From assembly GCA_016215705.1 (NCBI GenBank), contig JACRIR010000209.1, positions 16,530 through 80,529 on the forward strand: a stretch of DNA of 64,000 bases. Direction: 5' to 3'. How positions within the stretch are numbered: position 1 is the stretch's first letter; each line of letters begins with the position of its first letter. Under the pieces are notes generated by a model. It saw only the letters and a program-made list of their open reading frames with translations. It did not search any database and had not been told where the DNA came from. This document shows positions 1 to 64,000 of this stretch, piece after piece. A program made the position numbers and the translations under genes. Source of the DNA: Candidatus Poribacteria bacterium. GTDB taxonomy: Bacteria > Abyssobacteria > SURF-5.

Positions 1-201
1 CCGTATGAGTTTATCATAAACCGAAAGAAACAGTTCTTCCTTATTCCGGAAATAGTAATGGATGACACCTTTGCTCACGCCGGCCGAGTCGGCGATGTCC
101 TGCATCGTGATGTTACTGTAACCTTTGAGCGCAATGCAGAAAAAAGTGGCCTCGATGATTTCGGCTCTTCTCTTTGGGGCGACGCCGACTTTGGGTGACA
201 T
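1..201 (-). CDS. TetR/AcrR-family transcriptional regulator, N-terminal HTH only; runs off the window start
   Basis: Reverse-strand translation from the ATG at 199-201 gives MSPKVGVAPKRRAEIIEATFFCIALKGYSNITMQDIADSAGVSKGVIHYYFRNKEELF, a typical TetR HTH signature. Confidence 0.7.
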   Translation of the reverse strand, partial: MSPKVGVAPKRRAEIIEATFFCIALKGYSNITMQDIADSAGVSKGVIHYYFRNKEELFLSVYDKLIR

Positions 202-521
202 GGGGGTGACCGGTTTTCCGTTTTTTTAGATTGGCCAGCCAGTTAATAAAGCAACTCTACCAAACCCCCGCGCGCTTTGTCAAGTGTGCGCACAAACAAG
301 ACAACAGGCGAAAAGGCAAAGACGTGATGGAAAGAGGTTTACGGTTCACGCTTCACGGTCATCAGTCATAATCACGTACCCGCCACAATGAGGTAAGACG
401 CAGACTTTTCATCTCAGACATTTGAATTATAGCTTATTGCAGATGCTACCAACCGGTCTGAACAGTTTTCCAAGAAAATTGTTGACATCTTTGGCCATAA
501 TGCCATATAATTATTTCCGTT

Positions 522-596
<75 letters not shown>

Positions 597-805
597 AATT
601 TTCTTGATTAGGCCAGGCGAGAGTATAAGATTGGTCTGACAGTTGACCATGTGGGCCGGGTCGTGTAGGCGCGAATTCATTCGCATAGGGTCTCAGGATA
701 ATTTTCGCGCAGTATGTGCGAACAAACTTGAGCCTACAGAGTTGTCGGACAGATGAAATATTCCTCCTGATGCCTCGCGGCTCTTCGGATATCCCGATTC
801 CCTCT

Positions 806-880
806 GCGCCCGTAGCTCAGCCTGGATAGAGCATCGGACTTCGAATCCGCAGGTCGAGGGTTCGAATCCCTCCGGGCGCT
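806..880 (+). tRNA. tRNA-Arg (anticodon TCG)
   Basis: GCGCCCGTAGCTCAGCCTGGATAGAGC start typical of Arg tRNAs; anticodon loop CTTCGAA; acceptor 3' strand CGGGCGC; CCA not encoded. Confidence 0.8.
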
Positions 881-989
881 CAAAATAAGCCGGACCGATG
901 CGCCACTCGCTCCATGCGCGTGGCATTTTTACTGCCTGCTATCTTGACTTGCAGGCGTGAATTTGTTATCGTCTTATTGTATAGCTACG

Positions 990-1026
990 AATTCGGGGAC
1001 ACCATGCAGCATGGTGTCCCCGAATT
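990..1026. repeat. REP-like 37-bp perfect palindrome (family GGGGACAC-SATG-NCG-CATS-GTGTCCCC) between tRNA-Arg and tRNA-Lys
   Basis: aattcggggacaccatgc-a-gcatggtgtccccgaatt; related copies at 4628, 10728, 31622, 41716 and 47503. Confidence 0.85.
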
Positions 1027-1037
1027 AGCCCATCACC

Positions 1038-1112
1038 GGGCCGCTAGCTCAACTGGTAGAGCAAGTGACTCTTAATCACTAGGTTTGGGGTTCGAGTCCC
1101 CGGCGGCTCACC
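1038..1112 (+). tRNA. tRNA-Lys (anticodon CTT)
   Basis: Acceptor GGGCCGC/GCGGCTC with one G-U pair; anticodon stem-loop AGTGA-CTCTTAA-TCACT; T-loop GGGGTTCGAGTCCCC. Confidence 0.85.
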
Positions 1113-1148
1113 TGTTTGTAGATCGGTCGGAGGCTCCCGACCGTGCGG

Positions 1149-1234
1149 GGGCGGGTGGCGGAATCTGGCAGACGCGCATGACTTAGGATCATGTGCCATT
1201 CGGCGTGCGGGTTCAATTCCCGCCCCGCCCACCA
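1149..1234 (+). tRNA. tRNA-Leu (anticodon TAG), class II with long variable arm, CCA encoded
   Basis: Acceptor GGGCGGG/CCCGCCC; D-arm TGGCGGAATCTGGCAGACGC; anticodon stem-loop CATGA-CTTAGGA-TCATG; variable arm TGCCATTCGGCGTG; ends ACCA. Confidence 0.85.
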
Positions 1235-1437
1235 TCTCGCCTTGCCAAATCGTTGAAGCCATTAGGAGCGCGTGACCACGCCCGCGGCGTGGCTAATTGC
1301 GATAGAGACAGCGTGCCCATTACAGTCATTGCGAGCGGAGGGCCGCAGGCCCGAGCGAGGCAATCTCTCTTTTTTTGGCTTTCTCCCTTTCGCCTTGCTC
1401 CTTTCGCTTTACGCCTTTTCTTGGGAGGTAATCCATA

Positions 1438-2772
1438 TTGAAAGTCAACGTCGAAACTGTGTCCACTTACCAGAAAGTTCTCACCATAGAAATTCCATCT
1501 GAGACCGTTAATGCGGAGATAGAGAATATCTATTCCACGCTGTCCAAAACGGCCATTCATCCCGGCTTCCGCAAGGGAAAAGTTCCGCGCAAGATACTGG
1601 AAAAGAAATACAATAAATCCGTGCGGAACGAAGCGATTGAGAACACTGTGACCTCCTCGCTCAAGAGCGCACTCGCTGATCAGAAGATTGTCCCGCTGGT
1701 CGAGCCTTCAATTGACGAAGTGAAATTCGACGACGGCGCTCCGCTCTCCTTTAAAGTCACGATCGAGGTCGAGCCCACGATCGAACTCGCCGAGTACAAG
1801 GGTATCGAGTTGAAGCGCCCCAAAATTCCCATCACTGACGAAGGCGTTAACCGGGTGGTCGAAAGGCTTCGGCTATCCCACGCCACTTACATACCCGTGG
1901 AGAGGGCGGTCGAAAAGGGTGATTTCATCGTAATTGATTTCGCCGGGTCCGAAGGCGGCAAACCGGTGGAAGGCTTGAAGGCCGAGAATTTCCCCGTCGA
2001 GGTCGGCGCCGGAGTCTTTGCCGGAGGCTTCGAGGACCAGCTCATAGGCATGCAGAAGAATGAGGCAAGGGACGTCTCAGTCAAGTATCCGGAAGATTTT
2101 CGCACCAAGGAACTCGCCGGCAAGGACGTAACGTACCATGTGACCCTGAAGGACGTGAAACTCCGGAGGCTTCCCGACGTTGACGACGCCTTTGCCAAGG
2201 ACCTCGGCGAGTACAATACTCTCGAAGACCTCAAGAAAAACGTGCGTGAGGGGCTCGAGAAGGATATGCAGAGACGCATCGAGCATCTCATGCGCGAGCA
2301 AGGGATCTCCAAGGTCGTTTCCGAATCGAAACTCGAGATTCCGCCCAAGCTGAAAGCTAGGGTGGCGGCCTCCATATTCGAGGAACAAGTAAGGTCATTG
2401 GCCAGTCGCGGTGTGGACCGCGAGACTATAACCGTTCAGCGCGATAAGATAGCCGAACAGGCGGCTGTCGATGCCGAACGTCAGTTGAAAGCCAGGTTTG
2501 TAGCCGACGAGATAGCCCGGCGCGAAAACATCACCGTCACGACTGAGGAGTTGAATCAAAGACTCGAGGAAATGATTGCATCGTCGGAGGACCAGACTCA
2601 GGCTAGAACCTACTTCAACAGCGAGCGTGTTCGCGAAAGCTCCCGTGACCAGATGCTGGCCCAGAAGATATTGGATTTTGTGGTAAACAATGCTAGAATA
2701 ATAGAAGTGGAATCGCCGCAAAGCGGGTCAGAATTACAGCCCGAACCAGATGAACAAGAAGGAGAAAGCTGA
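1438..2772 (+). CDS. tig: Trigger factor (ribosome-associated chaperone / PPIase)
   Basis: 444 aa with TTG start; conserved tig-clpP-clpX synteny; GGGAGG Shine-Dalgarno at 1421-1426. Confidence 0.9.
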
Positions 2773-2774
2773 AC

Positions 2775-3362
2775 ATGCCTCTCATAATACCAAGGATTGT
2801 GGAACAAGATGCCCGCGGTGAGAAGGGATGGGACATCATTTCTCGCCTGCTGAAAGATCGCATCATATTTATCGGCGAAGCGATTGACGAGTGGGTTTCA
2901 CAGTTAATCATCGCTCAGCTTCTGTATCTCGAAGCGGAAGACCCCGAGAAGGATATATATCTGTACATCAACAGCCCGGGCGGTTACGTCACCGCCGGCC
3001 TTGCGATATATGACACCATGCAGTACATCCGCGCCAATATCTCGACTATTTGCCTTGGACAGGCCGCCAGCATGGGCGCGCTCCTCTTGTGCGCAGGCAC
3101 GAAAGGGAAACGTTTTGCCCTTCCATATGCTCGGATTCTAATCCACCAGCCGCTCGGCGGAGCCCGCGGCCAGGCTACCGATATTGAGATTCAGGCCAAG
3201 GAAATCCTGAAAGTGCGCGAGATAATAAACGAGATACTCGTAAAACACACGAGCCAGAAGGCGGAGAAAGTCCGCCAGGACACCGAGCGCGACTACTATA
3301 TGTCGGCCCAGGAAGCGAAGGATTACGGCATCGTGGACGAAGTGCTCATCAAGAACAAATAG
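2775..3362 (+). CDS. clpP: ATP-dependent Clp protease proteolytic subunit
   Basis: 195 aa; catalytic-Ser motif [11 protein letters not shown], also [18 protein letters not shown]. Confidence 0.95.
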
Positions 3363-3374
3363 GCGGGAAAACAC

Positions 3375-4625
3375 ATGGTATTTAACAGCGGAGAAGGAAG
3401 CGACGTGCCCACGTGCTCGTTCTGCGGAAAGAGGCAGGATGAGGTAAGGAAGCTGATCGCGGGGCCGATGGTGTATATCTGCGACGAATGCGTCGAGCTT
3501 TGCGGCGATATGCTCGAGGGCGAAACCCGCCCTGCAGCCGCTCCCGAGCGGCCAAAGGTTCCAAAACCGAAAGATATAAAGAAGATTCTCGACGAGTATG
3601 TGATTGGCCAGGAGCGCGCAAAGAAAATTCTCTCCGTTGCGGTTCATAACCATTACAAACGCATCGAGTTCGAGTTGGACGACGACGAAGTCGAGCTCCA
3701 AAAGAGCAACGTCCTGCTCGTCGGTCCGACGGGCTCCGGCAAGACCCTCCTCGCACAAACGCTGGCCCGCATCATCGATGTCCCGTTCGCCATCGCGGAC
3801 GCAACGACTCTCACCGAGGCCGGCTACGTCGGTGAAGATGTCGAGAACGTAATTCTGAAGCTTCTCCAGAACGCCGACTATGACCCTGAACAGGCGGAAG
3901 TCGGGATCGTCTATATCGATGAGATCGACAAGATAGCGCGCAAGAGCGAAAACGTTTCCATCACGCGTGACGTCTCCGGAGAAGGCGTTCAGCAGGCCCT
4001 CCTGAAAATATTGGAAGGCACGGTCGCCAACGTTCCCCCACAAGGCGGCCGCAAGCATCCTCAGCAGGAATACATCCAGGTGGATACAACAAACATCCTG
4101 TTCATTTGTGGCGGCGCCTTCGTTGGAATCGAGAAGATAATTGAATCGCGTCTGGGCAAGAACGTCATCGGCTTTGGCTCCGAGGCCAAACCGCGTGAGA
4201 AGAGGAAGGTTGGCGAGATTATCAAGCACATTCAACCGGAGGACCTGCTCAAGTATGGGATGATACCCGAGTTTGTCGGGCGTCTTCCCATCATCGCAAC
4301 TTTCGATGAGCTTTCCGAGGCCGACCTGATCCGTATCCTGCAAGAGCCGAAGAACGCGCTCGTGAAACAATACAAGAAGTTCTTCGACATCGAGAACGTC
4401 AAGCTGACTTTCACCGAAGAAGCCCTTGCTGAAATCTCGCACCAGGCTATAGCCCGAAAGAGCGGGGCCCGTGGCCTGCGCGCCATCATGGAGGAGGTCA
4501 TGCTCGACATCATGTATGAGACTCCCTCCAAGAGCGACGTGCGCGAATGCGTGATCACTGACGCTGTCGTGCGAAAGCAGGAAGAACCAAAGCTTGTGCA
4601 CGTGACCCGAAAGCGTTCTGCCTGA
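3375..4625 (+). CDS. clpX: ATP-dependent Clp protease ATP-binding subunit ClpX
   Basis: 416 aa; N-terminal Zn finger CSFCGK...CDEC; Walker A GPTGSGKT; follows clpP. Confidence 0.95.
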
Positions 4626-4627
4626 CC

Positions 4628-4674
4628 GAGCATATTCGGGGACACGATGCCGCATCGTGTCCCCGAATATGCTC
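4628..4674. repeat. REP-like 47-bp palindrome 3 bp after the clpX stop; probable bidirectional terminator
   Basis: gagcatattcggggacacgatg-ccg-catcgtgtccccgaatatgctc. Confidence 0.85.
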
Positions 4675-4699
4675 GCTCTTCCACAAGTACAAAGCAAGC

Positions 4700-4726
4700 G
4701 TCATTCTGAGCGAAGCGAAGAATCTC
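4700..4726. repeat. Solo copy of the 27-bp 'GTCATTCTGAGCGAAGCGAAGAATCTC' repeat core
   Basis: Exact core also present at 9226-9252, inverted at 9557-9583, 30223-30249 and 30280-30307, and degenerate at 56208-56235. Confidence 0.8.
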
Positions 4727-4751
4727 TCCTGCATATTCTTGAGGCTCACCG

Positions 4752-5330
4752 ATGAAAATAACGTCCGCCGAATACATCATCAGCGCTTTCGACAAGACCC
4801 AGTTCCCCCAGAATCGCCTCCCCGAGGTCGCCTTCGCCGGAAGGTCCAACGTCGGTAAGTCGTCGCTGCTGAACCGCCTGGCCGGCAAGGATATCGCAAG
4901 AATCAGCCGTACCCCCGGCAAGACCCGAGCGGTCAACTTCTTCCTTATGAATAACAAGTTCTATTTTGTTGACCTGCCCGGCTATGGGTTTGCCCGCGTC
5001 TCAAAGAGCATGCGCCGCGGCTGGCACGAGTTGATAGAGGGATACATCAGTGGCAGGCCGAATCTGGCCGCCGTCATCGTCCTTATTGACAGTCGCAGAG
5101 AAGAGATTCCCGACGCCGATCTGCAAATGATCGACTACCTGTGTCACATCCGGATTTCGAGTATTCCCGTATTTACGAAGATAGACAAGCTCAATCGGTC
5201 GGAACTAGCGCGCCTTAAGCAAGCTGCAATCCGAAAGCTTCCGGAGAGTTCCGAATCCATCTTCTTCTCCGCGGTCACATGCGAAGGTGTAGCGGATTTG
5301 TTGAACCGAATCGACGGATGTCTCCATTGA
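4752..5330 (+). CDS. engB: Ribosome-biogenesis GTPase EngB/YihA
   Basis: 192 aa; G1 motif [12 protein letters not shown] and DLPGYG. Confidence 0.9.
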
Positions 5331-5555
5331 CTCTCTGTTATTCAACATGGAGATTGCGGAAAATACCAATCCACCGATTTCGCAAATTCCTGCTGATTAT
5401 TTCAGACTTGTGTGCGCGCAGCAGGCTGCGTTCCATTCTACCGCAAAGCCTCGGTCGCGACCGCAAGTCTGGCGGCAGCATCGCAGGGCGTCGGAAGACA
5501 CTCTGATCATCGTCGCCGAAGCCGTGAGAAGGTTTGGTAAAGGGGGAGGGACCAC

Positions 5556-6887
5556 ATGATGAAGCCAGTCGTCTCGTTGGTTCGATACAAAGACGTGAGT
5601 TCAGTCAGCGAGGCAATTCGCCTTTGCGATGGATTTGACAAACTCAAATCGACTCATCGGGTCCTTCTCAAGCCTAATATCTGCACGGCAGGCGGAGGTT
5701 TTATTCCGCCTTATGGAACTGTCACGACCACCGCCGTTGTGGAGGGAACGGTTCGCGCCTTGAAGGACGCGGGCGTGAACGACATTTCCATAGGAGAAGG
5801 GACTGTCACCGACGAGCTTGGCACGAACACGACTAAAGGATACAAGTGGATTCAACTGGACCGCCTGGCAACACGCTACGGAGTCAAGTTGATCGATTTC
5901 AATGCGGGCCCGCACAAGAAAGTCATGGTCGAGGACGTGCCCATGAACATCGCCGAAGCGGCGCTGGACACTGATTTCTTTGTTAACCTGCCCGTCCTAA
6001 AGACTCATCAAGATGCGAGAGTCTCGCTCTCCGGCAAGAACCTCAAAGGCTGCATGAGCCTGGCATCGAAGCGGTTCTTCCATGGCGAACACGGTACGAT
6101 TCATTATCGCATCTCCCGCCTGATGGAGGCGGTTCCCCAGCACCTTGTCATAATCGACGGCATTTACGCGATGGAAAAAGGTCCCGACGCCACTATCGGT
6201 ACGGGGCGTCCAAAAGGTATCCTGGCGGCATCCACGGATTTCTTGGCTGCCGACGCCGTGGGTGTGCGCCTATTGGGCGCCGAACCGGCAGAAGCCCGGC
6301 ATCTAAGTCTCTATGCCGAGCGCCATGGCAGATTGGACGTGCTTCAGACTCCGGACACTATAGAGGTTCGCGGCGAGCGCATCGAGGATCATGCCGAATA
6401 CCTCGAATGGCGTTCCATAGCCGCTGAGGATATGCCGGCTTCCGGACACACCGGCTATGAGGTCCGCGCATTCACCGACGCCGCGTGCTCACAGTGTTTC
6501 GCCAATTTGTCCGGGTCCTCACTGCTTCTTGCCGCGCTCAGCCGCAACAAGGATTTCAACGACCTCGTGATCGTCTTCGGAAAAAGTTACAAGGAAGAGC
6601 GCAACTCGCCACGCACGCTCCTGTTCGGCAACTGCGCCATCAAAGCGAACAAAAGCCTTGATAAGGCCATGAAACTTGAAGGATGTCCCCCAAAGTTTTG
6701 GACTTCTTTCCTGTTCCTTACCGGACAAATGAAGAGTGTGCCGGGCAGAGCGGCGTTCTATGCCCGCACTGCGTTGTGCCTTGCCAAAGGCGCCGCTGGA
6801 GTCGGTCTGCTTCCCTTGCCGAGGTTCGATGTCTACAAGAACAAATCGGCATATGATATCAATCACTATAGGCTGTCAAGGAGTTGA
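5556..6887 (+). CDS. DUF362-domain protein, Cys-rich, possibly Fe-S; function unknown
   Basis: 443 aa; N-terminus VSLVRYKDV...VLLKPNICTAGG matches DUF362; several C-terminal cysteines. Confidence 0.6.
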   Translation: MMKPVVSLVRYKDVSSVSEAIRLCDGFDKLKSTHRVLLKPNICTAGGGFIPPYGTVTTTAVVEGTVRALKDAGVNDISIGEGTVTDELGTNTTKGYKWIQLDRLATRYGVKLIDFNAGPHKKVMVEDVPMNIAEAALDTDFFVNLPVLKTHQDARVSLSGKNLKGCMSLASKRFFHGEHGTIHYRISRLMEAVPQHLVIIDGIYAMEKGPDATIGTGRPKGILAASTDFLAADAVGVRLLGAEPAEARHLSLYAERHGRLDVLQTPDTIEVRGERIEDHAEYLEWRSIAAEDMPASGHTGYEVRAFTDAACSQCFANLSGSSLLLAALSRNKDFNDLVIVFGKSYKEERNSPRTLLFGNCAIKANKSLDKAMKLEGCPPKFWTSFLFLTGQMKSVPGRAAFYARTALCLAKGAAGVGLLPLPRFDVYKNKSAYDINHYRLSRS

Positions 6888-7071
6888 GAAAAGATCGGAA
6901 CACGAATGGCGCTGGGCACGATGTTGGTCGCTATGGCGACTCGTTTGCTGGAAGGCGTCCCAGGGATTTGGAGTTGCTTGCCGAAAAGGGTACTGAGGTT
7001 CAGCATTTTGGCGCACACGGAAGGCCGTCGGTCCGGGGAGACTCTCAAGAGAATGACACGATCCGGGATGC

Positions 7072-9171
7072 TCATGGATTTCCGGCGGGCACATCGTAAA
7101 TAAAAATGGAATAGCCGAGAACTTTCCTGGGTTTCAGCTTCTTGAGCCAGTCGTGGCAGTGTGGGTTGGCGAGATAGAGATTCTGGAGATAGGTGGCGCT
7201 TACAGCCCAGACGCCGGCAGAAGGCTCGCAACCATTGAGGTCGGCGTTGCTAAGGCCATAATACTCGAGCACGCCCCGGGGACCGAAATACTTTATCTTC
7301 ACGTCCCGGATTCTGTTTTCCTGCAAGTAGTTCATGAGATCGTTCAGATTCTGTCCCCAGTCGAGATTTGAATCCACAAGATATTTGTATCCTTTACTCG
7401 GCCCGCCGATCATCTCATTGAAGTATGCAAGATAGTGTGGGTATATCCACGCCGCTGAGCCCGCGTACCAAACACACAGAATCGCGAGCGCTCGTTTCCA
7501 TCGTTTGGATTCAAAGGAGGCAACCTTCCCGGCAAAAATGCAAAGGAGTGGAATCAATGGAAGGATGTATCGGATGCCTATGTTTATCCGAGATGGCAGG
7601 GAGAAGAAACCGATCATGATCAGGATTGAAAACAAGAGGAAACGTTCGTCAAATGTCCCCTTCCCCCCTTTGCCAAAGGGGGACGAAATGGAGTTCTCCT
7701 TTACAGAAGGATGAATAGTCGACTCCCTCTTTGCAGAGGGGGGAACAGTCGAGTCGCTATTTACAAAGCAACGAATGGCCGGGCTGCTCTTTACAGAGGG
7801 AGGAATAGTGGAGCCCTGCTCTGCAGAAGAGGGGACAACCTTGTCTTGTGGGCAGCCTTCTTGACTCCCCTTATGCAAAGGGGGGGAGGGGGGATTTGGA
7901 GAACAGGCTCTCTTTCCTCCTTTTTCAAGAGAGAATAATTTGCTGAGTGGTCGGCTCGATTTCAGGCTCGCCCCGGCAGCCGCAACCAGGCATATGATAA
8001 ACGGAATCGGAGTCTTGATGAGAAAAGCCACCCAGTAGAAGTACCACCAGCCCGTTCGCGAGATTTCTCCAAACAGGAAATTGTCTTTCCACCCTTTTGC
8101 TGCCGCGAGCTGTGTATAAATTCCAAGGATGTATGAATATGCGGGAATGCGAATGCCACGCAAGGCCAGCGCATCGACTGCCTGCCAAAAAGGTTTTTCG
8201 GCGACCAGCCTCTCTGCCTGCGGTTTCAGCCATTGCGGCATGAAGGGGGTTCCAAACTGGAAGCCGTAACCAGCCCAGACAACACAGGAAGCTATAAGTA
8301 AGATCAGCAGGAGGCATAGTAAATCCCCCCTCCCCCCCTTTGCAAAGGGGGGTAATGAAAACCTGATTCGGAGGGGGATTGCCTTTTCCACTCTCTTCAA
8401 AGGTGTCCCTGTTTCCTCTCCTCGCAAAGGTTCCCCTGTTTCTCCCCTTTGCAAAGGGGGGGAGGGGGGATTTACCAGCCGGAACAAGATAACTTCCAAC
8501 AACAGAATCGGAATCAGAATGAGTCCCGTGAACTTCGACAAAAGCGCGAGACCCAACGCCATGCCCGTAAGAACCATTCGCACGGCTGAAGGCGCTTGGA
8601 GGTATTTGTGAAATGAGTACAGCGCCAGCGTCATGGTGAACGCAAGCAGCATATCAGGCGTGGCAAGCTTACAGTGTGCGAGGATCGCCGGGCAAAGGGA
8701 ATATAAAAACAGGGAAACCAGCGCTGCGCCGGAACCATAAATCTCTCTTCCCCAACGATACACCAGGAGCCCCAGCAGCGCCGAGAGAAAGACGAACGGA
8801 ATGCGCGTAAGGAACATCATCAGGCGGGGAGATTGGCCGGATTCGAATATGAGCGATGGGCCTATATAGCGGCGGTAGACGTATTCCTTGTCCTCGAATC
8901 TGTCGGGATCGAGTTTCAACGGCAGGAGAAGAAGGCTGTTGACGTAATAGGGAAGCGGCGGATGCAATTGGAGCGCCACAATCTCCCAGTTCCTGGTTTC
9001 CAGCAACTGCCGGCCAATACCGATATAACTGGGCTCATCCCACGTGAGCGACGCGCGCCGCATGCTGCCCACCGCAAGCGCGAGGTGAATTGCCAGTAGC
9101 GCGGCAACTGCGAGGCGGGTTCTCATGTCATTCCGGGACCATTTGGTGTCATTCTGAGTCCTCGGTGTCAC
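7072..9171 (-). CDS. GT39/ArnT-like (PMT_2) membrane glycosyltransferase with two in-frame repeat/homopolymer insertions
   Basis: 699 aa, multi-TM; N-terminal DEPSYIGIGRQLLE...HPPLPYY resembles ArnT/PMT_2; ORF is continuous through repeat regions 7640-7905 and 8327-8480. Confidence 0.75.
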   Translation of the reverse strand: MTPRTQNDTKWSRNDMRTRLAVAALLAIHLALAVGSMRRASLTWDEPSYIGIGRQLLETRNWEIVALQLHPPLPYYVNSLLLLPLKLDPDRFEDKEYVYRRYIGPSLIFESGQSPRLMMFLTRIPFVFLSALLGLLVYRWGREIYGSGAALVSLFLYSLCPAILAHCKLATPDMLLAFTMTLALYSFHKYLQAPSAVRMVLTGMALGLALLSKFTGLILIPILLLEVILFRLVNPPSPPLQRGETGEPLRGEETGTPLKRVEKAIPLRIRFSLPPFAKGGRGDLLCLLLILLIASCVVWAGYGFQFGTPFMPQWLKPQAERLVAEKPFWQAVDALALRGIRIPAYSYILGIYTQLAAAKGWKDNFLFGEISRTGWWYFYWVAFLIKTPIPFIICLVAAAGASLKSSRPLSKLFSLEKGGKRACSPNPPSPPLHKGSQEGCPQDKVVPSSAEQGSTIPPSVKSSPAIRCFVNSDSTVPPSAKRESTIHPSVKENSISSPFGKGGKGTFDERFLLFSILIMIGFFSLPSRINIGIRYILPLIPLLCIFAGKVASFESKRWKRALAILCVWYAGSAAWIYPHYLAYFNEMIGGPSKGYKYLVDSNLDWGQNLNDLMNYLQENRIRDVKIKYFGPRGVLEYYGLSNADLNGCEPSAGVWAVSATYLQNLYLANPHCHDWLKKLKPRKVLGYSIFIYDVPAGNP
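7640..7905. repeat. Intragenic block of about five ~30-bp tandem units (CTCTTTACAGAGGGRGG...), flanked by C7/G5 and G7-A-G6 homopolymer tracts
   Basis: Encodes ~10-aa repeats STIPPSVKSS/STVPPSAKRE/STIHPSVKEN; palindromic motif ccctttgcaaaggg at both edges. Confidence 0.8.
8327..8480. repeat. Intragenic ~25-bp repeats bounded by inverted 'aaatcccccctccccccctttgcaaagggggg' ends (C6-T-C7 ... G7-A-G6); MITE-like, but in frame
   Basis: 8327-8364 is the reverse complement of 8454-8483; homopolymer runs of 6-7 nt lie inside the ORF. Confidence 0.8.
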
Positions 9172-9252
9172 ATTCTGAGCCCTTTGGTGTCATTCTAGCC
9201 CTCGGCGTCACATTCTGAGCCCTTCGGTGTCATTCTGAGCGAAGCGAAGAAT
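9144..9252. repeat. Five tandem ~21-bp units GGTGTCA(C)ATTCTGAGCCCTY ending in the 27-bp core gtcattctgagcgaagcgaagaatctc
   Basis: Read directly from the sequence; the core supplies the last 8 codons and the stop of the GIY-YIG ORF. Confidence 0.85.
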
Positions 9253-9544
9253 CTCCTTTCTCACACCAGCCATTGCTTAGGTCTTCCCATCGGGGGTTGA
9301 CCGCTTCGATCAAGGCCATCTTCTTTGCTCGCAGCCAGCCTTTGATTTGTTTTTCACGCGCGATAGCTGCCTGAACGTCATCGGTTTCTTCGAAGAATAC
9401 GAGGCGGGTGATATTGTATTTCTTTGTAAAACCGGGCACGAGTCTTTCCTTGTGCTCGTTCACTCTTCTAACCAAATCACCAGTTACGCCCGTGTACAGA
9501 CACCGTGATTTGTTGGTCATTATGTAAACATAATAACGCTTCAT
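9230..9544 (-). CDS. Small GIY-YIG nuclease-superfamily protein
   Basis: 104 aa; MKRYYVYIMTNKSRCLYTGVTGDLVRRVNEHK is a GIY-YIG motif; C-terminal ...GDSSLRSE* is encoded by the repeat core. Confidence 0.8.
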   Translation of the reverse strand: MKRYYVYIMTNKSRCLYTGVTGDLVRRVNEHKERLVPGFTKKYNITRLVFFEETDDVQAAIAREKQIKGWLRAKKMALIEAVNPRWEDLSNGWCEKGDSSLRSE

Positions 9545-9556
9545 TGGAGTGCAAGA

Positions 9557-9645
9557 AGAGATTCTTCGCTTCGCTCAGAATGACACCAGAGGGTTCAGAA
9601 TGATATTTTGCGCTCAGAATGGCACATTACGCCCGCGATAACATA
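9557..9645. repeat. Inverted copy of the 27-bp core plus two degenerate 21-bp units immediately upstream of the GIY-YIG start
   Basis: gagattcttcgcttcgctcagaatgacacc-agagggttcagaatgata-ttgcgctcagaatggcac. Confidence 0.8.
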
Positions 9646-9698
9646 GATTTGTGTCTTGTTGCCAATCCAAAATCTAGAATCCAAAATCGAAAATAAGG

Positions 9699-10691
9699 TC
9701 ACTTCTCCTGCAGCGTCTCTTCTATTTTCATTCCGAAATGCCGGCCGCCTGCCTCGAGATGTACGAGCGTCTCCGTGCCCCTCTGCAGTGACGCTACAGA
9801 GACGGATTTGCCGCCGGGTTGGACGAGTCGAATGGTTTCGGCGTTTTGCAGGATTGTCGACACGCGCTTGTCGCCAACCTCCGCGACCACGAGCACGAGA
9901 GGGCGTCTCTCGATCTTGCAGCGGCCGACGCTGGCAATCTGGGTGCTGCCCTTGTGGTCGACCACCATAACCTCGTCTCCGGTTGCCAGCTCTGAGAGAT
10001 ACCGCGTCTTGCCGTCAGGATTGAGTATATAGGCGTGGACCGGCCCGGCGTTCACGCGGAACGGCCGAGCGGCCACGTAGGGATTCTCCTCGGATTCCGA
10101 TTGCACGAGAAAGAAGGCGTCGCTCGCGTTTCCGATAAGCATCCCCTGGCCAGGATTCATCTGGCTGCACGTGTCGATGCACACCCTGTCACCCATGCCA
10201 AGCAGCTTCGTCTCGACGACCGTCGCAGTTTCTATTCTAAGTGTAGGCATGATGCCGTGGATAATGTCGACAGTCTTGCCCACTTCGTTTGCGTCCTCGG
10301 TGAAAAGGACGACGCCGTCAACTCCCTTTTCCAGTATATTTACCGCAGTTCGGGCCGTCTTCGAGTCCTTGACTTCGACAAACAGGCCTCCACGCTGCGC
10401 GATAAGGTTTTCAAGCGGTATGATCGTCCAGTCCTTCATCCGCAAAATCAGAAGCTTGTCTTTAGGCGAACGGGCGGCCCGGACCTCGTCGTCCTTCCCG
10501 TTGACCTCGATGGACAAGACGTCTTTTCCGGGCTTTATATCGCCGTCCTCGGCTACCGTGGAAATCAGCCCGAGCTCTTTCACCCTGGCGGTGCATCCCC
10601 TCGGGACCACGACCGCGTCAGCCCCGCATTCGAGCGCGCGTATGACGATATCCTTGTTCCATGGGTCGGCGTTCACCCAGATTCTCTTCAT
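9699..10691 (-). CDS. 3-dehydroquinate synthase II (archaeal-type, AroB')
   Basis: 330 aa; resemblance to archaeal DHQ synthase II (PF01959-like) judged from memory of the family, no database search run. N-terminus MKRIWVNADPWNKD and C-terminal motifs of that family. Confidence 0.7.
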   Translation of the reverse strand: MKRIWVNADPWNKDIVIRALECGADAVVVPRGCTARVKELGLISTVAEDGDIKPGKDVLSIEVNGKDDEVRAARSPKDKLLILRMKDWTIIPLENLIAQRGGLFVEVKDSKTARTAVNILEKGVDGVVLFTEDANEVGKTVDIIHGIMPTLRIETATVVETKLLGMGDRVCIDTCSQMNPGQGMLIGNASDAFFLVQSESEENPYVAARPFRVNAGPVHAYILNPDGKTRYLSELATGDEVMVVDHKGSTQIASVGRCKIERRPLVLVVAEVGDKRVSTILQNAETIRLVQPGGKSVSVASLQRGTETLVHLEAGGRHFGMKIEETLQEK

Positions 10692-10727
10692 CGGCTACTT
10701 CTCCGGGAATTCCTTGCTCCTCTTTTC

Positions 10728-10768
10728 GTTATTCGGGGACACGATGTCGCATCGTGTCCCCGAATAAC
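10728..10768. repeat. REP-like 41-bp palindrome between the ADH synthase stop and the DHQS-II start
   Basis: gttattcggggacacgatg-tcg-catcgtgtccccgaataac. Confidence 0.85.
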
Positions 10769-10770
10769 AG

Positions 10771-11565
10771 TTACTTCTCCAGGACCAGCTTTGCCTGCTT
10801 GGCGGTTGCTCCGTCGTGCACGATCTTGCCGATCGCCTCGACAATCTTCTCCGGATTCCTGTGCTGGAAAGCGTTCCGGCCTATTGAAACACCGGCCGCG
10901 CCCGCTCTAAGCGCATTCTCGACCATGATGAAAAGCTGCGCATCAGTCTCGACCTTCTCGCCACCCGCTATGACGACTGGAACGGGGCAGCCCTTAACAA
11001 CCTCCTGGAACGACTCGACGCTGCCCGTATAATTGCACTTGACGATGTCCGCCCCAAGCTCTGCGCCTACCCGCGCCGCATGCTTCACATATTTCACATC
11101 GTATTCGCTTTCGATCTTCTTACCCCTCGTATACAGCATGGCAAGGAGCGGCATCCCCCACTGGAAACATGTCGTGGACACTTGCCCGAAGTATTCCAGC
11201 ATCTGTGTATCCTTCTCCGCCCCCAGGTTGATGTGGATGCTCACGGCGTCGGCGCCCAGCCTGACTGCTTCCTCCACCGTGCATACGGGAACCTTAGTGT
11301 TCGGGTCGGGGCTCATTGAAGTGCTGGCTGAGAGGTGAATGATGAGACCGACGTCTTTGCCACTGCCCCTGTGGCCGACTGCAACGATTCCTTTGTGAAT
11401 TATGATCGCGTTGGCGCCGCCTTCGACCACCTTATCTATGGTTGTCGGCATATCGACCAGGCCCGCAATTGGTCCCATCGTCGTCCCGTGGTCCATGGGC
11501 ACAATCACTGTCCGGTGCGAATTCCTGTCCAAAATCCTCTCGAGTCTTATCTTCTTGCCAATCAT
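10771..11565 (-). CDS. 2-amino-3,7-dideoxy-D-threo-hept-6-ulosonate (ADH) synthase, AroA' (class I aldolase, DhnA/LacD family)
   Basis: Best start at internal Met ([27 protein letters not shown]); the 412-aa ORF 10771-12009 is likely an artefactual N-extension; adjacent to DHQS-II. Confidence 0.65.
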
Positions 11566-11709
11566 AGCGATTCCTTTCACAAAGATTTTATGATTATATA
11601 CGCTCTCAATAGTTCTCAAAAGCTCAATGAACGAACGATATTCTACTCCATACCTGTCCGAAAAAGCAAAGAAACTCCTCAAATTCGGCCAATTTGCTAT
11701 AATGTTTTC

Positions 11710-12672
11710 ATGCCCTATTCTCCTTACGGCTATTACCTTTGGGATTTCTGGCTCATCCACGAACCACCCGACTATCATCTCTTCCATCTGCAAGCGCCCC
11801 GCAACCTGCCGGATCCCGAGTTGCGTCACAACGCGGCCACAATCGGTCACGCGACCTCTTCCGATTTGCTCCACTGGACTGACAAAGGCGAAGTCATTGT
11901 TCCCGGCAAACCCGGCGAATGGGACGACCTGTCCGTATGGACCGGCAGCGTCATCAAGAGCGAGGGTCTCTATCATATGCTCTATACAGGTCGCTGTCAC
12001 GCGGATCAAGGGGCAATTCAGCGAATCGGCCTGGCCCGCTCAGGGGACCTTTTCAATTGGGAGAAACATCAAGGCAACCCCATCATGGAGGCGGACACGA
12101 AGCATTACGAGAAGTTTGGCTCGTGCGGCTACTACTGGGAATCGTGGCGCGATCCATACCTGCTCCATGACCCGGTCGGCCACTGCCATTACGCATTCAT
12201 TACCGCGCGCACAAATCAGGGCGAGCTTGATGAGAGAGGCTGCATCGCTGCAGCCAAATCGACAGACTTGTTTCATTGGGAAATCCTCCCACCGCTTTTC
12301 AGTCCCGGAAAGTTCACTGAGATGGAGGTCCCGCAAATTCTCGAATACGGAGGGAGAAATTATCTGCTCTTTTCAACTAACCCGTTCTGGTATGCGGCCA
12401 GCTATCTGAAGCGGACAGACCTCGTTCCGTGGGAGGGAGATCATTATGCTGTAGCTGATTCTTTTCTCGCTGAATATCGCATGGTCGGCGACGGCGTCCT
12501 CTCGCGCTCAAACGAACACGCATACGCCTCGAAGATCGTCATCGCTCCTTCAGGCGCGCTTGTCCTTTTGTCATGGCTTTCGAGATTGTCCGGCAGCGAC
12601 GAGTTCGCAGGAGCGCTTTCGCGTCCGAAACCCATCCGCTTCAGTGCCGACGGAACGCCGCACATCGATTAA
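11710..12672 (+). CDS. GH32/GH68-like (clan GH-J) five-bladed beta-propeller glycoside-hydrolase-family protein
   Basis: Start moved to Met at 11710; N-terminus MPYSPYGYYLWDFWLIHEP resembles the WDSWP/WMNDPNG nucleophile region. Confidence 0.5.
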   Translation: MPYSPYGYYLWDFWLIHEPPDYHLFHLQAPRNLPDPELRHNAATIGHATSSDLLHWTDKGEVIVPGKPGEWDDLSVWTGSVIKSEGLYHMLYTGRCHADQGAIQRIGLARSGDLFNWEKHQGNPIMEADTKHYEKFGSCGYYWESWRDPYLLHDPVGHCHYAFITARTNQGELDERGCIAAAKSTDLFHWEILPPLFSPGKFTEMEVPQILEYGGRNYLLFSTNPFWYAASYLKRTDLVPWEGDHYAVADSFLAEYRMVGDGVLSRSNEHAYASKIVIAPSGALVLLSWLSRLSGSDEFAGALSRPKPIRFSADGTPHID

Positions 12673-12776
12673 TCGAAAGGCGATAGGTGCAAGGCGAAAG
12701 GGTACGAGTCCAAAGAGAAAAGGGCGAAAGGGGAAAGAGCGAAAGGGAAACAAACAAGGTTCTCTCTTTCACCTCT

Positions 12777-15395
12777 TCAAACAGGCAGTATGATCTCCAC
12801 CGTGGTTCCTTCGTTGATCTTGCTTCTTATGTTCATGCTTCCATTATGCGCTTCCACGATCTTCTTGCAGATAGAAAGGCCCAGTCCTGTGCCCTTTGTC
12901 TTGGTCGTGAAGAAGGGCTGTTGGGCGTGCTCCAGATTCTCTTCACTTATTCCGCAGCCGCTGTCGGTGATAGAAACACTCAAGGTTCGCGTACCGGCGC
13001 ATTCCTTGAAACCTGAACGTATCCAGATGTCGCCCCCTTGGCTCATCGCTTCTGTCGCATTAGAAAGGAGGTTTGCCAGAACCTGGACAATCTTTCCGGC
13101 GTCGACAACTATCTCCGCTCCTTCCTGATCCAGTTCGAGATGAACGGCAAAGCCTTGAATCTTACTGGTCACCGTAGTCAAAGCCTGTTTCACAATGTCA
13201 CGGAGCGGCCAACGCAAACGTTCAAGCGCAACCGGCCTTGAATGTTCCAACAAATCCTCGATGATACGGTTCAGCGAGGTAATACCATAATCAATTTCGT
13301 TCAAAATCTCCTGCCTGCTTTTGTTCTCATTCAGTTCTTTCCGGATAGTGTCAACTCCCATGCGAATATTCTGCAGGGGATTCCTGATTTCGTGAGCCAC
13401 GACTGACACCATTCGGCCAATCGATGCAAGGCTTTCGGCTTGCTGGAGCTCCGCCACTTTTTTGCGGACTGTCGCATCGAGACTCTCCGAAAGGAGTCGG
13501 TAGCGTTCTTCAGACCCGCTCAATGCTCTCAGATACAGGCTGTTTCGCATGGCAATAGCGGCATGGTCGGCAAAAGCCGCTGCCAGCCGGGCGTCGTCAA
13601 CGGTGAACCCCCCGGGCTTGTTCGCAAGCCCTATGATACCGACGGTGTTTCCGTCCAGAAGAAGCGGGGCGAAAAGAACGTTTTCCAGCTTTGCGTGGCC
13701 GGGTGGCAGAAATGTTGTCCATGTGGACTCTGGGAAATTGTTTTCATACACGGTTTTCCCCGAGCTATATGCTTGGCCGCGCAATCCTCGGATCGGCATC
13801 GGGGCGGAAGGGTCAACATTGCATGGCATTCCTCCTGCCTCCAGGAACACAACCTCGTTTTGCGTTCCATCCTCGCTCAGGAGGCCAATATATCCGCCGG
13901 TTGCTCCAACCAGGCTCCTGCAGGACTCGAATATCGCCCTTGCGGCTTTCTCAAAATCCTGGTGTTCGAGGATAGAGTGAGAACTTCGGAGTAACGCCGA
14001 AGCCTCTTCGCTGTGTTTGCGCGATTCCTCAAGGGCTTTTCGAATTGTCTCTTCTGCCAAGTTGCGGTCGGTCGTATCGCGGACGACAGCGAGACCCCCC
14101 ACGATTTCACCCAACACATTGAAGAGCGGAGAATAATGCGCTGCAAAGAATCCTTGCCGACCTGTCTCCGGCACGAGGTACGGCCTGTCAGATGTAAGGT
14201 TCGTCTCGCCTGCAAGCGTTTTGGCGAAGTATTTGTCTTCCTCTGTCTCCTTCAAGAACGGGAAGACATCGAAAGCGCATCTGCCGAGGGCCTTTTCCTT
14301 GCTGACTCCGCTGATACGTTCCATTCCGGGATTCCATACGGTGTATCGGAATTCACGGTCAAAGGCGAGGATGCCGTCAACGCTGCTGTTGATCAGATGT
14401 TCGGAGAATTCCTTTTCGGCTCGCAGTTGCTCTTGAGCCTTCTTGCGTTCGGTAATGTCATCAATGGCGAGGAGAATCGTGCCGGCGCCTACGCTTTTTC
14501 GATAAATCTGGCGGCCATTAAGTACCATCACTCTGCGACCGATGCCCGTGAATGTGTTTTCTACCTCGAAGTCTTCGAAATGAGTTCTGTTTGACAAGAT
14601 ATCTTTCAACAATTCCTGCAGTTTGGGAATGTTCCACTGACCGCTTCCAAGATCGGAGACAAGCCTATTAATTGTTTCTTCTTCTGAAACCCTGAATGTC
14701 TTATAGAAAGCCCGATTAGCCGAAACGACTCGCAGGTCAGCATTAAGAACAAGGAGAGGTTCTCGCACAGTTTCTACAATGCTCTCGGCGTAGGCTCGTG
14801 CCTGCTTCGCTTCATCTTCCGCCTTCTTGCGCTTGCTGATATCTCGAATCAGCCATCGCACGCCCGTCAATACGCCCTGTTGGTCTCCAATAGCGGTTGC
14901 GGTTATTGCAGCATAGAAGACAGCCCCTCTTCTCGGCTGCATGCGCACTTCCCAATTCTCCACTCGATCAACCTGCGCGTGCCGGGAAAGACGAGCGAGA
15001 AAAGATTTTCGCTCCCCTTTGGCCAGAAAGAGAACCAACGGTTTGCCGATAAGAAATTTCTGCGTGACGTTCAGCAAGGCCGAGGCGCCACGATTGGCCT
15101 CTAGGATGATGTGGGCGGCATTGGTTACTAAGTAGCCGTCCGGAGCAAACTCGAACAACTCCTGATAGCGATGCCGTTCTGCCTCGGCGGTCTGGCGGGC
15201 AGCGGCAAGTTCCTCATTTTGCTGGCGAAGTTCCTCGTCCGCGACCTCTAATTCTTCCAGAGTGTTCATCAATTCTTCGATGACTTCCGGCAAGACATCG
15301 TCCCTTCGAATCTCCGCGCCAGTGCTGCGACTACTCAGTTCCGTGACCCGTCGTCGCAACTCTCCTATCTTGCGATCAAATTCGGAATATTCCAT
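12777..15395 (-). CDS. Multi-PAS/GAF sensor histidine kinase (no receiver domain) with N-terminal EEL-rich coiled coil
   Basis: 872 aa; N-terminus ELMNTLEELEVADEELRQQNEELAAAR; PAS x3, GAF, HisKA (VAHEIRNPL), HATPase_c. Confidence 0.85.
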   Translation of the reverse strand: MEYSEFDRKIGELRRRVTELSSRSTGAEIRRDDVLPEVIEELMNTLEELEVADEELRQQNEELAAARQTAEAERHRYQELFEFAPDGYLVTNAAHIILEANRGASALLNVTQKFLIGKPLVLFLAKGERKSFLARLSRHAQVDRVENWEVRMQPRRGAVFYAAITATAIGDQQGVLTGVRWLIRDISKRKKAEDEAKQARAYAESIVETVREPLLVLNADLRVVSANRAFYKTFRVSEEETINRLVSDLGSGQWNIPKLQELLKDILSNRTHFEDFEVENTFTGIGRRVMVLNGRQIYRKSVGAGTILLAIDDITERKKAQEQLRAEKEFSEHLINSSVDGILAFDREFRYTVWNPGMERISGVSKEKALGRCAFDVFPFLKETEEDKYFAKTLAGETNLTSDRPYLVPETGRQGFFAAHYSPLFNVLGEIVGGLAVVRDTTDRNLAEETIRKALEESRKHSEEASALLRSSHSILEHQDFEKAARAIFESCRSLVGATGGYIGLLSEDGTQNEVVFLEAGGMPCNVDPSAPMPIRGLRGQAYSSGKTVYENNFPESTWTTFLPPGHAKLENVLFAPLLLDGNTVGIIGLANKPGGFTVDDARLAAAFADHAAIAMRNSLYLRALSGSEERYRLLSESLDATVRKKVAELQQAESLASIGRMVSVVAHEIRNPLQNIRMGVDTIRKELNENKSRQEILNEIDYGITSLNRIIEDLLEHSRPVALERLRWPLRDIVKQALTTVTSKIQGFAVHLELDQEGAEIVVDAGKIVQVLANLLSNATEAMSQGGDIWIRSGFKECAGTRTLSVSITDSGCGISEENLEHAQQPFFTTKTKGTGLGLSICKKIVEAHNGSMNIRSKINEGTTVEIILPV

Positions 15396-15452
15396 GTCTA
15401 CAACCTAACCGGTATTGGATGCTCCATTCATTTGCCGACAAGAGAAAGAGAA

Positions 15453-15474
15453 CAACTCAACTCAACTCAACTCA
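15453..15474. repeat. Pentamer SSR (CAACT)x4 upstream of the histidine-kinase gene
   Basis: caactcaactcaactcaactc. Confidence 0.8.
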
Positions 15475-15609
15475 GGCTGGTGTAACATTAATATAACAAT
15501 ATTGAGTCTTGCATCATCCTTGTCCGGAAGCAAGTAAGACGTTACTCGCCATGGTGAGCCCTTTTCCCTCCAATCCTTCAGTCCCTTTTGGCCTCCGCCT
15601 CTTTTAACC

Positions 15610-15636
15610 GGAACCATGAACTCGGAACCATGAACC
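15610..15636. repeat. Two tandem 'GGAACCATGAAC' units (same GTTCATGG motif as the heptamer array at 60437-60503)
   Basis: ggaaccatgaactcggaaccatgaacc. Confidence 0.7.
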
Positions 15637-15640
15637 CTCC

Positions 15641-17509
15641 TTAATGTGTCTCCCCCTCCTCCATCAATATGATGACGCCTTCGATTTCCTTCGTGGCGCC
15701 GATCAAAGGCGAGCTGGTCACATGGCATTGTATCGCCTTGCCACGACGGCTTATGGCGTCCACGGTCGCTTCGTGAATGTCGGTTTCTCCGGCAAGCACT
15801 GCGCGAATGAGTCCTTTCAGTTGCTCGACCGGCAGCCCGATATCCAGATTCAGGAGGAACTGGTCCTTCACCTCATCGGCCCGCAGTCCCCACAAGTCTT
15901 CCGCCTTCTTGTTCCAATTGGTGACTTTGAGGTTTCGGTCCACGACAACTACTCCCATGCGTACCCCGCCAATAATGGATTCGAGGAAAGCGTTCATCTG
16001 ATTCAGCATATCGGTGCGCTCGCGCAGCTCGTCATTGATCGTGTTCAGTTCCTCGTTGGTGGCTTGCAGTTCCTCGTTCATGGTTTCCATTTCCTCGCTG
16101 GAGGACTGGAGTTCCTCATTTGTGGTCTCGAGTTCTTCGACGGTAGACTGCAATTCCTCGTTTGTAGTCTCGAGTTCCTCGCTCGAGGATTGGAGTTCCT
16201 CATAGGCGCTCTCAAGTTCGTTCGTGGACTGTTCGCACTCGCGCTCCAACTGATTATAACGAGTTACGTCGGTGAATGTCATGCTCACGCCAAGGGAGAT
16301 TCCGCTGCTGTCAAACAGAGGCACTAGATAGATATCCAAATACTGAGGTTCCCTTTCGGGGAAAGTTCGTTCCACGTTTGTGATGTAGACCGATCTCATC
16401 TCCGAATAAGCCTGTTTGATACGCGAACGGAGTTCCAACGGCCGATACGAAACTTCCAGTTCGTGAAAGGGTCGGCCCACATCCCTGATGTCCAGTCCGA
16501 ACAGAGACAATGCTTCGGCATTCGCCATCGTCAGGTTCTCATTTTGGTCCACGACCATCTGCGCCGATGGAGCTCTCTCGAAGACAGCTTCCTGCAGTTG
16601 GGGGTACGGAGCCTGAAGCTCACGCGCCGCGGCGCAGCCGGCTTCGACCACGACTGGCGCGCGTCCTTGCAGACGGATAGCGCCGGGTGTCTTCTTGAAA
16701 ATGCGGTATTTCAGGTTTGTCGGCACAAAGAGATTCGTGTGCGTGAGTATCATTTCCGCCTTACCCAGAAAGAGGAACCCGTCGTCATTGAGGGCGAAGT
16801 GCAGGCGGCTTAGTATCTTATTCTGAGTCTCGGAGTTGAAATACATAAGGGTATTGCGGCAAACGAGCAGGTCGATGCGCGAGATAGGAGAGTCCTTCAT
16901 AACGTCATGAGCCCCGAAAATAGCAGAACGGCGAAATTCAGGCGAGAAGGCGTGACGGTCTTGTGCTCGGGTGAAGTATTTGTCTTTGAATTCGGCGGGG
17001 AACCCCTCCATTTGCGCGTCGCTGTAAAGCGCATGGCGCGCTTCATTCAAGGCGTTTTCGTCTATATCCGTGGCATATATCTTAACTCGTTTCTTGAACT
17101 GCTCCGCCCCCAAAGCTTCCGCAAACACGATGGCAAGGCTGTAAGCTTCCTCGCCCGAGGCGCAGCCCACACTCCACACTCGGATGGGCTCCCCTTCCGG
17201 TTTTCCCTCGATTATCTGCGGGACAACTTCATGCGCAATGTATTCCCATGCGGGCGCATCCCGGAAAAAACTGGTCACGTTTATCAGAATCGTATTGAAC
17301 AGATGGGCGAACTCGTCGGGGTGTACCTCGAGGTAATCCATGTAATCGCCGTAGTCTTGTTTGTTCACCGTCTGCATTCTCTTGTTGACACGGCGCATCA
17401 GGCTCGTTCGCTTGTAACCGGTGAAGTCGAACCCGCGCTCCCTTTTTATGAATTCAAGGAGAGCTTCAAATTTGGGGTCGTGCGCAGGGTCCTTCTTCTG
17501 GTCGGTCAT
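15641..17509 (-). CDS. CheR-type MCP methyltransferase fused to a PAS domain and a long EELQxxNEEL heptad-repeat coiled coil
   Basis: 622 aa; CheR SAM-binding region VWSVGCASGEEAYSLAIV; tandem repeats ELESAYEELQSSSEELETTNEELQSTVEELETTNEELQSSSEEMETMNEELQATNEEL; C-terminal PAS. Confidence 0.85.
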   Translation of the reverse strand: MTDQKKDPAHDPKFEALLEFIKRERGFDFTGYKRTSLMRRVNKRMQTVNKQDYGDYMDYLEVHPDEFAHLFNTILINVTSFFRDAPAWEYIAHEVVPQIIEGKPEGEPIRVWSVGCASGEEAYSLAIVFAEALGAEQFKKRVKIYATDIDENALNEARHALYSDAQMEGFPAEFKDKYFTRAQDRHAFSPEFRRSAIFGAHDVMKDSPISRIDLLVCRNTLMYFNSETQNKILSRLHFALNDDGFLFLGKAEMILTHTNLFVPTNLKYRIFKKTPGAIRLQGRAPVVVEAGCAAARELQAPYPQLQEAVFERAPSAQMVVDQNENLTMANAEALSLFGLDIRDVGRPFHELEVSYRPLELRSRIKQAYSEMRSVYITNVERTFPEREPQYLDIYLVPLFDSSGISLGVSMTFTDVTRYNQLERECEQSTNELESAYEELQSSSEELETTNEELQSTVEELETTNEELQSSSEEMETMNEELQATNEELNTINDELRERTDMLNQMNAFLESIIGGVRMGVVVVDRNLKVTNWNKKAEDLWGLRADEVKDQFLLNLDIGLPVEQLKGLIRAVLAGETDIHEATVDAISRRGKAIQCHVTSSPLIGATKEIEGVIILMEEGETH

Positions 17510-18138
17510 GTGGCGTCACCTCTCATCACGAGAGTCACAATGGCTGACGAAATTTCGGGCAGTGGCAATACGAAGTCCACGTCTCCCGTCTGAATGGCTG
17601 CGGCCGGCATGCCGAAAAATTCCGAGGTTTCCTCATCCTGCGCAATCACGGTTCCCCCCATCTTCTTTATAGCACGCACGCCCATCGAGCCGTCACTGCC
17701 TGTGCCTGTTAAGACTATGGCGATCGCACGCTCCTTGTGACTGGCGGCTACCGATTCGAATAGCAGGTCGGCCGAAGGCCGAACGAAATGGACCAACTCC
17801 GACTCGGTGAGTGAGAGGGAACCATCGGTGTTCACGAGGAGATGCCGGTTTGGGGGCGCAATATAGACGGTGCCGGCCGTCAATACATCGTCTTTCTCCG
17901 CCTGTTTGACTCGCAAAGGCGTGTGCCGGGATAATATGTCGGCCATCAGGCTGCGGTGTCTCGGATCAAGGTGTTGGACCACAACAATAGCGGCCGCAAA
18001 ATCCATGGGCAACCCGCGTAGAACATCCTCGAGCGCCCTCAGCCCCCCCGCTGATGCAGCTATGGCCACGATGTCAAAACCTGCGCCCGAGAAAAAAGAT
18101 ACCTTCTCTGCTTTGCCTGTTTTCTCACGCTTCATCAT
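17506..18138 (-). CDS. CheB-type methylesterase (catalytic domain only, no REC domain)
   Basis: 210 aa; IVAIAASAGGLRALEDVL and VVVQHLDP methylesterase motifs; 4-bp ATGA overlap with the cheR-like gene. Confidence 0.85.
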   Translation of the reverse strand: MMKREKTGKAEKVSFFSGAGFDIVAIAASAGGLRALEDVLRGLPMDFAAAIVVVQHLDPRHRSLMADILSRHTPLRVKQAEKDDVLTAGTVYIAPPNRHLLVNTDGSLSLTESELVHFVRPSADLLFESVAASHKERAIAIVLTGTGSDGSMGVRAIKKMGGTVIAQDEETSEFFGMPAAAIQTGDVDFVLPLPEISSAIVTLVMRGDAT

Positions 18139-18283
18139 TTATGCGCCTTGAGAGCCTCTAATTCAGATCAGCCGGACGGCACCGCGCGGAGAATTGGAAA
18201 CTGTAGCGACTACCCTCACCTCACTTTTTGTTATTCTATCACAGATCTTGTCAAGAATAAACTGTCCGGGACTGTTCGCCAAT

Positions 18284-18312
18284 TTGCAAACGGTGTCGAA
18301 CGGTGCTAAAAT
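18284..18312 (+). promoter_or_regulatory. Sigma70-like promoter TTGCAA-N17-TAAAAT upstream of the tat operon leader
   Basis: Hexamers and spacing read from the sequence. Confidence 0.45.
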
Positions 18313-18337
18313 GGAAATGTTGGAACGTTGTGAAAGG

Positions 18338-18367
18338 CGCCTGACGCCGAACGTGTCAGGCGTTTTT
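18338..18367 (+). terminator. Terminator-like hairpin (8-bp stem cgcctgac/gtcaggcg, 9-nt loop) followed by T5, inside the tatA 5' leader
   Basis: Lies ~25 nt after the predicted TSS and ~50 nt before the tatA TTG start; candidate attenuator or small RNA. Confidence 0.4.
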
Positions 18368-18417
18368 CACCAAAAAGGGTGCAAGAAATGAAATCTGAGA
18401 GTAGGGAGGTGAGTTGA

Positions 18418-18621
18418 TTGCTCGGCAATATCGGCCCGACAGAACTGATTCTCATACTGCTTATCGTCATGCTTATTTTTGGGACAAGCAGAATCACCGG
18501 CATCGGTAAATCGCTCGGTACTGCGATACGCGATTTCAGAGATAGCATGAAGGGCGAGCCTCCGCAAAAAGAAAAGTCGCCGGAACAGAGCCCCAAGGAA
18601 ACTGGCAAGTCTAATGAATGA
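18418..18621 (+). CDS. tatA: Sec-independent translocase TatA/E
   Basis: 67 aa; TELILILLIVMLIFGTSRI TM helix plus amphipathic helix; SD AGGGAGG at 18399-18405; TTG start. Confidence 0.85.
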   Translation: MLGNIGPTELILILLIVMLIFGTSRITGIGKSLGTAIRDFRDSMKGEPPQKEKSPEQSPKETGKSNE

Positions 18622-19330
18622 CGTGAAGATGACCTTCATCGAGCACCTTGCGGAGCTCAGAATAAGGTTGATGAAGGGGCTTGGCGCGATCGCAGTCTTC
18701 TCGGTTCTTGGATATCTTTTCCGCGGACAAATCCTGGCAGTAATCAAGAAACCGCTCGGCGAGGCGATTCAGCTTCATGCGTTCGACCTTTTTGAGCAGT
18801 TCTACGCGTCGTTGAAGCTTGCGTTCTATACCGGCCTTTTCTTCGGATTGCCTTTTTTCGTCTACCAGATTCTCATGTTTTGTCTGCCTGCCCTGAGACC
18901 GAGCGAAAGACGAATGGTCGTTGGCGGGCTCATCTCCGGCGTTGTACTCCTCTATGGCGGGATAATCTTCTCATATATCCTGATACTGCCGCAGCTCATG
19001 GCCCAGCTCTCCCGTTTTTTCTCGACAGGCGTCGAGCAGACCTTTTCTTTGACCATGTACGTTGACAAGGTTTTCCATTTTGTTATCGCGTTTGGCCTGG
19101 GATTCCAAATGCCCATAGTGCTTGTGGTGCTCGTGCGTGTCGGCGTGATCTCCGTGGAGACACTGCGGAAAAACAGGAAATATATGATAGTCCTGATCTT
19201 CGTCGTTGCGGCTGTTCTCACTCCGCCCGACGTGATATCACAAATGCTGTTGGCAATTCCTCTCATGTTCCTCTACGAGGTGAGCATCTGGGTCTCCATT
19301 TTGCTCGGAAGGGGTGAGCGCTCGGCATGA
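18614..19330 (+). CDS. tatC: Sec-independent translocase TatC
   Basis: 238 aa, six TM segments; MTFIEHLAELRIRLM TatC N-terminal motif. Confidence 0.9.
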   Translation: MNDVKMTFIEHLAELRIRLMKGLGAIAVFSVLGYLFRGQILAVIKKPLGEAIQLHAFDLFEQFYASLKLAFYTGLFFGLPFFVYQILMFCLPALRPSERRMVVGGLISGVVLLYGGIIFSYILILPQLMAQLSRFFSTGVEQTFSLTMYVDKVFHFVIAFGLGFQMPIVLVVLVRVGVISVETLRKNRKYMIVLIFVVAAVLTPPDVISQMLLAIPLMFLYEVSIWVSILLGRGERSA

Positions 19331-19692
19331 TGGGTATCGGACCGATGGAGATAGTGGTTATCCTCGTGGTGACCCTCCTCGTGGTTGGCCCGGAGAAAAT
19401 GCCGGAATTAGCCCGCTCTCTCGCAAGGCTGATGCGCGACGTCCGCAGAATGATGGATGATGCGCGCGGCCAGATCGAAGAGATCACTCGCGAGGAACTC
19501 TTAAACAAGAAAGATGTCGACTCGTACTATCGCGATGTCGTTGACACCGTGAAAAAGTCGATCGATGCGCCCGATATCGATACTATCGGCCAGGAGATCA
19601 ACAAGGAGATGGAAAAGGCCATCCAACAATTGGAAAAAGAACCCGAGGAACCGCCAAAACCGGAAAACCCGCCCGCGCAACCCTCGCCGTAA
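19327..19692 (+). CDS. tatB: TatA/TatB-family protein (TatB-like, long charged tail)
   Basis: 121 aa; N-terminal TM plus amphipathic helix (MMGIGPMEIVVILVVTLLVVGPEKMPEL); overlaps the tatC stop. Confidence 0.75.
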   Translation: MMGIGPMEIVVILVVTLLVVGPEKMPELARSLARLMRDVRRMMDDARGQIEEITREELLNKKDVDSYYRDVVDTVKKSIDAPDIDTIGQEINKEMEKAIQQLEKEPEEPPKPENPPAQPSP

Positions 19693-19731
19693 AGAGGCGA
19701 AAGGGGAAAAAGAAGGAAGGAAGAAAAACTC

Positions 19732-20400
19732 CTAACCCCGGGTGCCCACGCCCGCCGCGCCTTGTTTGGGCCGCAGGGTGAAGGCATAGAAGTTATACGG
19801 ATAACTGTAATCGACGTGGTGGACGTCAACAAAATTAAAATCGACCCGCAGCGCATCCTCAAATGTCCTACGGTCTTTGATGCATTTCCCTCTATCAAGC
19901 TTACATATTATTCGGGCGGGAATATCCAGAACGTTTTCGGGCAACATGCAATCCACAATCACCACGATAGCCTCGCTTTTGCAGACACTGGCGATTTCCT
20001 TGAGGGCCTTTTTCATGCTCTCCATGTCAATATGATGAAAGATAACAATGCTGAATACGAAGTCGAAAGTTTCTCTCTTAAAGGGTAAAAGGGTAACGTC
20101 TCCACAAACGAATTGCAGCCGCTTTTGCGACTTGCCTGCGAGATACTTCGGATTGATATCGAGCGCGTAGTAGTTGCTCTCGAACAAATGAGCGTACCTC
20201 CCTGTGCCGCACCCGACGTCAAGGATTCTTCCCCGCGCGTTCTCAGCAAGAAGCCTTTCAATATGCTTCAACGCTCTTTTCCTGCCAATCGAAAAGATTT
20301 CTTGGGAAAGATCATATATAAACGGAATCTCAAGGACTTGGTATATCTTCCGAGACAGCCTCTGGATCAGTCCCTGGTCAGGTTTTCTTTCGGATGCCAA
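19732..20400 (-). CDS. Class I SAM-dependent methyltransferase
   Basis: 222 aa; SAM-binding motif ILDVGCGTGRYA. Confidence 0.8.
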   Translation of the reverse strand: MASERKPDQGLIQRLSRKIYQVLEIPFIYDLSQEIFSIGRKRALKHIERLLAENARGRILDVGCGTGRYAHLFESNYYALDINPKYLAGKSQKRLQFVCGDVTLLPFKRETFDFVFSIVIFHHIDMESMKKALKEIASVCKSEAIVVIVDCMLPENVLDIPARIICKLDRGKCIKDRRTFEDALRVDFNFVDVHHVDYSYPYNFYAFTLRPKQGAAGVGTRG

Positions 20401-20464
20401 CGCAAGAGTCCTCCCTGTTTCAACCTGGTCTGGCGAGGTCGGATTTGGGCTTCTTCACACAGGT

Positions 20465-23386
20465 TCAATGTGGCGCTAATTTTATCCGGCACTCGCGCAT
20501 CGATGTATCTATTCTCACGGGCACAATGTCGAACCTGTCCGATGACCCTGCCATGAAAACGAGTTTGTTATACACCGGCTTCATGCGACCGTCGGGAACA
20601 AGCTGCAGGAATCTGAAGCTGTGGTCTCCTTTCGCAAGCTTGAGAATCGCCTGCGCTTCCCATCGATCATTCTCCGGTGGGGGAGATTCGGAAGCCGTAT
20701 TGAATACCCTGACCGTGAATTCATTGTCAACAAAGAGTTGATATGCCTGGGGCGGGAACTCCATCAGCAGATCATAGATTCCATCTTCTTCCAAATGAAT
20801 CTTCGTCTCAAGGAGTTGAGGCGTCTGGAAATTCGTCTTTCCTTCTGTGCCTTCCACGGTTTGCGGATTATAGGGTGTAATTGGCTCAAAGGGCCGGCGA
20901 AATCCTTCGACGTGCTTGCTCGATGCCAACGGCGCGTAACAGAAGACCAGAATCAGAACCAGCGCAACGCCTTCGCGATATTTCCGATCTGAGAGGAGAA
21001 TTCCAAAAACAGAAAGCAGTCCCATGATACTGAGAGCTAACCCGAGATAGAATGCGCGCGGCTGATAAGAGAAGGTTACCGTGTGTTTTCCGGCCGGAAC
21101 GGGAACGCCGCGGAAGACGTAGTTTGTCCGGTATATTCTCACCGGTTCTTCATCGACGCTTGCTTTCCATCCCGGGAAGAAGACCTCGCTCGAGAAAAGG
21201 AAACCCGGACGCGGAATGTCAATTTCCACCCTGACAAACTCGTTTCGGGATTCAATCATCCTGGCTTCATTCTTGATCTGCAATAATCTGTCCGTTTCGT
21301 TGACGGCCCTCTCCGTTCTCCCACTCCTCAATGCGGAAAACTCATGCGGCAGGTCTTCCTCGATGTAGTTCCTGTTCAAGGGGTCAAACTCGGGGGAAAG
21401 CATTCTCTCAATGATGTCGGCGCGCGGGAGTTTCTCCACCCCGTAGACAACGAAATGCCTCGGGAGGAAAAACTCCACCCCGAATCTGGTGTTCAACAAA
21501 CTCCTGACTCGCCTGCTTTCCCGCGTTTTCAAGAAGAAATAATTCGTGTCAAACAGGCTCCCTTCATAACCAGTCATGGAATAGGGGGGATTGTAACTGG
21601 GCAGCGTGCTGTTGACGCAGAGGAAAGGCTGGATCATGAGACTGTCGATCCTGCCTATTCTCTCCAACTCCGGCGCCGGAATGTGGTAGTAGTTCGCGTT
21701 GAGACGATTGGTTAGTTGAGACCTCGCATCCTTGATCCCGGGGTCGGTCTTGCTGTAGTAAGCGAAACCGACCCGCGGGCCGGCTTCCTTGCGAAAAGTG
21801 GAATGCGACAAGTCTGCGACCACTATTGCCACCGCGAGCCAGGGAAAGATGCGGCTTTGCCTTCCCCTCCGGAAACCGGATAATAGAACAATCAGCGCCA
21901 GGAATGAGACGATGGCCCACACGGTATAATCGTGGCGGTAGAGTCGGCTTTGCATGTAAGGCGCGAGCCCGGGAAAGAGCCAAATAATCGCACAGATTGT
22001 CAAGAGCGCTGCGACTGCGCTCATTACGGCCAATTTGACATTATTCGGAACCGTCCCCTTCCCTGTCAGCGTGTCCATCCCATAGCCTGAGAGCGCTGCG
22101 ACGCAAAACATGTTTAATATTAGAGTTCTTCCCGGATTCGTGAGCCCCTTGAACAAAGGAACGTAATCGTACACAAATCTCTGAAGCGGAAGACTGAACG
22201 CGGATTTTGTCGAGTACACGGCTGTTATCAGAATGGCGAAGACAAAAAACTTCTTATGCTTGTATCGCTTGTCTTGGGATATAACTCCAACGAACGCGAG
22301 AATGAGCGACAGCAGTCCCACATAATGATCTCTCTCCGTATATGCGATGGAAGGCAAAATGTAGCCCAAGACAGTTTGTGCGGGTGTGCATCCGTAAATC
22401 AGCGTTTCGGCCAGGTCGAACCCACCCTGCCTGTTATAGTGCGAAATATACTCCAGGCCGGGCAGCAACTGAACGGAGACAAGACAGATTGCCAGAGCGA
22501 TTGCCACGCCAAAGTATAGAAGGGCCAGGGCATATTTCTTTCTGTCAAAGTAGGAATGATGAATCTGTTCCGCAATTGCGTTGGTGCGTAGGGCCGCTGT
22601 GTGCGCGGATTTGTTCTCAGAGGACTCCCGGCCTGTGTCGGACTTTGGCCCGCGAACAAGGCGCCCACACAATTGTGCGACGGAGTCATGCTTCTCGACG
22701 AGGGCGAAAGCAAGAATGAGGGCAATGAATCCCACGGAATAAATGAAATTCGCCGGGTAGTTTGCGAAGTATGACATGGCAAATAGCAGGGAAAGACATG
22801 CGATATGTCTCCTGCGGGGCTGTTGAAGCAGCCTGAATGCGAATAGAACCAGCAACGGGAGCCACATGATACTGTGCGCCGCGCCCGCAGTCCTCATTAT
22901 ATCTTCCAGCCGCAGATTGAATCCCCATACAATAGCGCCCACCAGAGCGCCCCATCTGTTGATCTTCAGGTCCCTCATGAGAAAGTAGAAAAAGCAGCCG
23001 GTCAGTCCCTTCGCCGCAAAAAGATAGACGATGAATCTGCAAAACGGCAGTATGTGGTCAGGGTTATTGAACTTGGACAAGGCAATGGTGAGTGGATAAA
23101 GGACGCCCGAGAGGGGAGAGGCAAAATATGGCGCCCCAAACCCCCAGTTCGGGAGCCATAGCCCGAGTTCTCCGTTGAGCAAGAGGCCGGTGCTCGCGGC
23201 AAGGATATTGTACGTCTGGACGAAGTCGTTCCCGAAAGGGTAAATCTTCGGAAACGGTCCAAAGGCAAAGAAGACGTTCCAATTGACGAGGAGAGGGAGG
23301 AAGAGTATCAACGCCACGGGGGCGAGATCAAACTTATATTCTCCGATGGCCTGGCTTATCCGCGTTTTCAACGAGAACTCCTGCAA
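20465..23386 (-). CDS. YfhO-family large membrane glycosyltransferase-like protein (GT-C fold)
   Basis: 973 aa, >10 TM segments in the N-terminal half, large C-terminal extracytoplasmic domain ending in the YfhO-like segment ...FFPGWKASVDEEPVRIYRTNYVFRGV... Confidence 0.65.
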   Translation of the reverse strand: MQEFSLKTRISQAIGEYKFDLAPVALILFLPLLVNWNVFFAFGPFPKIYPFGNDFVQTYNILAASTGLLLNGELGLWLPNWGFGAPYFASPLSGVLYPLTIALSKFNNPDHILPFCRFIVYLFAAKGLTGCFFYFLMRDLKINRWGALVGAIVWGFNLRLEDIMRTAGAAHSIMWLPLLVLFAFRLLQQPRRRHIACLSLLFAMSYFANYPANFIYSVGFIALILAFALVEKHDSVAQLCGRLVRGPKSDTGRESSENKSAHTAALRTNAIAEQIHHSYFDRKKYALALLYFGVAIALAICLVSVQLLPGLEYISHYNRQGGFDLAETLIYGCTPAQTVLGYILPSIAYTERDHYVGLLSLILAFVGVISQDKRYKHKKFFVFAILITAVYSTKSAFSLPLQRFVYDYVPLFKGLTNPGRTLILNMFCVAALSGYGMDTLTGKGTVPNNVKLAVMSAVAALLTICAIIWLFPGLAPYMQSRLYRHDYTVWAIVSFLALIVLLSGFRRGRQSRIFPWLAVAIVVADLSHSTFRKEAGPRVGFAYYSKTDPGIKDARSQLTNRLNANYYHIPAPELERIGRIDSLMIQPFLCVNSTLPSYNPPYSMTGYEGSLFDTNYFFLKTRESRRVRSLLNTRFGVEFFLPRHFVVYGVEKLPRADIIERMLSPEFDPLNRNYIEEDLPHEFSALRSGRTERAVNETDRLLQIKNEARMIESRNEFVRVEIDIPRPGFLFSSEVFFPGWKASVDEEPVRIYRTNYVFRGVPVPAGKHTVTFSYQPRAFYLGLALSIMGLLSVFGILLSDRKYREGVALVLILVFCYAPLASSKHVEGFRRPFEPITPYNPQTVEGTEGKTNFQTPQLLETKIHLEEDGIYDLLMEFPPQAYQLFVDNEFTVRVFNTASESPPPENDRWEAQAILKLAKGDHSFRFLQLVPDGRMKPVYNKLVFMAGSSDRFDIVPVRIDTSMRECRIKLAPH

Positions 23387-23484
23387 GTCTTCCGATACTG
23401 ATTTCCGGGTCGGTTATTCAACAACTGTGCCGGTGCGAATTTCTGCGCATATTATTCTCGCTCATAATTGCTGGATAGATTCGG

Positions 23485-25650
23485 CTATACATGTCTTCTC
23501 TTCTGTGAAGTCCATGAGATGAGAAAAAAGGCTGCCATAAGCCCAAGGCCGGCAGCGGACATCCAGGCTCCGACAAGCAGACTTCTCGGTCGAAAAGAAA
23601 ACTCTACATCGTGCCTTCCCGCGTCAACGACACAACCCATGAAATCCCCATAGACTCGCACTACCGGCCTCTCCCTTCCATCCACGCTTGCTTGCCAGCC
23701 TTTATGATAACTTTCGGACAGAATCAGGAGTTGTTTTGTTTCGGCCAGAGTCGCGACTCGAATCTTGCCAGGATGATCATGCGTGATGGTCGCCTTGCCC
23801 GGCGTACCCTCCTGCAGCGCAACCGACGAGGGAACGAGCGCCGTAGTTTCGACATCGATAGTATCGATGTCACTCTTGGGGTCAGAACCGACGAGCGCCT
23901 GTGCAACCAGTCTTGCCCTTGGAAGCGGAGCAGGCACTTCCGCTCCATAGACGCTTCCACTCAACGCATACAGCCCTTGCTTGTGTTTCTCCCAAACCCA
24001 ATGCACGTTTGCCACCCGCAAACGTGCGAGACTCATAGGTTCAAGTTGTTGCCTGGGCGGTATGCAGACAAACCCGCCCGCAATTCGGACCCCTTTCATG
24101 AGCCAGACGTTGTCGTCCGACATGAGACGGTACCGCGAGACGTCGGGAGGCGTTGGCGCAAAACCGTAGAAGCCTTCGAGCTTTGTTCCCGGCTCATTAT
24201 CCCGGATATAAGTCAACCCGTAGATACCCTGATCCGCGACGGCGAACAGAATCATCCCTGCGAAGGCCCATCGTTTTCCGCGCGCCGCCATAATAATAAT
24301 TGCGCCCGCCAGGATCATGAGAAGCGGATCGGAGAGGATAAGGTTTCTCGATGCGACACCCGAAGCAAAGTGTTGAGCCAATGTCGGGGTCTTTTCGGCC
24401 TTGGCAAGGAGAAAGAGTACGGCGAGCGATATGCTTGCGAGGGGGGCCAGCCCCAGCGGCCAAAGCTTCCTCCATGCGAGTCGGCCGCAAGATTGCACAA
24501 TCCTTGAGATGTCCGTATAGGCAATGGATGCCCCAATGGCCAAGGCAAGTTGAAACAGCAGGATATACCGGCAGGGCGCGCGAAATGCTCCAATAACCGG
24601 CACGAGAGTCTGGAGCCGATACAGATAGCCGTGCTGCCCCAGGGAAAGAATTCCCGACAAGGTGGCCAACCCGATGACTCCCGTCGCAAGTGTCCGCAAA
24701 GCCCCCAACTCCTTTCTACGGACTATGAGCAGGGCCAATAATATCACTGGAAGTGTCCCTATATATATCTTTAGTTCATATGGGATTCCACGAAACGCAA
24801 AGTCGTTGAATGAATATGGCGACAACAATTGCAATATGTGAATCGGGCGCAGACTGGGCCAGTAACGAGACCATGCTGGGTCAGTCCGACTAGTAATAGA
24901 AAGGGCGTCCCATGACGGTATAAGTTGAATGCCGCCCGCCAACACGCCGAGCAACTTGGCGATTCCAAGCGCCGAAAGCCGCCCCCAACACCGAAGCGAG
25001 AGAAGCAGGAGGAGTGTATACAAGGCTTCGGCCGACGATGAAATCCAGAAGACCTGGGGATGACCCAGAAGCAGTTGGGATGCTGTGAACAGTCCCACGC
25101 CTAACTTGGCAAATGCCACTTGGCGCCCATCGATCCCCCGCAACGCAACATCGATTGAAAACAAAAGCCAGGGAATATGCGCAGCGACGGAAACGGCATT
25201 ATAATGCACATAGTGCAACAGGTTAAACCCCGAGAATGTAAATACGAGTGCCCCAAATACACTCGCGTCGCGCGGAATCTGCCAGCGTCGCAAGAATAAG
25301 AACATGCCAGCCATCATGAAAGGATAATTGAGAAGCATCTCAAGGTTGAATGCTGCTCCGAACGGAAATATGCTGTAGAGAATCAGATGAAGGGGGTGGA
25401 GCATGCCCGCTCCACCGTCGCCATGGAGGTAGAATCCACATAGGACACTTGGAAGCCACAGGAAGCTGTCGCCTGACGCCAGACTCTGCGCATAGAAAAA
25501 GCGCATGGGGAGATGGTATCTGCTAAGGTCATCGTGTTTGTAGACTTGACCCTTGAACAAGGGCAGTCCGAGCAGACAAAGAATGATTAAACCCGCCGCC
25601 AGCCCCAGCCAAAAAGAACGGTTCTCTGTTCTGCGTTCATCCATATTCAT
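23485..25650 (-). CDS. YfhO-like membrane protein, paralog of the upstream gene
   Basis: 721 aa; C-terminal ...YHKGWQASVDGRERPVVRVYGDFMGCVV... parallels the C-terminus of the 973-aa protein. Confidence 0.65.
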   Translation of the reverse strand: MNMDERRTENRSFWLGLAAGLIILCLLGLPLFKGQVYKHDDLSRYHLPMRFFYAQSLASGDSFLWLPSVLCGFYLHGDGGAGMLHPLHLILYSIFPFGAAFNLEMLLNYPFMMAGMFLFLRRWQIPRDASVFGALVFTFSGFNLLHYVHYNAVSVAAHIPWLLFSIDVALRGIDGRQVAFAKLGVGLFTASQLLLGHPQVFWISSSAEALYTLLLLLSLRCWGRLSALGIAKLLGVLAGGIQLIPSWDALSITSRTDPAWSRYWPSLRPIHILQLLSPYSFNDFAFRGIPYELKIYIGTLPVILLALLIVRRKELGALRTLATGVIGLATLSGILSLGQHGYLYRLQTLVPVIGAFRAPCRYILLFQLALAIGASIAYTDISRIVQSCGRLAWRKLWPLGLAPLASISLAVLFLLAKAEKTPTLAQHFASGVASRNLILSDPLLMILAGAIIIMAARGKRWAFAGMILFAVADQGIYGLTYIRDNEPGTKLEGFYGFAPTPPDVSRYRLMSDDNVWLMKGVRIAGGFVCIPPRQQLEPMSLARLRVANVHWVWEKHKQGLYALSGSVYGAEVPAPLPRARLVAQALVGSDPKSDIDTIDVETTALVPSSVALQEGTPGKATITHDHPGKIRVATLAETKQLLILSESYHKGWQASVDGRERPVVRVYGDFMGCVVDAGRHDVEFSFRPRSLLVGAWMSAAGLGLMAAFFLISWTSQKRRHV

Positions 25651-26022
25651 CTGTACTACTCATTTTCAAAATCACAAATTCTTGTCGTGATTTCTTGCAC
25701 GAACCTAACGCATATTAGTCACACGGGCGCAATGAATTGCGCCCCTACAGACACGAATCAAGATGCTCCGTAGGGGCGCGATTCATCGCGCCCGATTCGT
25801 GCTGTTTGGTTGCGGCTATGCTGCGCTGTACTACTCACGTTCGAAATCATGAATTCGTGTCGCAATTTCCTCTTCTTCTTTTTCGTAAAATCCGTGTCCA
25901 TCCGTGTGCATCTGTGGCTAAGATGCCTCTTTTTCTTCTTCTCCCCAAATCCGTGGAATCCGTGAAATCCGTGGTTCCCTTTGTTTCTTCTTTTGTTTGG
26001 TTGCGGCTCTGCCGCGCTATGT
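25651..26022. repeat. Repeat-rich 372-bp leader/promoter region with ~45-bp direct repeats (~80% identical), GGGCGC..GCGCCC hairpins and TCCGTG microrepeats
   Basis: 25651-25695 vs 25825-25872; tttggttgcggct at 25816 and 25999; hairpins at 25725-25745 and 25773-25792. Confidence 0.7.
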
Positions 26023-27591
26023 TCATCTGCGGTTAATATCACTGTTTCGGCTTATCGCGTAGATGCGAATCGCCGGGCCGCGCGATCTGCCGGCTTCGCT
26101 CGGCCATTCACGCAAAAGCGGAAACTTGAACAACGGATCGTAGGAGCGAAAGCCAAACGCGCGATACCTCGGCCACTGCATTTCGCTTATGACGACGTAG
26201 TCATAGTTCAGAACTATTTCCTCGAATGGAATTCGACTGATCGTCCACGCCCATCCCGTCCTGAACTTTCCGGCGAAATACAGTTGCGGACAGTATGCCT
26301 CGTACAATATGCGCGAGCCCGCAGGAACAGCCGCAGTTATCCATTCGTATGCCAGCGTTCGATTGTCCGGCCGTCTCATCTCTTGCCATGTCGCGCGTGT
26401 CCTTTGAAACAGAATCCAACCGGCGAGAACGAAAACGATAATCAAGGGTAACTTGGCGCGGACCGCTGTTCGTTTCCTCTCCAAAGCTGACAACGATGTC
26501 CCGAAGGCGCCCCACACTCCTACTGCGGTCAGGCAACAGAGAGCCGGAAGCGATGGGAGAAGATGACGCGGGAAATATACCTTGGCAGTGCTGACCATTC
26601 CCAGAAATAAGATTGACGCAGCGCCGGCCAGAGCGAGCGGCTTCCTGGTAGTTATCTCTCGAGCCGCAAGCGGAGAGAGCAAGGCGAATAAGACAAGAAA
26701 TGAATGCTGATTGAGAAGGCTATTGATTGCCTTAAAAAGGCTTACCCCTTGATCTGCGCCGGGATGACCGGATGAATAGTGCACGAAGTCATAGGGCATT
26801 CCTACAGCGGGGTCGAGAAAAGTCTTGATGTCCAGAATGGAGTATGGCGTGGTTACGACGAAAACGGCAATAGACAGCAGTACGGCAAGCGTGAGCCTGC
26901 TCAGGACCCAACGAAACGGTTTCCTGACAAGCCATATGGCCAGAGGAACAGCAAAAAGAACCGCTGCGCCGTTGTATTTGGAGCCCGCGGCCAGTCCGCC
27001 AAATATCACGGCGCTCCAGAGATGGCGCTCTCTGCATTGCCCTCGCTCTGCCGAATCTGTAAAGGCTACCAGTTGCATCAATGACGCAGTGACGAAAAAG
27101 GCCATAGGCATTTCCAGTGTCACATAAGCTGCGCTTTCACGAACAAGGTTGCTCCCGATGAATGTGAGCCCTGCCAGTGAAGCTAAGAGGGGTGAAGTCA
27201 TACGCGACGTAAGCCGCAGAATCAGATAGAGCGTGCCTAAGGAGAAGCAAACCGTCGCAATGCGCGCGGTGTGGTAAATATCGAACACTTCGGGATTTAC
27301 CCCGCGCACGCTCAGGGGCAGACACAACGGGAGAGGAGCGTCGAAAAGAAACTGGAGAAGCTTCAGGATGCCCGCATGCGCGTAGATGACTAGCGACGGG
27401 TAATGGAACCAATGTGGATTCAAATCTCCCGTCAGCGCCATCCGCGCCGCTCGACTGATCACATCGGGCTCATCCGCATGATAGATGAATGGGGCGTTGA
27501 TGTTCGAGTAGCTCCCCCAGTACACTGCTGCAAACGCAAGCAACGCTACATGCGTCGCGAACGAGGAGTAATCACGCCGGGCGGTTATCAA
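26023..27591 (-). CDS. GT39/ArnT-like (PMT_2) membrane glycosyltransferase
   Basis: 522 aa, multi-TM; N-terminus ...YHADEPDVISRAARMALTGDLNPHWFHYPSLVIY. Confidence 0.7.
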   Translation of the reverse strand: MITARRDYSSFATHVALLAFAAVYWGSYSNINAPFIYHADEPDVISRAARMALTGDLNPHWFHYPSLVIYAHAGILKLLQFLFDAPLPLCLPLSVRGVNPEVFDIYHTARIATVCFSLGTLYLILRLTSRMTSPLLASLAGLTFIGSNLVRESAAYVTLEMPMAFFVTASLMQLVAFTDSAERGQCRERHLWSAVIFGGLAAGSKYNGAAVLFAVPLAIWLVRKPFRWVLSRLTLAVLLSIAVFVVTTPYSILDIKTFLDPAVGMPYDFVHYSSGHPGADQGVSLFKAINSLLNQHSFLVLFALLSPLAAREITTRKPLALAGAASILFLGMVSTAKVYFPRHLLPSLPALCCLTAVGVWGAFGTSLSALERKRTAVRAKLPLIIVFVLAGWILFQRTRATWQEMRRPDNRTLAYEWITAAVPAGSRILYEAYCPQLYFAGKFRTGWAWTISRIPFEEIVLNYDYVVISEMQWPRYRAFGFRSYDPLFKFPLLREWPSEAGRSRGPAIRIYAISRNSDINRR

Positions 27592-27607
27592 AGCAGTCTC
27601 TTAATAC

Positions 27608-28549
27608 CTATCGGATTCTCTCAAATAGCGCTTCTATATCCGACACAAGCAGATTGTCTAGACATGTGGTCTTGCTCTTGAAGCATGAAGGGAATCTGGC
27701 AATCAAATCCATATGCAAGGGATTGTACGTTTCGCGATATCTCACCTTTCTCAGTTTGTGGGAGTACCGGTTCCACAGTCCGCGATAGTCTTCCACTGAC
27801 CATTTGTTCAGTTCGTTCAAAGTGACCGGCGACAATCCTCTCGTGCGTGTGAAGTCCTCGAGTAACTCTTTGGGAAAAAGCAACTGGTGGTAGGGAACAG
27901 TGATTGATCTATAGCCATGTGAGCCTTTCGGAGACATATACAAAGGTCCAAAGACGAGATAAATATATCCACCCTTCCTGACCACACGTACGGCTTCCTG
28001 CAGGACCAACTCAGGCTCAGGAAAGTGCTCGAATGCGTTATAGGAAAAAACGAAATCGAACGTTTCATCATCAAACCGCAGATGCGCGGCATCCATTTGC
28101 AGAAACTTGGCGCCTTCACTGGCCGCTCTCTCATCGAATCCGTCGGCTCTGATGTCGATGGCGGTCGCCATTTTGCCGTGCCGCTTCAGAAAGTAACTCG
28201 TCATTCCATCCCAACACCCAAGCTCCAGAAAAGAATTCATGGTATCCGCTCTGTCTTTTACCAGTCTCAAGATTTCCCCCGCCCTGTCTCTTCCTCTCTT
28301 TTCTTGGCTTTGGGGATCGCGACCGTAGCTCGTGGAAAAGGGATATTCATCTTGCAGCGATTTCAAGACGTCCAGCCCCAGCCATGCGGGTGTCACCGTC
28401 GATTGATCAAGAATACTCCTGATTCCCCGCGTCCTCAGTTTTGTGAAGAGAAGTATTAATTTGTCAAAAACTCTCTTGGGAATGAATTTCAGGAGGAGGG
28501 GCCGCAGTATTGGCGAAGAGGCCATCCTCTGAAGAATCGTTTGAATCAT
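27608..28549 (-). CDS. Class I SAM-dependent methyltransferase
   Basis: 313 aa; SAM-binding motif FLELGCWDGMTSYF. Confidence 0.8.
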   Translation of the reverse strand: MIQTILQRMASSPILRPLLLKFIPKRVFDKLILLFTKLRTRGIRSILDQSTVTPAWLGLDVLKSLQDEYPFSTSYGRDPQSQEKRGRDRAGEILRLVKDRADTMNSFLELGCWDGMTSYFLKRHGKMATAIDIRADGFDERAASEGAKFLQMDAAHLRFDDETFDFVFSYNAFEHFPEPELVLQEAVRVVRKGGYIYLVFGPLYMSPKGSHGYRSITVPYHQLLFPKELLEDFTRTRGLSPVTLNELNKWSVEDYRGLWNRYSHKLRKVRYRETYNPLHMDLIARFPSCFKSKTTCLDNLLVSDIEALFERIR

Positions 28550-28737
28550 CCTGCGGTCCTTCTTATTCGCTAAATCCGGAGGCTGCCGCCCGCAAACATA
28601 CGGCCTTCTCTTGCGCCTCTTCCGTGATCAATAACATCACGCATGTCCTTGACCTTACTAAGATTAGCCTAACCTAACTTGCAAAGTCAAGCGCCGATCG
28701 GCGCAAATCCGGTGGTTGCGGGATTGCGGGTGCATGC

Positions 28738-28772
28738 TTGACAAATCGTGTCTTATACTCTATTTTGAGATT
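28738..28772 (+). promoter_or_regulatory. Possible sigma70 promoter TTGACA-N17-TATTTT for the divergent methyltransferase gene
   Basis: Hexamers read from the sequence; the ORF-track TTG start coincides with the -35 box, so the true start is probably downstream. Confidence 0.3.
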
Positions 28773-28899
28773 GCCGCACACCAAGTGGATTCCCGCTTTC
28801 AGGGGAGTGACACAGAAACAAACATGCGGATCGCTTCAGGTTCCTTTGAGAATCACGACGGAGATTCCAGGAATCGGGAAAAACAGTACAGAATCATGC

Positions 28900-29781
28900 G
28901 TGAGGCCCATAGTGAAACTCTGTCTTGAATGTGGATGCCGCCACACAGCCGATGACTGGAAGTGCCCGGCTTGCGGACACACGCCGGAATTCAACCACGG
29001 ATACCCTGTTTTCGCGCCCCATATGATCGAGGACACGAACGGCTTCAAAGCAGAGCTTTTTGCTCCCTGCGCCCAACTCGAGACGGGACATTTCTGGTTC
29101 GAGGCGCGGAATGCTTTGCTTATTTGGGTTTTGCACAAGTATTTCCCCGGTTTCAAGAGCTTCTTGGACATAGGCTGCGGCACCGGCTTTATCTTGTCAA
29201 GAATCCAGAAGGAGTTTCCGCTCGCGCGTCTTGTAGGAAGTGACATATACACCGAATCGCTTGCCCGCGCGAAATCTCGCGTTCCAGACGGCGCATTCTT
29301 CCAAATGGATGCGCGCCATATTCCCTTTGAGAATGAATTTGACATAGTTGCCGCCCTTGATGTGCTTGAGCACATCGAAAGAGACGAATCTGTCCTCATC
29401 CAAATGTTTCAGGCGACCGCGCCGGGCGGAGGGATCATAGTCGCCGTTCCGCAGCACCGATTCCTTTGGAGCCCCATCGACGATTACAGTTGTCACAAGC
29501 GCAGATATTCGCGCAATGAGTTGGTCGAAAAAGTGTCGAATGCCGGATTTGAGGTAACGCGCGTGACAAGCTTCGTCTCGCTTCTTCTTCCAATGATGAT
29601 GTTGGTCCGTATAAAGAAATCGAAGAATCCGCATATCCACGACCCTCTTGAAGAATTGAGAATAAGAGGGTTCCTGAATACTTCGCTGACCACGATAATG
29701 ACCCTTGAACGATTCCTTATCAAGGGAGGGCTTTCCTTTCCAGCCGGTGGCTCTTTGCTTATGGTCGCAAGACATCCGTGA
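28900..29781 (+). CDS. SAM-dependent methyltransferase with N-terminal Cys4 zinc ribbon
   Basis: CLECGC...CPACGH ribbon, then LDIGCGTGFILSRI; start uncertain (GTG at 28900 or 28912; the 28738 ORF start is likely too long). Confidence 0.7.
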   Translation: MRPIVKLCLECGCRHTADDWKCPACGHTPEFNHGYPVFAPHMIEDTNGFKAELFAPCAQLETGHFWFEARNALLIWVLHKYFPGFKSFLDIGCGTGFILSRIQKEFPLARLVGSDIYTESLARAKSRVPDGAFFQMDARHIPFENEFDIVAALDVLEHIERDESVLIQMFQATAPGGGIIVAVPQHRFLWSPIDDYSCHKRRYSRNELVEKVSNAGFEVTRVTSFVSLLLPMMMLVRIKKSKNPHIHDPLEELRIRGFLNTSLTTIMTLERFLIKGGLSFPAGGSLLMVARHP

Positions 29782-30222
29782 AGCATTCAGACACACGGAT
29801 TCAAGCGGGCAAGCGATGGGAGTTGCCACCCCCTTCAAGTTGTCTTCTTTGAGCCTCGACGATGAATAAACGGCATGTCTCTGCGAACATCAGACCATCA
29901 CGACTTTCGATGGAATGTTTGACCCATACTAGTGCCTTCGGTAAAATCACACTGTAAGGACAGCCCTGCTGCGGCTACTCGGTTTCTCATAATGGCCGTG
30001 CTCACAAGGTTAAGTGGGAATCTCTTACTGGGTTACGGAATCGCAGGCCTCCGCTCCAGCGATTCCTTGACATCGGAATTTTTGGTGTGATAACATCAGG
30101 CTTCAGAACGCAACGGCGGTGGCGCGGAGGTGCGCTCCTCGCCCCGCCGATTACTTTTGGTGGAGTTAGTTGGCGACTGTGGTATCAATGTCGTCGTGCG
30201 GGATGTTTGCCGTACCAAGGTT

Positions 30223-30307
30223 GTCATTCTGAGCAAAGCGAAGAATCTCGGGGGAAATCGTTCAATATGCTCCTCAAAGAGGATTCTTCGCTTCGCTCAG
30301 GATGGCG
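30223..30307. repeat. Inverted pair of the 27-bp repeat core forming a ~27-bp-stem hairpin with a 30-nt spacer
   Basis: gtcattctgagcaaagcgaagaatctc ... gaggattcttcgcttcgctcaggatggc; lies in the intergenic region before the UDP-sugar dehydrogenase gene. Confidence 0.85.
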
Positions 30308-30359
30308 GTGAGGACGTTGGTCTCGCATATCCCAATAGTCTAGGATACAGGCAAAACAA

Positions 30360-31619
30360 ATGACGAAGAAAGTTTGTGTTCTCGGCCTTGGCTACGTAGG
30401 TCTGCCCACAGCGTGCATGTTTGCCGTACAGGGCTACCACGTTGTCGGTGTCGACGTAAAGCGCGAAGTTGTTGAAACCATCTCGAAGGGCTCGATCCAC
30501 ATAGAAGAAGCCGGCCTGAAAACGATGCTTCAGGCCGCAATAAACAGCCGGAATCTGGTTGCCCGAAACGAAGTCGAACCCGCAGACGTATTCATCATCG
30601 CAGTCCCGACTCCGCTTGCGCCGGACAAACGCGCCGATGTCAGCTTCGTGGAAAGCGCCGCCCGTTCGATTGTTCCTGTGCTGGCGCGCGGCAATCTCGT
30701 GGTCCTGGAGTCCACAGTCCCTCCCGGGACAACCAACGGTCTACTTTGCCGAATCCTTTCTGAGACGGGTCTGAATCCGGGTGTCGATTTCCATGTTGCG
30801 CACTCCCCGGAACGCGTGCTTCCGGGCAACGTTTTTAGCGAACTGGTGTCAAACGACCGCGTCATAGGTGGAATCACTCCCGAATCGGCCCAATTGGCGC
30901 GTGATCTGTACATGAGCTTTGTCGAAGGAGAGATACTCCTGACCGATTCGACTACGGCCGAGATGGTGAAACTCACCGAGAACACTTTTCGCGATGTGAA
31001 TATTGCCCTCGCCAATGAACTTGCCTTGATAGCAGCGGAATATGGTGTGGACATATTCAGCGTCGTCGCTCTTGCTAATCGGCACTCGCGTGTCAATGTT
31101 CATCAGCCTGGGCCGGGAGTCGGCGGCCATTGCATCCCGGTTGATCCGTGGTTCATCGTCGAGAATTCTAATGAGGCGGGAAAACTCATCAGACGCGCGC
31201 GAGAACTTAATGATTCGATGCCGGAGCGTATTGTGCAACTCGTCGAACATGTCGTCGGGCCGGCTCAAGACGCCAAGATCAGCGTCTGGGGCGTCGCCTA
31301 CAAGGGAAACGTGGATGACACCCGCGAGACGCCGGCGGCGCCTATAGTTCATCTGCTGAGAAAGCGAAACTATAAGATTAGCATATTCGATTTTCATGTC
31401 AGGAATTTCGAGTGCGAGATTGACAGCCTCGAGAGCGCGGTCAATGCGTCCGACGCTATTCTGCTGTTGGCGGACCATAAAGAATTCAAGTACCTCGATC
31501 CTCACGTGATCGGACAGAAAATGCGGCGCAGAATCGTCATAGATACGCGCAACTGTCTCGATCCCGCGAAATGGAAGGGCGCCGGCTTCGATTTCCATCT
31601 TCTGTGGAAGAAACTGTAG
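30360..31619 (+). CDS. Nucleotide-sugar 6-dehydrogenase (UDP-ManNAc/UDP-GlcNAc dehydrogenase family, WecC/WbpA-like)
   Basis: 419 aa; N-terminal Rossmann KVCVLGLGYVGLPTA; catalytic-Cys region GGHCIPVDP. Confidence 0.85.
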   Translation: MTKKVCVLGLGYVGLPTACMFAVQGYHVVGVDVKREVVETISKGSIHIEEAGLKTMLQAAINSRNLVARNEVEPADVFIIAVPTPLAPDKRADVSFVESAARSIVPVLARGNLVVLESTVPPGTTNGLLCRILSETGLNPGVDFHVAHSPERVLPGNVFSELVSNDRVIGGITPESAQLARDLYMSFVEGEILLTDSTTAEMVKLTENTFRDVNIALANELALIAAEYGVDIFSVVALANRHSRVNVHQPGPGVGGHCIPVDPWFIVENSNEAGKLIRRARELNDSMPERIVQLVEHVVGPAQDAKISVWGVAYKGNVDDTRETPAAPIVHLLRKRNYKISIFDFHVRNFECEIDSLESAVNASDAILLLADHKEFKYLDPHVIGQKMRRRIVIDTRNCLDPAKWKGAGFDFHLLWKKL

Positions 31620-31621
31620 GG

Positions 31622-31664
31622 GGAAAATTGGGGACACCATGCCGCATGGTGTCCCCGATTTTCC
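31622..31664. repeat. REP-like 43-bp palindrome 3 bp after the stop codon
   Basis: ggaaaattggggacaccatg-ccg-catggtgtccccgattttcc (one mismatch). Confidence 0.85.
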
Positions 31665-31708
31665 AAGTCGCCTGCGCGGGATTGATGAAAACGACAGACC
31701 TATAAGCC

Positions 31709-32683
31709 ATGAAGAATTCGGACGAAATCTACTGCACCGTCGTTTCTCCTATGTTCAATGAGGAGGCCAACATCGCTTCTACGGTAGCTGCCATCGAAAA
31801 GGTGATGGCCCGTATCGGCAAGCCGTGGGAACTCATTCTCGTCAATGACGGCAGCACCGATCACACACAGGCCGCCGCCGAAAAAATTTGCCGCGAGAAA
31901 CCGTTCGCGCGCTTGCTCTCATACATGCCCAACAGAGGAAGGGGCAAAGCGCTCCGGACCGGTTTCTCAGAGGCAAAAGGGCGATTCATCATAACAATAG
32001 AATCAGACTTGAGTTGGGACGCATCGCTCATGCCCGAGATGCTGCGGATTCTGGAGGCGGGCGAATTCGACCTGGTTTTGGCGTCACCGTATACTCAAGG
32101 GGGCGCAGTCGAGGGGGTGCCCCCAGCCCGCCTGATGATCAGTCGCATCGGCAACACGATTCTCAGTATGGTGGTTCCGGGCAATTTCAGGATGGTCACG
32201 CAGATGTTCCGTGCATATCGGCGTGAAGTTCTCGATTCGCTTGAACTCGAATCGGACGACAAGGAAATCCATTTGGAAATCCTGTCAAAAGCGCTCGCGC
32301 TGGGATACCGCGCCCGGGAGATACCCGCGGTTCTTCGCTCTAGAAGAGCGGGCAGGTCCAAGTTCAATTTCGGCAAGACGGCTGCGTCGCACCTTGCCTT
32401 TTCATATTTTGAGAAGCCCATTCTGTTGTTCGGTCTCACCGGTTTCGGTTTCCTGGCGCTCGCTCTCATTATCGGTCTGTATCTCGTGATCGAGTTCTCA
32501 CGAGGAAGGCTCAACCCTGACCGGCCACTGATGACGTTGCTCGTCATACTCATTGTCGGGGGACTCCAATTCGTATCGCTGGGCCTTGTCGGGACCCAGA
32601 TAGTTCAGCTTCGCAAGGAGGTCTACCGCATCCAGATGGAGAATCGAAGGCTGGAAAGGCAGATCACTCGTGAAAGAGGCTGA
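31709..32683 (+). CDS. GT2 polyprenyl-phosphate glycosyltransferase (DPM1/GtrB/ArnC-like) with C-terminal TM helices
   Basis: 324 aa; GT-A motifs VVSPMFNEE...ILVNDGSTD; two C-terminal TM segments. Confidence 0.8.
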   Translation: MKNSDEIYCTVVSPMFNEEANIASTVAAIEKVMARIGKPWELILVNDGSTDHTQAAAEKICREKPFARLLSYMPNRGRGKALRTGFSEAKGRFIITIESDLSWDASLMPEMLRILEAGEFDLVLASPYTQGGAVEGVPPARLMISRIGNTILSMVVPGNFRMVTQMFRAYRREVLDSLELESDDKEIHLEILSKALALGYRAREIPAVLRSRRAGRSKFNFGKTAASHLAFSYFEKPILLFGLTGFGFLALALIIGLYLVIEFSRGRLNPDRPLMTLLVILIVGGLQFVSLGLVGTQIVQLRKEVYRIQMENRRLERQITRERG

Positions 32684-33869
32684 GGTGGCAATGCCCGGGC
32701 CGATGCGCCATTCAGTCTGTCTGCTTACCAACGCCTATCCCGATTTCCCTGACTCCAACCGGGTGGTATTCCTTCGGAACCTCGCACAGTTGCTCGCACG
32801 GAAAGACTGGTCGGTCACAGTCGTTGCCCCCCGCATATTCTCCGCGAGCCGCCCCTTTGATGCGGAAGGTGAAATCGAAATTCACAGGTTTTCCTCTTTC
32901 ATGGGCGGCAGACTGCTGGTCGAATACCCGCGTACGCCGGCTTTCCGGCTGATTGGATACATGGCGGCAGGACTCTTATCCGCCGTCCGTTCCGTTCACG
33001 CAAGAAAATGTGACGTAATCCACGCGCACTGGGTTATCCCGGCGGGAGTGATAGCCCTAATGGCGGGATGGCTCTGCAGAAAGCCTGTCATCGTGACCGC
33101 CCACGGCTCCGATATCCTTCTTGTCTCTCAAAGGAATCCGATCATGAAGTGGTTCTCCGGCTTCGTGCTGAAACATGCTGACGCGGTCACCTCGGTTGCG
33201 AAACACCTGACAGACGTCATTGTCGCAATGGGGATCCCGCGCGAGAAAATCCTGACGTTCCCGATGAGTGTAGTAACAGAAGCATTCACTGATAATGGCC
33301 CCGTGCACCAGGGCTGGATTGGTGAGATGGTGATTTTCAGCAATAGGAGCCTGTATCCTGTTTATGATGTTGAGACACTGGTGGAAGCCACTCCCGCCAT
33401 CCTCGAGAAATTTCCCCACGCGCGGATTGCCATCGCGGGCGAAGGCCCGGAGTCTCAAAGAATCGCATCTGTCGCCGGAGATTCAGGCGTTGGCGATCGA
33501 GTCCGGTTCATGGGGAGCATAGCTCACGAACACATGCCCGAATATCTTCGGGCCGCATCAGTTTATGTTTCGACTGCATTGTCCGACGGCGCATCGGTAT
33601 CGCTGCTCGAAGCTATGGCATGTGGAACGTTTCCCGTCGTCGCCGACATCCCGGCCAACCGGGAATGGATCAAGGACGGAGAAAACGGTTTCCTGTTTGC
33701 CCCGGGCGATGCTAAGGCGCTCGCCCGCAAGATCGAGGACTGCCTCGGCCGGCCCGCGCTTAGAGAACGGGCGCGTGAAACAAATGCACGAATCATCAAT
33801 CAGAGGGCTCAATGGAATTTGAACGTAGAGAAGCTGCTCGCGCTATACGAGAAAGCTACGATTCGATAA
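32670..33869 (+). CDS. GT4-family glycosyltransferase
   Basis: 399 aa; GT-B C-terminal E-x7-E region SLLEAMACGTFPV. Confidence 0.8.
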   Translation: MKEAEVAMPGPMRHSVCLLTNAYPDFPDSNRVVFLRNLAQLLARKDWSVTVVAPRIFSASRPFDAEGEIEIHRFSSFMGGRLLVEYPRTPAFRLIGYMAAGLLSAVRSVHARKCDVIHAHWVIPAGVIALMAGWLCRKPVIVTAHGSDILLVSQRNPIMKWFSGFVLKHADAVTSVAKHLTDVIVAMGIPREKILTFPMSVVTEAFTDNGPVHQGWIGEMVIFSNRSLYPVYDVETLVEATPAILEKFPHARIAIAGEGPESQRIASVAGDSGVGDRVRFMGSIAHEHMPEYLRAASVYVSTALSDGASVSLLEAMACGTFPVVADIPANREWIKDGENGFLFAPGDAKALARKIEDCLGRPALRERARETNARIINQRAQWNLNVEKLLALYEKATIR

Positions 33870-35095
33870 TCAAGGCGGACAAGGGAAACGGCCTGCGCAT
33901 TTTGTTCCTCGCGCTGACCGTGGACGTCGGCGCCTATCAGGGTGACAGCACCCACGTCATCGAGTTGATCTCGAATCTGCGACAGATGGGACATCGCATC
34001 CGCTGGATCGCGCGACAAAGCCGCAACCGTGAGACGTGGCCCGACCCGCTTTTCCACTGCGTCAGTCGCGCACCCAAGCCGAACAGCGACTTGCTTCGAT
34101 TGATTCAACTCTTGTTCTCAATGGCGCGGGGCGCATACTACATATTTCGTCATACACGCAGTTGTGACCTCATGTACTCGCGCGACCGGTTCTCCCTCTT
34201 GCTCGCGCTGATTCCCTCGCGAATCTTTCACAAACCGCTGGTTTACGAAGTCAACGGCTTGACCAGCGAGCAACGCAAAATGCATGGCGGCCATTTTCTC
34301 AATAGACTGTATGTCCGGTTGTTGGAAACACTCGATGAGGTCGCTTTCAAAAATGCTGTCTCCGTTGTCTGCGTGACCGATGCCATCAGGGACTTCTATT
34401 GCGCGCGTCACCATGATTATGCCGACAAATTCCGGACCGTAAACAACGGCGTCAACACGAAACTTTTCCGTCCGCTGCCGATTGGCGGTGAGGTCACCGA
34501 GTTGAGAAAATATCTCGGATTCGATGAGGGAGATGAGGTTGTCGCCTACGTCGGGAACCTCGCGCTATGGCAGGGCGTCGAATACCTTGTGCGAAGCGCC
34601 CCCATAGTCCTCAAAGAGAACCTCGCAGTCAAATTCATGATCGTGGGAAATGGTCCCACATATTCTCAATGCCTGGCTCTGGCTGATGAGCTAGGGGTCG
34701 GTGACAAATTCAAATTTGTTGGAAAGGTCGGCTACACTTCGTTGGGACACTATGTCAACGTGGCCGATGTATGTGTCGCCCCTTACACTCGAGAGATTCC
34801 AAACTGCCCCATCAAAATCTATGAGTATCTCGCGTGCGGGAAACCCGTTGTCTGTTCGGATATTCCGGGAGTCAATAACCTCAAGAGAGCCGACGTTCTT
34901 GTTTTTGTCGAGCCCGAAAACCCACAAGCTCTGGCCTCGGCCCTCCTGAAAGTCCTTGCAAACCTGAATCTCAGGACTGCTCAGCGAGAGCTTGGGCCAA
35001 AGGCGGTGGCTGGCTATTCTTGGGTGGACACCGCAAGCAAAGTGGCTGCGATTTGCAGCGAAGCCGTGAGGAAAACCCTTGCAACACCAGCCTGA
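33812..35095 (+). CDS. GT4-family glycosyltransferase
   Basis: 427 aa; GT-B C-terminal region KIYEYLACGKPVVCSDIPG; start may be later than 33812 (58-bp overlap with the upstream gene). Confidence 0.75.
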   Translation: MEFERREAARAIRESYDSIIKADKGNGLRILFLALTVDVGAYQGDSTHVIELISNLRQMGHRIRWIARQSRNRETWPDPLFHCVSRAPKPNSDLLRLIQLLFSMARGAYYIFRHTRSCDLMYSRDRFSLLLALIPSRIFHKPLVYEVNGLTSEQRKMHGGHFLNRLYVRLLETLDEVAFKNAVSVVCVTDAIRDFYCARHHDYADKFRTVNNGVNTKLFRPLPIGGEVTELRKYLGFDEGDEVVAYVGNLALWQGVEYLVRSAPIVLKENLAVKFMIVGNGPTYSQCLALADELGVGDKFKFVGKVGYTSLGHYVNVADVCVAPYTREIPNCPIKIYEYLACGKPVVCSDIPGVNNLKRADVLVFVEPENPQALASALLKVLANLNLRTAQRELGPKAVAGYSWVDTASKVAAICSEAVRKTLATPA

Positions 35096-36602
35096 CGGTT
35101 CCGAAAGAAGTCTTCACGATAAGACTGTGTCGGGTCTCCTTTGGAGCGCCTTGAGCCGGGTCGGACAACAGGCAGTGCAGTTTGCCATTGCGATTTTGCT
35201 GGCGCGCATGCTCACCCCTGAAGAGTTCGGTCTGATAGCCATGATTACCGTATTCACCGGCTTCGCAGCCTTCTTTAGCGAAATGGGATTCGGCGCGGCA
35301 ATCATACAGAGACAGGACATCGAGCAGAGACACCTAAGCTCCATTTTCTGGCTCAATGTTGCGGCAGGATTGATTCTCACCGCTATCGTCATGGCTCTTG
35401 CTCCTTTTATAGGCTACTTCTATGGAAATCCGATTCTTATCCCTCTCACATTGGCAATCTCGCTGAACTTTGCCATCGGCTCGCTCAAGGTCGTTCAAAA
35501 TGCTCTGATAACCAAGAATCTGGACTTCAAGCGCATGACCACAATCGAAATCCTCGCCATCTCGGTGGCGGGCGCCATTGCCGCGGGGATGGCTATTAAG
35601 GGATTCGGTCCTTGGAGTCTCGTGGCGAATTCTTTGTCCGCAACAATCGTGTCGGTAGCCGCCATATGGTACGTATCCGATTGGAGGCCGCAGTTCGTGT
35701 GGGATTGGCGGGCGATAAAGGAACTGCTCGGATTCAGCGCAAACCTGACGGGTGGGAGAGTCATAAACTATTGGACCCAGAACATCGATAATATGCTCAT
35801 CGGCAGATACCTTGGCGCCATCCCGTTGGGTGCTTATGACCGTGCGTTCGGTTTGATGATGCGGCCGCAATACGAAGTTGCAGCCGTGTTGTCAAATGTG
35901 ATGTTTCCCGCATTATCAATCATTCAGAACGACAAAAGGAGAATCAAAGAAATCGTCCTCAAAGCCGGCCGGGCGATTGCGCTCGTTACTTTCCCCATGA
36001 TGATGGGGCTGCTGGTGGTGGCGAGGCCCTTTGTCCTCACTTTATATGGAGAAAAATGGGAGGGAGCAATCCTTATCCTTCAGATTTTCTGTCTCGATGG
36101 TATGGGGAGGTCTCTCTGGTCTACGGCAGGGTGGATTTATCTCACCCAGGCTCGGACTGACCTTTTGTTCCGATGGTTGCTTCTGGCAGGCGTTGTCAAA
36201 ATAGCGAGCATTATCATCGGTCTGCATTGGGGCGCTGTAGGCGTGGCTGCCGCCATAGTTCTCAGCGGCTACATTATTCTCTGGTATCCATCGTGGGCGA
36301 TTCCGGGCCGCCTCATCGACTTGACGTTCCGCGAGGTGTTGAGGAACGTTGCTCCAATCTTCTCCTGTTCCGCCGCAATGGCGTTGGCCGTGGCGCTTGT
36401 CGGACTCCTCTTGCCGACAATGTGGCCGCCGTGGGCAAGGCTCGCGGCTCAAGTTCCACTCGGGATGGCTCTTTACACTATTCTGTTGCGCTCCTTCAGA
36501 ATACAGGCATATAGTGAGGCCAAGAAGCTGGCAATTGAACAATGGAATATGCGCTACAAAGCTCGAGGCGTCGCAGTCATTGAACAAGATCAAATACACT
36601 GA
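35079..36602 (+). CDS. Wzx-like polysaccharide/oligosaccharide flippase (MOP superfamily)
   Basis: 507 aa, ~14 TM segments; N-terminus ...VSGLLWSALSRVGQQAVQFAIAILLARML typical of PST flippases. Confidence 0.8.
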   Translation: MQHQPDGSERSLHDKTVSGLLWSALSRVGQQAVQFAIAILLARMLTPEEFGLIAMITVFTGFAAFFSEMGFGAAIIQRQDIEQRHLSSIFWLNVAAGLILTAIVMALAPFIGYFYGNPILIPLTLAISLNFAIGSLKVVQNALITKNLDFKRMTTIEILAISVAGAIAAGMAIKGFGPWSLVANSLSATIVSVAAIWYVSDWRPQFVWDWRAIKELLGFSANLTGGRVINYWTQNIDNMLIGRYLGAIPLGAYDRAFGLMMRPQYEVAAVLSNVMFPALSIIQNDKRRIKEIVLKAGRAIALVTFPMMMGLLVVARPFVLTLYGEKWEGAILILQIFCLDGMGRSLWSTAGWIYLTQARTDLLFRWLLLAGVVKIASIIIGLHWGAVGVAAAIVLSGYIILWYPSWAIPGRLIDLTFREVLRNVAPIFSCSAAMALAVALVGLLLPTMWPPWARLAAQVPLGMALYTILLRSFRIQAYSEAKKLAIEQWNMRYKARGVAVIEQDQIH

Positions 36603-36693
36603 GGTCAAGCTCTATAAGCTTCCTGTCTTGCCCCCGGTCGCCTTGGTGAAAGCAGAATTCCAAAAGATACACCCGGGCGCCGGACTAGGACTG

Positions 36694-37224
36694 ATGCGGG
36701 AGTCAGACTACAGAAGACTCTCATACGTTTACTCCTGTATCAAGCATTTCGGTTCCGTGCTGGACATAGGCGTTGCCTCCGGACAGTTCATGAATATTCT
36801 CGCAATGTCCGGCAAATTCAAAAGGGTTTGTGGAATTGATATCGAGCAGCATTCGAAATATGCAAGGTTCACTGATTCCTACGAAATCCATACCGCCGGC
36901 GTTGACAATATGCCGTTCGGGGAAAAGGAATTTGACGTTGTTACTTGTATGGAGGTTCTGGAGCACTTGGATAGCGACACATTTCAGAAGGCCCTCGGCG
37001 AAATCCGCCGAATCTGCCGCTTGCAACTGATTGTGACAGTCCCCCTCAATGAGGACCCTTTGCCGCCGTATCATCGACTGAGGTTTACCGAGGAGGATGT
37101 CGCCCGTTACTTTCCTCATGCAGGCTATCGTTTGCTGATAAGACATCCGCCACGCAGATTATCGTGGTTGTTGAATAGGCCGCCACTTATGTCCTGGCTC
37201 CTGATCGAGGAGAACTACGCCTAG
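36694..37224 (+). CDS. Small class I SAM-dependent methyltransferase
   Basis: LDIGVASGQFM SAM-binding motif and VLEHL; start ambiguous (TTG 36643, GTG 36646 or ATG 36694) after the flippase stop. Confidence 0.6.
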   Translation: MRESDYRRLSYVYSCIKHFGSVLDIGVASGQFMNILAMSGKFKRVCGIDIEQHSKYARFTDSYEIHTAGVDNMPFGEKEFDVVTCMEVLEHLDSDTFQKALGEIRRICRLQLIVTVPLNEDPLPPYHRLRFTEEDVARYFPHAGYRLLIRHPPRRLSWLLNRPPLMSWLLIEENYA

Positions 37225-37231
37225 GATCAGC

Positions 37232-38443
37232 ATGAAAATCCTTCACGTTTTTTATGACATCGGCCGTCTGTCGGGCTATCAGATAAGAAGCAAATGCATC
37301 GTAGCCAATCAGCAAAAGCTGGGCCTGGACGTCAACGTCGCTTATCTTCCGAGGCGACCGGGCAATCGCGTCGAGACGGTTTTTGGCGGCGCACCCGCCT
37401 TCGGCCCTGACATTCCGCGAAATCTGAGGCGCTTGTTTGACTCAGAGACGCCCGTTCATATGCCGGAGGCGTTGCAGCGTTTTCTCACGCGGCGTTTGCT
37501 AAGGCTGCGGATAGGAGAGATTGCAGATACGACGCGACCGGATATCATCCATGCGCATTCATCCTGGATGTCTGCCGCCCAGGGTTTTGCTGTGGCGCGA
37601 AAGCTTGAGATTCCCTTTCTGTACGAAATGCGAGGTCTGTGGGAAGAAGATACAGCGCTGGAACAAAAAGGCAGCAAGTTGGGTTTCAGCTATCAGTATT
37701 TCAGAGCTCGCGAGAATCATCTTATTCGAAATTCTGACGCAGTAGTTGTTTTATCAGAAGGACTCAAGAAGGAGGTTGTTTTACGTGGCGCAAACCCTGA
37801 ATGGGTCGGCGTTGTGCCAAACGGGGTTGATACCGATGAGTTTGTGCCGAGACCGCGTGATTCGCAGTTGGCCGAATCCCTCGGTTGCGGCGCAAGAACA
37901 ATCGTCGGCTATGTCTCTTCTCTGCGGTTGCTCGAGGGGATACGGTACTTCATCGAGGCGCTGCCCAAAGTCGATAAGCAGGCATTCGCCCTCATAGTCG
38001 GCGATGGCCCTGAAAGAGATGCGCTCGAGAAACTCGTCAGCGACCTCGGCATCAATGACAGAATCAAGTTCACCGGCGCAGTTCCGCACGCGGAAATAAA
38101 GAGGTATTACTCGATCATAGATATCTTTGTTGTTCCGCGAATCAATGTAAAATCATGCCATATTGTCACTCCCCTGAAACCGCTCGAGGCAATGGCTATG
38201 GGCAAATGCGTCGTCATGAGCGACGTCGGAGGGCTGAGAGAGTTGGCAAATGGAGACGAGACGGCAGTCTTCTTCAAACCGGAAGACAGCAGCGACCTCG
38301 CTGAAAAGCTCAATATGCTCATCGCGGACCGGGGATATCGACAGAAGCTCGGTGAAAACGCGCGCCTGCATGTCGTCGAAAGAAAAGATTGGCGCAAGGT
38401 CGTAAAGGCATACCTCCCACTCTATGAGAAATTGGTCAGGTAA
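37232..38443 (+). CDS. GT4-family glycosyltransferase
   Basis: 403 aa; C-terminal GT-B region PLEAMAMGKCVVMSDVGG. Confidence 0.8.
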   Translation: MKILHVFYDIGRLSGYQIRSKCIVANQQKLGLDVNVAYLPRRPGNRVETVFGGAPAFGPDIPRNLRRLFDSETPVHMPEALQRFLTRRLLRLRIGEIADTTRPDIIHAHSSWMSAAQGFAVARKLEIPFLYEMRGLWEEDTALEQKGSKLGFSYQYFRARENHLIRNSDAVVVLSEGLKKEVVLRGANPEWVGVVPNGVDTDEFVPRPRDSQLAESLGCGARTIVGYVSSLRLLEGIRYFIEALPKVDKQAFALIVGDGPERDALEKLVSDLGINDRIKFTGAVPHAEIKRYYSIIDIFVVPRINVKSCHIVTPLKPLEAMAMGKCVVMSDVGGLRELANGDETAVFFKPEDSSDLAEKLNMLIADRGYRQKLGENARLHVVERKDWRKVVKAYLPLYEKLVR

Positions 38444-38504
38444 GCAGCGCCGGGAGCAGCCCGGGAATGCGCAAACTCGCAATGGCGATCATACGAGCGA
38501 TGTC

Positions 38505-39665
38505 ATGAACATCTGCATGTTGTTCCAGGAATATTATCCGTCTGACTTCCGCATTGAAAAGGAAGCGCGCACACTTATCGGAGCGGGCCATAAGGTATTT
38601 CTCATTTGCCAGCGCAGGAAATCCGAACCACCTTATGAGACGGTTGACGGCCTGCGCATATATCGAGTGGACGAATACCCCCTGCGAGGTGATCTGCTGT
38701 TCTTTCAAACTTTGTACTACAATCCGCGTCGGTTCCAAAGACTTTGCGAAATCATAGATTCTGAAAACATTCATGCGCTTCATGCGCACGACCTGCCGAC
38801 CGTCCTTACAGCGGCTCGAGCCGCGAAGAAATACGGTCTCCCGCTTGTTTTCGACATGCGTGAAAACTATCCGGTCGGTATCCTCTACTGGAAGAAGCGG
38901 CGACCCTGGCATCTTCTTGTGAGCAACGTCTGGCTCGCCAGGCTGGCCGAAAGAATCTGCATAAGACTGGCCGACCGCATTATTGTGGTAAGTGACGAAC
39001 AATGGGATCGCATGGTCTCCTTTGGAGCAGGCGATAAAACACGTATTATCATGAATACCGTTGATCTGTCATTCCTTCATGCCAACGTGTCCAAAACTAC
39101 GCCGAAACCGTTGCAGGGTTTTGTCGCCGTTTATACCGGCATGTTGAATCGTCACAGAGGACTTGATACTGTCATTTCGGCGATGCCCCTGGTTCGCAAA
39201 TCTGTTCCTTCGGCAAGATTGAAAGTGGTCGGTGACGGCAACACCAAACCGGAATTAGAAAGACTGACAGAGCAACTCCATCTCAACGACTATGTTGAAT
39301 TTCTCGGGTGGGCCGATATTCCAACAATGTACGGACACATACAAGAAAGCAGCGTCGGCGTCATACCACATCGAAAGAATCCGCATACGGATTCAACTAT
39401 CCCAAACAAATTGTTCGACTACATGGCCTTGGGAAAACCTGTCGTCGCGTCTGATCTCAAACCACTGCGGCGAATAATAACTGAAACTGATTGCGGTCGC
39501 ATATTCCAGCCGGACGATCCGAAATCATGTGCTCAAGCGCTTATCGAGTGCAGCGACTTATCGCGTGCAACGGCTTTTGGGAAAAACGGCCAGAGATTCG
39601 TGGCCACAAAGTACAATTGGCAGACGGCCGCAAACACTCTCCTGGACGTCTACAGATCTTTGTAA
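38505..39665 (+). CDS. GT4-family glycosyltransferase
   Basis: Start set at MNICMLFQEYYP; C-terminal region KLFDYMALGKPVVASD. Confidence 0.75.
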   Translation: MNICMLFQEYYPSDFRIEKEARTLIGAGHKVFLICQRRKSEPPYETVDGLRIYRVDEYPLRGDLLFFQTLYYNPRRFQRLCEIIDSENIHALHAHDLPTVLTAARAAKKYGLPLVFDMRENYPVGILYWKKRRPWHLLVSNVWLARLAERICIRLADRIIVVSDEQWDRMVSFGAGDKTRIIMNTVDLSFLHANVSKTTPKPLQGFVAVYTGMLNRHRGLDTVISAMPLVRKSVPSARLKVVGDGNTKPELERLTEQLHLNDYVEFLGWADIPTMYGHIQESSVGVIPHRKNPHTDSTIPNKLFDYMALGKPVVASDLKPLRRIITETDCGRIFQPDDPKSCAQALIECSDLSRATAFGKNGQRFVATKYNWQTAANTLLDVYRSL

Positions 39666-39676
39666 AGGCGCTTCAA

Positions 39677-41659
39677 TTGGCAAATAAACCCAAGAAAAGA
39701 AGAAGTTTTCCGCAACCGTCGAGCGTGCCGGCAAGCAGTAAACCCAAGTCCGGCCCGCGTCACAGCCTGCAAACTGCCATTGTGGCCCTAATCCTGCTTG
39801 CGAGCATATTCCCTTATCTCAACATCTTCAAGAACGATTTTGTCGGATACGATGATCAGAATCTGATTCAGAATAATAGGGAAATTCATAGCCTCACGCC
39901 GGAAAACGTCGCCCATATGTTTGTCCCGCGCACGCGAGGCAATTACCAACCGATCCGTACGCTCTCCTATGCGGTCGACTACGCTGTTTGGGGTGCGCGC
40001 CCCTTCGGATTTCACCTTGCAAATCTGCTTCTCCATGTCGTGACGGTCGTTGGAGTGTGGTTGCTGATTCGCCATTTGATGCCGGAACCCCTTCCCTTTC
40101 TTGCCGCATTGATTTTCGCGGTTCATCCCATTCATGTCGAGAGCGTGACGTGGATGTCGGCGCGCAAAGACGTGCTTTCGCTGGCTTTTTTCCTGCTTGC
40201 AATCCTCGCCTACGAGAAATCACAAGACAAACAAGGTTGCGAATACGCCACGCAACCGTTGCAAGATATGAAACGACCCCGCAGGGACATGGCTCGCCGT
40301 TCCCCGGCGAACGGAATCAACGATTCTCGGACCGCTTCCCTTCCCTTGTACCTGGCCTCGATTCTCTTTACCGGCCTGGCGCTCCTCTCGAAATTGACGG
40401 CGCTATCCCTGCCTCTTTGCATTTTGCTGCTCGAAATCTGCCGCGACGGCTGGCCGAAGGTCGGCGGATTCGCTCGAAAAGTCGTCCGCCTTGCGCCGCA
40501 CATTCTGCTGGCATGCGCCGTAGTCATATTGAACTTCATGCGCTTCGGAGTCGCATCATCACACGGCGATGCGCTCGCGGGTCTTGAGGGAACGTCCGGC
40601 GCATTAACGCACGACATAAGGCTGAGCATGCCGCTCGTCGTCTGCCGATATATCGGCCTCCTTATCTTGCCTTATGGTTTGGTCACTCACTATGATGTGG
40701 CTCAGATATCGCAAATCTCTGACTTGCGGGCTTTCATTCCCATTCTAGCGCTCGCCGCAATGATTGTGTTCGGCGCTCTTTGCTTCATCAGGGGCCGAAG
40801 AGCACAGGCCTTCGGTATTGGCTGGTTTGTCATTACCTTTCTGCCGACGTCCAACATCTTTCCAACGGCTTCAATGATGAACGACCGCTACATGCACATT
40901 CCGTCCGTTGGGTTCGCAACGCTGCTTGCAATGGCCTTGTCGTACCCGGCGATAGGGATGTCTAAGAATCGGATATCGACGATCAGGATGATCACGATCA
41001 TGCCCGCCGTCATCATCGTATTGCTGTTCTCCGTTCTCACGATTCGCCGTAATGCCGACTGGCGTGACACAACGGCTCTATTCACCCGTACTCTTCGCAT
41101 GAACCCCAGGAGCGTCCAGGCCCGTCTCACTCTCGGGGCAATGAGCGCCAAGTCTGGCGATTATGACTCCGCCATCAAGATGTATCGTGATGCGCTTGAA
41201 ATAGAGCCGGGTGATTATCGCGTTCTCTATAACCTCAGCATATCGTATCAGAAGGAGGGTCTGAATCTTTTGGCCGTCAAGGCCCTCGAGGAATCGCGTG
41301 AGTCAAACCCGGATTTTCTGCCAACGCGGTTCAACCTCGCTGTGGCCTATCATGAGCAAAGGCGCTATGAACAAGCCATCGCGGAGCACAAGGAAGTTCT
41401 TCGGCTTTCCCCCGTAAACGCCGCCTCCCACGGCGACCTCGGTCGCATCTACTCTGAACTCGGCGACATGCAAACAGCCCTTAAGGAACTGAACCTGGCC
41501 TTGAGCATAAAACCAGACCTGATACCCGCTCTCATCGACAGGGCGGATTTGCTTGTTCGGCAAGGTCGGCGTGAAGAGGCTGAGATGGACTTTCAGCGAC
41601 TTGAAGCTCTGGGGGTCAAAACCGGGGATTTGCGGCGTTCAATGCCAATGTCAAATTAA
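39677..41659 (+). CDS. TMTC/PMT-like multi-TM membrane domain fused to C-terminal TPR repeats (candidate GT-C O-glycosyltransferase)
   Basis: N-terminal motif ...FAVHPIHVESVTWMSARKDVL (DUF1736-like), ~9 TM segments, then TPR repeats; start inferred at TTG 39677 or GTG 39725. Confidence 0.6.
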   Translation: MANKPKKRRSFPQPSSVPASSKPKSGPRHSLQTAIVALILLASIFPYLNIFKNDFVGYDDQNLIQNNREIHSLTPENVAHMFVPRTRGNYQPIRTLSYAVDYAVWGARPFGFHLANLLLHVVTVVGVWLLIRHLMPEPLPFLAALIFAVHPIHVESVTWMSARKDVLSLAFFLLAILAYEKSQDKQGCEYATQPLQDMKRPRRDMARRSPANGINDSRTASLPLYLASILFTGLALLSKLTALSLPLCILLLEICRDGWPKVGGFARKVVRLAPHILLACAVVILNFMRFGVASSHGDALAGLEGTSGALTHDIRLSMPLVVCRYIGLLILPYGLVTHYDVAQISQISDLRAFIPILALAAMIVFGALCFIRGRRAQAFGIGWFVITFLPTSNIFPTASMMNDRYMHIPSVGFATLLAMALSYPAIGMSKNRISTIRMITIMPAVIIVLLFSVLTIRRNADWRDTTALFTRTLRMNPRSVQARLTLGAMSAKSGDYDSAIKMYRDALEIEPGDYRVLYNLSISYQKEGLNLLAVKALEESRESNPDFLPTRFNLAVAYHEQRRYEQAIAEHKEVLRLSPVNAASHGDLGRIYSELGDMQTALKELNLALSIKPDLIPALIDRADLLVRQGRREEAEMDFQRLEALGVKTGDLRRSMPMSN

Positions 41660-41715
41660 GAAAATCGGAAAAATGATGCGACATTAGGAAAGGTAGAGAA
41701 CGCGATGCGACACTG

Positions 41716-41760
41716 AGAAAAATCGGGGACACGATGCCGCATCGTGTCCCCGATTTTTCT
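41716..41760. repeat. REP-like 45-bp palindrome ~55 bp after the TPR protein stop
   Basis: agaaaaatcggggacacgatg-ccg-catcgtgtccccgatttttct. Confidence 0.85.
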
Positions 41761-41912
41761 TAATCCCGTACCGTCTTGCGGCTTTTCTCCATGCCGTACC
41801 GTCCTCCAAATCCTCTCGGTACGGCATCTCGTCCCCGATTCTCCACTTCAACACGATGTCCTCCGTAGGGGCACGGCGCGCCGTGCCCCTACAGCAATTA
41901 TCGGACAGATTC

Positions 41913-42845
41913 TCAGTTCCTTCCTGACAACGGCCGGCGACTCAACTCCTCCGGCGTCGAGTATATTGTTATCCCCTCCCGCATAAGCCTGACAAGGTGA
42001 TCGAAGAATCCGCGCGCCTGGGTTTGCCACGAGGATGCCGATCCGATCTTGCCGGTCGTCAGCAGGCCCGCCGCTCTGAATTCCTGCCAGAAGTAAGCGC
42101 GCAAGTCCTCGCGTTCCTTCTGGTCTATTCGTTGCTTGACGTAGTGTGGGTCTAACGGCCTGACGCGTACCACCACCAGATTTCCGCTCCAGTCGCGGCA
42201 TCTCAAGTCGTACGTGGCCTGCACTCTGACCGGCAACGGGAACTCATCTTTCATCGTATCTTCAAGAGCATGATAGTAGGCCACCGGCGCCAATGATACC
42301 CCGAGACCCAGAACCTTGCCGTTCAGTTTCAGTATCCGGTCCCAAGGAGAGTCAGGGCCGAAAGTGGAAGGGGCAAGATGGTGAGATTCCGTCACGTATT
42401 TTGCATGATGGCCTACGGCCGAAACAGAGTGTGTAGGATGAATGCTCCGTTGTATATTGGGAAACTTAAGAAAGGCTGACGGTATGGCGCCAAGATATGT
42501 CCCGTGACGGCGCGGGTCAAACATGTATTTGTCGGCTGCGAGACAAGTGTTGTAGCAGCTATGCTCCAACATGTGGTAGGTTGGAATGACGAGCGTCCCG
42601 CTCGGTGTCACGGTCTCGAAGAGCGCCTCCAGAACCGTTTGCGCTCCACCATCAACGTATCCGAGACTTTTCAGCGACGAGTGCACCAGGACAACGTTGT
42701 CCTTCACGATTCCCAATGCGTGCAAATCATCGATGAGCCGTCGTTTGGAGATAGCCGGCTGAGAATTCTTGATCTGACGGCGTCGGATGGGCTGTATAAG
42801 CCTATCCTTTGCTTCCTTGAGGCGCACCCGCAGTGCCCAGAGCAT
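41913..42845 (-). CDS. AAC(3)-family (Antibiotic_NAT) N-acetyltransferase-like protein
   Basis: 310 aa; VVLVHSSLKSLGYVDGGAQTVLEAL, the signature N-terminal region of aminoglycoside 3-N-acetyltransferases. Confidence 0.7.
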   Translation of the reverse strand: MLWALRVRLKEAKDRLIQPIRRRQIKNSQPAISKRRLIDDLHALGIVKDNVVLVHSSLKSLGYVDGGAQTVLEALFETVTPSGTLVIPTYHMLEHSCYNTCLAADKYMFDPRRHGTYLGAIPSAFLKFPNIQRSIHPTHSVSAVGHHAKYVTESHHLAPSTFGPDSPWDRILKLNGKVLGLGVSLAPVAYYHALEDTMKDEFPLPVRVQATYDLRCRDWSGNLVVVRVRPLDPHYVKQRIDQKEREDLRAYFWQEFRAAGLLTTGKIGSASSWQTQARGFFDHLVRLMREGITIYSTPEELSRRPLSGRN

Positions 42846-42849
42846 TTCC

Positions 42850-44085
42850 TCAAACCCCTTCTCTTTCCCTTACCGCTTTCTCCAACATGTTTGCGTCTAC
42901 AAAGAACTTGCAGGCCCAATTGGGAAACTCATACTTCAAATAACCGCCGTCCACAGGAAACGACCCCTTTATTGCGCCCCGCTTCTCGGACGAGCCTTCA
43001 CATATCATGCTTCGCCGGACATAACGGGTCAAGGCGTATGCGGCATCCCGGTATCGTTCATCTCCCACAAAATCGAATAGCATCAGAAAGCAGATGGCGA
43101 TTTGTACGCTTCCCGTCAGGCAAGCCCAGTTCGCCGCGCTTCTCCAATCAGGATAAAGCCTGCCTGGCAGGAAGCCATCCTCTCGCACAGCGCTGAGAAC
43201 ACCATCGGCCGTTTTGCGGGATGACTCTAACAGGACAGCGTCCCGGTTGAACCTGTAAAGCTCAAGAATACCCCTCAGCGCGTAACCCAACGTATGTGTC
43301 AACGGTCTTGTGGGATCGCCGGTGCAACACCTTTCAAACCAGCCATTGTCTCTTTGCAACTTCAGCGCCCACTTTACGTTTGCAGTCGCGGAATCAGCGT
43401 AAGGTTTGTCCTGCTCTAAACGCGCTGCCTCCAATATTGCCCATGCGACGTGCGTGTCGTACGCTTTCTCACCCCTAAAGCGAACCCCGGGCTGGTTCCT
43501 GCGCCAGGCCCCATCTTTATCTTGTGTCTTGACCAGCCAATCGGCCGCTCGAATCATTGGCTCGCGATATATGTCTCCGAATTCGCGGACACCGCTCGCC
43601 AGACCGAGCAGGATTTGGCCGGTGTCAAACGTCGCAGGGAGAGGCGGCGTCGCCCCGATGAGTCCTGCTTGGAAGCACCCGTCAGGAAATTGAATTGAGA
43701 CGAGCCAGTCAAGCATGCGTTGAGCCCGCTGGCGCGCCCACGTGTTGCCACTGAGTCCGGCGTACGCCAACATGGTCGGCACGATGTAGCCGGTTGTCTC
43801 AGGATACGATGCCGCCCAGCCTTCGATGAGGCTGTAACGCGCAGAAACCCCGCCGTCATGCGAAGTGGAACAGTCTTGAGCAAACCTGAGCCAATTCGCT
43901 CCGAGTTCGATCGCCTTTTCAATGCCGGGATCTTCTGAAGGAAGCCCGAGTCGGTCGCGGCGGGCTTCAAGCCTTGCATTCTCAGGCAATGTATATTTGA
44001 TCAGTTTTGCGGCAATCCAACGGAGAGATTCGCTGGTCTTTCTGAGCATAAGCGCAGCCTGAAATCGGCCCCCCCAACTGCACAA
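42850..44085 (-). CDS. Prenyltransferase/squalene-cyclase-like alpha/alpha-toroid repeat protein; function unknown
   Basis: 411 aa; repeated QW-like motifs VSIQFPDGCF, KTQDKDGAWR, KLQRDNGWFE. Confidence 0.5.
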   Translation of the reverse strand: MCSWGGRFQAALMLRKTSESLRWIAAKLIKYTLPENARLEARRDRLGLPSEDPGIEKAIELGANWLRFAQDCSTSHDGGVSARYSLIEGWAASYPETTGYIVPTMLAYAGLSGNTWARQRAQRMLDWLVSIQFPDGCFQAGLIGATPPLPATFDTGQILLGLASGVREFGDIYREPMIRAADWLVKTQDKDGAWRRNQPGVRFRGEKAYDTHVAWAILEAARLEQDKPYADSATANVKWALKLQRDNGWFERCCTGDPTRPLTHTLGYALRGILELYRFNRDAVLLESSRKTADGVLSAVREDGFLPGRLYPDWRSAANWACLTGSVQIAICFLMLFDFVGDERYRDAAYALTRYVRRSMICEGSSEKRGAIKGSFPVDGGYLKYEFPNWACKFFVDANMLEKAVREREGV

Positions 44086-44320
44086 TCGAGCAAATCAATC
44101 ACGAAACATTTGCAGTATACACGCGCAAGAAAAGCCATGTCAATGCCGGATTAAGGGATAAGTGCGCCAAATAAGAGGTGCTGAGTCTGCCCCGAGTTTG
44201 ACAGGCCAACATGGTTCGACTATAATTTCAAAAACAGGCGTTTGTGTTTGCCGTAGTTGCAACCAGCCGCTATCACGCAACAAAAACCTCGGATTTCAAG
44301 AACTTGCACAAACTATTCTG

Positions 44321-45709
44321 ATGCGTAAAATCCCCCGTTTCAAGATATTCCTTCTTCTCGCGCTGTCTGCAACCCTCCTGCAATGTGCTGACAGGCCACA
44401 AGTTTCAGTCAAGAACGAGATGAATGTTCTCCTTATTACAATCGATACTCTTCGCGCCGACCATCTCGGCTGCTACGGCTACACTCAGCACGTTTCGCCC
44501 TCTATTGACGCCTTGGCCCATAGGGGAGTTCTATTCAGCAACTGCATAAGCCAATGCCCCATGACCCCTACGTCGCACGCTTCCATACTCACTGGTCAGG
44601 ATCCCTACCGTCACGGCGTGCGTGAGTTCCTCAGCAAAAGACTCAAGCGAGATACTCCCACTCTGGCGACCCTTCTGAAGAATGCCGGCTATCAAACCGC
44701 TGCCTTCGTCAGCGCATACTCTCTTGAGAAACAAAAATATGGGCTGGACAACGGGTTCGATGTTTATGACCAGAGTTTCTGCGAGGAGCAAGACGCCGAA
44801 CACTTCGACCAGGAAAAACAAAGGGTTAATTCTCAGCGCCAACAGAACCCGGTGCAGAGAAGGGCCGACCTGACCGCGTCTCTTGCCGTGGACTGGTTGC
44901 GCCGGATTGACAAGCGCCCGTTCTTCCTGTGGGTCCACTACTTTGATCCTCATGAGACTGTCCTCGTGCCTCCAATCATTCCCGGTCTCTTCGAGTATTC
45001 GGTCAAGGGCCCACTGACTCCTGTTCATCTGCAAATGTATGATGTCGAGATAAGGTTCGTGGACTTGATACTTAATACTTTGACCAGCGAGCTCTTCAAA
45101 ATGGGATTGGGACAAAACACCTTGATTGTTCTGACTTCCGACCACGGGCAGGGGCTTGACAACCACAACTACGAGTACCATACTCGCGCTCTCTACCAGG
45201 AACAAATCCATATTCCCTTGATCCTTGCCGGCAAACCGATACCCGTCGGCGTGAAAGTGGATGCTCTCGCCAGGTCGACGGACATCCTTCCCACCGTGCT
45301 TGATATCCTCGGCTATCCGGATGATAAGATTCCCCTCAACTTTGACGGCAGGAGCCTGCGAACTTTCTGGGAAAACACAGGTCGCGAAAAACCCGCTGAA
45401 GTCACGGCATACAGCGAAACTTTGTATTCAAAACTCAGAAGCGGCGGCTCGCCTATGTATTCGATGATTGACGGCGACATGAAGCTGATCTATCACGCCG
45501 AAGCGCAATATAAGAACGAAATGTATGACCTCGCCCGCGATCCGCTCGAGATGAACAACATATTCACTCAGCAGCCGAAGCATGCGAAAAAACTGATCGG
45601 AGAAATCAATTCTCTGCTGAAAGGAACCACGATTTCCACTCAACGGGCAAAAGCCGGGCAGGACAAGGATTGGGAGAACAAGCTGAAATCTCTCGGATAT
45701 ATGAACTAG
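44321..45709 (+). CDS. Sulfatase-like alkaline-phosphatase-superfamily hydrolase/transferase, secreted; lacks the FGly C-x-P-x-R motif
   Basis: Start at MRKIPRFKIFLLLALSATLLQC signal peptide; metal-binding N-terminus LLITIDTLRADHLGCYG; CPMTPT in place of CxPxR. Confidence 0.75.
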   Translation: MRKIPRFKIFLLLALSATLLQCADRPQVSVKNEMNVLLITIDTLRADHLGCYGYTQHVSPSIDALAHRGVLFSNCISQCPMTPTSHASILTGQDPYRHGVREFLSKRLKRDTPTLATLLKNAGYQTAAFVSAYSLEKQKYGLDNGFDVYDQSFCEEQDAEHFDQEKQRVNSQRQQNPVQRRADLTASLAVDWLRRIDKRPFFLWVHYFDPHETVLVPPIIPGLFEYSVKGPLTPVHLQMYDVEIRFVDLILNTLTSELFKMGLGQNTLIVLTSDHGQGLDNHNYEYHTRALYQEQIHIPLILAGKPIPVGVKVDALARSTDILPTVLDILGYPDDKIPLNFDGRSLRTFWENTGREKPAEVTAYSETLYSKLRSGGSPMYSMIDGDMKLIYHAEAQYKNEMYDLARDPLEMNNIFTQQPKHAKKLIGEINSLLKGTTISTQRAKAGQDKDWENKLKSLGYMN

Positions 45710-47469
45710 TGTAAGGAGTATAAGTTCTCTAGCGCCTCTTTCAGCGCTTCCGGCCGACGCGGCGATACTTCGCCGCCCTCATAAACGAGAAACGGGGAAC
45801 CAACATATCTCTCCCAATCCCTCTGATATCGACTGTCCTTCCCGACTATCCCAAGTTGCTTCACCCTCCGCCAGCGCTCGGCGCAAACCTGATCCTGCAA
45901 CGAGCGCTCCGGAAAGTAAATATGCCCGCCCAGTGCGCCAATCTTGAAGTATGCTGATTTCCCATAGGACAGCGCCCCATAGGGTATCATCTCGACGGTT
46001 ACGATTCGGACGGCGTCGAGCGACTCGTCGCCATAGAACAGGCGCAGAGCGTACTTGAGATTGTCAAACCTGAAAACGAGCGCACCCTCAACGGAATCGG
46101 GAACATTAAGGAAGAAAAACGTCGTTCCGGATCCCGGGGCCGGGTAGATTTGCGTCGTCTGCTCAACGACGTCACCCGCAATGTCGGAAGCATGCTTCCA
46201 TATGGTCTGTCTTTGTTTGAGATAATAGCAGCTTGTGCCGGCAAAAGCGATCGCTAGGACGCATCCGAGAACAATTGAATATCTCCTCGATCTCGGGGCC
46301 GCCGACTCAGAAAGCCCGAACAAAGCGACCGAAATCAATATCGCCGCCGCACTCGATCCTAGAACCATGTGTCTCTCCGATGGCACCAGTCCCAGGCAGA
46401 GGACCGGCGCGGCGCTCACCATAATCCACCATAAAAGGAACGTTGCCCTGAATCTCTTCAGGATCAACGGAACGACTACAACTGCCAGGATGGTGACTCC
46501 TCCGACTACCGGAAAAACCACTCCATTTCCTGCAAGCCTGTCGAACCAGTTTAGCGCTAAAGCCCAGTCGATTGGGGACAGGGTCATAATGAGTGAGTAC
46601 CACAATCCGACTATCAGAATTCTCCAGTCGAAGGCGGTCAGCGCGGGCGGCAAGTGTACCTGCCGCATTACCACGTGTCGGACGGCCACAAAAAGGACGC
46701 CAAGCGCAATAAATGGCAGACAGCTTGTCGCGCTTCTCATTATTGCGTTTAGCAAGCGGGAATACACGTCCGCTGTCGTCGGACCAGGACTCTCGCTCTG
46801 GCAGGGATGACCTCGATGTTCTCGAATGACTTGTGTATTCCCTCCGGCTATTGCCCCATCTCTGACAGGGTTGCTCGCTCCCAGGAGCATGTCATAGATA
46901 AAGACAATTATCGGGAGAGAAATAGCTGATTCCTTTGTCAGCAACGCGCATGCGAATAAGACCAGTGAGCACGCATATGAGGGCGTAGAACGATCCTGCC
47001 GCCATCGAATGAAACATATGAGCGATGCCAACGTGAGAATATTTTCAACAGCCCCATTAATGCTCGATATCCAGAAAATAGCTTCGGCGTGCACGCTCGA
47101 GGTCAGGAATATGACTGCCGAGACGAGGCCCAACAGCCATCTGCCCGTGATACGCAATCCCAAAACGTAAACCTCAAAACACAGAACAGCAAAACAAATG
47201 AGGCTCATCATGTGGTAGCCACCCGACCACAAATGAAACACTCTTCCTAATAACTCGAAGAAGACTTTGATTCCTGGCCGATAGTAGAGGCCCCACGACG
47301 GCCTCAGAAATTCCGAAAGCCCTTCCCGCCAGCCGACACTTTCTTGATGGAGCGCATGATAGATCACGTTGTAATCATCGGAATTGAACCCATGCTTTAT
47401 CGTCCCACCTAAAAGAATGAAGACTAAAGTGAAAAGCAGGAAAAGGAAGACGGCTTTTTTCAGTCCCAC
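45706..47469 (-). CDS. TMTC/PMT-like multi-TM membrane protein (candidate GT-C glycosyltransferase)
   Basis: 587 aa; ...SSVHAEAIFWISSINGAVENIL parallels the HP(I/V)HxE(S/A)V region of the 39677 protein; >10 TM segments. Confidence 0.55.
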   Translation of the reverse strand: MGLKKAVFLFLLFTLVFILLGGTIKHGFNSDDYNVIYHALHQESVGWREGLSEFLRPSWGLYYRPGIKVFFELLGRVFHLWSGGYHMMSLICFAVLCFEVYVLGLRITGRWLLGLVSAVIFLTSSVHAEAIFWISSINGAVENILTLASLICFIRWRQDRSTPSYACSLVLFACALLTKESAISLPIIVFIYDMLLGASNPVRDGAIAGGNTQVIREHRGHPCQSESPGPTTADVYSRLLNAIMRSATSCLPFIALGVLFVAVRHVVMRQVHLPPALTAFDWRILIVGLWYSLIMTLSPIDWALALNWFDRLAGNGVVFPVVGGVTILAVVVVPLILKRFRATFLLWWIMVSAAPVLCLGLVPSERHMVLGSSAAAILISVALFGLSESAAPRSRRYSIVLGCVLAIAFAGTSCYYLKQRQTIWKHASDIAGDVVEQTTQIYPAPGSGTTFFFLNVPDSVEGALVFRFDNLKYALRLFYGDESLDAVRIVTVEMIPYGALSYGKSAYFKIGALGGHIYFPERSLQDQVCAERWRRVKQLGIVGKDSRYQRDWERYVGSPFLVYEGGEVSPRRPEALKEALENLYSLH

Positions 47470-47502
47470 GCGCGCCCTCTCAGAGAACTGCTGTTTGTTC
47501 CT

Positions 47503-47536
47503 TAATTGGGGACACTATGCCGCATCATGTCCCAAA
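47503..47536. repeat. Degenerate REP-like copy
   Basis: ttaattggggacactatg-ccg-catcatgtcccaaaacaa; arms only partly complementary. Confidence 0.6.
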
Positions 47537-47591
47537 ACAAGGATAGCCGTGTGTCTCGCAATAGACAAACCCGTGCATCGGGTTAGGGCTC

Positions 47592-48326
47592 CTAATGCTC
47601 TTTTGTCGCAAGCAAAAGCAACGAAAGCCCGAATGGCAAGTCACAGCGTCCCAGCAGCCAGCGCTCCATTCGCATCGCTCCCAACAGAAGCTGGTTCAGC
47701 AATCGCAGGTCTTCATGATATTTTATTCGATAGTTTGCCGAAGCCTTCCTGAGTCTTCCGAAGGTGAGCCTCGCAAGCGCAACCGGCCCAAAAAGAAGAG
47801 TATTGAAATAGCTGACGCGTTTTACCCTGAAGCCCGCAGACTCTACTTTCCCGAGCAGTTCCTTCTTCGAGTATCGTCGCTTGTGGTGGAGTGCGGCGTC
47901 ATGAGCGCTCCACAGACTCTCATACGCGGGAACGCTCACGAGCAGATTTCCTTTAGGCGCTGCGACTCTGAACACTTCGCGGAGCACGGCATTATCGTCC
48001 TCACAATGCTCGAGCAAGTCGGCCGCAATCAGCAATCCGAATGCGCCCGACTTGAAGGGAAGCGCCCCTGCGTCGGCCCGGCAGAGTCTCGAAATGCCCG
48101 TGCCGCGGCAGTAAGCGAGCGCGCCCATGTTGCAGTCCATCCCGAAGATGCGTCCTGCCGCCGTGAATCGTTTCATCATGAGACCGGAGCCGCATCCGAT
48201 GTCCAGGATCGGCCTGTCTTTCAACGAGTCGGTTTGTGCGCTGGAAAAGAGAATATCGCGTGTGCCGACAAACCACCAGTGATTCTCGCCCAGCCGGAAC
48301 AACTGAGCGTACTCCCCAGGATTCAT
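47592..48326 (-). CDS. Class I SAM-dependent methyltransferase
   Basis: 244 aa; SAM-binding motif ILDIGCGSGLMM. Confidence 0.8.
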   Translation of the reverse strand: MNPGEYAQLFRLGENHWWFVGTRDILFSSAQTDSLKDRPILDIGCGSGLMMKRFTAAGRIFGMDCNMGALAYCRGTGISRLCRADAGALPFKSGAFGLLIAADLLEHCEDDNAVLREVFRVAAPKGNLLVSVPAYESLWSAHDAALHHKRRYSKKELLGKVESAGFRVKRVSYFNTLLFGPVALARLTFGRLRKASANYRIKYHEDLRLLNQLLLGAMRMERWLLGRCDLPFGLSLLLLATKEH

Positions 48327-49240
48327 TCGACCTGCTCCATTCTTATGCCGTACACTAGCATAATGTCGAAAGGATTGATATATACCACGCGGTCACCCAG
48401 CCCAAGCGAGCGGGTCAGCCACCCCGCGACTCTCTCCACCGTTGAGCTATACAGCCCTGCTCTCTTTATGAAGAAATCCACGTCTATATATTTCCCCACG
48501 TGTTCCAGGCGAACGGTCTCAAATCGGGACTTGGCGAGCAGGCGCTTCAATGTTCCGGGAGTGAAATAGTACAGGTGTTCCCCCTGTTTGATCCCCATCC
48601 AACTTGAACGCCACACTCGAGCAGGGACACTTGCGATGTTCGGAGTAGTAAGCGCGAGGAGCCCACCGGGCCTCAGAAGGCTGTGTGCCTTTTTGAACTC
48701 CTCTGCCGGATCAGGGCAATGCTCGATATAGTCCCACATGGTGACAACGTCAAAGCTCGCTGGCTCCATGTCGGCATTGGCCAACAAGCCGCAGAACACG
48801 TCCACACCAAGGTTCTTGCGCGCAAAGTCGCATGCGAACTCCGATATCTCGACCCCCTGCGCGCGCCAGCCGAGCTCCCTTGCTACCTCGAGTGAGAAAC
48901 CGGTTGCGCAACCGATGTCCAACAACCTTCCCTTGCGATGGGTCCATCCCTCGATTTCCTTGAGACGTCTGTGGAACGTTCTCGAAATCTTTTCGCGGTC
49001 GGCGATGTAATCATCATAGCCCACGGCCCCCGAATCAGCGCTCCGGAAGTATGACTCAGAGTAAAGCTGCCCCATCTCCTGCGAGTCGGGGATATTGTCT
49101 GCTCTCACGAGTCCGCATCCATCGCACTTGAGTAGCCCGAGATTGGGATACACGTATCGGGCTGAACCGGACCCGCAGAGGTTGCACGGTTGGAAGTCAA
49201 TCACTTGACGGTGGGAGTTCATAGCGCTTCTTCCAGTCAT
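48323..49240 (-). CDS. SAM-dependent methyltransferase with N-terminal Cys4 zinc ribbon
   Basis: 305 aa; CNLCGS...CDGCG ribbon, then LLDIGCATGFSL; paralog of the 28900 protein. Confidence 0.8.
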   Translation of the reverse strand: MTGRSAMNSHRQVIDFQPCNLCGSGSARYVYPNLGLLKCDGCGLVRADNIPDSQEMGQLYSESYFRSADSGAVGYDDYIADREKISRTFHRRLKEIEGWTHRKGRLLDIGCATGFSLEVARELGWRAQGVEISEFACDFARKNLGVDVFCGLLANADMEPASFDVVTMWDYIEHCPDPAEEFKKAHSLLRPGGLLALTTPNIASVPARVWRSSWMGIKQGEHLYYFTPGTLKRLLAKSRFETVRLEHVGKYIDVDFFIKRAGLYSSTVERVAGWLTRSLGLGDRVVYINPFDIMLVYGIRMEQVE

Positions 49241-49946
49241 TGATGCGCACCCTTACGATCTCGCAGATCATCGGAAAAGTGTCTCGCAGGACGCTGACTC
49301 TTGTGAGAGGTGAGTTCTTCCAACTAACTGCGACCTCGCCAACGCGAAACCCGAACTTCCTGGCAAGGTAAAGAGCCTCCACGTCGAAACCAAAGCCGTT
49401 GGTGCGCGCAGCCGAAAAAATGGTTGTCGCTGACCCATTCTTGAAATACTTGAACCCGCATTGGGTGTCCAGAATGTCCGGTATCGCCAACAGGCGGACC
49501 AACCGGTTGAATACCTTGCCGCTCAATTCTCTGTACCAGGGACGCCAACCAATGATTGCCGATTCCGTCAGAGCCCTTGAGCCGACAACCACATCCAGCC
49601 CCCTTGAGGCATGCTCTTCGAGTGTCTCCAACTCCGCTATCGGGGTGGCAAGGTCCGCATCAGACAAAAGTACGCTATCAGACCGCGCTTTCAGCATGCC
49701 AGCGCGGACGGCAAAACCCTTTCCCCGATTCGGATGATAGCTGACAAGTCTTACTCCACCATCTTTCTCCGCGTATGCGCCCACGGCGCTATCAGTTGAG
49801 TCCGTGCTTCCATCGCTCACAACAATTATCTCATAGTTTAATCTGCGCTCTTTGAGGTAAGCGGATATGGCTTCAATCGTGGGGCCGATGCGTCCAGCTT
49901 CATTGAAAGCGGGAATCACTACGGAGAGGTCCAGCTTGTGGGTCAT
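49197..49946 (-). CDS. GT2 glycosyltransferase (dolichyl-phosphate beta-glucosyltransferase / polyprenyl-P sugar synthase-like)
   Basis: LSVVIPAFNE...IIVVSDGSTD GT-A motifs; start set at Met (MTHKLDL); the ORF track extends to 50051. Confidence 0.75.
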   Translation of the reverse strand: MTHKLDLSVVIPAFNEAGRIGPTIEAISAYLKERRLNYEIIVVSDGSTDSTDSAVGAYAEKDGGVRLVSYHPNRGKGFAVRAGMLKARSDSVLLSDADLATPIAELETLEEHASRGLDVVVGSRALTESAIIGWRPWYRELSGKVFNRLVRLLAIPDILDTQCGFKYFKNGSATTIFSAARTNGFGFDVEALYLARKFGFRVGEVAVSWKNSPLTRVSVLRDTFPMICEIVRVRINDWKKRYELPPSSD

Positions 49947-50273
49947 GGAAAGAAAACTCGCGCCATTGCATCTCTTATCAATGTGATCCTCTTCTTTCGA
50001 TTCTATGCAACAAACTGACATCATTATAATTGCGGCCTGAGATTGTGTCAAATAACGAGATTCTTAGCCTTCACTCCGCATCCATCATTCCTTGTCATTT
50101 CCCCGTTCCCTCTAATGTTGCTTCTTCTATTCTCCCTCTTTAGCCGACTTTCGACCTTCGACTTGTCTAATTCCCTTTCGTCCTGCTCCTTCTCATTCAT
50201 CATTCATCATTGCATGTCGCCCCCCTTCGCCTTTTCCCCCTCAGCTTTCGCCTCTTACCCCGTCACTTTATAT

Positions 50274-50302
50274 TTGACATATTTAAAGTCGTATGTTATA
50301 CT
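50274..50302 (+). promoter_or_regulatory. Sigma70-like promoter TTGACA-N17-TATACT upstream of the HU/IHF gene
   Basis: Hexamers and 17-bp spacer read from the sequence. Confidence 0.5.
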
Positions 50303-50431
50303 TATGCCGATTTGGACATTAGGCCGCTCGCCTGCTAAAATGCGTGATTACGCAATATAATATGGCCAAAATAAAAATTGTATGGGGGCACGGCGCTTTT
50401 GCGGTTGGGATAACGAAAGGAGTTCGGTCTC

Positions 50432-50731
50432 ATGACGAAAAGGGAGTTGGTAATTGAGGTCGCCAGGAAGCTCGGCTTCACCCAGAACGACGTAGGACGG
50501 GTGGTCCAAGAGGCCTTCGATGTAATTACCGAATCGCTTGCCCAGGGTAAACGCCTTGAAATCAGAAACTTCGGAGTATTCGAAGTTAAGACCCGCGACG
50601 CCCGTATTGGCCGTAATCCGAGAACAGGCGAAGAAGTGCCTATCCCGGAAAAGCGCGTTGCCACATTTAAGCCGGGCAAACTCATCAAAGAGAAAGTGGA
50701 GAATTCCCGCCCAGAACCGGCTGCGCAGTAG
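50432..50731 (+). CDS. HU/IHF-family nucleoid-associated DNA-binding protein
   Basis: 99 aa; ...GFGVFEVKTRDARIGRNPRTGEEVPIP beta-arm signature. Confidence 0.9.
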   Translation: MTKRELVIEVARKLGFTQNDVGRVVQEAFDVITESLAQGKRLEIRNFGVFEVKTRDARIGRNPRTGEEVPIPEKRVATFKPGKLIKEKVENSRPEPAAQ

Positions 50732-50779
50732 CACAAAGAGTCCCGCTTTGAACAGTAAGGCATTACAGCAGGATTATAC

Positions 50780-51451
50780 GTGTGTCCCGTTTCCAATACC
50801 CAAAACTCTTTCCCCTCACTTGAGTTATATGTAATAATCGATGAATGCCTTCTCTCGACGACTCGTGTCGAAGACGCTCTCGAAAAAGCGCTGATGGGGG
50901 GAGCTGACGCAATCCAATTCCGCGCAAAACGGCTTTCCAAGCGCGGCTACTATGAAATGGCGGTCAGACTTCTATCTCATGCTCGACACATGAGCAAACC
51001 GTTCTTCGTCAATGACCATCTCGATGTGGCGCTTGCCATTGGGGCTGATGGTGTGCATCTTGGACAGGATGACTTCCCGTGTCACGCCGCGCGACGATTG
51101 ACGCCGAAAGGAATGATGATCGGCGTGTCCTCTCACTGTGTCGAACAAGCGATTAGGGCTGCTGCTGACGGCGCCAACTACATTGCAGTTGGCCCTGTTT
51201 TCCCGACGACTACCAAGGATAAGCCCGAGCCTGTCGTGGGACTTGGAATGATTTCCAAGGTCAAGGCTCGCATAGGCGCTGTCCCCCTAGTCGCCATCGG
51301 GGGAATCAACAGAGACAACGTCTCGGAAGTGGTTCGGTCAGGAGCCGACGGCGTCGCTGTCGCCTCGGCTGTGGCGCTGGCGTATGATCCCGTCGCCGTG
51401 GCAATGGAACTAAAACACAGAATCCGTCTCGAACGAGAACGAGTCTGCTAG
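50780..51451 (+). CDS. thiE: Thiamine-phosphate synthase
   Basis: 223 aa; LYVIIDE N-terminus; ...AIGGIN...GADGVAV TIM-barrel motifs. Confidence 0.8.
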   Translation: MCPVSNTQNSFPSLELYVIIDECLLSTTRVEDALEKALMGGADAIQFRAKRLSKRGYYEMAVRLLSHARHMSKPFFVNDHLDVALAIGADGVHLGQDDFPCHAARRLTPKGMMIGVSSHCVEQAIRAAADGANYIAVGPVFPTTTKDKPEPVVGLGMISKVKARIGAVPLVAIGGINRDNVSEVVRSGADGVAVASAVALAYDPVAVAMELKHRIRLERERVC

Positions 51452-51640
51452 AATAGTCACATCTCGAAGCCTTCTTTTGCAGAACCGCCAGGAGCCTGGC
51501 AGCCGCTTTGTGGGTTGGTTGGGAAAGAAAGGTGAAGTCGGAAACCGGAAGTAAGTCTGTTTTCTTCTTTCCGGAGTTTCCCCTTCTCCTTGTTCCTTTC
51601 GTCTTTCGCCTATTCCTCAAAGGAGGGGAGATACCTGTCT

Positions 51641-52774
51641 ATGCCTTTGCCATGCAAAACTCTCACGCCTCTCATTGTTGCTTGCGCCTTATTCATAAGT
51701 GCGTGCGGCCGTAGTCCCGGGGCAGGAGAACTCGAGTTCAAAACGACAAAAGTGACACGGGGCGATATTGAACATCGTGTCATTGCAACGGGAAAGATCA
51801 AGCCCCTGTCGAAAGTGGAAATAAGATCGAAGGTCGACGGCATCATCAAGACGATCGCCGTTGATGAAGGCGACCACGTATCGAAAGGACAAATCATCCT
51901 CGAGCTTGACAAGGATATTCTCTCCTCAAGAGTCAAGGAGGCGCAAAGTTCTCTCGAAAGAGCCCAAGCAAGATATGAGCAGGCCCGGATCGAAGCCTCC
52001 ACAAGTGAAATGGACTCCGTTCAGAAGAGATACGATCGCCTGAAGAGGCTTTTTGAACAGGGTCTCGTGCCGGAACAGCAACTGGAAGATGCCGAAACCG
52101 CTCTTACGATTGCGACAGAGACCCATAAGGCAAGACGGACAGCTATCTCGATGGCGAAGGCGGAATTGTCCGCGGTCACGGCGGCGCTCGAGCGCGCGGA
52201 AAACGAACTGAGTTATGCGACAATCGTTTCGCCGGTCGATGGCATAGTTCTGAGTCGCGACGTAGACGTGGGAGGAGCCGTTGCATCGGTAGTTTCGACC
52301 ATGGGCACGTTGCTCATGACCCTTGGCGATGTCCGGGAAATGCATCTAGTTGGAGACGTTGATGAAAGCGACGTCGGCCTGGTTCGCGAGGGAATGCCGG
52401 CGCGGATTACCGTCGAATCATACCCCGGCAAGAAGTTTCAAGGCACTGTCAAGACGATATCGCCTCTCGGCGTCGAAAAAGACAAAATCATGAACTTCGA
52501 GGTCGAAGTAACCATCGAGGCGAATGACGTGCCGCTCAGGTCTAACATGACCGCAGATGCCGAGATTATCATTGAAGAACATAAGAATGTGCTGTTACTG
52601 CCGCAGAATGCCATCCGCTACAAGCGGGAACAAAGCTTTGTGGAAGTGCCCGACTCCAAAGCGGATACCCACAAGCGCGCTGTGGATGTTGCGCTCGGGA
52701 TTACCGGTACAAACTTCAGCGAAGTGCTCTCGGGCCTGAAAGAGGGCGATGAGGTCATCGTATCGGGCCAATGA
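51641..52774 (+). CDS. Efflux periplasmic adaptor (HlyD/MFP family, MacA-like), lipoprotein-type signal
   Basis: Start at [23 protein letters not shown], preceded by AGGAGGGG SD; coiled-coil and beta-barrel MFP regions. Confidence 0.8.
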
Positions 52775-53460
52775 ACAACTCTCTGATTTCACTCAAGAAC
52801 ATTACAAAAGTCTATAACTCCTCCGAGGTGGAGGTGCACGCCTTGCGCGGTGTTTCCATCGACATTCAAAAGGGTGAATTCGTTTCCATCATAGGGCCGT
52901 CCGGCTCCGGCAAGACTACTTTGATGGATATCATTGGCTGCCTGTCTCGACCCACTTCCGGAGAATACTATCTCGATGGCAACAATGTCAGCAATCTCGA
53001 CGACGACACTCTCGCCGAGTTGCGCAACAAGAAGATAGGATTCGTCTTTCAAACGTTCAACTTGTTGCCGCGACTGACTGCCCTTCAAAACGTCGAGCTT
53101 CCCCTCATCTACGGTGGCGTTACTTCAAAGGAACGAGTCCGGCGGGCCAGAGAACTTCTGGAGTCCGTTGGTCTCGCGGATCGTATTCACCACAAGCCCA
53201 GCGCCCTCTCCGGCGGCCAAATACAGCGTGTGGCCGTGGCGCGGGCGCTCGTCAACCGGCCCTCTCTCATCTTGGCCGACGAGCCCACCGGCAACCTTGA
53301 CAGTAAGTCCGAAGCTGAAGTGACAGCAATACTCAGAGAACTTCACGAAAAGGGAAACACTATTGTCATTGTAACCCATAACCCGGCCGTGGCCGAGCAG
53401 GCAAAAAGGATTGTCTCCGTCAAGGACGGCCAGATTATCTCGGACACGCCAAAACAATAA
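52771..53460 (+). CDS. ABC transporter ATP-binding protein (MacB/LolD type)
   Basis: 229 aa; Walker [10 protein letters not shown], signature [15 protein letters not shown], Walker [13 protein letters not shown]. Confidence 0.9.
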
Positions 53461-53461
53461 C

Positions 53462-53609
53462 CGACATGGGCCTAACCTGAAACCCGAAACTTGAAACCTG
53501 AAACGGCCGGCCGGAACCCGAAATCCCGGACATTCAACGCAACACGCAATACGTAATACGCAACACGAAAGCATGTTTTTTTGCAGAGCGGATCAGGTGC
53601 GTCTCTAAT
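53462..53609. repeat. Microrepeat-rich intergenic spacer (heptamers NNGAAAC x4, CGCAAYAC repeats)
   Basis: aacctgaaacccgaaacttgaaacctgaaac ... caacgcaacacgcaatacgtaatacgcaacacg. Confidence 0.6.
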
Positions 53610-54848
53610 ATGAATCTCCACAACATCATTGCTCAGGCATTTCAGAGTCTCGCCACAAACAGGTTGCGCTCTGCGCTCACCATGCTGGGAGTCATATGGG
53701 GTACCGCCTCGGTCGTCTTCTTGTTGGGATGGGGTAAAGGCTTCATCAACGTGATGGAAACCGAGACGCGCGCAGGCGGTGACGGTTACGTTGTGTTCTG
53801 GGCGAAACGGGCTCGTTCTGAGACCGCCGGGCGAAAGGGGGCGCGCCAACTTACCTTCGAACTGAAGGAAATTGATGTCGTTCGCAATCATTGCCCTTCA
53901 GTGAGATATGTTACTCCAACCAGGAGAGTGTTCGGTCTCACGAAGTATGAGAATAGGCTGAAAAGCGGACAAATCTGTGGTGTCAACGCGGACGCATTTA
54001 ATATTTACAACCTGAGTGTCGAGGAGGGCCGTTTCCTTCAGCCCGACGACGTAAAATATCAAAGAAGAGTCATTGTCCTTGGCGCTGATCTGAAAGAGGC
54101 TCTGTTCCCTCCAGGTCTCTCGGCGATAGGGCGTACAGTCAACATCATGGGCATCTCCCTCGAGGTAATCGGGACATTGAAGAAAAAAGGAGACGTATTG
54201 ATCATGATGTACGGACCCGATGATGAAAAGGCTTATGTGCCGATCACTTCCATGCTGCAATATGTTGCCGGCGCCAGAGACATAGGCCAGATTGATTTCC
54301 AGCCGAAAGACCCTTCTGCGAGCAAGGCATGCATCCGGGAGGTCAAAACAGCGCTCGCAAAAGAACTCAACTTCTCGCCCGATGACGACGAAGCGCTTGA
54401 AATATTCGACGTCACAGGCTTGATTAGCTCTTTGGACACAATGTCGCTCATTCTGGCTGTGTTTGTGACTATGGTCGGCGTGATTACTTTGTTCGTCGGC
54501 GCGGTAGGCGTCATGAATATCATGCTCATTAGTGTCACTGAAAGAACCCGCGAGATCGGGATATGCAAGGCCATCGGCGCAAAACGAAAGCATATCCTGA
54601 CGCAGTTTCTGGCGGAAGCTATGACGATAACAGTTGCCAGCGGCATTATCGGAATCTTGTTGGGATGCGCGGTCAGCCTCATATTCGCCGCTGTCCCACG
54701 GCCCAAGATTCTCGCGGCGCCGGAAATCTCGTTTCTTACGCTATTCATCAGTTTCATTGTAATGGTTTTTGTCGGATTGTTCGCGGGCGTTGTGCCCGCG
54801 CTCCGCGCTGCGAACATGGAGCCAGTCGAATCGTTGCGATACGAATGA
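53610..54848 (+). CDS. ABC transporter permease (FtsX/MacB-type)
   Basis: 412 aa; N-terminal TM, large periplasmic domain, three C-terminal TM segments. Confidence 0.85.
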   Translation: MNLHNIIAQAFQSLATNRLRSALTMLGVIWGTASVVFLLGWGKGFINVMETETRAGGDGYVVFWAKRARSETAGRKGARQLTFELKEIDVVRNHCPSVRYVTPTRRVFGLTKYENRLKSGQICGVNADAFNIYNLSVEEGRFLQPDDVKYQRRVIVLGADLKEALFPPGLSAIGRTVNIMGISLEVIGTLKKKGDVLIMMYGPDDEKAYVPITSMLQYVAGARDIGQIDFQPKDPSASKACIREVKTALAKELNFSPDDDEALEIFDVTGLISSLDTMSLILAVFVTMVGVITLFVGAVGVMNIMLISVTERTREIGICKAIGAKRKHILTQFLAEAMTITVASGIIGILLGCAVSLIFAAVPRPKILAAPEISFLTLFISFIVMVFVGLFAGVVPALRAANMEPVESLRYE

Positions 54849-54930
54849 ACATTTTCCTGAATATGTTCGTAGGCGCGAAATTCATTGCGCCCTTGTAGGT
54901 GCGAATTTATTCGCACAATTGAATTGATGT

Positions 54931-56172
54931 ATGTTCCTTCTTGAATCCATAAACCAGGCATGGCAGCTACTCAGGGCCCACAAGGTCCGAACCGGACTGA
55001 CTATGTTCGGAATCATATGGGGAATCGCCTCAATGATCATCCTTGTCGGCATGGGGAGATCGTCGCAGAGACTCTTCTACCACGAATTCCAAAAGATAGG
55101 CCAGAAAATGATCGTTGTCTGGGCCGGTCAATCCAGCAGCGGCCTCAGCGGGATCAAAGGAGGACGACCGATACGATTCACGATCGACGATGTCAAGGCC
55201 ATCAAAGAACACTGTCCCAGCGTGGAAGTAGTTAGTCCTCAGGTCGGGATCGGATATCTGGATGCCAAACTCGGCAACGAATCCGTGCCTTCTGATGTCT
55301 TTGGGGTCGACGATAACTCGCAAACCATTCGAAGTATGGATATCGCTCATGGAAGGTTTATCGGTCAGGATGACGTAGAACTTGGCCGTCGAGTCTGCGT
55401 ATTGGGCGCGAAGATCAAGAAAAAGCTTTTCGGTGACCAGCCGGCAGTAGGGGAATCCATCCGATTAGCCGGATTGAGCTTTAGCGTGGTCGGCGTGATG
55501 GCGGAAAAAGGGGATCAGTTAAGTCGCGCCAGCGCCAGTCTCGATGACGAACAAGTGTCGATTCCCTACACCACTGCCCAAAAACTGTTCACGGGATCGA
55601 AGTATTTCTACATGATATATTTCCAGCCATATTCGTTGACGCAAGACAAAGCAGCCCGTGAAGAGGTTCGTCAAACACTCAGCTTTCGGCACGGGTTTAC
55701 TCTCGATGACAAGGATGCCGTCCATATGTTCGGAACGGCGGATATGATTGAGAGAGTTTATGGTGTCACCGTTGGAATGCAAATTTTTCTCGGCGCTGCC
55801 AGCGTCGTTACCCTTTTGATCGGTGGAATCGGCGTCATGAACATCATGTTTGTCTCTATCAACGAACGCATCAGAGAGATCGGCATCATCAAGGCGGTTG
55901 GCGCCAAGAAACGGCAGGTCTTTTTGCAGTTCCTCGTCGAGTCGGTGTTCGTCACCTTTATCGCCGGCTCCATAGGCGTCCTCATTGGATGCTCGATTTG
56001 CTTCATTCTTGGCATGTTCAAGCTGCCACGCCTCGTCGCCGCGCCGGAAATTGATCCGCTTGTAATGGCAATCTCGTTTCTTACGATGACTCTCGTAGGA
56101 ATCATGTCAGGCATTCTTCCCGCGCTGAGAGCCTCCCGAATGCAAATCGTCGAGGCCCTCCGGTTTTATTAA
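54931..56172 (+). CDS. ABC transporter permease (FtsX/MacB-type), paralog
   Basis: 413 aa; same architecture as the 53610 protein. Confidence 0.85.
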   Translation: MFLLESINQAWQLLRAHKVRTGLTMFGIIWGIASMIILVGMGRSSQRLFYHEFQKIGQKMIVVWAGQSSSGLSGIKGGRPIRFTIDDVKAIKEHCPSVEVVSPQVGIGYLDAKLGNESVPSDVFGVDDNSQTIRSMDIAHGRFIGQDDVELGRRVCVLGAKIKKKLFGDQPAVGESIRLAGLSFSVVGVMAEKGDQLSRASASLDDEQVSIPYTTAQKLFTGSKYFYMIYFQPYSLTQDKAAREEVRQTLSFRHGFTLDDKDAVHMFGTADMIERVYGVTVGMQIFLGAASVVTLLIGGIGVMNIMFVSINERIREIGIIKAVGAKKRQVFLQFLVESVFVTFIAGSIGVLIGCSICFILGMFKLPRLVAAPEIDPLVMAISFLTMTLVGIMSGILPALRASRMQIVEALRFY

Positions 56173-56207
56173 TGTTCACCGATTCGCGCGCAAGCAATGT
56201 CCGAAAC

Positions 56208-56235
56208 GTCATTCTGAGCCAAACGAAGAATCTCC
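56208..56235. repeat. Degenerate solo copy of the 27-bp repeat core
   Basis: gtcattctgagccaaacgaagaatctcc. Confidence 0.7.
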
Positions 56236-56301
56236 TGTTTCGGGCACGGAGAATTCTAAGATGATGCTATTCGTGGTCTCCAACATCGGCCATACTGCAC
56301 T

Positions 56302-59013
56302 ATGAGTCCAAATAGAAAGAAGAGCGTCATTGTCTTCTCTGCCCTTGTCGTTTTCCTCGTAATTGTTCTCCTCATCTCGCGCATGTTTTCTCAAGAATGG
56401 CTCAACCATAAGCTCATGGCTTCGTTGCCCGAGGGAGTGACCGCCGACTCAATTCACGCAACCTTTTCCGGAAAGATTGTCGCAAAAGGGCTGCAAGCGC
56501 ACACAGCAGCGGGGAAGGAACCCTTGCTCTTTAGTGCGGATGAAGTGCGAATTCAACTGAATCGTCTTGCTCTAATCAAACAGGTGATTCTCCCACAGCA
56601 CGACCTCAAAACCTTTCCGCTGCGCCTGACCTCCACTCTCAATCAAGGGCAGATCGCAAGAGATGGATTCAGGCGGAAATACGAATCATTTGCTGAACTC
56701 TACAAGAATTTCCTCAACCTGCCTTGGCGCGAAATCAAGGTTGACCGGGGGCGTTTAACCGCTGGCGCACTCGAGGCGGAATCGCTCGTAGCCGGGCCTA
56801 TCGGTTTAATCGCTGACAGACAACTCGGTCGCTCGGCGAACATGAAATTGACAATTGACCGCGTGGCTTTCGACCAGGGCTCGGCAAATTCCCCCTTGGA
56901 AGGTTTGCGTGTCGTCGCCAGGCTGTCCGAAAATGGCATCGTCCTCGAGAACTTCCAACTCTTCTCAGGCTCGGCAAGACTTCGAGCCTCGGGAGAGATG
57001 TCAGACATCAAGAATCTCATCGGCCAACTGATCCTCGATTCGTCCACGGACGCCGGATTCCTTAAAGCCGTCCTCAACAGAGAGATGCCGTTTTTCTCAG
57101 CCCTCACAACGACTGCTAAACTGGACTTCCGGGAGAGTAAATGGCATCTTGCGGCAAAGATGACCCCCGAGACTCCCTCCTATCAGGCGTTGCGAAACCT
57201 TGAGATCGTTGCCGATGGCCAGGTCGGCGACACGATCAGCGCTCAGAACGTGACCATCCGGAATGACTTGCTGCAAATCTCTTGCAGGGGGAATCTGCTC
57301 GATCAGCGCAGTTTGAACATTGCTCTTCAGTTGAGAACCGTTCCGCTGGCTCTGCTCAATCCAACATCAACAATCAACGTCGCCCGGAGCGCTTGGCTTG
57401 TTAATGGGAATCTATCTGGCAGTCTTGCAACACCAATTTTTCGAGGAGCCTTCGTTTCTCAGCCCGGCCCCGCAACTGCAGGCGACAGCGCAAAGGGCAG
57501 CATGGAGTACGAGAATGGGAATCTTACCTTCAGAAACCTCGACATTCGGACCGTCTCGGGAAGGCTTCAGGGCGAAGCGACCATTGAGTTCGGAAGGGAG
57601 AAGCCAATCAAGGGCAGACTCGCGCTGACGGACCTTGCACTGGAGGATTGTTGCAGGCGATCCGGAATCGCAGCGTCTGTCAAGGGAACAGCGGGCGGAA
57701 GACTCGAAATCAGTGGCAACCTCAAACACCCGCTTGTGAATGGCTGGATCAAATCAGAAAACGTCAGCGTTGGAGGAACGCTCGTCGCGCCCGTCGAAGT
57801 TGATTTTGCTCCCAACCTGAACAGTATCGACATCTCCGGGAAGGCGCTTAATGAATTGGTCAGCTTTACGGCGCAAACCTCTCCCGAAAACGTCAGTCAA
57901 GTCGGCGGCAAGATCGTCTTCAAGGAAATCAACTCGAAAGACCTCACTCGCGTTCTGGGAAAAGACCTCTTTTATGGCGCGACGTTTTCGTGCGTTGGCA
58001 GCAGCAAATTCTCGTTGGACATCAATGAGCCGCGCCACGCGAGGCTCAACTTGACGTTGAACAAGCTTAAGATCGAACACGACGGCGCCAGGTTCGTCAG
58101 TAGTGAGGCGGTCGTCGCGCGTATCAGTGATTCCACAATCAAAATTGAGAAAATGAACCTAAAAGCTGCACCTGGGGGCATGGTCGATATTTCGGGCGCA
58201 GTGGAACTAATCCCTAATGCTAAACCGCTCCTTAACCTTCACGCTCGAGCAGTCGGGTTTCCCCTCTCCTATGCGGGAAAATATCATGAACTGCTGAAAT
58301 CGGCGCAGGGCAACGGCGACGCCGAGATAAACATAGGCGGCGACGCGGGCAAGCCCATCTTTTCCGGCAGGCTCATGACCTCAAACTCGACTGTCAAGCT
58401 GCCATTTTTCCAATCACCGTCAGCAGTTCAGCATGCGACGATTGAGTTTAGTGAGAACAATTTAGTTGGGAAACCGGTAAGACTCAAGGTTGGCGACGGT
58501 TCGATATCAGGCTCCTTCTCTTATCGCAACCCCATGCTTGCGGTCAACGCCGATTTCGTGAATCTGAAAGGTTTGGAACTAAGCAGACTGTTGCCGGCGC
58601 AATTCCTGACCACTCTGGATTCACGATGGGATGGAACAGTCACTCTGTCCGCGGATACTCGAACTCCGCAGACTCTGACAGGAGCAGTAGCGCTTGGTAA
58701 AATCGAAGCCCTCGTTGCAGACCATACTTTCGCGCTCGGGCGGCGTGGCAATATCCGCCTGTCGCAAGGGGTTCTCGAGTTTCCGGATTTGGCTTTTGTC
58801 GACACCCTCACGGGTGGTGTCTTTTCTGTTTCGGGAAGAATGGAACTTTTCGGAAAACGGAACGTGGACATCCGATTGCTGGCTTCAAACGCAGACCTGT
58901 CGCTCTTCAAGGCTCTGTCAAAGGTTGACAATCTTCCCGGCAAGGCGAATGTGGAATTGACCATGCGCGGTCCCGCAGACCATCCGCAGATTACCGTTAC
59001 CGTGCGGAGGTAA
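56302..59013 (+). CDS. AsmA/TamB-like large envelope-assembly protein
   Basis: 903 aa; N-terminal TM anchor, then a long beta-rich periplasmic domain. Confidence 0.55.
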   Translation: MSPNRKKSVIVFSALVVFLVIVLLISRMFSQEWLNHKLMASLPEGVTADSIHATFSGKIVAKGLQAHTAAGKEPLLFSADEVRIQLNRLALIKQVILPQHDLKTFPLRLTSTLNQGQIARDGFRRKYESFAELYKNFLNLPWREIKVDRGRLTAGALEAESLVAGPIGLIADRQLGRSANMKLTIDRVAFDQGSANSPLEGLRVVARLSENGIVLENFQLFSGSARLRASGEMSDIKNLIGQLILDSSTDAGFLKAVLNREMPFFSALTTTAKLDFRESKWHLAAKMTPETPSYQALRNLEIVADGQVGDTISAQNVTIRNDLLQISCRGNLLDQRSLNIALQLRTVPLALLNPTSTINVARSAWLVNGNLSGSLATPIFRGAFVSQPGPATAGDSAKGSMEYENGNLTFRNLDIRTVSGRLQGEATIEFGREKPIKGRLALTDLALEDCCRRSGIAASVKGTAGGRLEISGNLKHPLVNGWIKSENVSVGGTLVAPVEVDFAPNLNSIDISGKALNELVSFTAQTSPENVSQVGGKIVFKEINSKDLTRVLGKDLFYGATFSCVGSSKFSLDINEPRHARLNLTLNKLKIEHDGARFVSSEAVVARISDSTIKIEKMNLKAAPGGMVDISGAVELIPNAKPLLNLHARAVGFPLSYAGKYHELLKSAQGNGDAEINIGGDAGKPIFSGRLMTSNSTVKLPFFQSPSAVQHATIEFSENNLVGKPVRLKVGDGSISGSFSYRNPMLAVNADFVNLKGLELSRLLPAQFLTTLDSRWDGTVTLSADTRTPQTLTGAVALGKIEALVADHTFALGRRGNIRLSQGVLEFPDLAFVDTLTGGVFSVSGRMELFGKRNVDIRLLASNADLSLFKALSKVDNLPGKANVELTMRGPADHPQITVTVRR

Positions 59014-59046
59014 ACTCAATGAATGGAACCACACCCTCCCACATCC

Positions 59047-60414
59047 TCACGTGGTTCCCTTACCCTTCGGCACGTATCCCAGCGGTGCGCCCGGTGGTAT
59101 GAGTGGCTCCTTTTGGACGCTCTCATTGAATTCGATGAGAAGCAGACCCATGTGGAACGCCACCCACGAATGGAGATGCGGATAATTGAGCCGTTTTCTC
59201 TCCTTCGGATCTACGATAAGGTTTACAAGATTCGGGTTGGGGATCGGCAAAGCAGGATCTGTATAGTATCGCTGCTCCATTAGCTTCACCTTGAAATTAC
59301 GCCACTTCGCGCCGTAGAGGGTGGGGCCGTTCCAAAAAAGAAACCCCTCACGGTTGGAATTCTCCTGCCCGCCTTCAAAGAACGCCCGCTGATCCACCCC
59401 GTCAATCACCCGGTCCGTCGGCGGCTCACAGCCCGCCCATCTGAGCAGAGTCGCGAACATATCGGTGATGTGAACGACTTCGTTGCTCTGCCGGCCAGCA
59501 GGCACCCTGCCCGGATAGCGAATCAAACACGGCGTTCGCAGCGAGCCTTCCATCCCCGTGAAATACGAGCCCTCGAAGAACCCGGCAGTGCCTCGCCAGG
59601 GCTCTTTCTCCTCGGGACCATTGTCGCCGGAGAACACCACAATCGTGTTGTCGGCGACTCCGAGTTCATCCAGGTAGTCGAGCAGCACGCCAAAATCCGA
59701 GTCGAGCTCGAGCATGGAATCGGCGAAGTTGTCATTGCCCGTCTTCCCTTTGAATTCGTCGCGCGGGACCGTCGGGAAATGCAGCATCGAGTGGCAGAAG
59801 TAGAGAAAGAAGGGTTTGTCCGCGTTGACGCTCTGCTTAAGGAAGGCCTTGGCGCGCTTCATGTACTCGACGTCGATATTGCGGCGAGCCTCGATGGTCA
59901 GTTGCTCGACCGCCCGTATGTCTTCTCCTTTGCGGCCTTCGAGAACGTATGAAATAGGGTCGCGCTTCGGGTCATACCACGGGTCATCCGGCCAGAGAGA
60001 CTCGTCGTAGCTGCGCGGTATGCCGTACCATTCGTCGAAACCATGCTCAATCGGCCACCGCCCTTTCTCTGCGCCGATGTGCCATTTGCCATAAAGCGCC
60101 GTGGCGTAACCCGCCTCGGACAAAATGTCGCCCATTGTTCGCTCCCACGCAACAATGCCTCCGCTCGTGCCCGCGAGTGCTACCGTATGTGTGCCCGAGC
60201 GAATGGAATAGCGGCCTGTCATTAACGCCGAGCGGGTGGGCGTGCACTGCGCCTCTGGCGCAAAGTTGAGAAGCTTGATCCCTTCGGTGGCGAATTGATC
60301 GAGGCGGCGTGTCTCAACTCCTCGCAAAATCCCGCCCCCGTAGCAACCCAGTTCGCCGAATCCGAGGTTGTCGCACAAGAAATAGACAATGTTCGGACGT
60401 TTGGGATGTTCCAT
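59047..60414 (-). CDS. Formylglycine-dependent sulfatase (arylsulfatase family)
   Basis: 455 aa; NIVYFLCDNLG and C-T-P-T-R FGly motif (AQCTPTRSALMTGRY). Confidence 0.9.
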   Translation of the reverse strand: MEHPKRPNIVYFLCDNLGFGELGCYGGGILRGVETRRLDQFATEGIKLLNFAPEAQCTPTRSALMTGRYSIRSGTHTVALAGTSGGIVAWERTMGDILSEAGYATALYGKWHIGAEKGRWPIEHGFDEWYGIPRSYDESLWPDDPWYDPKRDPISYVLEGRKGEDIRAVEQLTIEARRNIDVEYMKRAKAFLKQSVNADKPFFLYFCHSMLHFPTVPRDEFKGKTGNDNFADSMLELDSDFGVLLDYLDELGVADNTIVVFSGDNGPEEKEPWRGTAGFFEGSYFTGMEGSLRTPCLIRYPGRVPAGRQSNEVVHITDMFATLLRWAGCEPPTDRVIDGVDQRAFFEGGQENSNREGFLFWNGPTLYGAKWRNFKVKLMEQRYYTDPALPIPNPNLVNLIVDPKERKRLNYPHLHSWVAFHMGLLLIEFNESVQKEPLIPPGAPLGYVPKGKGTT

Positions 60415-60436
60415 GGTTTCTCTCCCGTCTCTCGAC

Positions 60437-60503
60437 TAACCATGAACCACTAACCACTAACCACTAACCACTAACCATAAACCATGAACCATGAACCATG
60501 AAC
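60437..60503. repeat. Heptamer SSR array (CTAACCA x5, then TGAACCA x3) directly upstream of the sulfatase gene
   Basis: ctaaccatgaaccactaaccactaaccactaaccactaaccataaaccatgaaccatgaaccatgaact. Confidence 0.85.
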
Positions 60504-60545
60504 TCCGCGCGCTCCGCGCGGCTTCCTTTCGTCTTTCGCCTTCTA

Positions 60546-61919
60546 TTATCCGTGACAGCGCTTGAACTTAAGTCCGCTGCCGCATGGGCAAGGGTCGTTT
60601 CGGCCTGCTTTCGCGAGCTTTGCCTTCAGTCGGGCATCTTCCACTGCAAGCATTTGCATGACTTCTGCTGGCGCGCGCCGTTGCTTCAAGAGTTCTGCCA
60701 TGAGCTTCATCGGGCGGGCGATGTGCGTAAAGAATGCTTTCAAACCGGCGCATAAGTAATTGAGTCCGGTGGCGCCGTCCGGTGTTTCGCAAAACCGGTT
60801 TTTCGGGCACTCCCCATTGCAGGCAAACAACACGACACATTCACGGCAACAGCGGGGGAGAGCGTCTCGTTTGTCCAGCCCGAACCTGTGCTGCTTGTCT
60901 GAAGCTGCAAGCTCAATCAGCGGCTGCTCCATGATGTTGCCAAGGTAATGCTTCGGTTCCACAAAATGATCGCAGGAATAAAGGTCGCCGTTATGTTCCA
61001 AAACCATAGCGAACCCGCAGGTCGAAGCCGTTGTGCATATGGCGGACGGCGCTCCTGCCCACGACGCAAGCGCTGCGTCAAAATGGTTCACGAAAATACG
61101 ACCTACGTCCTTTTGGATCCATTCGTCAAAGATTGCGCATAGAAAACGGCCGTACTGCTCAGGCCCGACCGACCGTTCCGTGACCGTGTTACCCTCCACG
61201 AATCCCGTCTCATTGTCTCGCTCGACAATTGGAATGAACTGGATAAAGCGTGCGCCGACCTCATCACGAAAGAACTTGTAGACTTCCACCGAATGATCGG
61301 CATTAGCCGCATTGACTGTGGCCAGGATATTGAATTCCACTTTGTGCTGATGCATCACCTGAACGGCTCGCATCACTTTGTCGAATACCGGCCTCCCTGT
61401 TTTGTCCATCCTGTAGGCGTCATGCAGTTCCCTCGGTCCATCGAGGCTGAGGCCGACTAGAAACTGGTGCTCATGGAAGAAGCGAAGCCATTCCTCGTCG
61501 AGAAGGACGCCGTTCGTCTGAATGGTGTTCTGAATGGCAACGCCGGACTTTAGATGTTTTCTTTCGTACTCGATGGACTTGCGGAAGAAATCGAGTCCCA
61601 TCAACGTCGGCTCGCCACCCTGCCACGCAATAGTGACGGACTGCTCGCCGCAAGCCTCTATCACCTGGCGGATATAGCTCTCAAGTACCGCGTCGCCCAT
61701 CCGGAAATTGCTCCCCGGGTACAGATTCTCCTTCTTCAAGAAAAAGCAATACTGGCATCCCAGGTTGCAGACTGCGCCCGTAGGCTTCGCCATGATGTGA
61801 AAAGGAGTGTCAGCCACAGAGTCCACCGGGACAACCGAGTTCTTAATCGAAATTGCGCATATGAATTCCCGCCCGCATATCCGCGGTTGCTGCACAACCG
61901 AAGAGATTGGATAATCCAA
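60546..61919 (-). CDS. Anaerobic sulfatase-maturating enzyme (radical SAM/SPASM, anSME)
   Basis: 457 aa; FHIMAKPTGAVCNLGCQYCFF radical-SAM CxxxCxxC; C-terminal SPASM cysteines; lies between two sulfatase genes. Confidence 0.85.
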   Translation of the reverse strand: MDYPISSVVQQPRICGREFICAISIKNSVVPVDSVADTPFHIMAKPTGAVCNLGCQYCFFLKKENLYPGSNFRMGDAVLESYIRQVIEACGEQSVTIAWQGGEPTLMGLDFFRKSIEYERKHLKSGVAIQNTIQTNGVLLDEEWLRFFHEHQFLVGLSLDGPRELHDAYRMDKTGRPVFDKVMRAVQVMHQHKVEFNILATVNAANADHSVEVYKFFRDEVGARFIQFIPIVERDNETGFVEGNTVTERSVGPEQYGRFLCAIFDEWIQKDVGRIFVNHFDAALASWAGAPSAICTTASTCGFAMVLEHNGDLYSCDHFVEPKHYLGNIMEQPLIELAASDKQHRFGLDKRDALPRCCRECVVLFACNGECPKNRFCETPDGATGLNYLCAGLKAFFTHIARPMKLMAELLKQRRAPAEVMQMLAVEDARLKAKLAKAGRNDPCPCGSGLKFKRCHG

Positions 61920-61940
61920 AATCTAAAATCCAGGACGGAC

Positions 61941-63578
61941 TTATGTCTTCCATCCCCTCGGATTCTTGAGGAATTCGTTTTCCCACCGTTTCATCAGTTC
62001 CAGCATCTGTCTTCCGACGTCCGGATACTTCTTAATAAGATTATAACTTTCTCCGGAGTCCATCTCCAAATTATATAGCAACGGCCACGAGCCGAGCGCG
62101 GGGACCGAAATATCCGTTCCTTTTGGCCTATACTCGTACCCGCCCGCTATGCCGCCAAATGTGGTGTGAGGTTTGTCCAGTGGAACCGGCCACACGTACG
62201 AATTGATGTATCGGAAATACTTCCATTTCCCCGCCCTCACACCCTCGAGCTCGTTGTAATGGAAAAAGAACAGAGCCTCATGAGGCGACTCTGTCTCGGC
62301 GCCTGTAAGAAGGTCCCAGATGTTCTTCCCGTCAATTTCGCGGTCAGTCGGCAGTTCCAGTCCGGCCAGAGACATAAACGTCGGATAGAAATCTATATTC
62401 ATTGAAGGCGCTCCGCAAGTACTCCCTGCCGCGATTCTTCCCGGCCACCTGGCTATGAGCGGAACCCGATAGCCTCCCTCGAAACTCTGGCCCTTTCTTC
62501 CCCTCAAGCTGCCGGGACTGCCGGCATACCACGGGCCGTTGTCGCTGGTGAAAAGGACAAGTGTGTCCTCCTCCAACCCGTTTCTCTGCAGGCAATTCAT
62601 GATCTCGCCGACGCTCCAGTCAACCTCTTCAATCGTGTCTCCAAGTCGGCCTCCCTCAGATTTGTCCTGAAATCTCTCGGACGGGATGCAAGGCTGGTGC
62701 GGGTCCTTATGGCACAAATACAGAAAGAAAGGCTTATCCTTGGAACGCTCTATGAATTGTATCGCCTCGTCGGTAAAAACGCCGGTGTATTGCCCCTGCT
62801 CGATGCCGACATCCTTCACGACTTCTTTCTCGTTTCGCCAGAAAGCAACCGGCCATTCGTCGTTCGCACTATTGAAGCCGGTGTAGTAATCGAACCCGTG
62901 TTTGCTCGGCAAATACTCCGGGCGCTCAGTGAAATCTCCTAGATGCCACTTCCCGATGCATGCGGTTTGGTACCCGACAATCTTCAGCGCTTCGGCAATC
63001 GTGATCTCGGACGCCGGAAGACCGCTCACAAGACTCTCTGCTCCCTGCAAATCCAAAGCGCCCAGTGAGCCAAACGCGGTTCCCGCGCCCCTCCGCAATT
63101 TTCTGAGAAATGTATCCCTTCCCGGATGAATCGGGAACGTCACGCCGGTCCGGTGCGGATACCGGCCGGTCAGAAGTCCCGCGCGCGAAGGCGAACACAA
63201 AGCGTTTGATGAATAAAAGTCCGTGAAGCGCATTCCATCATTCGACATTTGGTCGATGTGCGGCGTCTTGAGGACCTTGCCGCCATAGCACCCCAGATCG
63301 CCGTACCCCAAGTCATCGGTCAGAATCACAATGATATTCGGCCTTTTGCCGCTGAATCCCTGAACCTCTTTGATCACGTTGCCGACCGGCAGCGCGTCTC
63401 TTTGAGGATCGATATAAGTATCCGGACCGAAAGCAAACCGTGCTCCAGGATTCTTCTTTCTTGAGGAGTTACAGTATAAACCAAGCCCCCCGAGCCCGAC
63501 CGCCGCTGCGCCCACTGCCCCAAGCTTCAATAACCGCCTTCTGCTCACCGGTTTTTTCCCCATGGATTCGTCTGACAC
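61941..63578 (-). CDS. Tat-exported formylglycine-dependent sulfatase
   Basis: 545 aa; twin-arginine signal SRRRLLKLGAVGAAAV; C-S-P-S-R motif (ALCSPSRAGLLTGRY). Confidence 0.9.
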   Translation of the reverse strand: MSDESMGKKPVSRRRLLKLGAVGAAAVGLGGLGLYCNSSRKKNPGARFAFGPDTYIDPQRDALPVGNVIKEVQGFSGKRPNIIVILTDDLGYGDLGCYGGKVLKTPHIDQMSNDGMRFTDFYSSNALCSPSRAGLLTGRYPHRTGVTFPIHPGRDTFLRKLRRGAGTAFGSLGALDLQGAESLVSGLPASEITIAEALKIVGYQTACIGKWHLGDFTERPEYLPSKHGFDYYTGFNSANDEWPVAFWRNEKEVVKDVGIEQGQYTGVFTDEAIQFIERSKDKPFFLYLCHKDPHQPCIPSERFQDKSEGGRLGDTIEEVDWSVGEIMNCLQRNGLEEDTLVLFTSDNGPWYAGSPGSLRGRKGQSFEGGYRVPLIARWPGRIAAGSTCGAPSMNIDFYPTFMSLAGLELPTDREIDGKNIWDLLTGAETESPHEALFFFHYNELEGVRAGKWKYFRYINSYVWPVPLDKPHTTFGGIAGGYEYRPKGTDISVPALGSWPLLYNLEMDSGESYNLIKKYPDVGRQMLELMKRWENEFLKNPRGWKT

Positions 63579-63673
63579 GAGAACCTCCTCTCTGAACCTC
63601 TTCTCCTTTCAGGCACAAACAAACTACACTATATCACATCGTCGTAAAGCAATAGAAGAAGACTGAAAAACAA

Positions 63674-63723
63674 GGGTGTGCGACATAAGAATTGGTCAAG
63701 ACCGCCTTTTATGTCGCACACCC
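63674..63723. promoter_or_regulatory. 15-bp perfect inverted repeat (gggtgtgcgacataa / ttatgtcgcacaccc) ~100-145 bp upstream of the sulfatase operon start; candidate operator
   Basis: Read directly from the sequence; 20-nt spacer between arms. Confidence 0.4.
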
Positions 63724-64000
63724 GAAGAACAAATGGAAACGAATCAGCAGAATTATTCGATCACTGAGCTTGACTCAAACCTTCCAGATGCGGTAATATG
63801 GTTATACATGGAAAACAATATTGTCTCACCTTATCAATTGCGAAATTAGCCTGTAGCATATTTGGAGAAATGAAGTCAAACCTGTTTAAGCCTTCTCAAG
63901 GAGGCGTTTTCCTTGCCGAAGGCCGGTCAGGATGACTTCCAAAAAGAACATGTTTCATATTGATTCAATGAACCTTGGCCGCTTCTTGCACAAAAGGACG

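Follow-up and report, generated by a model that had tools for sequence, protein, structure and literature searches.

A probable MAC2-type cheB-cheR-kinase locus in a Candidatus Poribacteria bacterium with a candidate methyl-accepting coiled coil in the CheR protein

Three separate ORFs, all on the minus strand, were analysed at positions 12777-18138 of a 64-kb window (the whole stretch of DNA studied) of contig JACRIR010000209.1 from a Candidatus Poribacteria bacterium. In the direction of transcription they specify CheB, a CheR protein extended by a PAS-coil-PAS unit, and a histidine kinase starting with a coil-PAS module of its own. This arrangement fits the MAC2 form (separate CheB and CheR) of the "methyl-accepting coiled-coil" class, an assignment made from secondary descriptions of that class. 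It appears somewhat probable to us that the locus represents a MAC2-type module, in which a chemotaxis-derived methylesterase and methyltransferase work without chemoreceptors, the coil serving as their substrate and the kinase reading it. The features of the locus are compiled in Table 1.

Table 1. Features of the cheB-cheR-kinase locus (positions refer to the 64-kb window)
Feature	Position	Strand	Description and evidence
cheB	17506..18138	-	stand-alone CheB methylesterase catalytic domain, 210 aa; Pfam
cheR-MAC gene	15641..17509	-	622 aa: CheR_N + CheR methyltransferase, tether, PAS, 99-residue acidic helix, PAS
CheR_N (aa 14-64) and CheR SAM-dependent methyltransferase domain (aa 77-265)	16715..17470	-	Pfam
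Predicted disordered tether (aa 277-308), CheR catalytic domain to first PAS	16586..16681	-	AF2 pLDDT <50
First PAS of CheR protein (aa ~306-420), PAS_10/PAS_4 type	16250..16594	-	Pfam and AF2
Single continuous helix (aa 416-514) joining both PAS domains	15968..16264	-	AF2, pLDDT 86-95
Acidic heptad array (aa 436-498), candidate methyl-accepting region	16016..16204	-	translation, conservation, consensus matches, DNA periods
C-terminal PAS of CheR protein (aa 508-616)	15662..15988	-	Pfam PF00989 1.4e-18; AF2 model; alignment to kinase PAS1
Spacer cheR/kinase	15396..15640	-	245 bp; 14-nt direct repeat just past cheR stop and GTTGA run
Sensor histidine kinase	12777..15395	-	872 aa: N-terminal helix, acidic coil, PAS x3, GAF, HisKA, HATPase_c; Pfam
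Kinase N-terminal long helix (aa 34-82), entering PAS N-cap ERHRYQELFEFAPDGY	15150..15296	-	AF2 helix H34-82
Kinase four xEELxxx heptads (aa 39-66)	15198-15281	-	IEELMNT LEELEVA DEELRQQ NEELAAA
Kinase PAS1 (aa 76-186), part of conserved coil-PAS input module	14838..15170	-	Pfam and module alignment
Kinase PAS2 (~208-321), PAS3 (336-444), GAF (479-616), HisKA (660-720), HATPase_c (765-871)	12783..14774	-	Pfam

What the original prediction had observed at this locus was confirmed in nearly every detail. A receiver-less cheB gene overlapping cheR had been described; ORF coordinates and Pfam agree, the ATG of cheR and the TGA of cheB sharing an ATGA. In Pfam, the CheB protein matched only PF01339 (CheB_methylest, E 1e-65 over residues 24-200) and lacks a receiver domain; NCBIfam CheB models matched by their C-terminal halves only, below cut-off. 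The residues Ser29, His56 and Asp149, which we take to be the Ser-His-Asp catalytic triad of CheB, are present and 98-100% conserved among 83 CheB domains of related loci. Many related loci harbor a second CheB of about 350 aa, likewise without receiver domain, whereas only the short version exists here. A same-strand CheB gene is located immediately upstream of cheR-MAC in 64 of 74 loci. In the gap between cheR and the kinase gene, no terminator or promoter signals above shuffled controls were obtained.

The CheR part of the 622-aa protein was recognised by PF03705 (CheR_N, 2.2e-16) and PF01739 (2.5e-53), the latter over profile positions 1-190 of 195, and matches the solved CheR structures 5ftw, 5y4r and 1af7 with E values down to 6e-34. 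The motifs WSxGCASGEE and ATDxD are invariant in the orthologue alignment. From the nearly full-length profile match, these motifs and the conservation of the CheB residues, both CheR and CheB look like intact, active enzymes. Fusion of CheR to a PAS domain had been predicted correctly, but two PAS domains rather than one flank the coil; the first was matched by PAS_4 (2.7e-16) and PAS_10 (2.1e-10) and shows a PAS fold in the AF2 model. Of all segments of the protein, the tether preceding this PAS varies most. In the NCBI database, the identical protein is listed as 'PAS domain S-box protein [Candidatus Poribacteria bacterium]'. Its orthologues, 51-62% identical and around 620 aa long, are present in Cyanobacteria, Actinobacteria, Acidobacteria, NC10, Chloroflexi, Planctomycetes and others. 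JGI names them 'CheB/CheR fusion protein', which is a KEGG-style name and not an architecture.

Among 120 orthologues, the helix between the two PAS domains measures 99 aa in 118 and 113 aa (99+14) in two; its repeat has a 14-residue super-period. More than six tandem E/Q-rich heptads resembling MCP methylation helices had been reported; nine were found, following each other in unbroken register (YEELQSS SEELETT NEELQST VEELETT NEELQSS SEEMETM NEELQAT NEELNTI NDELRER). Seven contain EEL, one EEM and one DEL, according to the pattern a=N (S, V or Y in some), b and c=E-E, d=L, e=Q/E alternating, f=S/T and g=T. Within residues 429-498 (70 aa), 24 acidic residues are opposed by two basic ones, and the median net charge of the coil among the 120 orthologues is -21. 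On the DNA level, TRF detected repeats of 21, 42 and 84 nt period (16046-16224), and from their 66-80% matches the repeat is old and diverged. The coil is the best-conserved segment of the protein: the mean top-residue frequency is 0.92 and the entropy 0.35 bits, whereas the catalytic domain scores 0.79 and 0.94 bits in the same 120 orthologues, and the exposed b and c positions are occupied by glutamate in 93% and 99%, respectively.

MCPs are methylated at the consensus Glu-Glu-X-X-Ala-Ser/Thr, or [ASTG][ASTG]xx[EQ][EQ]xx[ASTG][ASTG] in its 10-residue form. The original prediction had suggested to check both coils for EExxA(S/T) sites, and the outcome was divided. In the CheR coil, six relaxed sites (EExx[AST][AST]) are present in 50 residues, one of them exact (EELQAT at 479), against a background of 0.28 per 1000 aa in the other proteins of the window. 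Full 10-mers are absent, because Q or E fills the first small position, but six 9-mers lack only that residue. The kinase coil contains no exact and one relaxed site (EELAAA at 61). Considering its extreme conservation, the exposed E-E positions, the density of EExx sites, the fixed length and the uninterrupted helix in the model, the CheR coil behaves like a recognised surface and not like a spacer. The AF2 model describes a monomer and carries no information on oligomeric state or on docking of enzyme and substrate.

For the kinase, the predicted order of three PAS domains, GAF and kinase domains without receiver was recovered by Pfam. Its coil had been called similar to that of CheR, and hhalign indeed aligned kinase residues 37-198 to CheR residues 455-622 at a probability of 96.2% (E 2.6e-9), keeping the heptads in register. 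Judged by this alignment, the N-terminal coil-PAS of the kinase is a paralogue of the C-terminal coil-PAS of the CheR protein. In 49 homologues, conservation of the EE pairs at b and c in the two middle heptads of the kinase coil is 83-95%, equal to that of the core leucines.

A kinase with a related coil is syntenic with cheR across phyla. Within 5 kb of cheR, 50 ORFs with a coil-PAS module were detected in 646 kb searched, compared with none in 536 kb at a distance of 5-10 kb. Among 53 well-flanked loci, 31 contain such a module within 5 kb, in 25 cases directly downstream on the same strand, and 22 have no adjacent coil-PAS protein. Outputs joined to the module comprise HisKA, HisKA_3, hybrid HK-REC, SpoIIE, GGDEF and REC, and with this variety it behaves as a portable input. 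For two of three sampled coil-PAS proteins, neither CheB nor CheR was found within 8 kb, indicating that the two are coupled facultatively or in trans. The minimal conserved unit is cheB plus cheR-MAC; this pair was found alone in actinobacterial loci, which argues for a substrate inside the pair.

The claim that no MCP, CheA or CheW gene lies nearby was likewise sustained, as none of these and no receiver domain was detected in the scanned ORFs of the 64-kb window. Pfam was applied to about 40 further ORFs and supplemented by precomputed Pfam labels of Tat, YfhO and methyltransferase genes, and phmmer searches with Tsr, CheW and CheY seeds were performed against all ORFs of at least 70 aa, a few short ORFs being covered by phmmer only. 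In about 80 related loci (80-81), phmmer gave no matches to MCP or CheW.

The combination is not novel. The system is already named and widespread, occurring in hundreds of species-level genomes. According to texts citing it, the MAC class was named by Wuichet & Zhulin 2010, and in the quotations given there, coils acting as methyl acceptors independently of chemotaxis are the standing published hypothesis. HMMs for MAC1 and MAC2 are included in MiST3, and the JGI and KEGG label for orthologues points to the same family. A 2022 preprint describes MAC proteins as lacking experimental characterisation; in the searchable literature no experiments on any MAC protein, methylation included, were found, and MAC proteins have apparently not been studied experimentally so far. 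With MAC2 the locus shares CheB and CheR specified separately from the kinase (by two overlapping ORFs in Pfam), a Glu-Glu-rich coil with methylation-site-like heptads in a predicted helix, an associated kinase protein with a module homologous to the CheR coil-PAS, and no MCP, CheA or CheW. It differs from its relatives in the size of the kinase, which has two extra PAS domains and a GAF domain while the common coil-PAS-HK partner is about 440 aa, and in two 'a'-position asparagines being serine (S443, S471). MAC1, or KEGG K13924, shows the same domains in the same order and likewise combines receptor, kinase and adaptation enzymes without CheW, but as CheB-CheR-PAS-coil-PAS-kinase in one polypeptide; with three separate ORFs, such a fusion is ruled out here. 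The kinase here also owns a copy of the coil-PAS unit, a difference from MAC1 as known by description.

Canonical chemotaxis as in E. coli Tar/Tsr is resembled in homologous CheR and CheB (CheR fold and SAM motifs, CheB triad residues), in Glu-Glu pairs that recur at b and c with heptad spacing and precede small or hydroxyl residues (EExx[A/S/T][S/T]), and in charge neutralisation as a plausible signal. In contrast, searches of the window and of 80 related loci gave neither an MCP signalling domain nor CheA or CheW, and CheB lacks the N-terminal receiver phosphorylated by CheA. The candidate acceptor is one long helix between two PAS domains with an Asn/Leu core and 8-9 candidate sites, none Gln-encoded, whereas MCPs form an antiparallel hairpin in a four-helix bundle with mostly hydrophobic or small core residues. 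Enzyme and candidate substrate are here parts of one polypeptide. CheR-TPR proteins such as FrzF and WspC also combine a CheR catalytic domain with a C-terminal non-catalytic module and non-flagellar outputs (PMC3447774), but there the module is TPR and the proteins act on bona fide MCP-like receptors of CheA/CheW-containing clusters, unlike PAS-coil-PAS without a nearby receptor gene.

In the mechanism we propose, a flexible linker of about 30 residues would tether the CheR enzyme to its own PAS-helix-PAS unit. The 99-residue helix, with 8-9 invariant Glu-Glu pairs in the register of MCP methylation sites, would be the substrate of CheR, in cis or across a dimer, and would be demethylated by the stand-alone CheB. 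If as many as about 20 negative charges were neutralised on a helix with Asn 'a'/Leu 'd' core, the coiled coil could change in stability or register, and with it the signalling state of the PAS domains on either side. This state may be relayed to the adjacent PAS/GAF kinase via its N-terminal coil-PAS, probably by pairing with the C-terminal coil-PAS of CheR, and the EE heptads of the kinase coil may be secondary substrates. We infer methylation of the coil, its effect and the readout by the kinase. The chemotaxis-independent methylation module suggested originally is partly supported: enzymes that look intact, the CheR coil, kinase synteny and the lack of MCP and CheW matches fit it, but methylation of the kinase is a much weaker proposition than that of the CheR protein, since the kinase coil has one relaxed and no exact site. 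A more far-reaching version, which we consider unlikely, has the array as a methylation-gated zipper: a charge of about -21 and the Asn core would keep the unmethylated array loose, and methylation by the tethered CheR would let it zip. The kinase coil-PAS would pair heteromerically, and one CheB/CheR-MAC pair would be a shared adaptation hub for a sensor family, including the coil-PAS modules on SpoIIE, GGDEF, REC and other outputs scattered in the genome. If true, the hub would correspond to chemotaxis adaptation without receptors and arrays, and would be a present-day analogue of the stage through which two-component systems evolved into chemotaxis systems.

The roles of the two coils could also be reversed, the kinase coil and the same module on other outputs being the real substrate and the CheR coil an unmodified docking or targeting element, in analogy to the pentapeptide tether bringing CheR to some MCPs. 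Strong coil-PAS synteny with cheR, homology of the two modules in register and EE pairs as conserved as the core leucines in the kinase would speak for it, as would the presence of the module on many outputs, also away from cheBR, which resembles many receptors served by one enzyme pair. We nevertheless hold it to be improbable: consensus sites are nearly absent from the kinase coil, exposed positions that are almost invariant over nine heptads exceed the apparent need for docking a four-heptad partner, and cheB plus cheR-MAC does without a nearby coil-PAS protein in the 22 loci mentioned above.

Two further explanations both appear quite improbable. CheB and CheR, whose catalytic domains are clearly of the chemotaxis type, could serve conventional MCPs encoded elsewhere, the search for che genes in this genome having spanned the 64-kb window, while PAS-coil-PAS would have no role beyond regulation or dimerisation of CheR, and the kinase next to it would have no functional link. 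The lack of MCP, CheW and CheA in the window and the related loci argues against this, as does a CheB without the receiver that puts it under the control of CheA; MAC components have been reported from proteome clusters that contain no other chemotaxis system. A purely structural linker would not surpass all other segments in conservation and display invariant E-E pairs on its surface, and the homologous coil-PAS of the kinase and its conserved adjacency would be left unexplained. Alternatively, neither coil would be methylated, and the polyanionic Asn/Leu zipper could itself be a sensor or scaffold for cations, pH, temperature or a basic partner, with CheR and CheB acting on a third substrate. 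Its charge and asparagine at nearly every 'a' position predict a marginally stable, ion-responsive coiled coil, and the full MCP consensus is not matched, but neither the constant fusion of the array to CheR and pairing with CheB nor E-E in MCP register before small or hydroxyl residues would be accounted for.

The locus contributes a member from Poribacteria with a larger kinase to the MAC systems and no new principle. Added by this analysis are the conservation, charge and 99-residue helix of the coil, the coil-PAS paralogy (hhalign 96%), and the synteny of coil-PAS with cheR together with its varied outputs. Reversible glutamate methylation is textbook knowledge for chemoreceptors only. MAC systems are found in a great many bacteria, among them non-flagellated cyanobacteria, actinomycetes and uncultured phyla. 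They suggest that ordinary sensor kinases are tuned by these same enzymes, as are, via the portable coil-PAS, phosphatases and cyclases.

ORF calling placed three minus-strand ORFs in the window at exactly the span 12777-18138 of the original prediction, and their domain contents were largely those described there. The CheB was receiver-less as claimed, PF01339 being its sole match, and NCBIfam CheB models align to it with their C-terminal halves only, well under cut-off, which is what the lack of a receiver would lead one to expect. Its stop codon overlaps the cheR start as ATGA, which had also been noted. The CheR is indeed fused to PAS, but two such domains flank the coil instead of one. 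For the kinase, Pfam agreed with the predicted three PAS domains, GAF and kinase domains without a receiver. At NCBI, an entry of a Candidatus Poribacteria MAG has the same sequence as the 622-aa CheR protein, and a Logan contig of run SRR12113407 carries the same stretch. The cheR-kinase spacer comprises 245 bp; a scan of this gap and the operon for promoters and terminators was uninformative, the signal counts being equal to those of shuffled controls. A perfect direct repeat (minus strand GGTTCATGGTTCCG / AGTTCATGGTTCCG) and a run of GTTGA pentamers in the spacer are candidate regulatory sites.

Features of the CheB/CheR/kinase locus and of other regions of the window (residue numbers in the position column refer to the CheR protein)
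Feature	Position	Strand	Size	Assignment or remark
cheB	17506-18138	-	210 aa	PF01339 CheB methylesterase, residues 24-200, E 1e-65
cheR	15641-17509	-	622 aa	CheR_N, CheR, PAS_10/PAS_4, coil, PAS (Pfam)
CheR_N	residues 14-64	-		Pfam
CheR methyltransferase domain	residues 77-265	-		Pfam
PAS_10/PAS_4-type PAS domain	residues about 306-420	-		Pfam
Coil	residues 429-498	-	70 residues	acidic heptads
Second PAS domain	residues 508-616	-		Pfam
Direct repeat	15609-15635		14 nt	5 nt past cheR stop
GTTGA run	about 15455-15475			about 60-80 nt upstream of kinase start
Kinase	12777-15395	-	872 aa	coil, three PAS, GAF, HisKA, HATPase_c (Pfam)
DHQ synthase II and DeoC-family aldolase	9699-10691 and 10771-12009	-		PF01959, E 3e-122, for the synthase; directly downstream of kinase
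GH32-like ORF	11335-12672	+		Glyco_hydro_32N, E 3e-20
ORF without Pfam match	3138-4697	-	519 aa	none at E ≤ 1e-4
ORF without Pfam match	45706-47469	-	587 aa	none at E ≤ 1e-4
ORF without Pfam match	47595-48569	+	324 aa	none at E ≤ 1e-4
Sulfatase genes	44162-45709, 59047-60414, 61941-63578			one with Tat signal

Searches with the CheR protein yielded at least 8000 scored candidates, all at E ≤ 1e-10. The best 120 of these are 55-62% identical to the 622-aa protein and mostly 607-636 aa long, three having about 740-745 aa; by sequence, the protein belongs to a very large, tightly conserved orthologous group, and these 120 carry the JGI name 'two-component system CheB/CheR fusion protein'. Scanning one genome per species confirmed at least 591 relatives, and the best 80 of them come from Cyanobacteria, NC10, Burkholderiales, Chloroflexi, Gemmatimonadota, Planctomycetes, Actinobacteria (Actinoplanes, Pseudonocardia), Acidobacteria, Armatimonadota, and others. 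Residues 301-622, searched exhaustively, gave 588 clusters (50% identity) at E ≤ 1e-30.

More than six tandem E/Q-rich heptads had been predicted on the CheR protein; nine are present in unbroken register at residues 436-498 (YEELQSS, SEELETT, NEELQST, VEELETT, NEELQSS, SEEMETM, NEELQAT, NEELNTI, NDELRER). At the DNA level, periods of 21, 42, and 84 nt are recognisable in the array but have diverged (66-80% matches); the repeat is old, with a 14-residue super-period, rather than a recent expansion. In an alignment of the 120 best orthologues, the coil was the most conserved segment of the protein, with a mean top-residue frequency of 0.92 and an entropy of 0.35 bits, compared to 0.79 and 0.94 bits for the catalytic domain and frequencies of 0.65-0.69 for the two PAS domains. 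Among these orthologues, heptad position a is Asn in 82%, otherwise Tyr or Val, b is Glu (93%), c Glu (99%), and d Leu (98%), while e strictly alternates between Gln and Glu, f is Ser/Thr and g Thr. Basic residues are absent from the eight core heptads; the median net charge is -21. The Poribacteria copy has Ser at two a positions, S443 (92% Asn in the family) and S471 (99% Asn). Since hardly any variation across phyla is seen at the exposed positions b, c, e, and f, the coil would appear to be a surface read by another protein rather than a spacer.

The helical segment between the PAS domains (416-514) has 99 residues in 118 of the 120 orthologues and 113 in the other two, and its length therefore varies by whole units of 14 residues, i.e. 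two heptads, in agreement with the strict Q/E alternation at e. AlphaFold2 predicted a single unbroken helix for 416-514 between the PAS folds (pLDDT 86-95) and disorder for segment 277-308, which connects the methyltransferase to the first PAS domain. Such a geometry would let CheR reach along its own helix or that of a dimer partner. In a PDB sequence search, matches were limited to CheR catalytic domains and one generic PAS domain, and neither coil was covered by a solved structure.

Methylation sites of MCPs follow the pattern Glu-Glu-X-X-Ala-Ser/Thr or, over ten residues, [ASTG][ASTG]xx[EQ][EQ]xx[ASTG][ASTG]. Both coils, in which such sites had been proposed as a check, were scored against these patterns. 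The CheR coil conformed in part: it contains one exact six-residue site (EELQAT at 479) and six relaxed ones, with Ser/Thr replacing Ala, within 50 residues, compared to a background of 0.28 per 1000 residues in other proteins of the window. The kinase coil hardly conformed: exact sites were absent, and EELAAA at 61 was the single relaxed one. The full ten-residue consensus was matched in neither coil, in that of CheR because Gln/Glu fills the first 'small' position. The register of the CheR coil matches that of MCP methylation heptads, with E-E at b and c and with f and g occupied by small or hydroxyl residues, but the core is inverted: a is polar Asn and d Leu, whereas MCPs have hydrophobic a and small d residues.

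The coil of the kinase had been described as matching, and this was borne out by profile-profile alignment. Kinase residues 37-198 aligned with CheR residues 455-622 at a probability of 96.2% (E 2.6e-9), with the heptads in register and the match extending across the PAS fold, so that the N-terminal coil-PAS module of the kinase is, judged by this alignment, a paralogue of the C-terminal coil-PAS of the CheR protein. Its heptads at residues 39-66 read IEELMNT, LEELEVA, DEELRQQ, and NEELAAA. AlphaFold2 predicted for kinase residues 1-198 (pLDDT 88.5) a helix at 3-26, a loop, a helix at 34-82, and a PAS fold. The idea that the basic first helix pairs with the acidic coil or folds back onto it was not generally applicable, as the corresponding charge in 49 homologues has a median of 0 and ranges from -4 to +5. 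Among 49 homologues, E-E pairs in both central heptads of the module are 83-95% conserved, level with the core Leu.

For synteny, ORFs were called in 80 related loci and the window and searched with seeds from the window locus. CheB lies directly upstream of cheR on the same strand in 64 of 74 loci with sufficient flank, and in many loci a nearby kinase aligns convincingly with the window kinase over the first ~125 residues. The module consensus is ...ALEELxxALEELxVAEEELRQQNEELxxxRxxxExERQRYQELFEFAPDGYLVTDxxGxIxEANxAA... and an HMM of it detected 50 ORFs at up to 5 kb from cheR, in 646 kb searched, versus none at 5-10 kb (536 kb). Of the 53 loci flanked by 3 kb or more on each side, 31 contain the module, 25 of them with the ORF directly downstream of cheR on the same strand; those without are mostly actinobacterial, some from Nostoc. 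The outputs in related loci are HisKA/HATPase (commonly ~440 aa), HisKA_3/HATPase, hybrid kinase-receivers, and SpoIIE phosphatase; database matches additionally had GGDEF, REC, HTH, and CBS.

Word-indexed searching of proteins with the N-terminus of the kinase gave 193 matches, mostly short fragments, and could not serve as a census of the module. Three coil-PAS proteins were sampled. For two of them (P0141 and P0197), neither CheB nor CheR is encoded within 8 kb, and the third, from another Poribacteria MAG, immediately follows a decayed cheB and a cheR that lacks its catalytic domain. The distribution of the module is thus wider than that of the CheB/CheR pair. A decayed cassette is found at L082:3287-7012 (Candidatus Poribacteria GCA_016178185.1, contig JACOTU010000124.1), where cheB remnants, a cheR without residues 1-346 but with an intact coil-PAS ORF of 216 aa, and a coil-PAS kinase-receiver hybrid broken into two ORFs follow each other; this could be gene decay or an assembly error. 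PAS_10-type domains, like the one joined to CheR, are also found in short proteins that lack a CheR domain, such as L085:15535-16221 (Desulfosporosinus MAG) and match P0241, and one such protein lies 7 kb from a coil-PAS kinase without nearby cheB/cheR. Some of them may be gene fragments.

Both enzymes are probably active, since the CheR domain aligns almost completely with its Pfam profile and with the solved structures 5ftw (E 6e-34) and 1af7, its motifs WSxGCASGEE and ATDxD are invariant, and CheB residues Ser29, His56, and Asp149 (window numbering), which we take to be the catalytic triad, are 98-100% conserved in 83 CheB domains of related loci. Many related loci specify a second CheB of ~350 aa (L016:3043-4098, L020:8751-9785, L045:6794-7840, L071:8914-9957, and about 36 others), which accompanies the short CheB or, in Actinobacteria, itself adjoins cheR on the upstream side; the window carries the short form only. 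After its N-terminal CheB domain, the longer CheB has a conserved extension of ~160 aa with CPxCGGxLWE...RFRCRxGHAYS, Cys-rich and zinc-ribbon-like, and a helical tail. Neither a Pfam match nor a receiver was detected in this extension, and with the CheB domain at the N-terminus, a REC-CheB closing a phosphorylation feedback loop was ruled out.

The surrounding genes specify Tat components, YfhO- and PMT-type membrane glycosyltransferases, polysaccharide synthesis, and sulfatases. The DHQ-synthase-II/DeoC pair resembles the archaeal-type entry to aromatic amino-acid synthesis (ADH synthase plus DHQS II), here in a bacterial genome. The longest reading of the GH32-like ORF overlaps the opposite-strand DeoC ORF, probably because both were called too long at their 5' ends. 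The three sulfatase genes are accompanied by a large block of genes for glycosyltransferases and polysaccharide synthesis, consistent with the assignment to Poribacteria.

Taken as a whole, we lean slightly towards a scheme in which CheR would methylate E-E pairs of its own helix or that of its dimer partner and stand-alone CheB would strip the methyl groups. Up to ~20 charges would be neutralised on the Asn/Leu-cored helix, shifting coiled-coil stability or register and setting the state of the flanking PAS domains, which the kinase would read via its paralogous module, probably by direct pairing. Kinase E-E heptads may be secondary substrates. The analysis shows the anatomy of the locus, its conservation, homology and synteny, the integrity of the catalytic motifs, and the lack of che genes nearby; the biochemical steps are all inferred.

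The CheR-borne coil is favoured as primary acceptor because the two-gene unit of cheB and cheR occurs without a nearby coil-PAS protein. The conserved E-E pairs of the module would also suit a kinase coil that is the real substrate, with the CheR coil as docking element; considering its single relaxed site, this seems rather unlikely. CheB and CheR might instead serve MCPs encoded elsewhere, as their chemotaxis-type catalytic domains would allow. No MCP, CheA, or CheW, in agreement with the original prediction, and no receiver domain was found in the 64 kb by Pfam analysis of about 40 further ORFs, precomputed Pfam labels for five genes in the neighbourhood, and phmmer searches seeded with Tsr, CheW, and CheY, and such a role is considered improbable. 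Methylation of neither coil would fit the missing ten-residue consensus; with the relaxed sites clustered in the CheR coil, it is given equally little credence.

According to the original prediction, such a combination had not been seen characterised. It is not new: the methyl-accepting coiled-coil (MAC) class was named in 2010 (Wuichet & Zhulin), is carried in MiST3, and is summarised in a 2022 preprint (10.1101/2022.05.07.491037), and KEGG and JGI label its members. Judged from secondary descriptions and the features tested here, the locus fits MAC2, because CheB and CheR are separate, the coil is rich in Glu-Glu, and a kinase is associated. The original inference is sound but rediscovers a named class, of which the locus is an orthologous Poribacteria member with a larger kinase; it would not surprise a specialist. 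The exact heptad strings occurred in no searchable paper, literature on CheBR, CheB-CheR fusion, and the CheR/CheB domain contained passing mentions only, and titles and abstracts on Poribacteria chemotaxis suggested nothing specific. The class has apparently never been tested experimentally, and it therefore keeps some value as a question. Experiments may be sharpened by a coil conserved beyond the enzyme and quantised in 14-residue units, by a paralogous, portable receiver module with strong synteny, and by the second CheB with its Cys-rich C-terminal domain in related loci.

Follow-up and report, generated by a model that had tools for sequence, protein, structure and literature searches.

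A conserved gene cluster of uncultured bacteria that probably glycosylates the cell envelope from lipid-phosphate-linked sugars

In the 64-kb stretch of DNA analysed here (the window), positions 19732-50051 hold 22 back-to-back genes (~30 kb) which probably form a lineage-specific, multi-component envelope-glycosylation locus, with GT-C enzymes using lipid-phosphate-linked donors on the periplasmic side. The cluster's products most likely put sugars on a lipid carrier in the membrane, flip them to the other side of the inner membrane and transfer them to proteins or glycans of the envelope; as acceptor we prefer periplasmic or surface proteins to a surface glycan or lipid, with about even confidence.

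Results

ORF calls and Pfam and NCBIfam searches bore out almost exactly the gene inventory of the initial annotation, with matching ORF boundaries (Table 1). The locus encodes five GT-C-type membrane glycosyltransferases, four GT4s, two GT2s that resemble polyprenyl-phosphate-sugar synthases, and six SAM methyltransferases (MTs; 19732, 27608, 28738, 36349, 47592 and 48323). One gene each specifies a MOP/Wzx flippase, a WecC-like dehydrogenase, a toroid protein, a sulfatase-fold protein and an acetyltransferase of the AAC(3) family, and genes abut or overlap within the operons of the locus. Seven MTs had been counted, but the sole other MT domain nearby lies in a CheR fusion (15641-17509), a chemotaxis gene. 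A sixth GT-C gene at 7072-9171 (WDE motif after TM1) had also been included, but aromatic-amino-acid, histidine-kinase, CheR/CheB and Tat genes lie between it and the locus, related loci lack an orthologue of it, and in relatives it shows no synteny with the locus. All six membrane proteins, this one included, have a predicted multi-TM topology and an acidic motif directly after TM1, in agreement with their proposed GT-C nature; the expected profile families were matched, except that PMT_2 was sub-threshold for the TPR protein and the 587-aa protein had no match in Pfam or NCBIfam.

Table 1. Genes of the locus and the separate GT-C gene (Pfam gathering thresholds, GA: YfhO 28.5; PMT 22.7; PMT_2 26.1; SQHop_cyclase_C 26.1)
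Feature	Coordinates	Strand	Evidence
PMT_2/ArnT-like GT-C, 699 aa, outside locus	7072..9171	-	Pfam PMT_2 53.5 bits (PMT also matched)
Class I SAM methyltransferase, 222 aa, last left-arm gene	19732..20400	-	Pfam Methyltransf_11 E 6.3e-20
YfhO-like GT-C, long form, 973 aa, at least 9 TM	20465..23386	-	Pfam YfhO 65.8 bits
YfhO-like GT-C, short form, 721 aa, ~10 TM	23485..25650	-	Pfam YfhO 52.1 bits
PMT-family (GT39-like) GT-C, 522 aa	26023..27591	-	Pfam PMT 34.6 bits
SAM methyltransferase, 313 aa, no TM segment	27608..28549	-	Pfam Methyltransf_11 E 3.6e-19
SAM methyltransferase, N-terminal Zn ribbon, 347 aa	28738..29781	+	Pfam Methyltransf_11 E 1.3e-16
NDP-sugar 6-dehydrogenase, WecC-like	30360..31619	+	three UDPG_MGDP_dh domains (Pfam)
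GT2, two C-terminal TM helices	31709..32683	+	Pfam Glycos_transf_2 E 6.9e-28
GT4 glycosyltransferase, conserved	32670..33869	+	Pfam Glycos_transf_1 E 7.9e-33
GT4 glycosyltransferase, conserved	33812..35095	+	Pfam Glyco_trans_1_4 E 2.8e-28
MOP-family (Wzx-type) lipid-linked glycan flippase, 507 aa	35079..36602	+	Pfam Polysacc_synt_3 E 1.9e-91
SAM methyltransferase	36349..37224	+	Pfam Methyltransf_11 E 4e-13
GT4 glycosyltransferase, variable operon part	37232..38443	+	Pfam Glycos_transf_1 E 2.3e-34
GT4 glycosyltransferase, variable operon part	38424..39665	+	Pfam Glyco_trans_1_4 E 9.5e-26
TPR-fused TMTC/PMT_2-like GT-C, last operon gene	39491..41659	+	C-terminal TPR repeats, PMT_2 E 2.5e-5
AAC(3)-family N-acetyltransferase, window-specific insert	41913..42845	-	Pfam Antibiotic_NAT E 3.7e-46
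Alpha/alpha-toroid (squalene-hopene-cyclase C-terminal-like), window-specific insert	42850..44085	-	SQHop_cyclase_C 30.1 bits
Exported sulfatase-fold (alkaline-phosphatase superfamily) protein	44162..45709	+	Pfam Sulfatase E 2.9e-45
TPR-less TMTC/PMT_2-like GT-C, 587 aa, NCBI HZA56_18000	45706..47469	-	motif, fold, remote homology
SAM methyltransferase, 244 aa, conserved four-gene module	47592..48326	-	Pfam Methyltransf_11 E 1.1e-15
SAM methyltransferase, N-terminal Zn ribbon, 305 aa, four-gene module	48323..49240	-	Pfam Methyltransf_23 E 2e-25
Soluble GT2, DPM1/PpgS-like, first gene of four-gene module	49197..50051	-	Pfam Glycos_transf_2 E 3.6e-25

GC content is level across the window (~0.51-0.56), housekeeping genes lie on either side and neither a tRNA nor an integrase was found bordering the locus, which is thus a chromosomal locus and not, as "island" might suggest, a horizontally acquired one. 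Neither Wzy nor an initiating phosphoglycosyltransferase (PGT), a chain-length regulator (Wzz/PCP), an outer-membrane exporter (OPX), a ligase (WaaL) or an ABC exporter was detected in the window or in the called genes of three related contigs (L002, L004 and L031); in agreement with the initial annotation, this is therefore no self-contained locus for O-antigen or capsule. With TamB and MacAB present, the host is diderm. The source MAG carries the NCBI label 'Ca. Poribacteria', and its lineage is of the Hydrogenedentota/'Abyssubacteria' type.

Gene order is conserved in relatives, the core being dehydrogenase-GT2-GT4-GT4...TPR-GT-C convergent with GT2-MT-MT-GT-C. The latter is kept as a tight block in eight genomes, in seven of which it is convergent with TPR-GT-C ... 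GT4-GT4-GT2-dehydrogenase; a ninth contig (L008) is short and stops at the GT-C gene, so that all it shows is this gene convergent with TPR-GT-C. Protein identity across these nine genomes is 46-88%, both arms included, and one further contig, L031, likewise has the left arm of PMT and two YfhO genes placed between tatCA and the dehydrogenase. The operon middle differs between relatives (added GT4s, a methyltransferase, the flippase), as would be expected if the glycan were species-specific. In CP070779, a complete Hydrogenedentota genome, the four-gene module is found by itself and a GT2-GT4-GT4 block, which looks truncated, lies ~600 kb off, so the two core modules can be uncoupled. Conservation of the locus does not extend to the AAC(3)-like, toroid and sulfatase-like genes, to three of the MTs or to the GT-C at 7072. 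Judged by this comparison of sequences, the locus is a genuine conserved gene cluster in a small group of uncultured bacteria and not a chance grouping, the genes being syntenic in relatives where the initial annotation had allowed that they might be scattered.

The conserved plus-strand operon opens with the dehydrogenase, which scores 452 and 427 bits against NCBIfam UDP-ManNAc dehydrogenase models, compared to 215 for the UDP-Glc dehydrogenase AglM; the UDP-sugar 6-dehydrogenase that had been reported is present, and its profile matches make it WecC-like (of the UDP-N-acetylmannosamine dehydrogenase type) and not a UDP-glucose dehydrogenase (orthologues of 72-76% identity in L004, L009, L010 and L031). 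No other gene of the locus is as well conserved as the GT2 at 31709 (74-88% identity), whose TM helices span residues 243-261 and 277-295. The closest solved structures to this GT2, across its full length, are ArnC (2e-20), DPMS and GtrB, and homologues of 55-58% identity in other phyla adjoin YfhO, PMT_2 or TPR GT-C genes; it is predicted to be an ArnC/GtrB/DPMS-like polyprenyl-phosphate glycosyltransferase, in line with the synthase role suggested earlier for both GT2s. NCBIfam equivalog scores bearing on sugar specificity are all far below their cut-offs (79 bits against 529 for ArnC; 64-91 against 500 for PgfS, the best match of the window GT2s).

Orthologues of the conserved GT4s share 59-70% (32670) and 66-77% (33812) identity. 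The flippase exceeds the NCBIfam MOP flippase cut-off (325 bits against 273) and has a counterpart in the equivalent place in L002, L004, L005 and L009, with none at the L010 locus. The listed ORF of MT 36349 is over-extended, with a likely TTG start at 36580, and alignment to its L007 orthologue (63% identity) starts at residue 78. GT4 37232 has orthologues (55-58% identity) in L007 and L008 only, and GT4 38424 finds only paralogue-level matches in relatives (~26% identity). The terminal TPR-GT-C, likely to start near 39677, has ~11 TM segments and the motifs FVGYDD, YQPIR and HPIHVES; it scores slightly below GA for PMT_2 (25.0 bits against 26.1) and has no Pfam match to DUF1736, and its orthologues carry PF13231. 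These orthologues (51-66% identity) occur in all eight distinct related contigs that reach beyond the 587-aa GT-C gene, and are convergent with that gene every time.

By motif, modelled fold and remote homology, the 587-aa protein is a GT-C. Its family has an invariant FNSDD loop and YRP and KES motifs, and all of the top 34 Foldseek matches to its AF2 model (pLDDT 86.4) are GT-C enzymes. On family searches it is the founding member of a rare GT-C subfamily of ~29 sequences. Of 185,579 species genomes just 6 have this family, and the GT2-MT block is present in all four of these whose contig reaches upstream. In place of TPR it has a family-specific C-terminal domain (145 aa, periplasmic, alpha/beta), for which no structural match was found and which gives no clue to the acceptor. 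The GT2 at 49197, with a likely start Met at 49946 giving 249 aa (as in its orthologues, 58-72% identity), has DPMS (1.8e-13), GtrB and ArnC as closest solved structures and is predicted to be a polyprenyl-phosphate-sugar synthase. The module's MTs have orthologues of 62-74% (47592) and 58-75% (48323) identity, and 48323 weakly matches, Zn domain included, the NDP-sugar 3-C-methyltransferase 5t64 (E 5e-7).

In the left arm, the long YfhO form (NDF motif after TM1) has six orthologues (40-49% identity), that of L031 (48%) being syntenic and adjoining tatA/tatC. Orthologues of the short form (HDD motif; 52-55% identity) lie inside the GT4 operon in L002 and L006 and also occur in L031. The best NCBIfam matches of both are PgfM1/M2, at 24-31 bits against cut-offs of 1400/1500. 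A natural MOP-flippase-YfhO fusion protein exists (P0335). The PMT-like GT-C (ADE motif) has orthologues of 55% identity adjoining the dehydrogenase gene in L004 and L031, and MT 19732 has none in related loci. The two Zn ribbons (CxxC...CxxC) previously seen among the MTs are CLEC...CPAC (residues 62-79) in 28738 and CNLC...CDGC in 48323.

The acetyltransferase and toroid protein have no orthologues in related loci; the former scores 124.8 bits for NCBIfam AAC_3, under the 270 cut-off, and the only PDB matches of the latter are to squalene-hopene cyclase residues 469-611 (E 2.5e-7). The sulfatase-fold protein probably starts with the Met at 44321, after which comes a signal peptide, and carries CPMTPTSHASILTG at the site of C/S-x-P-x-R in sulfatases, so that the formylglycine motif is absent, as first described; a comparable non-FGly protein is encoded in the L008 operon.

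Discussion

From these gene classes we infer a route in which, on the cytoplasmic face, the WecC-like dehydrogenase would make a UDP-HexNAc-uronic acid, the two GT2s (one ArnC/GtrB-like with two TM helices, one DPM1-like and soluble) would each put a sugar on undecaprenyl phosphate, and the two conserved GT4s, with species-variable further GT4s, may build or extend a lipid-linked glycan. The MTs would act on sugars before export: SAM is cytoplasmic and all six MTs lack signal peptides and real TM segments, so methylation has to take place in the cytoplasm, ahead of flipping, and the periplasmic O-methylation first proposed is implausible. The MOP/Wzx flippase would bring the lipid-linked glycan or sugar to the periplasmic face of the inner membrane, where the TPR-fused TMTC-like, the 587-aa, the PMT-like and the two YfhO-like GT-Cs would glycosylate an acceptor, for which no gene is evident within the locus. 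A conventional repeat unit linked to Und-PP is an equally possible substrate of the flippase, with initiating transferase and Wzy/ligase beyond the window.

Similar logic is seen in three-component systems (GtrA/GtrB/Gtr*; Citrobacter ORF15/ORF14/ORF12, a pentofuranose system with a MATE/MOP-type flippase), where polyprenyl-phosphate-sugar synthase, flippase and GT-C are likewise encoded together and a lipid-monophosphate-linked donor is used outside the cytoplasm (PMC11127046). Our locus differs in having at least two donor synthases, five GT-Cs (of PMT, TMTC-like and YfhO families, not GtrC or GT136), four GT4s and six MTs, with no backbone pathway (Wzy or ABC transporter) visible, and the GT4 roles exceed what a simple three-component scheme explains. 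As here, YfhO-family GT-Cs go together with a GT2 Und-P-sugar synthase in Gram-positive CsbB/GtcA/YfhO and in Streptococcus mutans Pgf (PgfS, PgfM1, PgfM2), which has two YfhO paralogues and modifies proteins (PMC5836110, PMC8035078), but our host is diderm, the locus adds PMT and TMTC-like GT-Cs, GT4s and MTs, and its Pgf scores are, as given above, far under the equivalog cut-offs. In rhizobial RgtE with RgtA-D/F and in the modification of lipid A/core by ArnC/ArnT, a sugar-acid or amino-sugar nucleotide passes through a GT2-made bactoprenyl-P-sugar to periplasmic ArnT-like GT-Cs, RgtE with RgtD/F being a precedent for uronic-acid donors (PMC7663294). Among solved structures GT2 31709 matches ArnC best, but ArnA/ArnB/ArnD-type genes are absent from the locus, and its extra GT4s, MTs and TPR fusion argue against a simple form of lipid A decoration. 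TPR-fused GT-Cs that glycosylate proteins are known as eukaryotic TMTC1-4 (PMC7801869) and as TfpW, which glycosylates pilin in Pseudomonas aeruginosa (bioRxiv 10.1101/2020.04.19.049825). The TPR-GT-C resembles these in its TM number, F-x-x-DD loop after TM1 and C-terminal TPR, and the 587-aa protein has TMTC-like FxxDD, YRP and KE motifs; DUF1736 is unmatched and PMT_2 borderline in the former, however, the 587-aa family lacks TPR, and no pilin gene adjoins either GT-C gene in the window.

A rather unlikely alternative is that the GT4s build a PGT-primed Und-PP repeat unit which Wzx flips to make a conventional surface polysaccharide (O-antigen/EPS), PGT, Wzy and ligase/exporter being encoded elsewhere and the GT2/GT-C pairs adding no more than side-chain sugars in the periplasm once the polymer is made, in the manner of Gtr-type seroconversion. 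WecA and other initiating enzymes are often located outside O-antigen clusters; the flippase exceeds its cut-off and the number of GT4s differs between relatives, as in serotype loci. Side-chain modification of O-antigen by GT-Cs is also well documented (PMC11127046). Against this stand the failure to detect these backbone and export genes in the window and in the called genes of three relatives, the presence of five GT-Cs to one flippase, making decoration machinery far outweigh backbone machinery, the position of the most conserved gene, a polyprenyl-phosphate GT2, at the operon head, which resembles an initiating and not a side-branch step, and the protein-glycosylation precedents of the TPR domain. 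A mycobacterial PIM/LM/LAM-type lipoglycan pathway, with the conserved GT4s adding sugars to a lipid of the membrane from the cytoplasmic side, in the way of PimA/PimB, the flippase exporting the glycolipid and GT-Cs elongating and branching it in the periplasm with GT2-made polyprenyl-P-sugars, as with Ppm1, seems very unlikely. PGT absence would be expected, PimA and PimB' are among the nearest solved relatives of both conserved GT4s and many GT-Cs fed by a GT2 polyprenyl-P-sugar synthase is the LM/LAM architecture (cited in PMC11127046), but BshA, MshA and sucrose-phosphate synthase score the same or better in these generic GT4 matches, acyltransferase and inositol-related genes are absent, the GT-Cs are of PMT, TMTC and YfhO and not the mycobacterial GT87/GT53/GT85 families, and the TPR fusion suggests that a protein partner or substrate is recognised.

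We also consider it quite unlikely that the locus is a bacterial counterpart of haloarchaeal Agl, in which the TM-anchored GT2 would initiate on polyprenyl monophosphate, GT4s extend this to a lipid-P-oligosaccharide with HexNAc-uronic acid, methylated by the MT of the operon, the flippase export it, the TPR-GT-C move it en bloc onto proteins, and the second module (soluble GT2, two MTs and 587-aa GT-C) finish with one more sugar, which may be methylated, taken from a lipid-P donor of its own (compare AglD/AglR/AglS). ArnT/PMT-clan GT-Cs use monophosphate-linked donors, a diphosphate-forming initiating enzyme is absent from all loci examined, and the order dehydrogenase, GT2, conserved GT4s, variable GT4s, flippase, TPR-GT-C, with its conserved head and variable tail, fits a conserved reducing-end core with variable outer sugars. 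To our knowledge, however, no bacterial PMT_2/TMTC-type enzyme transfers oligosaccharides, nor has GT4 extension of Und-P-linked acceptors been proven in bacteria; the L010 locus lacks a flippase, and Pfam searches found no STT3/AglB-type oligosaccharyltransferase in the window. The components match one-to-one AglM (dehydrogenase), AglJ (GT2 initiating on lipid monophosphate), AglG/I/E (further GTs), AglP (SAM methyltransferase), AglR (Wzx-like flippase), AglD (second lipid-P-sugar GT2) and AglS (GT-C adding the last sugar) of Haloferax volcanii (PMC3871713), but this is a correspondence of enzyme class, not orthology, with NCBIfam AglJ and AglM scores far under cut-offs and a WecC-like, not AglM-like, dehydrogenase. 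That glycosylation and methylation genes without a shared pathway came together by chance would suit the unconserved genes and the separate modules of CP070779, but is effectively refuted by gene order recurring in nine genomes; overlapping or abutting operon genes and the GT2-MT block that accompanies the rare 587-aa family also speak against it.

The preferred reading thus remains envelope glycosylation from lipid-phosphate-linked donors. The statement of the initial annotation that the gene combination corresponds to no characterised pathway holds only in part: each element has a precedent, in MATE/MOP three-component systems, Pgf, CsbB/YfhO, RgtE/RgtD, TfpW or haloarchaeal Agl, and just the combination and one GT-C subfamily are uncharacterised. 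Most likely, then, the locus is an uncharacterised form of a known type of system, involving no new principle.

Gene content and borders of the locus

The interval 19732-50051 contains 22 large open reading frames (ORFs) that abut or overlap one another, and a mechanical ORF list gave the same gene boundaries as the initial annotation. Pfam placed six SAM methyltransferases (MTs) in the interval, where seven had been counted; the next nearest methyltransferase domain is that of a CheR-PAS chemotaxis protein (15641-17509). The GT39-like gene at 7072-9171 was present in the Pfam scan as described, but it is separate from the locus and was rejected as a member for lack of synteny. Genes are named here by class and window start.

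Genes of the locus and the outlying GT-C gene (classes from Pfam unless stated; TM1, first transmembrane helix)
Product	Window position	Strand, segment	Motif after TM1	Identity in relatives	Remark
GT39-like GT-C	7072-9171	outside locus	WDE
Methyltransferase	19732	minus, left arm
YfhO, 973 aa	20465-23386	minus, left arm	NDF
YfhO, 721 aa	23485-25650	minus, left arm	HDD
PMT, 522 aa	26023	minus, left arm	ADE
Methyltransferase	27608	minus, left arm
Methyltransferase with Zn ribbon	28738	plus, central run
NDP-sugar dehydrogenase	30360	plus, central run		~76% (72% in L031)
GT2	31709	plus, central run		74-88%
GT4	32670	plus, central run		59-70%
GT4	33812	plus, central run		66-77%
Polysacc_synt_3 (Wzx)	35079	plus, central run
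Methyltransferase	36349	plus, central run			likely start 36580; listed ORF over-extended 5'
GT4	37232	plus, central run
GT4	38424	plus, central run
PMT_2-like with TPR repeats	39491	plus, central run	YDD		likely start ~39677; ORF over-extended
Antibiotic_NAT	41913-42845	minus, variable centre
SQHop_cyclase_C-like toroid protein	42850	minus, variable centre
Sulfatase-fold protein	44162-45709	plus, variable centre			likely start 44321; ORF over-extended
587-aa membrane protein (GT-C)	45706-47469	minus, right module	SDD		no Pfam or NCBIfam match
Methyltransferase	47592	minus, right module
Methyltransferase with Zn ribbon	48323	minus, right module
GT2	49197	minus, right module			likely start 49946; ORF over-extended

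The region had been called an island, which does not apply to its composition, as GC content lies between 0.51 and 0.56 over the whole window. Horizontal acquisition as a genomic island was also rejected, given the uniform GC, the lack of a tRNA or integrase at its borders and the conservation of the flanks in relatives. The only RNAs that an Rfam gathering scan detected in the window were four tRNAs, all at 522-1234; the locus itself gave no riboswitch and no regulatory RNA. Both flanks carry housekeeping genes (tig-clpP-clpX-engB, aromatic amino-acid genes, a histidine kinase, cheR/cheB and tatCA on the left; HU, thiE, a MacAB-like ABC system and a TamB-like protein on the right), and the borders of the locus with tatCA and with HU/thiE are conserved in relatives too. 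The minus-strand ORF at 50335-50940 (201 aa, low-complexity translation, no family match) was discarded as an antisense artefact, since its tblastn matches lie opposite a called HU (Bac_DNA_binding) gene in the related context L004; the true gene here is probably a small plus-strand HU gene between GT2 and thiE.

Two features of the left flank are recorded separately. At 9699-12009 (minus strand) a 3-dehydroquinate synthase II (PF01959, E 2.8e-122) adjoins a DeoC/LacD-family aldolase, and it looks as if this bacterium enters aromatic amino-acid synthesis by the archaeal-type amino-DHQ route; an opposite-strand GH32-like ORF (11335-12672) overlaps that of the aldolase, so that one of them is over-called. 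A small minus-strand signalling cluster (12777-18138), situated between the locus and the outlying GT-C gene, comprises a PAS/GAF histidine kinase, a CheR methyltransferase fused to PAS domains and a coiled-coil region, and a free-standing CheB methylesterase.

Conservation in related genomes

Genomic contexts (labelled L below) were gathered from three sets of homologues, those of the 587-aa GT-C, of the GT2 and of the long YfhO, the last of which gave the left-arm synteny. The block GT2(49197)-MT(48323)-MT(47592)-GT-C(45706) is intact in eight contexts, namely the complete Hydrogenedentota genome CP070779, two 'Abyssobacteria' SURF MAG contigs and five further MAGs. Seven of these also carry central-run genes; in CP070779 the block stands alone, at a distance of about 600 kb from a GT2-GT4-GT4 block that looks truncated. 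In all eight distinct contigs that continue past the 587-aa GT-C gene (seven block contexts and L008, a short contig with the GT-C gene at its end), a TPR-GT-C orthologue (51-66% identity) follows in convergent orientation. The interior of the central operon varies by genome and can comprise between one and five additional GT4s, a methyltransferase, a MOP flippase (found in L002, L004, L005 and L009 but not in L010), a YfhO orthologue (L002/L006) and, in L008, another sulfatase-fold protein without the formylglycine motif. Left-arm genes appear in L031 in the order tatC-tatA, long YfhO (48%), GT2, ATP-grasp, DegT, short YfhO (52%), PMT (55%), dehydrogenase and GT2 (78%), while in L004 the PMT orthologue adjoins the dehydrogenase, and thiE and HU adjoin the GT2 as in the window. 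Both arms and the central run therefore recur in relatives, and this synteny refutes the idea, raised with the initial annotation, that unrelated genes had clustered by chance. No orthologue was conserved in the related loci for the AAC(3)-like/toroid/sulfatase-like trio, MTs 19732, 27608 and 28738 or GT-C 7072, and a metagenome scan with the short YfhO gave only distant relatives (at most 39% identity) and no informative synteny.

Some of these contexts have features of their own. In L031 (6418-9976; JGI 3300041086) the genes immediately upstream of the long YfhO encode a DegT-type aminotransferase, an ATP-grasp enzyme and a third GT2, in place of the methyltransferases of the window, which suggests that the long YfhO of that genome has its own amino-sugar or amidated donor. 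In CP070779 the genes that precede the module (L001, 3005-7641) encode a canonical CxPxR sulfatase, an N_methyl (prepilin-type) protein and phage head-tail connectors. The second GT4 of its distant GT2-GT4-GT4 block (L011, 10001-12949) is truncated, fragmented E1 dehydrogenase genes lie close by, and the block may be decaying.

The related MAGs are Hydrogenedentota/'Abyssubacteria', the latter a lineage within Hydrogenedentes whose genomic description makes no mention of this locus (PMC6121073), and no report on the envelope glycans of the lineage was found in the literature searched. All named close relatives of the locus are Hydrogenedentota/'Abyssobacteria', plus one 'Lindowbacteria' fragment, and the NCBI label 'Candidatus Poribacteria' may be unreliable.

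GT-C membrane proteins and a new subfamily

An acidic motif immediately after the first TM helix is a hallmark of GT-C glycosyltransferases. All six membrane proteins that had been assigned to this class, the outlying one included, are polytopic and carry such a motif (see table), which bears the assignment out. Both YfhO proteins score well above the gathering threshold of 28.5 bits (65.8 for the long and 52.1 for the short one), and their homologues are annotated PF09586. The long YfhO exceeds the short one in length by about 250 aa, the soluble region between its TM blocks being extended, and the best Pfam stretch on it is its last ~50 residues only. The TPR protein 39491 falls just short of PMT_2 (PF13231; 25.0 bits against a GA of 26.1), and its C-terminal TPR domain lies on the extracytoplasmic side, as in the TMTC/TfpW architecture; DUF1736 was matched by no protein in the Pfam scan.

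The 587-aa protein (NCBI HZA56_18000, on an 86,460-bp contig of a MAG labelled 'Candidatus Poribacteria bacterium') returned no record in an exact-sequence look-up. It has at least nine hydropathy peaks, and its AlphaFold2 model (pLDDT 86.4, pTM 0.87) shows long helices up to residue 441. A Foldseek search of the PDB gave GT-C enzymes for all of the top 34 hits (AglB, PglB, STT3, Pmt4, ArnT, DPY19, ALG9, AftA, Emb), at probabilities of 0.94-1.0 yet with TM-scores of only ~0.4. In an alignment of 27 sequences FNSDD (residues 28-32), which directly follows TM1, is invariant, as are YRP (63-65), KES (179-181) and PSERH (363-367); we take FxxDD, YRP and KE to be signatures of TMTC and PMT_2 sequences too. 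Homologues are few: 28 further entries at 42-71% identity were found among 5.8 billion protein clusters, and the family is encoded in 6 of 185,579 species-representative genomes. Among 1.84 billion representatives a profile search yielded two full-length ones plus fragments, beyond which the E-value jumps to 4e-53 and a superfamily continuum of 37,690 members follows, matching over the TM region only. The next-nearest relatives are TPR+PMT_2/PMT proteins (E 1e-11 to 1e-4), TPR+PMT_2 being the nearest outgroup, and one homologue (P0010) carries PF13231. Because of the invariant motifs, the predicted GT-C fold, the scarcity of homologues and the remote TPR+PMT_2 kinship, we assign the protein, from its sequence and model, to a subfamily within the TMTC/PMT_2-like GT-C clade that is new, rare and without TPR repeats. 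Its donor is predicted, solely from the conserved adjacency to the DPM1-like GT2, to be polyprenyl-phosphate-linked.

Predicted lipid-linked sugar synthesis and export

For both GT2s the best solved relatives in a PDB sequence search were ArnC, Pyrococcus DPMS and GtrB. The alignment covers the whole of GT2 31709, which has, as in GtrB/ArnC, a pair of C-terminal TM helices; GT2 49197 has no TM helix and is soluble (249 aa from the likely start), resembling human DPM1 or PpgS. Neither comes near any NCBIfam equivalog cut-off. On these similarities both are predicted polyprenyl-phosphate glycosyltransferases of the GtrB/ArnC/DPM1 type. The orthogroup of GT2 31709 is tight (74-89% identity), and the next shell of homologues (50-59%) is widespread; two of its members adjoin GT-C genes in the large genomes of other bacteria (YfhO and TPR-GT-C in context L012, PMT_2 in context L013) and therefore the pairing of GT2 with GT-C is general. 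In L012 (1-16002 of a 10.1-Mb contig, ENA ERZ21831104) the 57%-identical GT2 homologue lies between YfhO and two TPR-GT-C-like genes, and type IV pilus genes (T2SSE ATPase, T2SSF, PilS-like kinase, sigma-54 regulator and N_methyl pilin) are found immediately upstream of this group, an arrangement reminiscent of TfpW-type pilin glycosylation.

Dehydrogenase 30360 scored 452 and 427 bits against the NCBIfam UDP-ManNAc dehydrogenase models compared to 215 for UDP-glucose dehydrogenase, so an N-acetyl-hexosaminuronic acid is a likely component of the glycan. The GT4s gave generic retaining-GT4 matches in the PDB and NCBIfam (BshA, PimA, PimB', MshA, stp3), all under the cut-offs, and these do not discriminate between acceptor models. 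The MOP flippase 35079 exceeds its NCBIfam cut-off and forms with GT2 31709 and TPR-GT-C 39491 one co-directional, tightly packed run (a presumed operon), their co-encoding being conserved in L002, L004, L005 and L009. Judged by sequence, a lipid-P-sugar synthase, a putative flippase and a GT-C are encoded together here, as in three-component systems. A 1357-aa protein found in the searches (P0335) is a natural fusion of MOP-flippase domains (Polysacc_synt, Polysacc_synt_3, MurJ) with a YfhO GT-C domain, a Rosetta-stone hint that MOP flippases may pass lipid-linked sugars directly to YfhO enzymes.

Methyltransferases and the variable centre

None of the six locus methyltransferases has an export signal, and as these enzymes also need SAM, methylation must come before flipping, and the periplasmic O-methylation first proposed is corrected on this point. 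MTs 47592 and 48323 matched only generic class I methyltransferases in a PDB sequence search; the sugar 3-C-methyltransferase 5t64 was considered as a guide to the substrate of MT 48323 and set aside, its E-value of 5e-7 being too weak for assignment.

The sulfatase-fold protein (44162-45709) is exported and, as had been noted, lacks the formylglycine motif, with CPMTPTSHASILTG (...MTPTSH...) at the position of C/S-x-P-x-R. Because that motif is missing, a role as a phospho-ester transferase or hydrolase, within the alkaline-phosphatase superfamily, is more likely for it than one as a sulfatase. Canonical sulfatases occur elsewhere in the window, on the minus strand within 59047-63578 (59047, CTPTR; 61941, CSPSR; one with a TAT signal), where the two flank a radical-SAM/SPASM protein with a SEC-C motif, a probable anaerobic sulfatase maturase. 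The AAC(3)-family protein (41913-42845) is a member of the Pfam Antibiotic_NAT family (E 3.7e-46) and so has its fold, scores below the resistance-enzyme cut-off (AAC_3, 124.8 bits against 270) and may N-acetylate an amino sugar. For the toroid protein 42850 the match is weak and confined to the C-terminal half of squalene-hopene cyclase.

A model for the pathway and its alternatives

From the enzyme classes, the GT-C features and the conserved operon structure we infer a series of steps. The WecC-like dehydrogenase would supply the N-acetyl-hexosaminuronic acid, the two GT2s would make two different Und-P-sugars, and the GT4s would act at the cytoplasmic face, where the six methyltransferases would modify the product before flipping. 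The MOP flippase would then export the lipid-linked species, as a MATE/MOP-type flippase does for Und-P-monosaccharide in the Citrobacter three-component system (PMC11127046), and the GT-Cs would act as sugar transferases on the periplasmic side. Among characterised enzymes, those nearest to these GT-C types are mostly protein glycosyltransferases (PMT, TMTC, PgfM1/M2 and TfpW, the last of which is fused to TPR, glycosylates pilin and depends on its DDx motif; bioRxiv 10.1101/2020.04.19.049825), and by this analogy we lean towards envelope proteins as acceptors. Lipoteichoic acid is also modified by YfhO (PMC5836110) and LPS by ArnT/Rgt-type enzymes (PMC7663294).

A conventional Wzx/Wzy polysaccharide with side-chain decoration by GT-Cs is a possible alternative, and the initiating enzymes of such pathways are often encoded elsewhere. 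Of its machinery, however, Pfam found only Wzx among the window's large ORFs (no Wzy_C, Bac_transf, Glycos_transf_4, Wzz, Poly_export or ABC2, which could lie elsewhere in the genome), the related loci with inspected called genes likewise have no Wzy, PGT, PCP, OPX or ligase, and the GT-Cs far outnumber the backbone machinery. A lipoglycan route resembling PIM/LM/LAM synthesis would have as its sole basis the generic similarity of the GT4s to PimA and PimB'. An Agl-like pathway, with a glycan built on a lipid monophosphate and transferred en bloc by the TPR-GT-C, fits the gene order of conserved head, variable tail, flippase and transferase, and mirrors AglM/J/G/I/E/P/R/D/S class for class (PMC3871713); against it, no bacterial precedent is known, Pfam found no STT3/AglB in the window, and the Agl equivalog cut-offs were missed (AglJ, 76 against 325 bits; AglM, 215 against 670 bits). 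In its boldest form, which we think improbable, this would be STT3-free protein glycosylation: a HexNAc-uronic-acid oligosaccharide would be assembled on undecaprenyl monophosphate and methylated, with the GtrB/ArnC-like GT2 and the GT4s building it, exported by the MOP flippase and transferred en bloc to proteins by the TPR-fused TMTC-like GT-C, and the 587-aa GT-C would cap it with a methylated sugar from the second lipid-P donor. If true, TMTC/PMT_2-type enzymes would be oligosaccharyltransferases, and the locus would offer a tractable bacterial model for TMTCs.

Overall, the gene cluster of the initial annotation stands with minor corrections, and its interpretation in part: the locus is a real, conserved and uncharacterised variant of multi-component transmembrane glycosylation, marked by a single new GT-C subfamily and by its distinctive GT2-MT-MT-GT-C module. 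It does not amount to a new category, as all its parts have precedents in three-component and Agl/Pgf-type systems. It gives an uncultured deep-subsurface/groundwater lineage a conserved glycosylation locus, in which the tight four-gene module predicts a methylated lipid-linked sugar donor beside a very narrow GT-C subfamily with a clear catalytic-loop signature. It also places bacterial TPR-fused TMTC-like enzymes in a defined genetic context, which could help to establish the donor and acceptor rules of this poorly understood GT-C clade.
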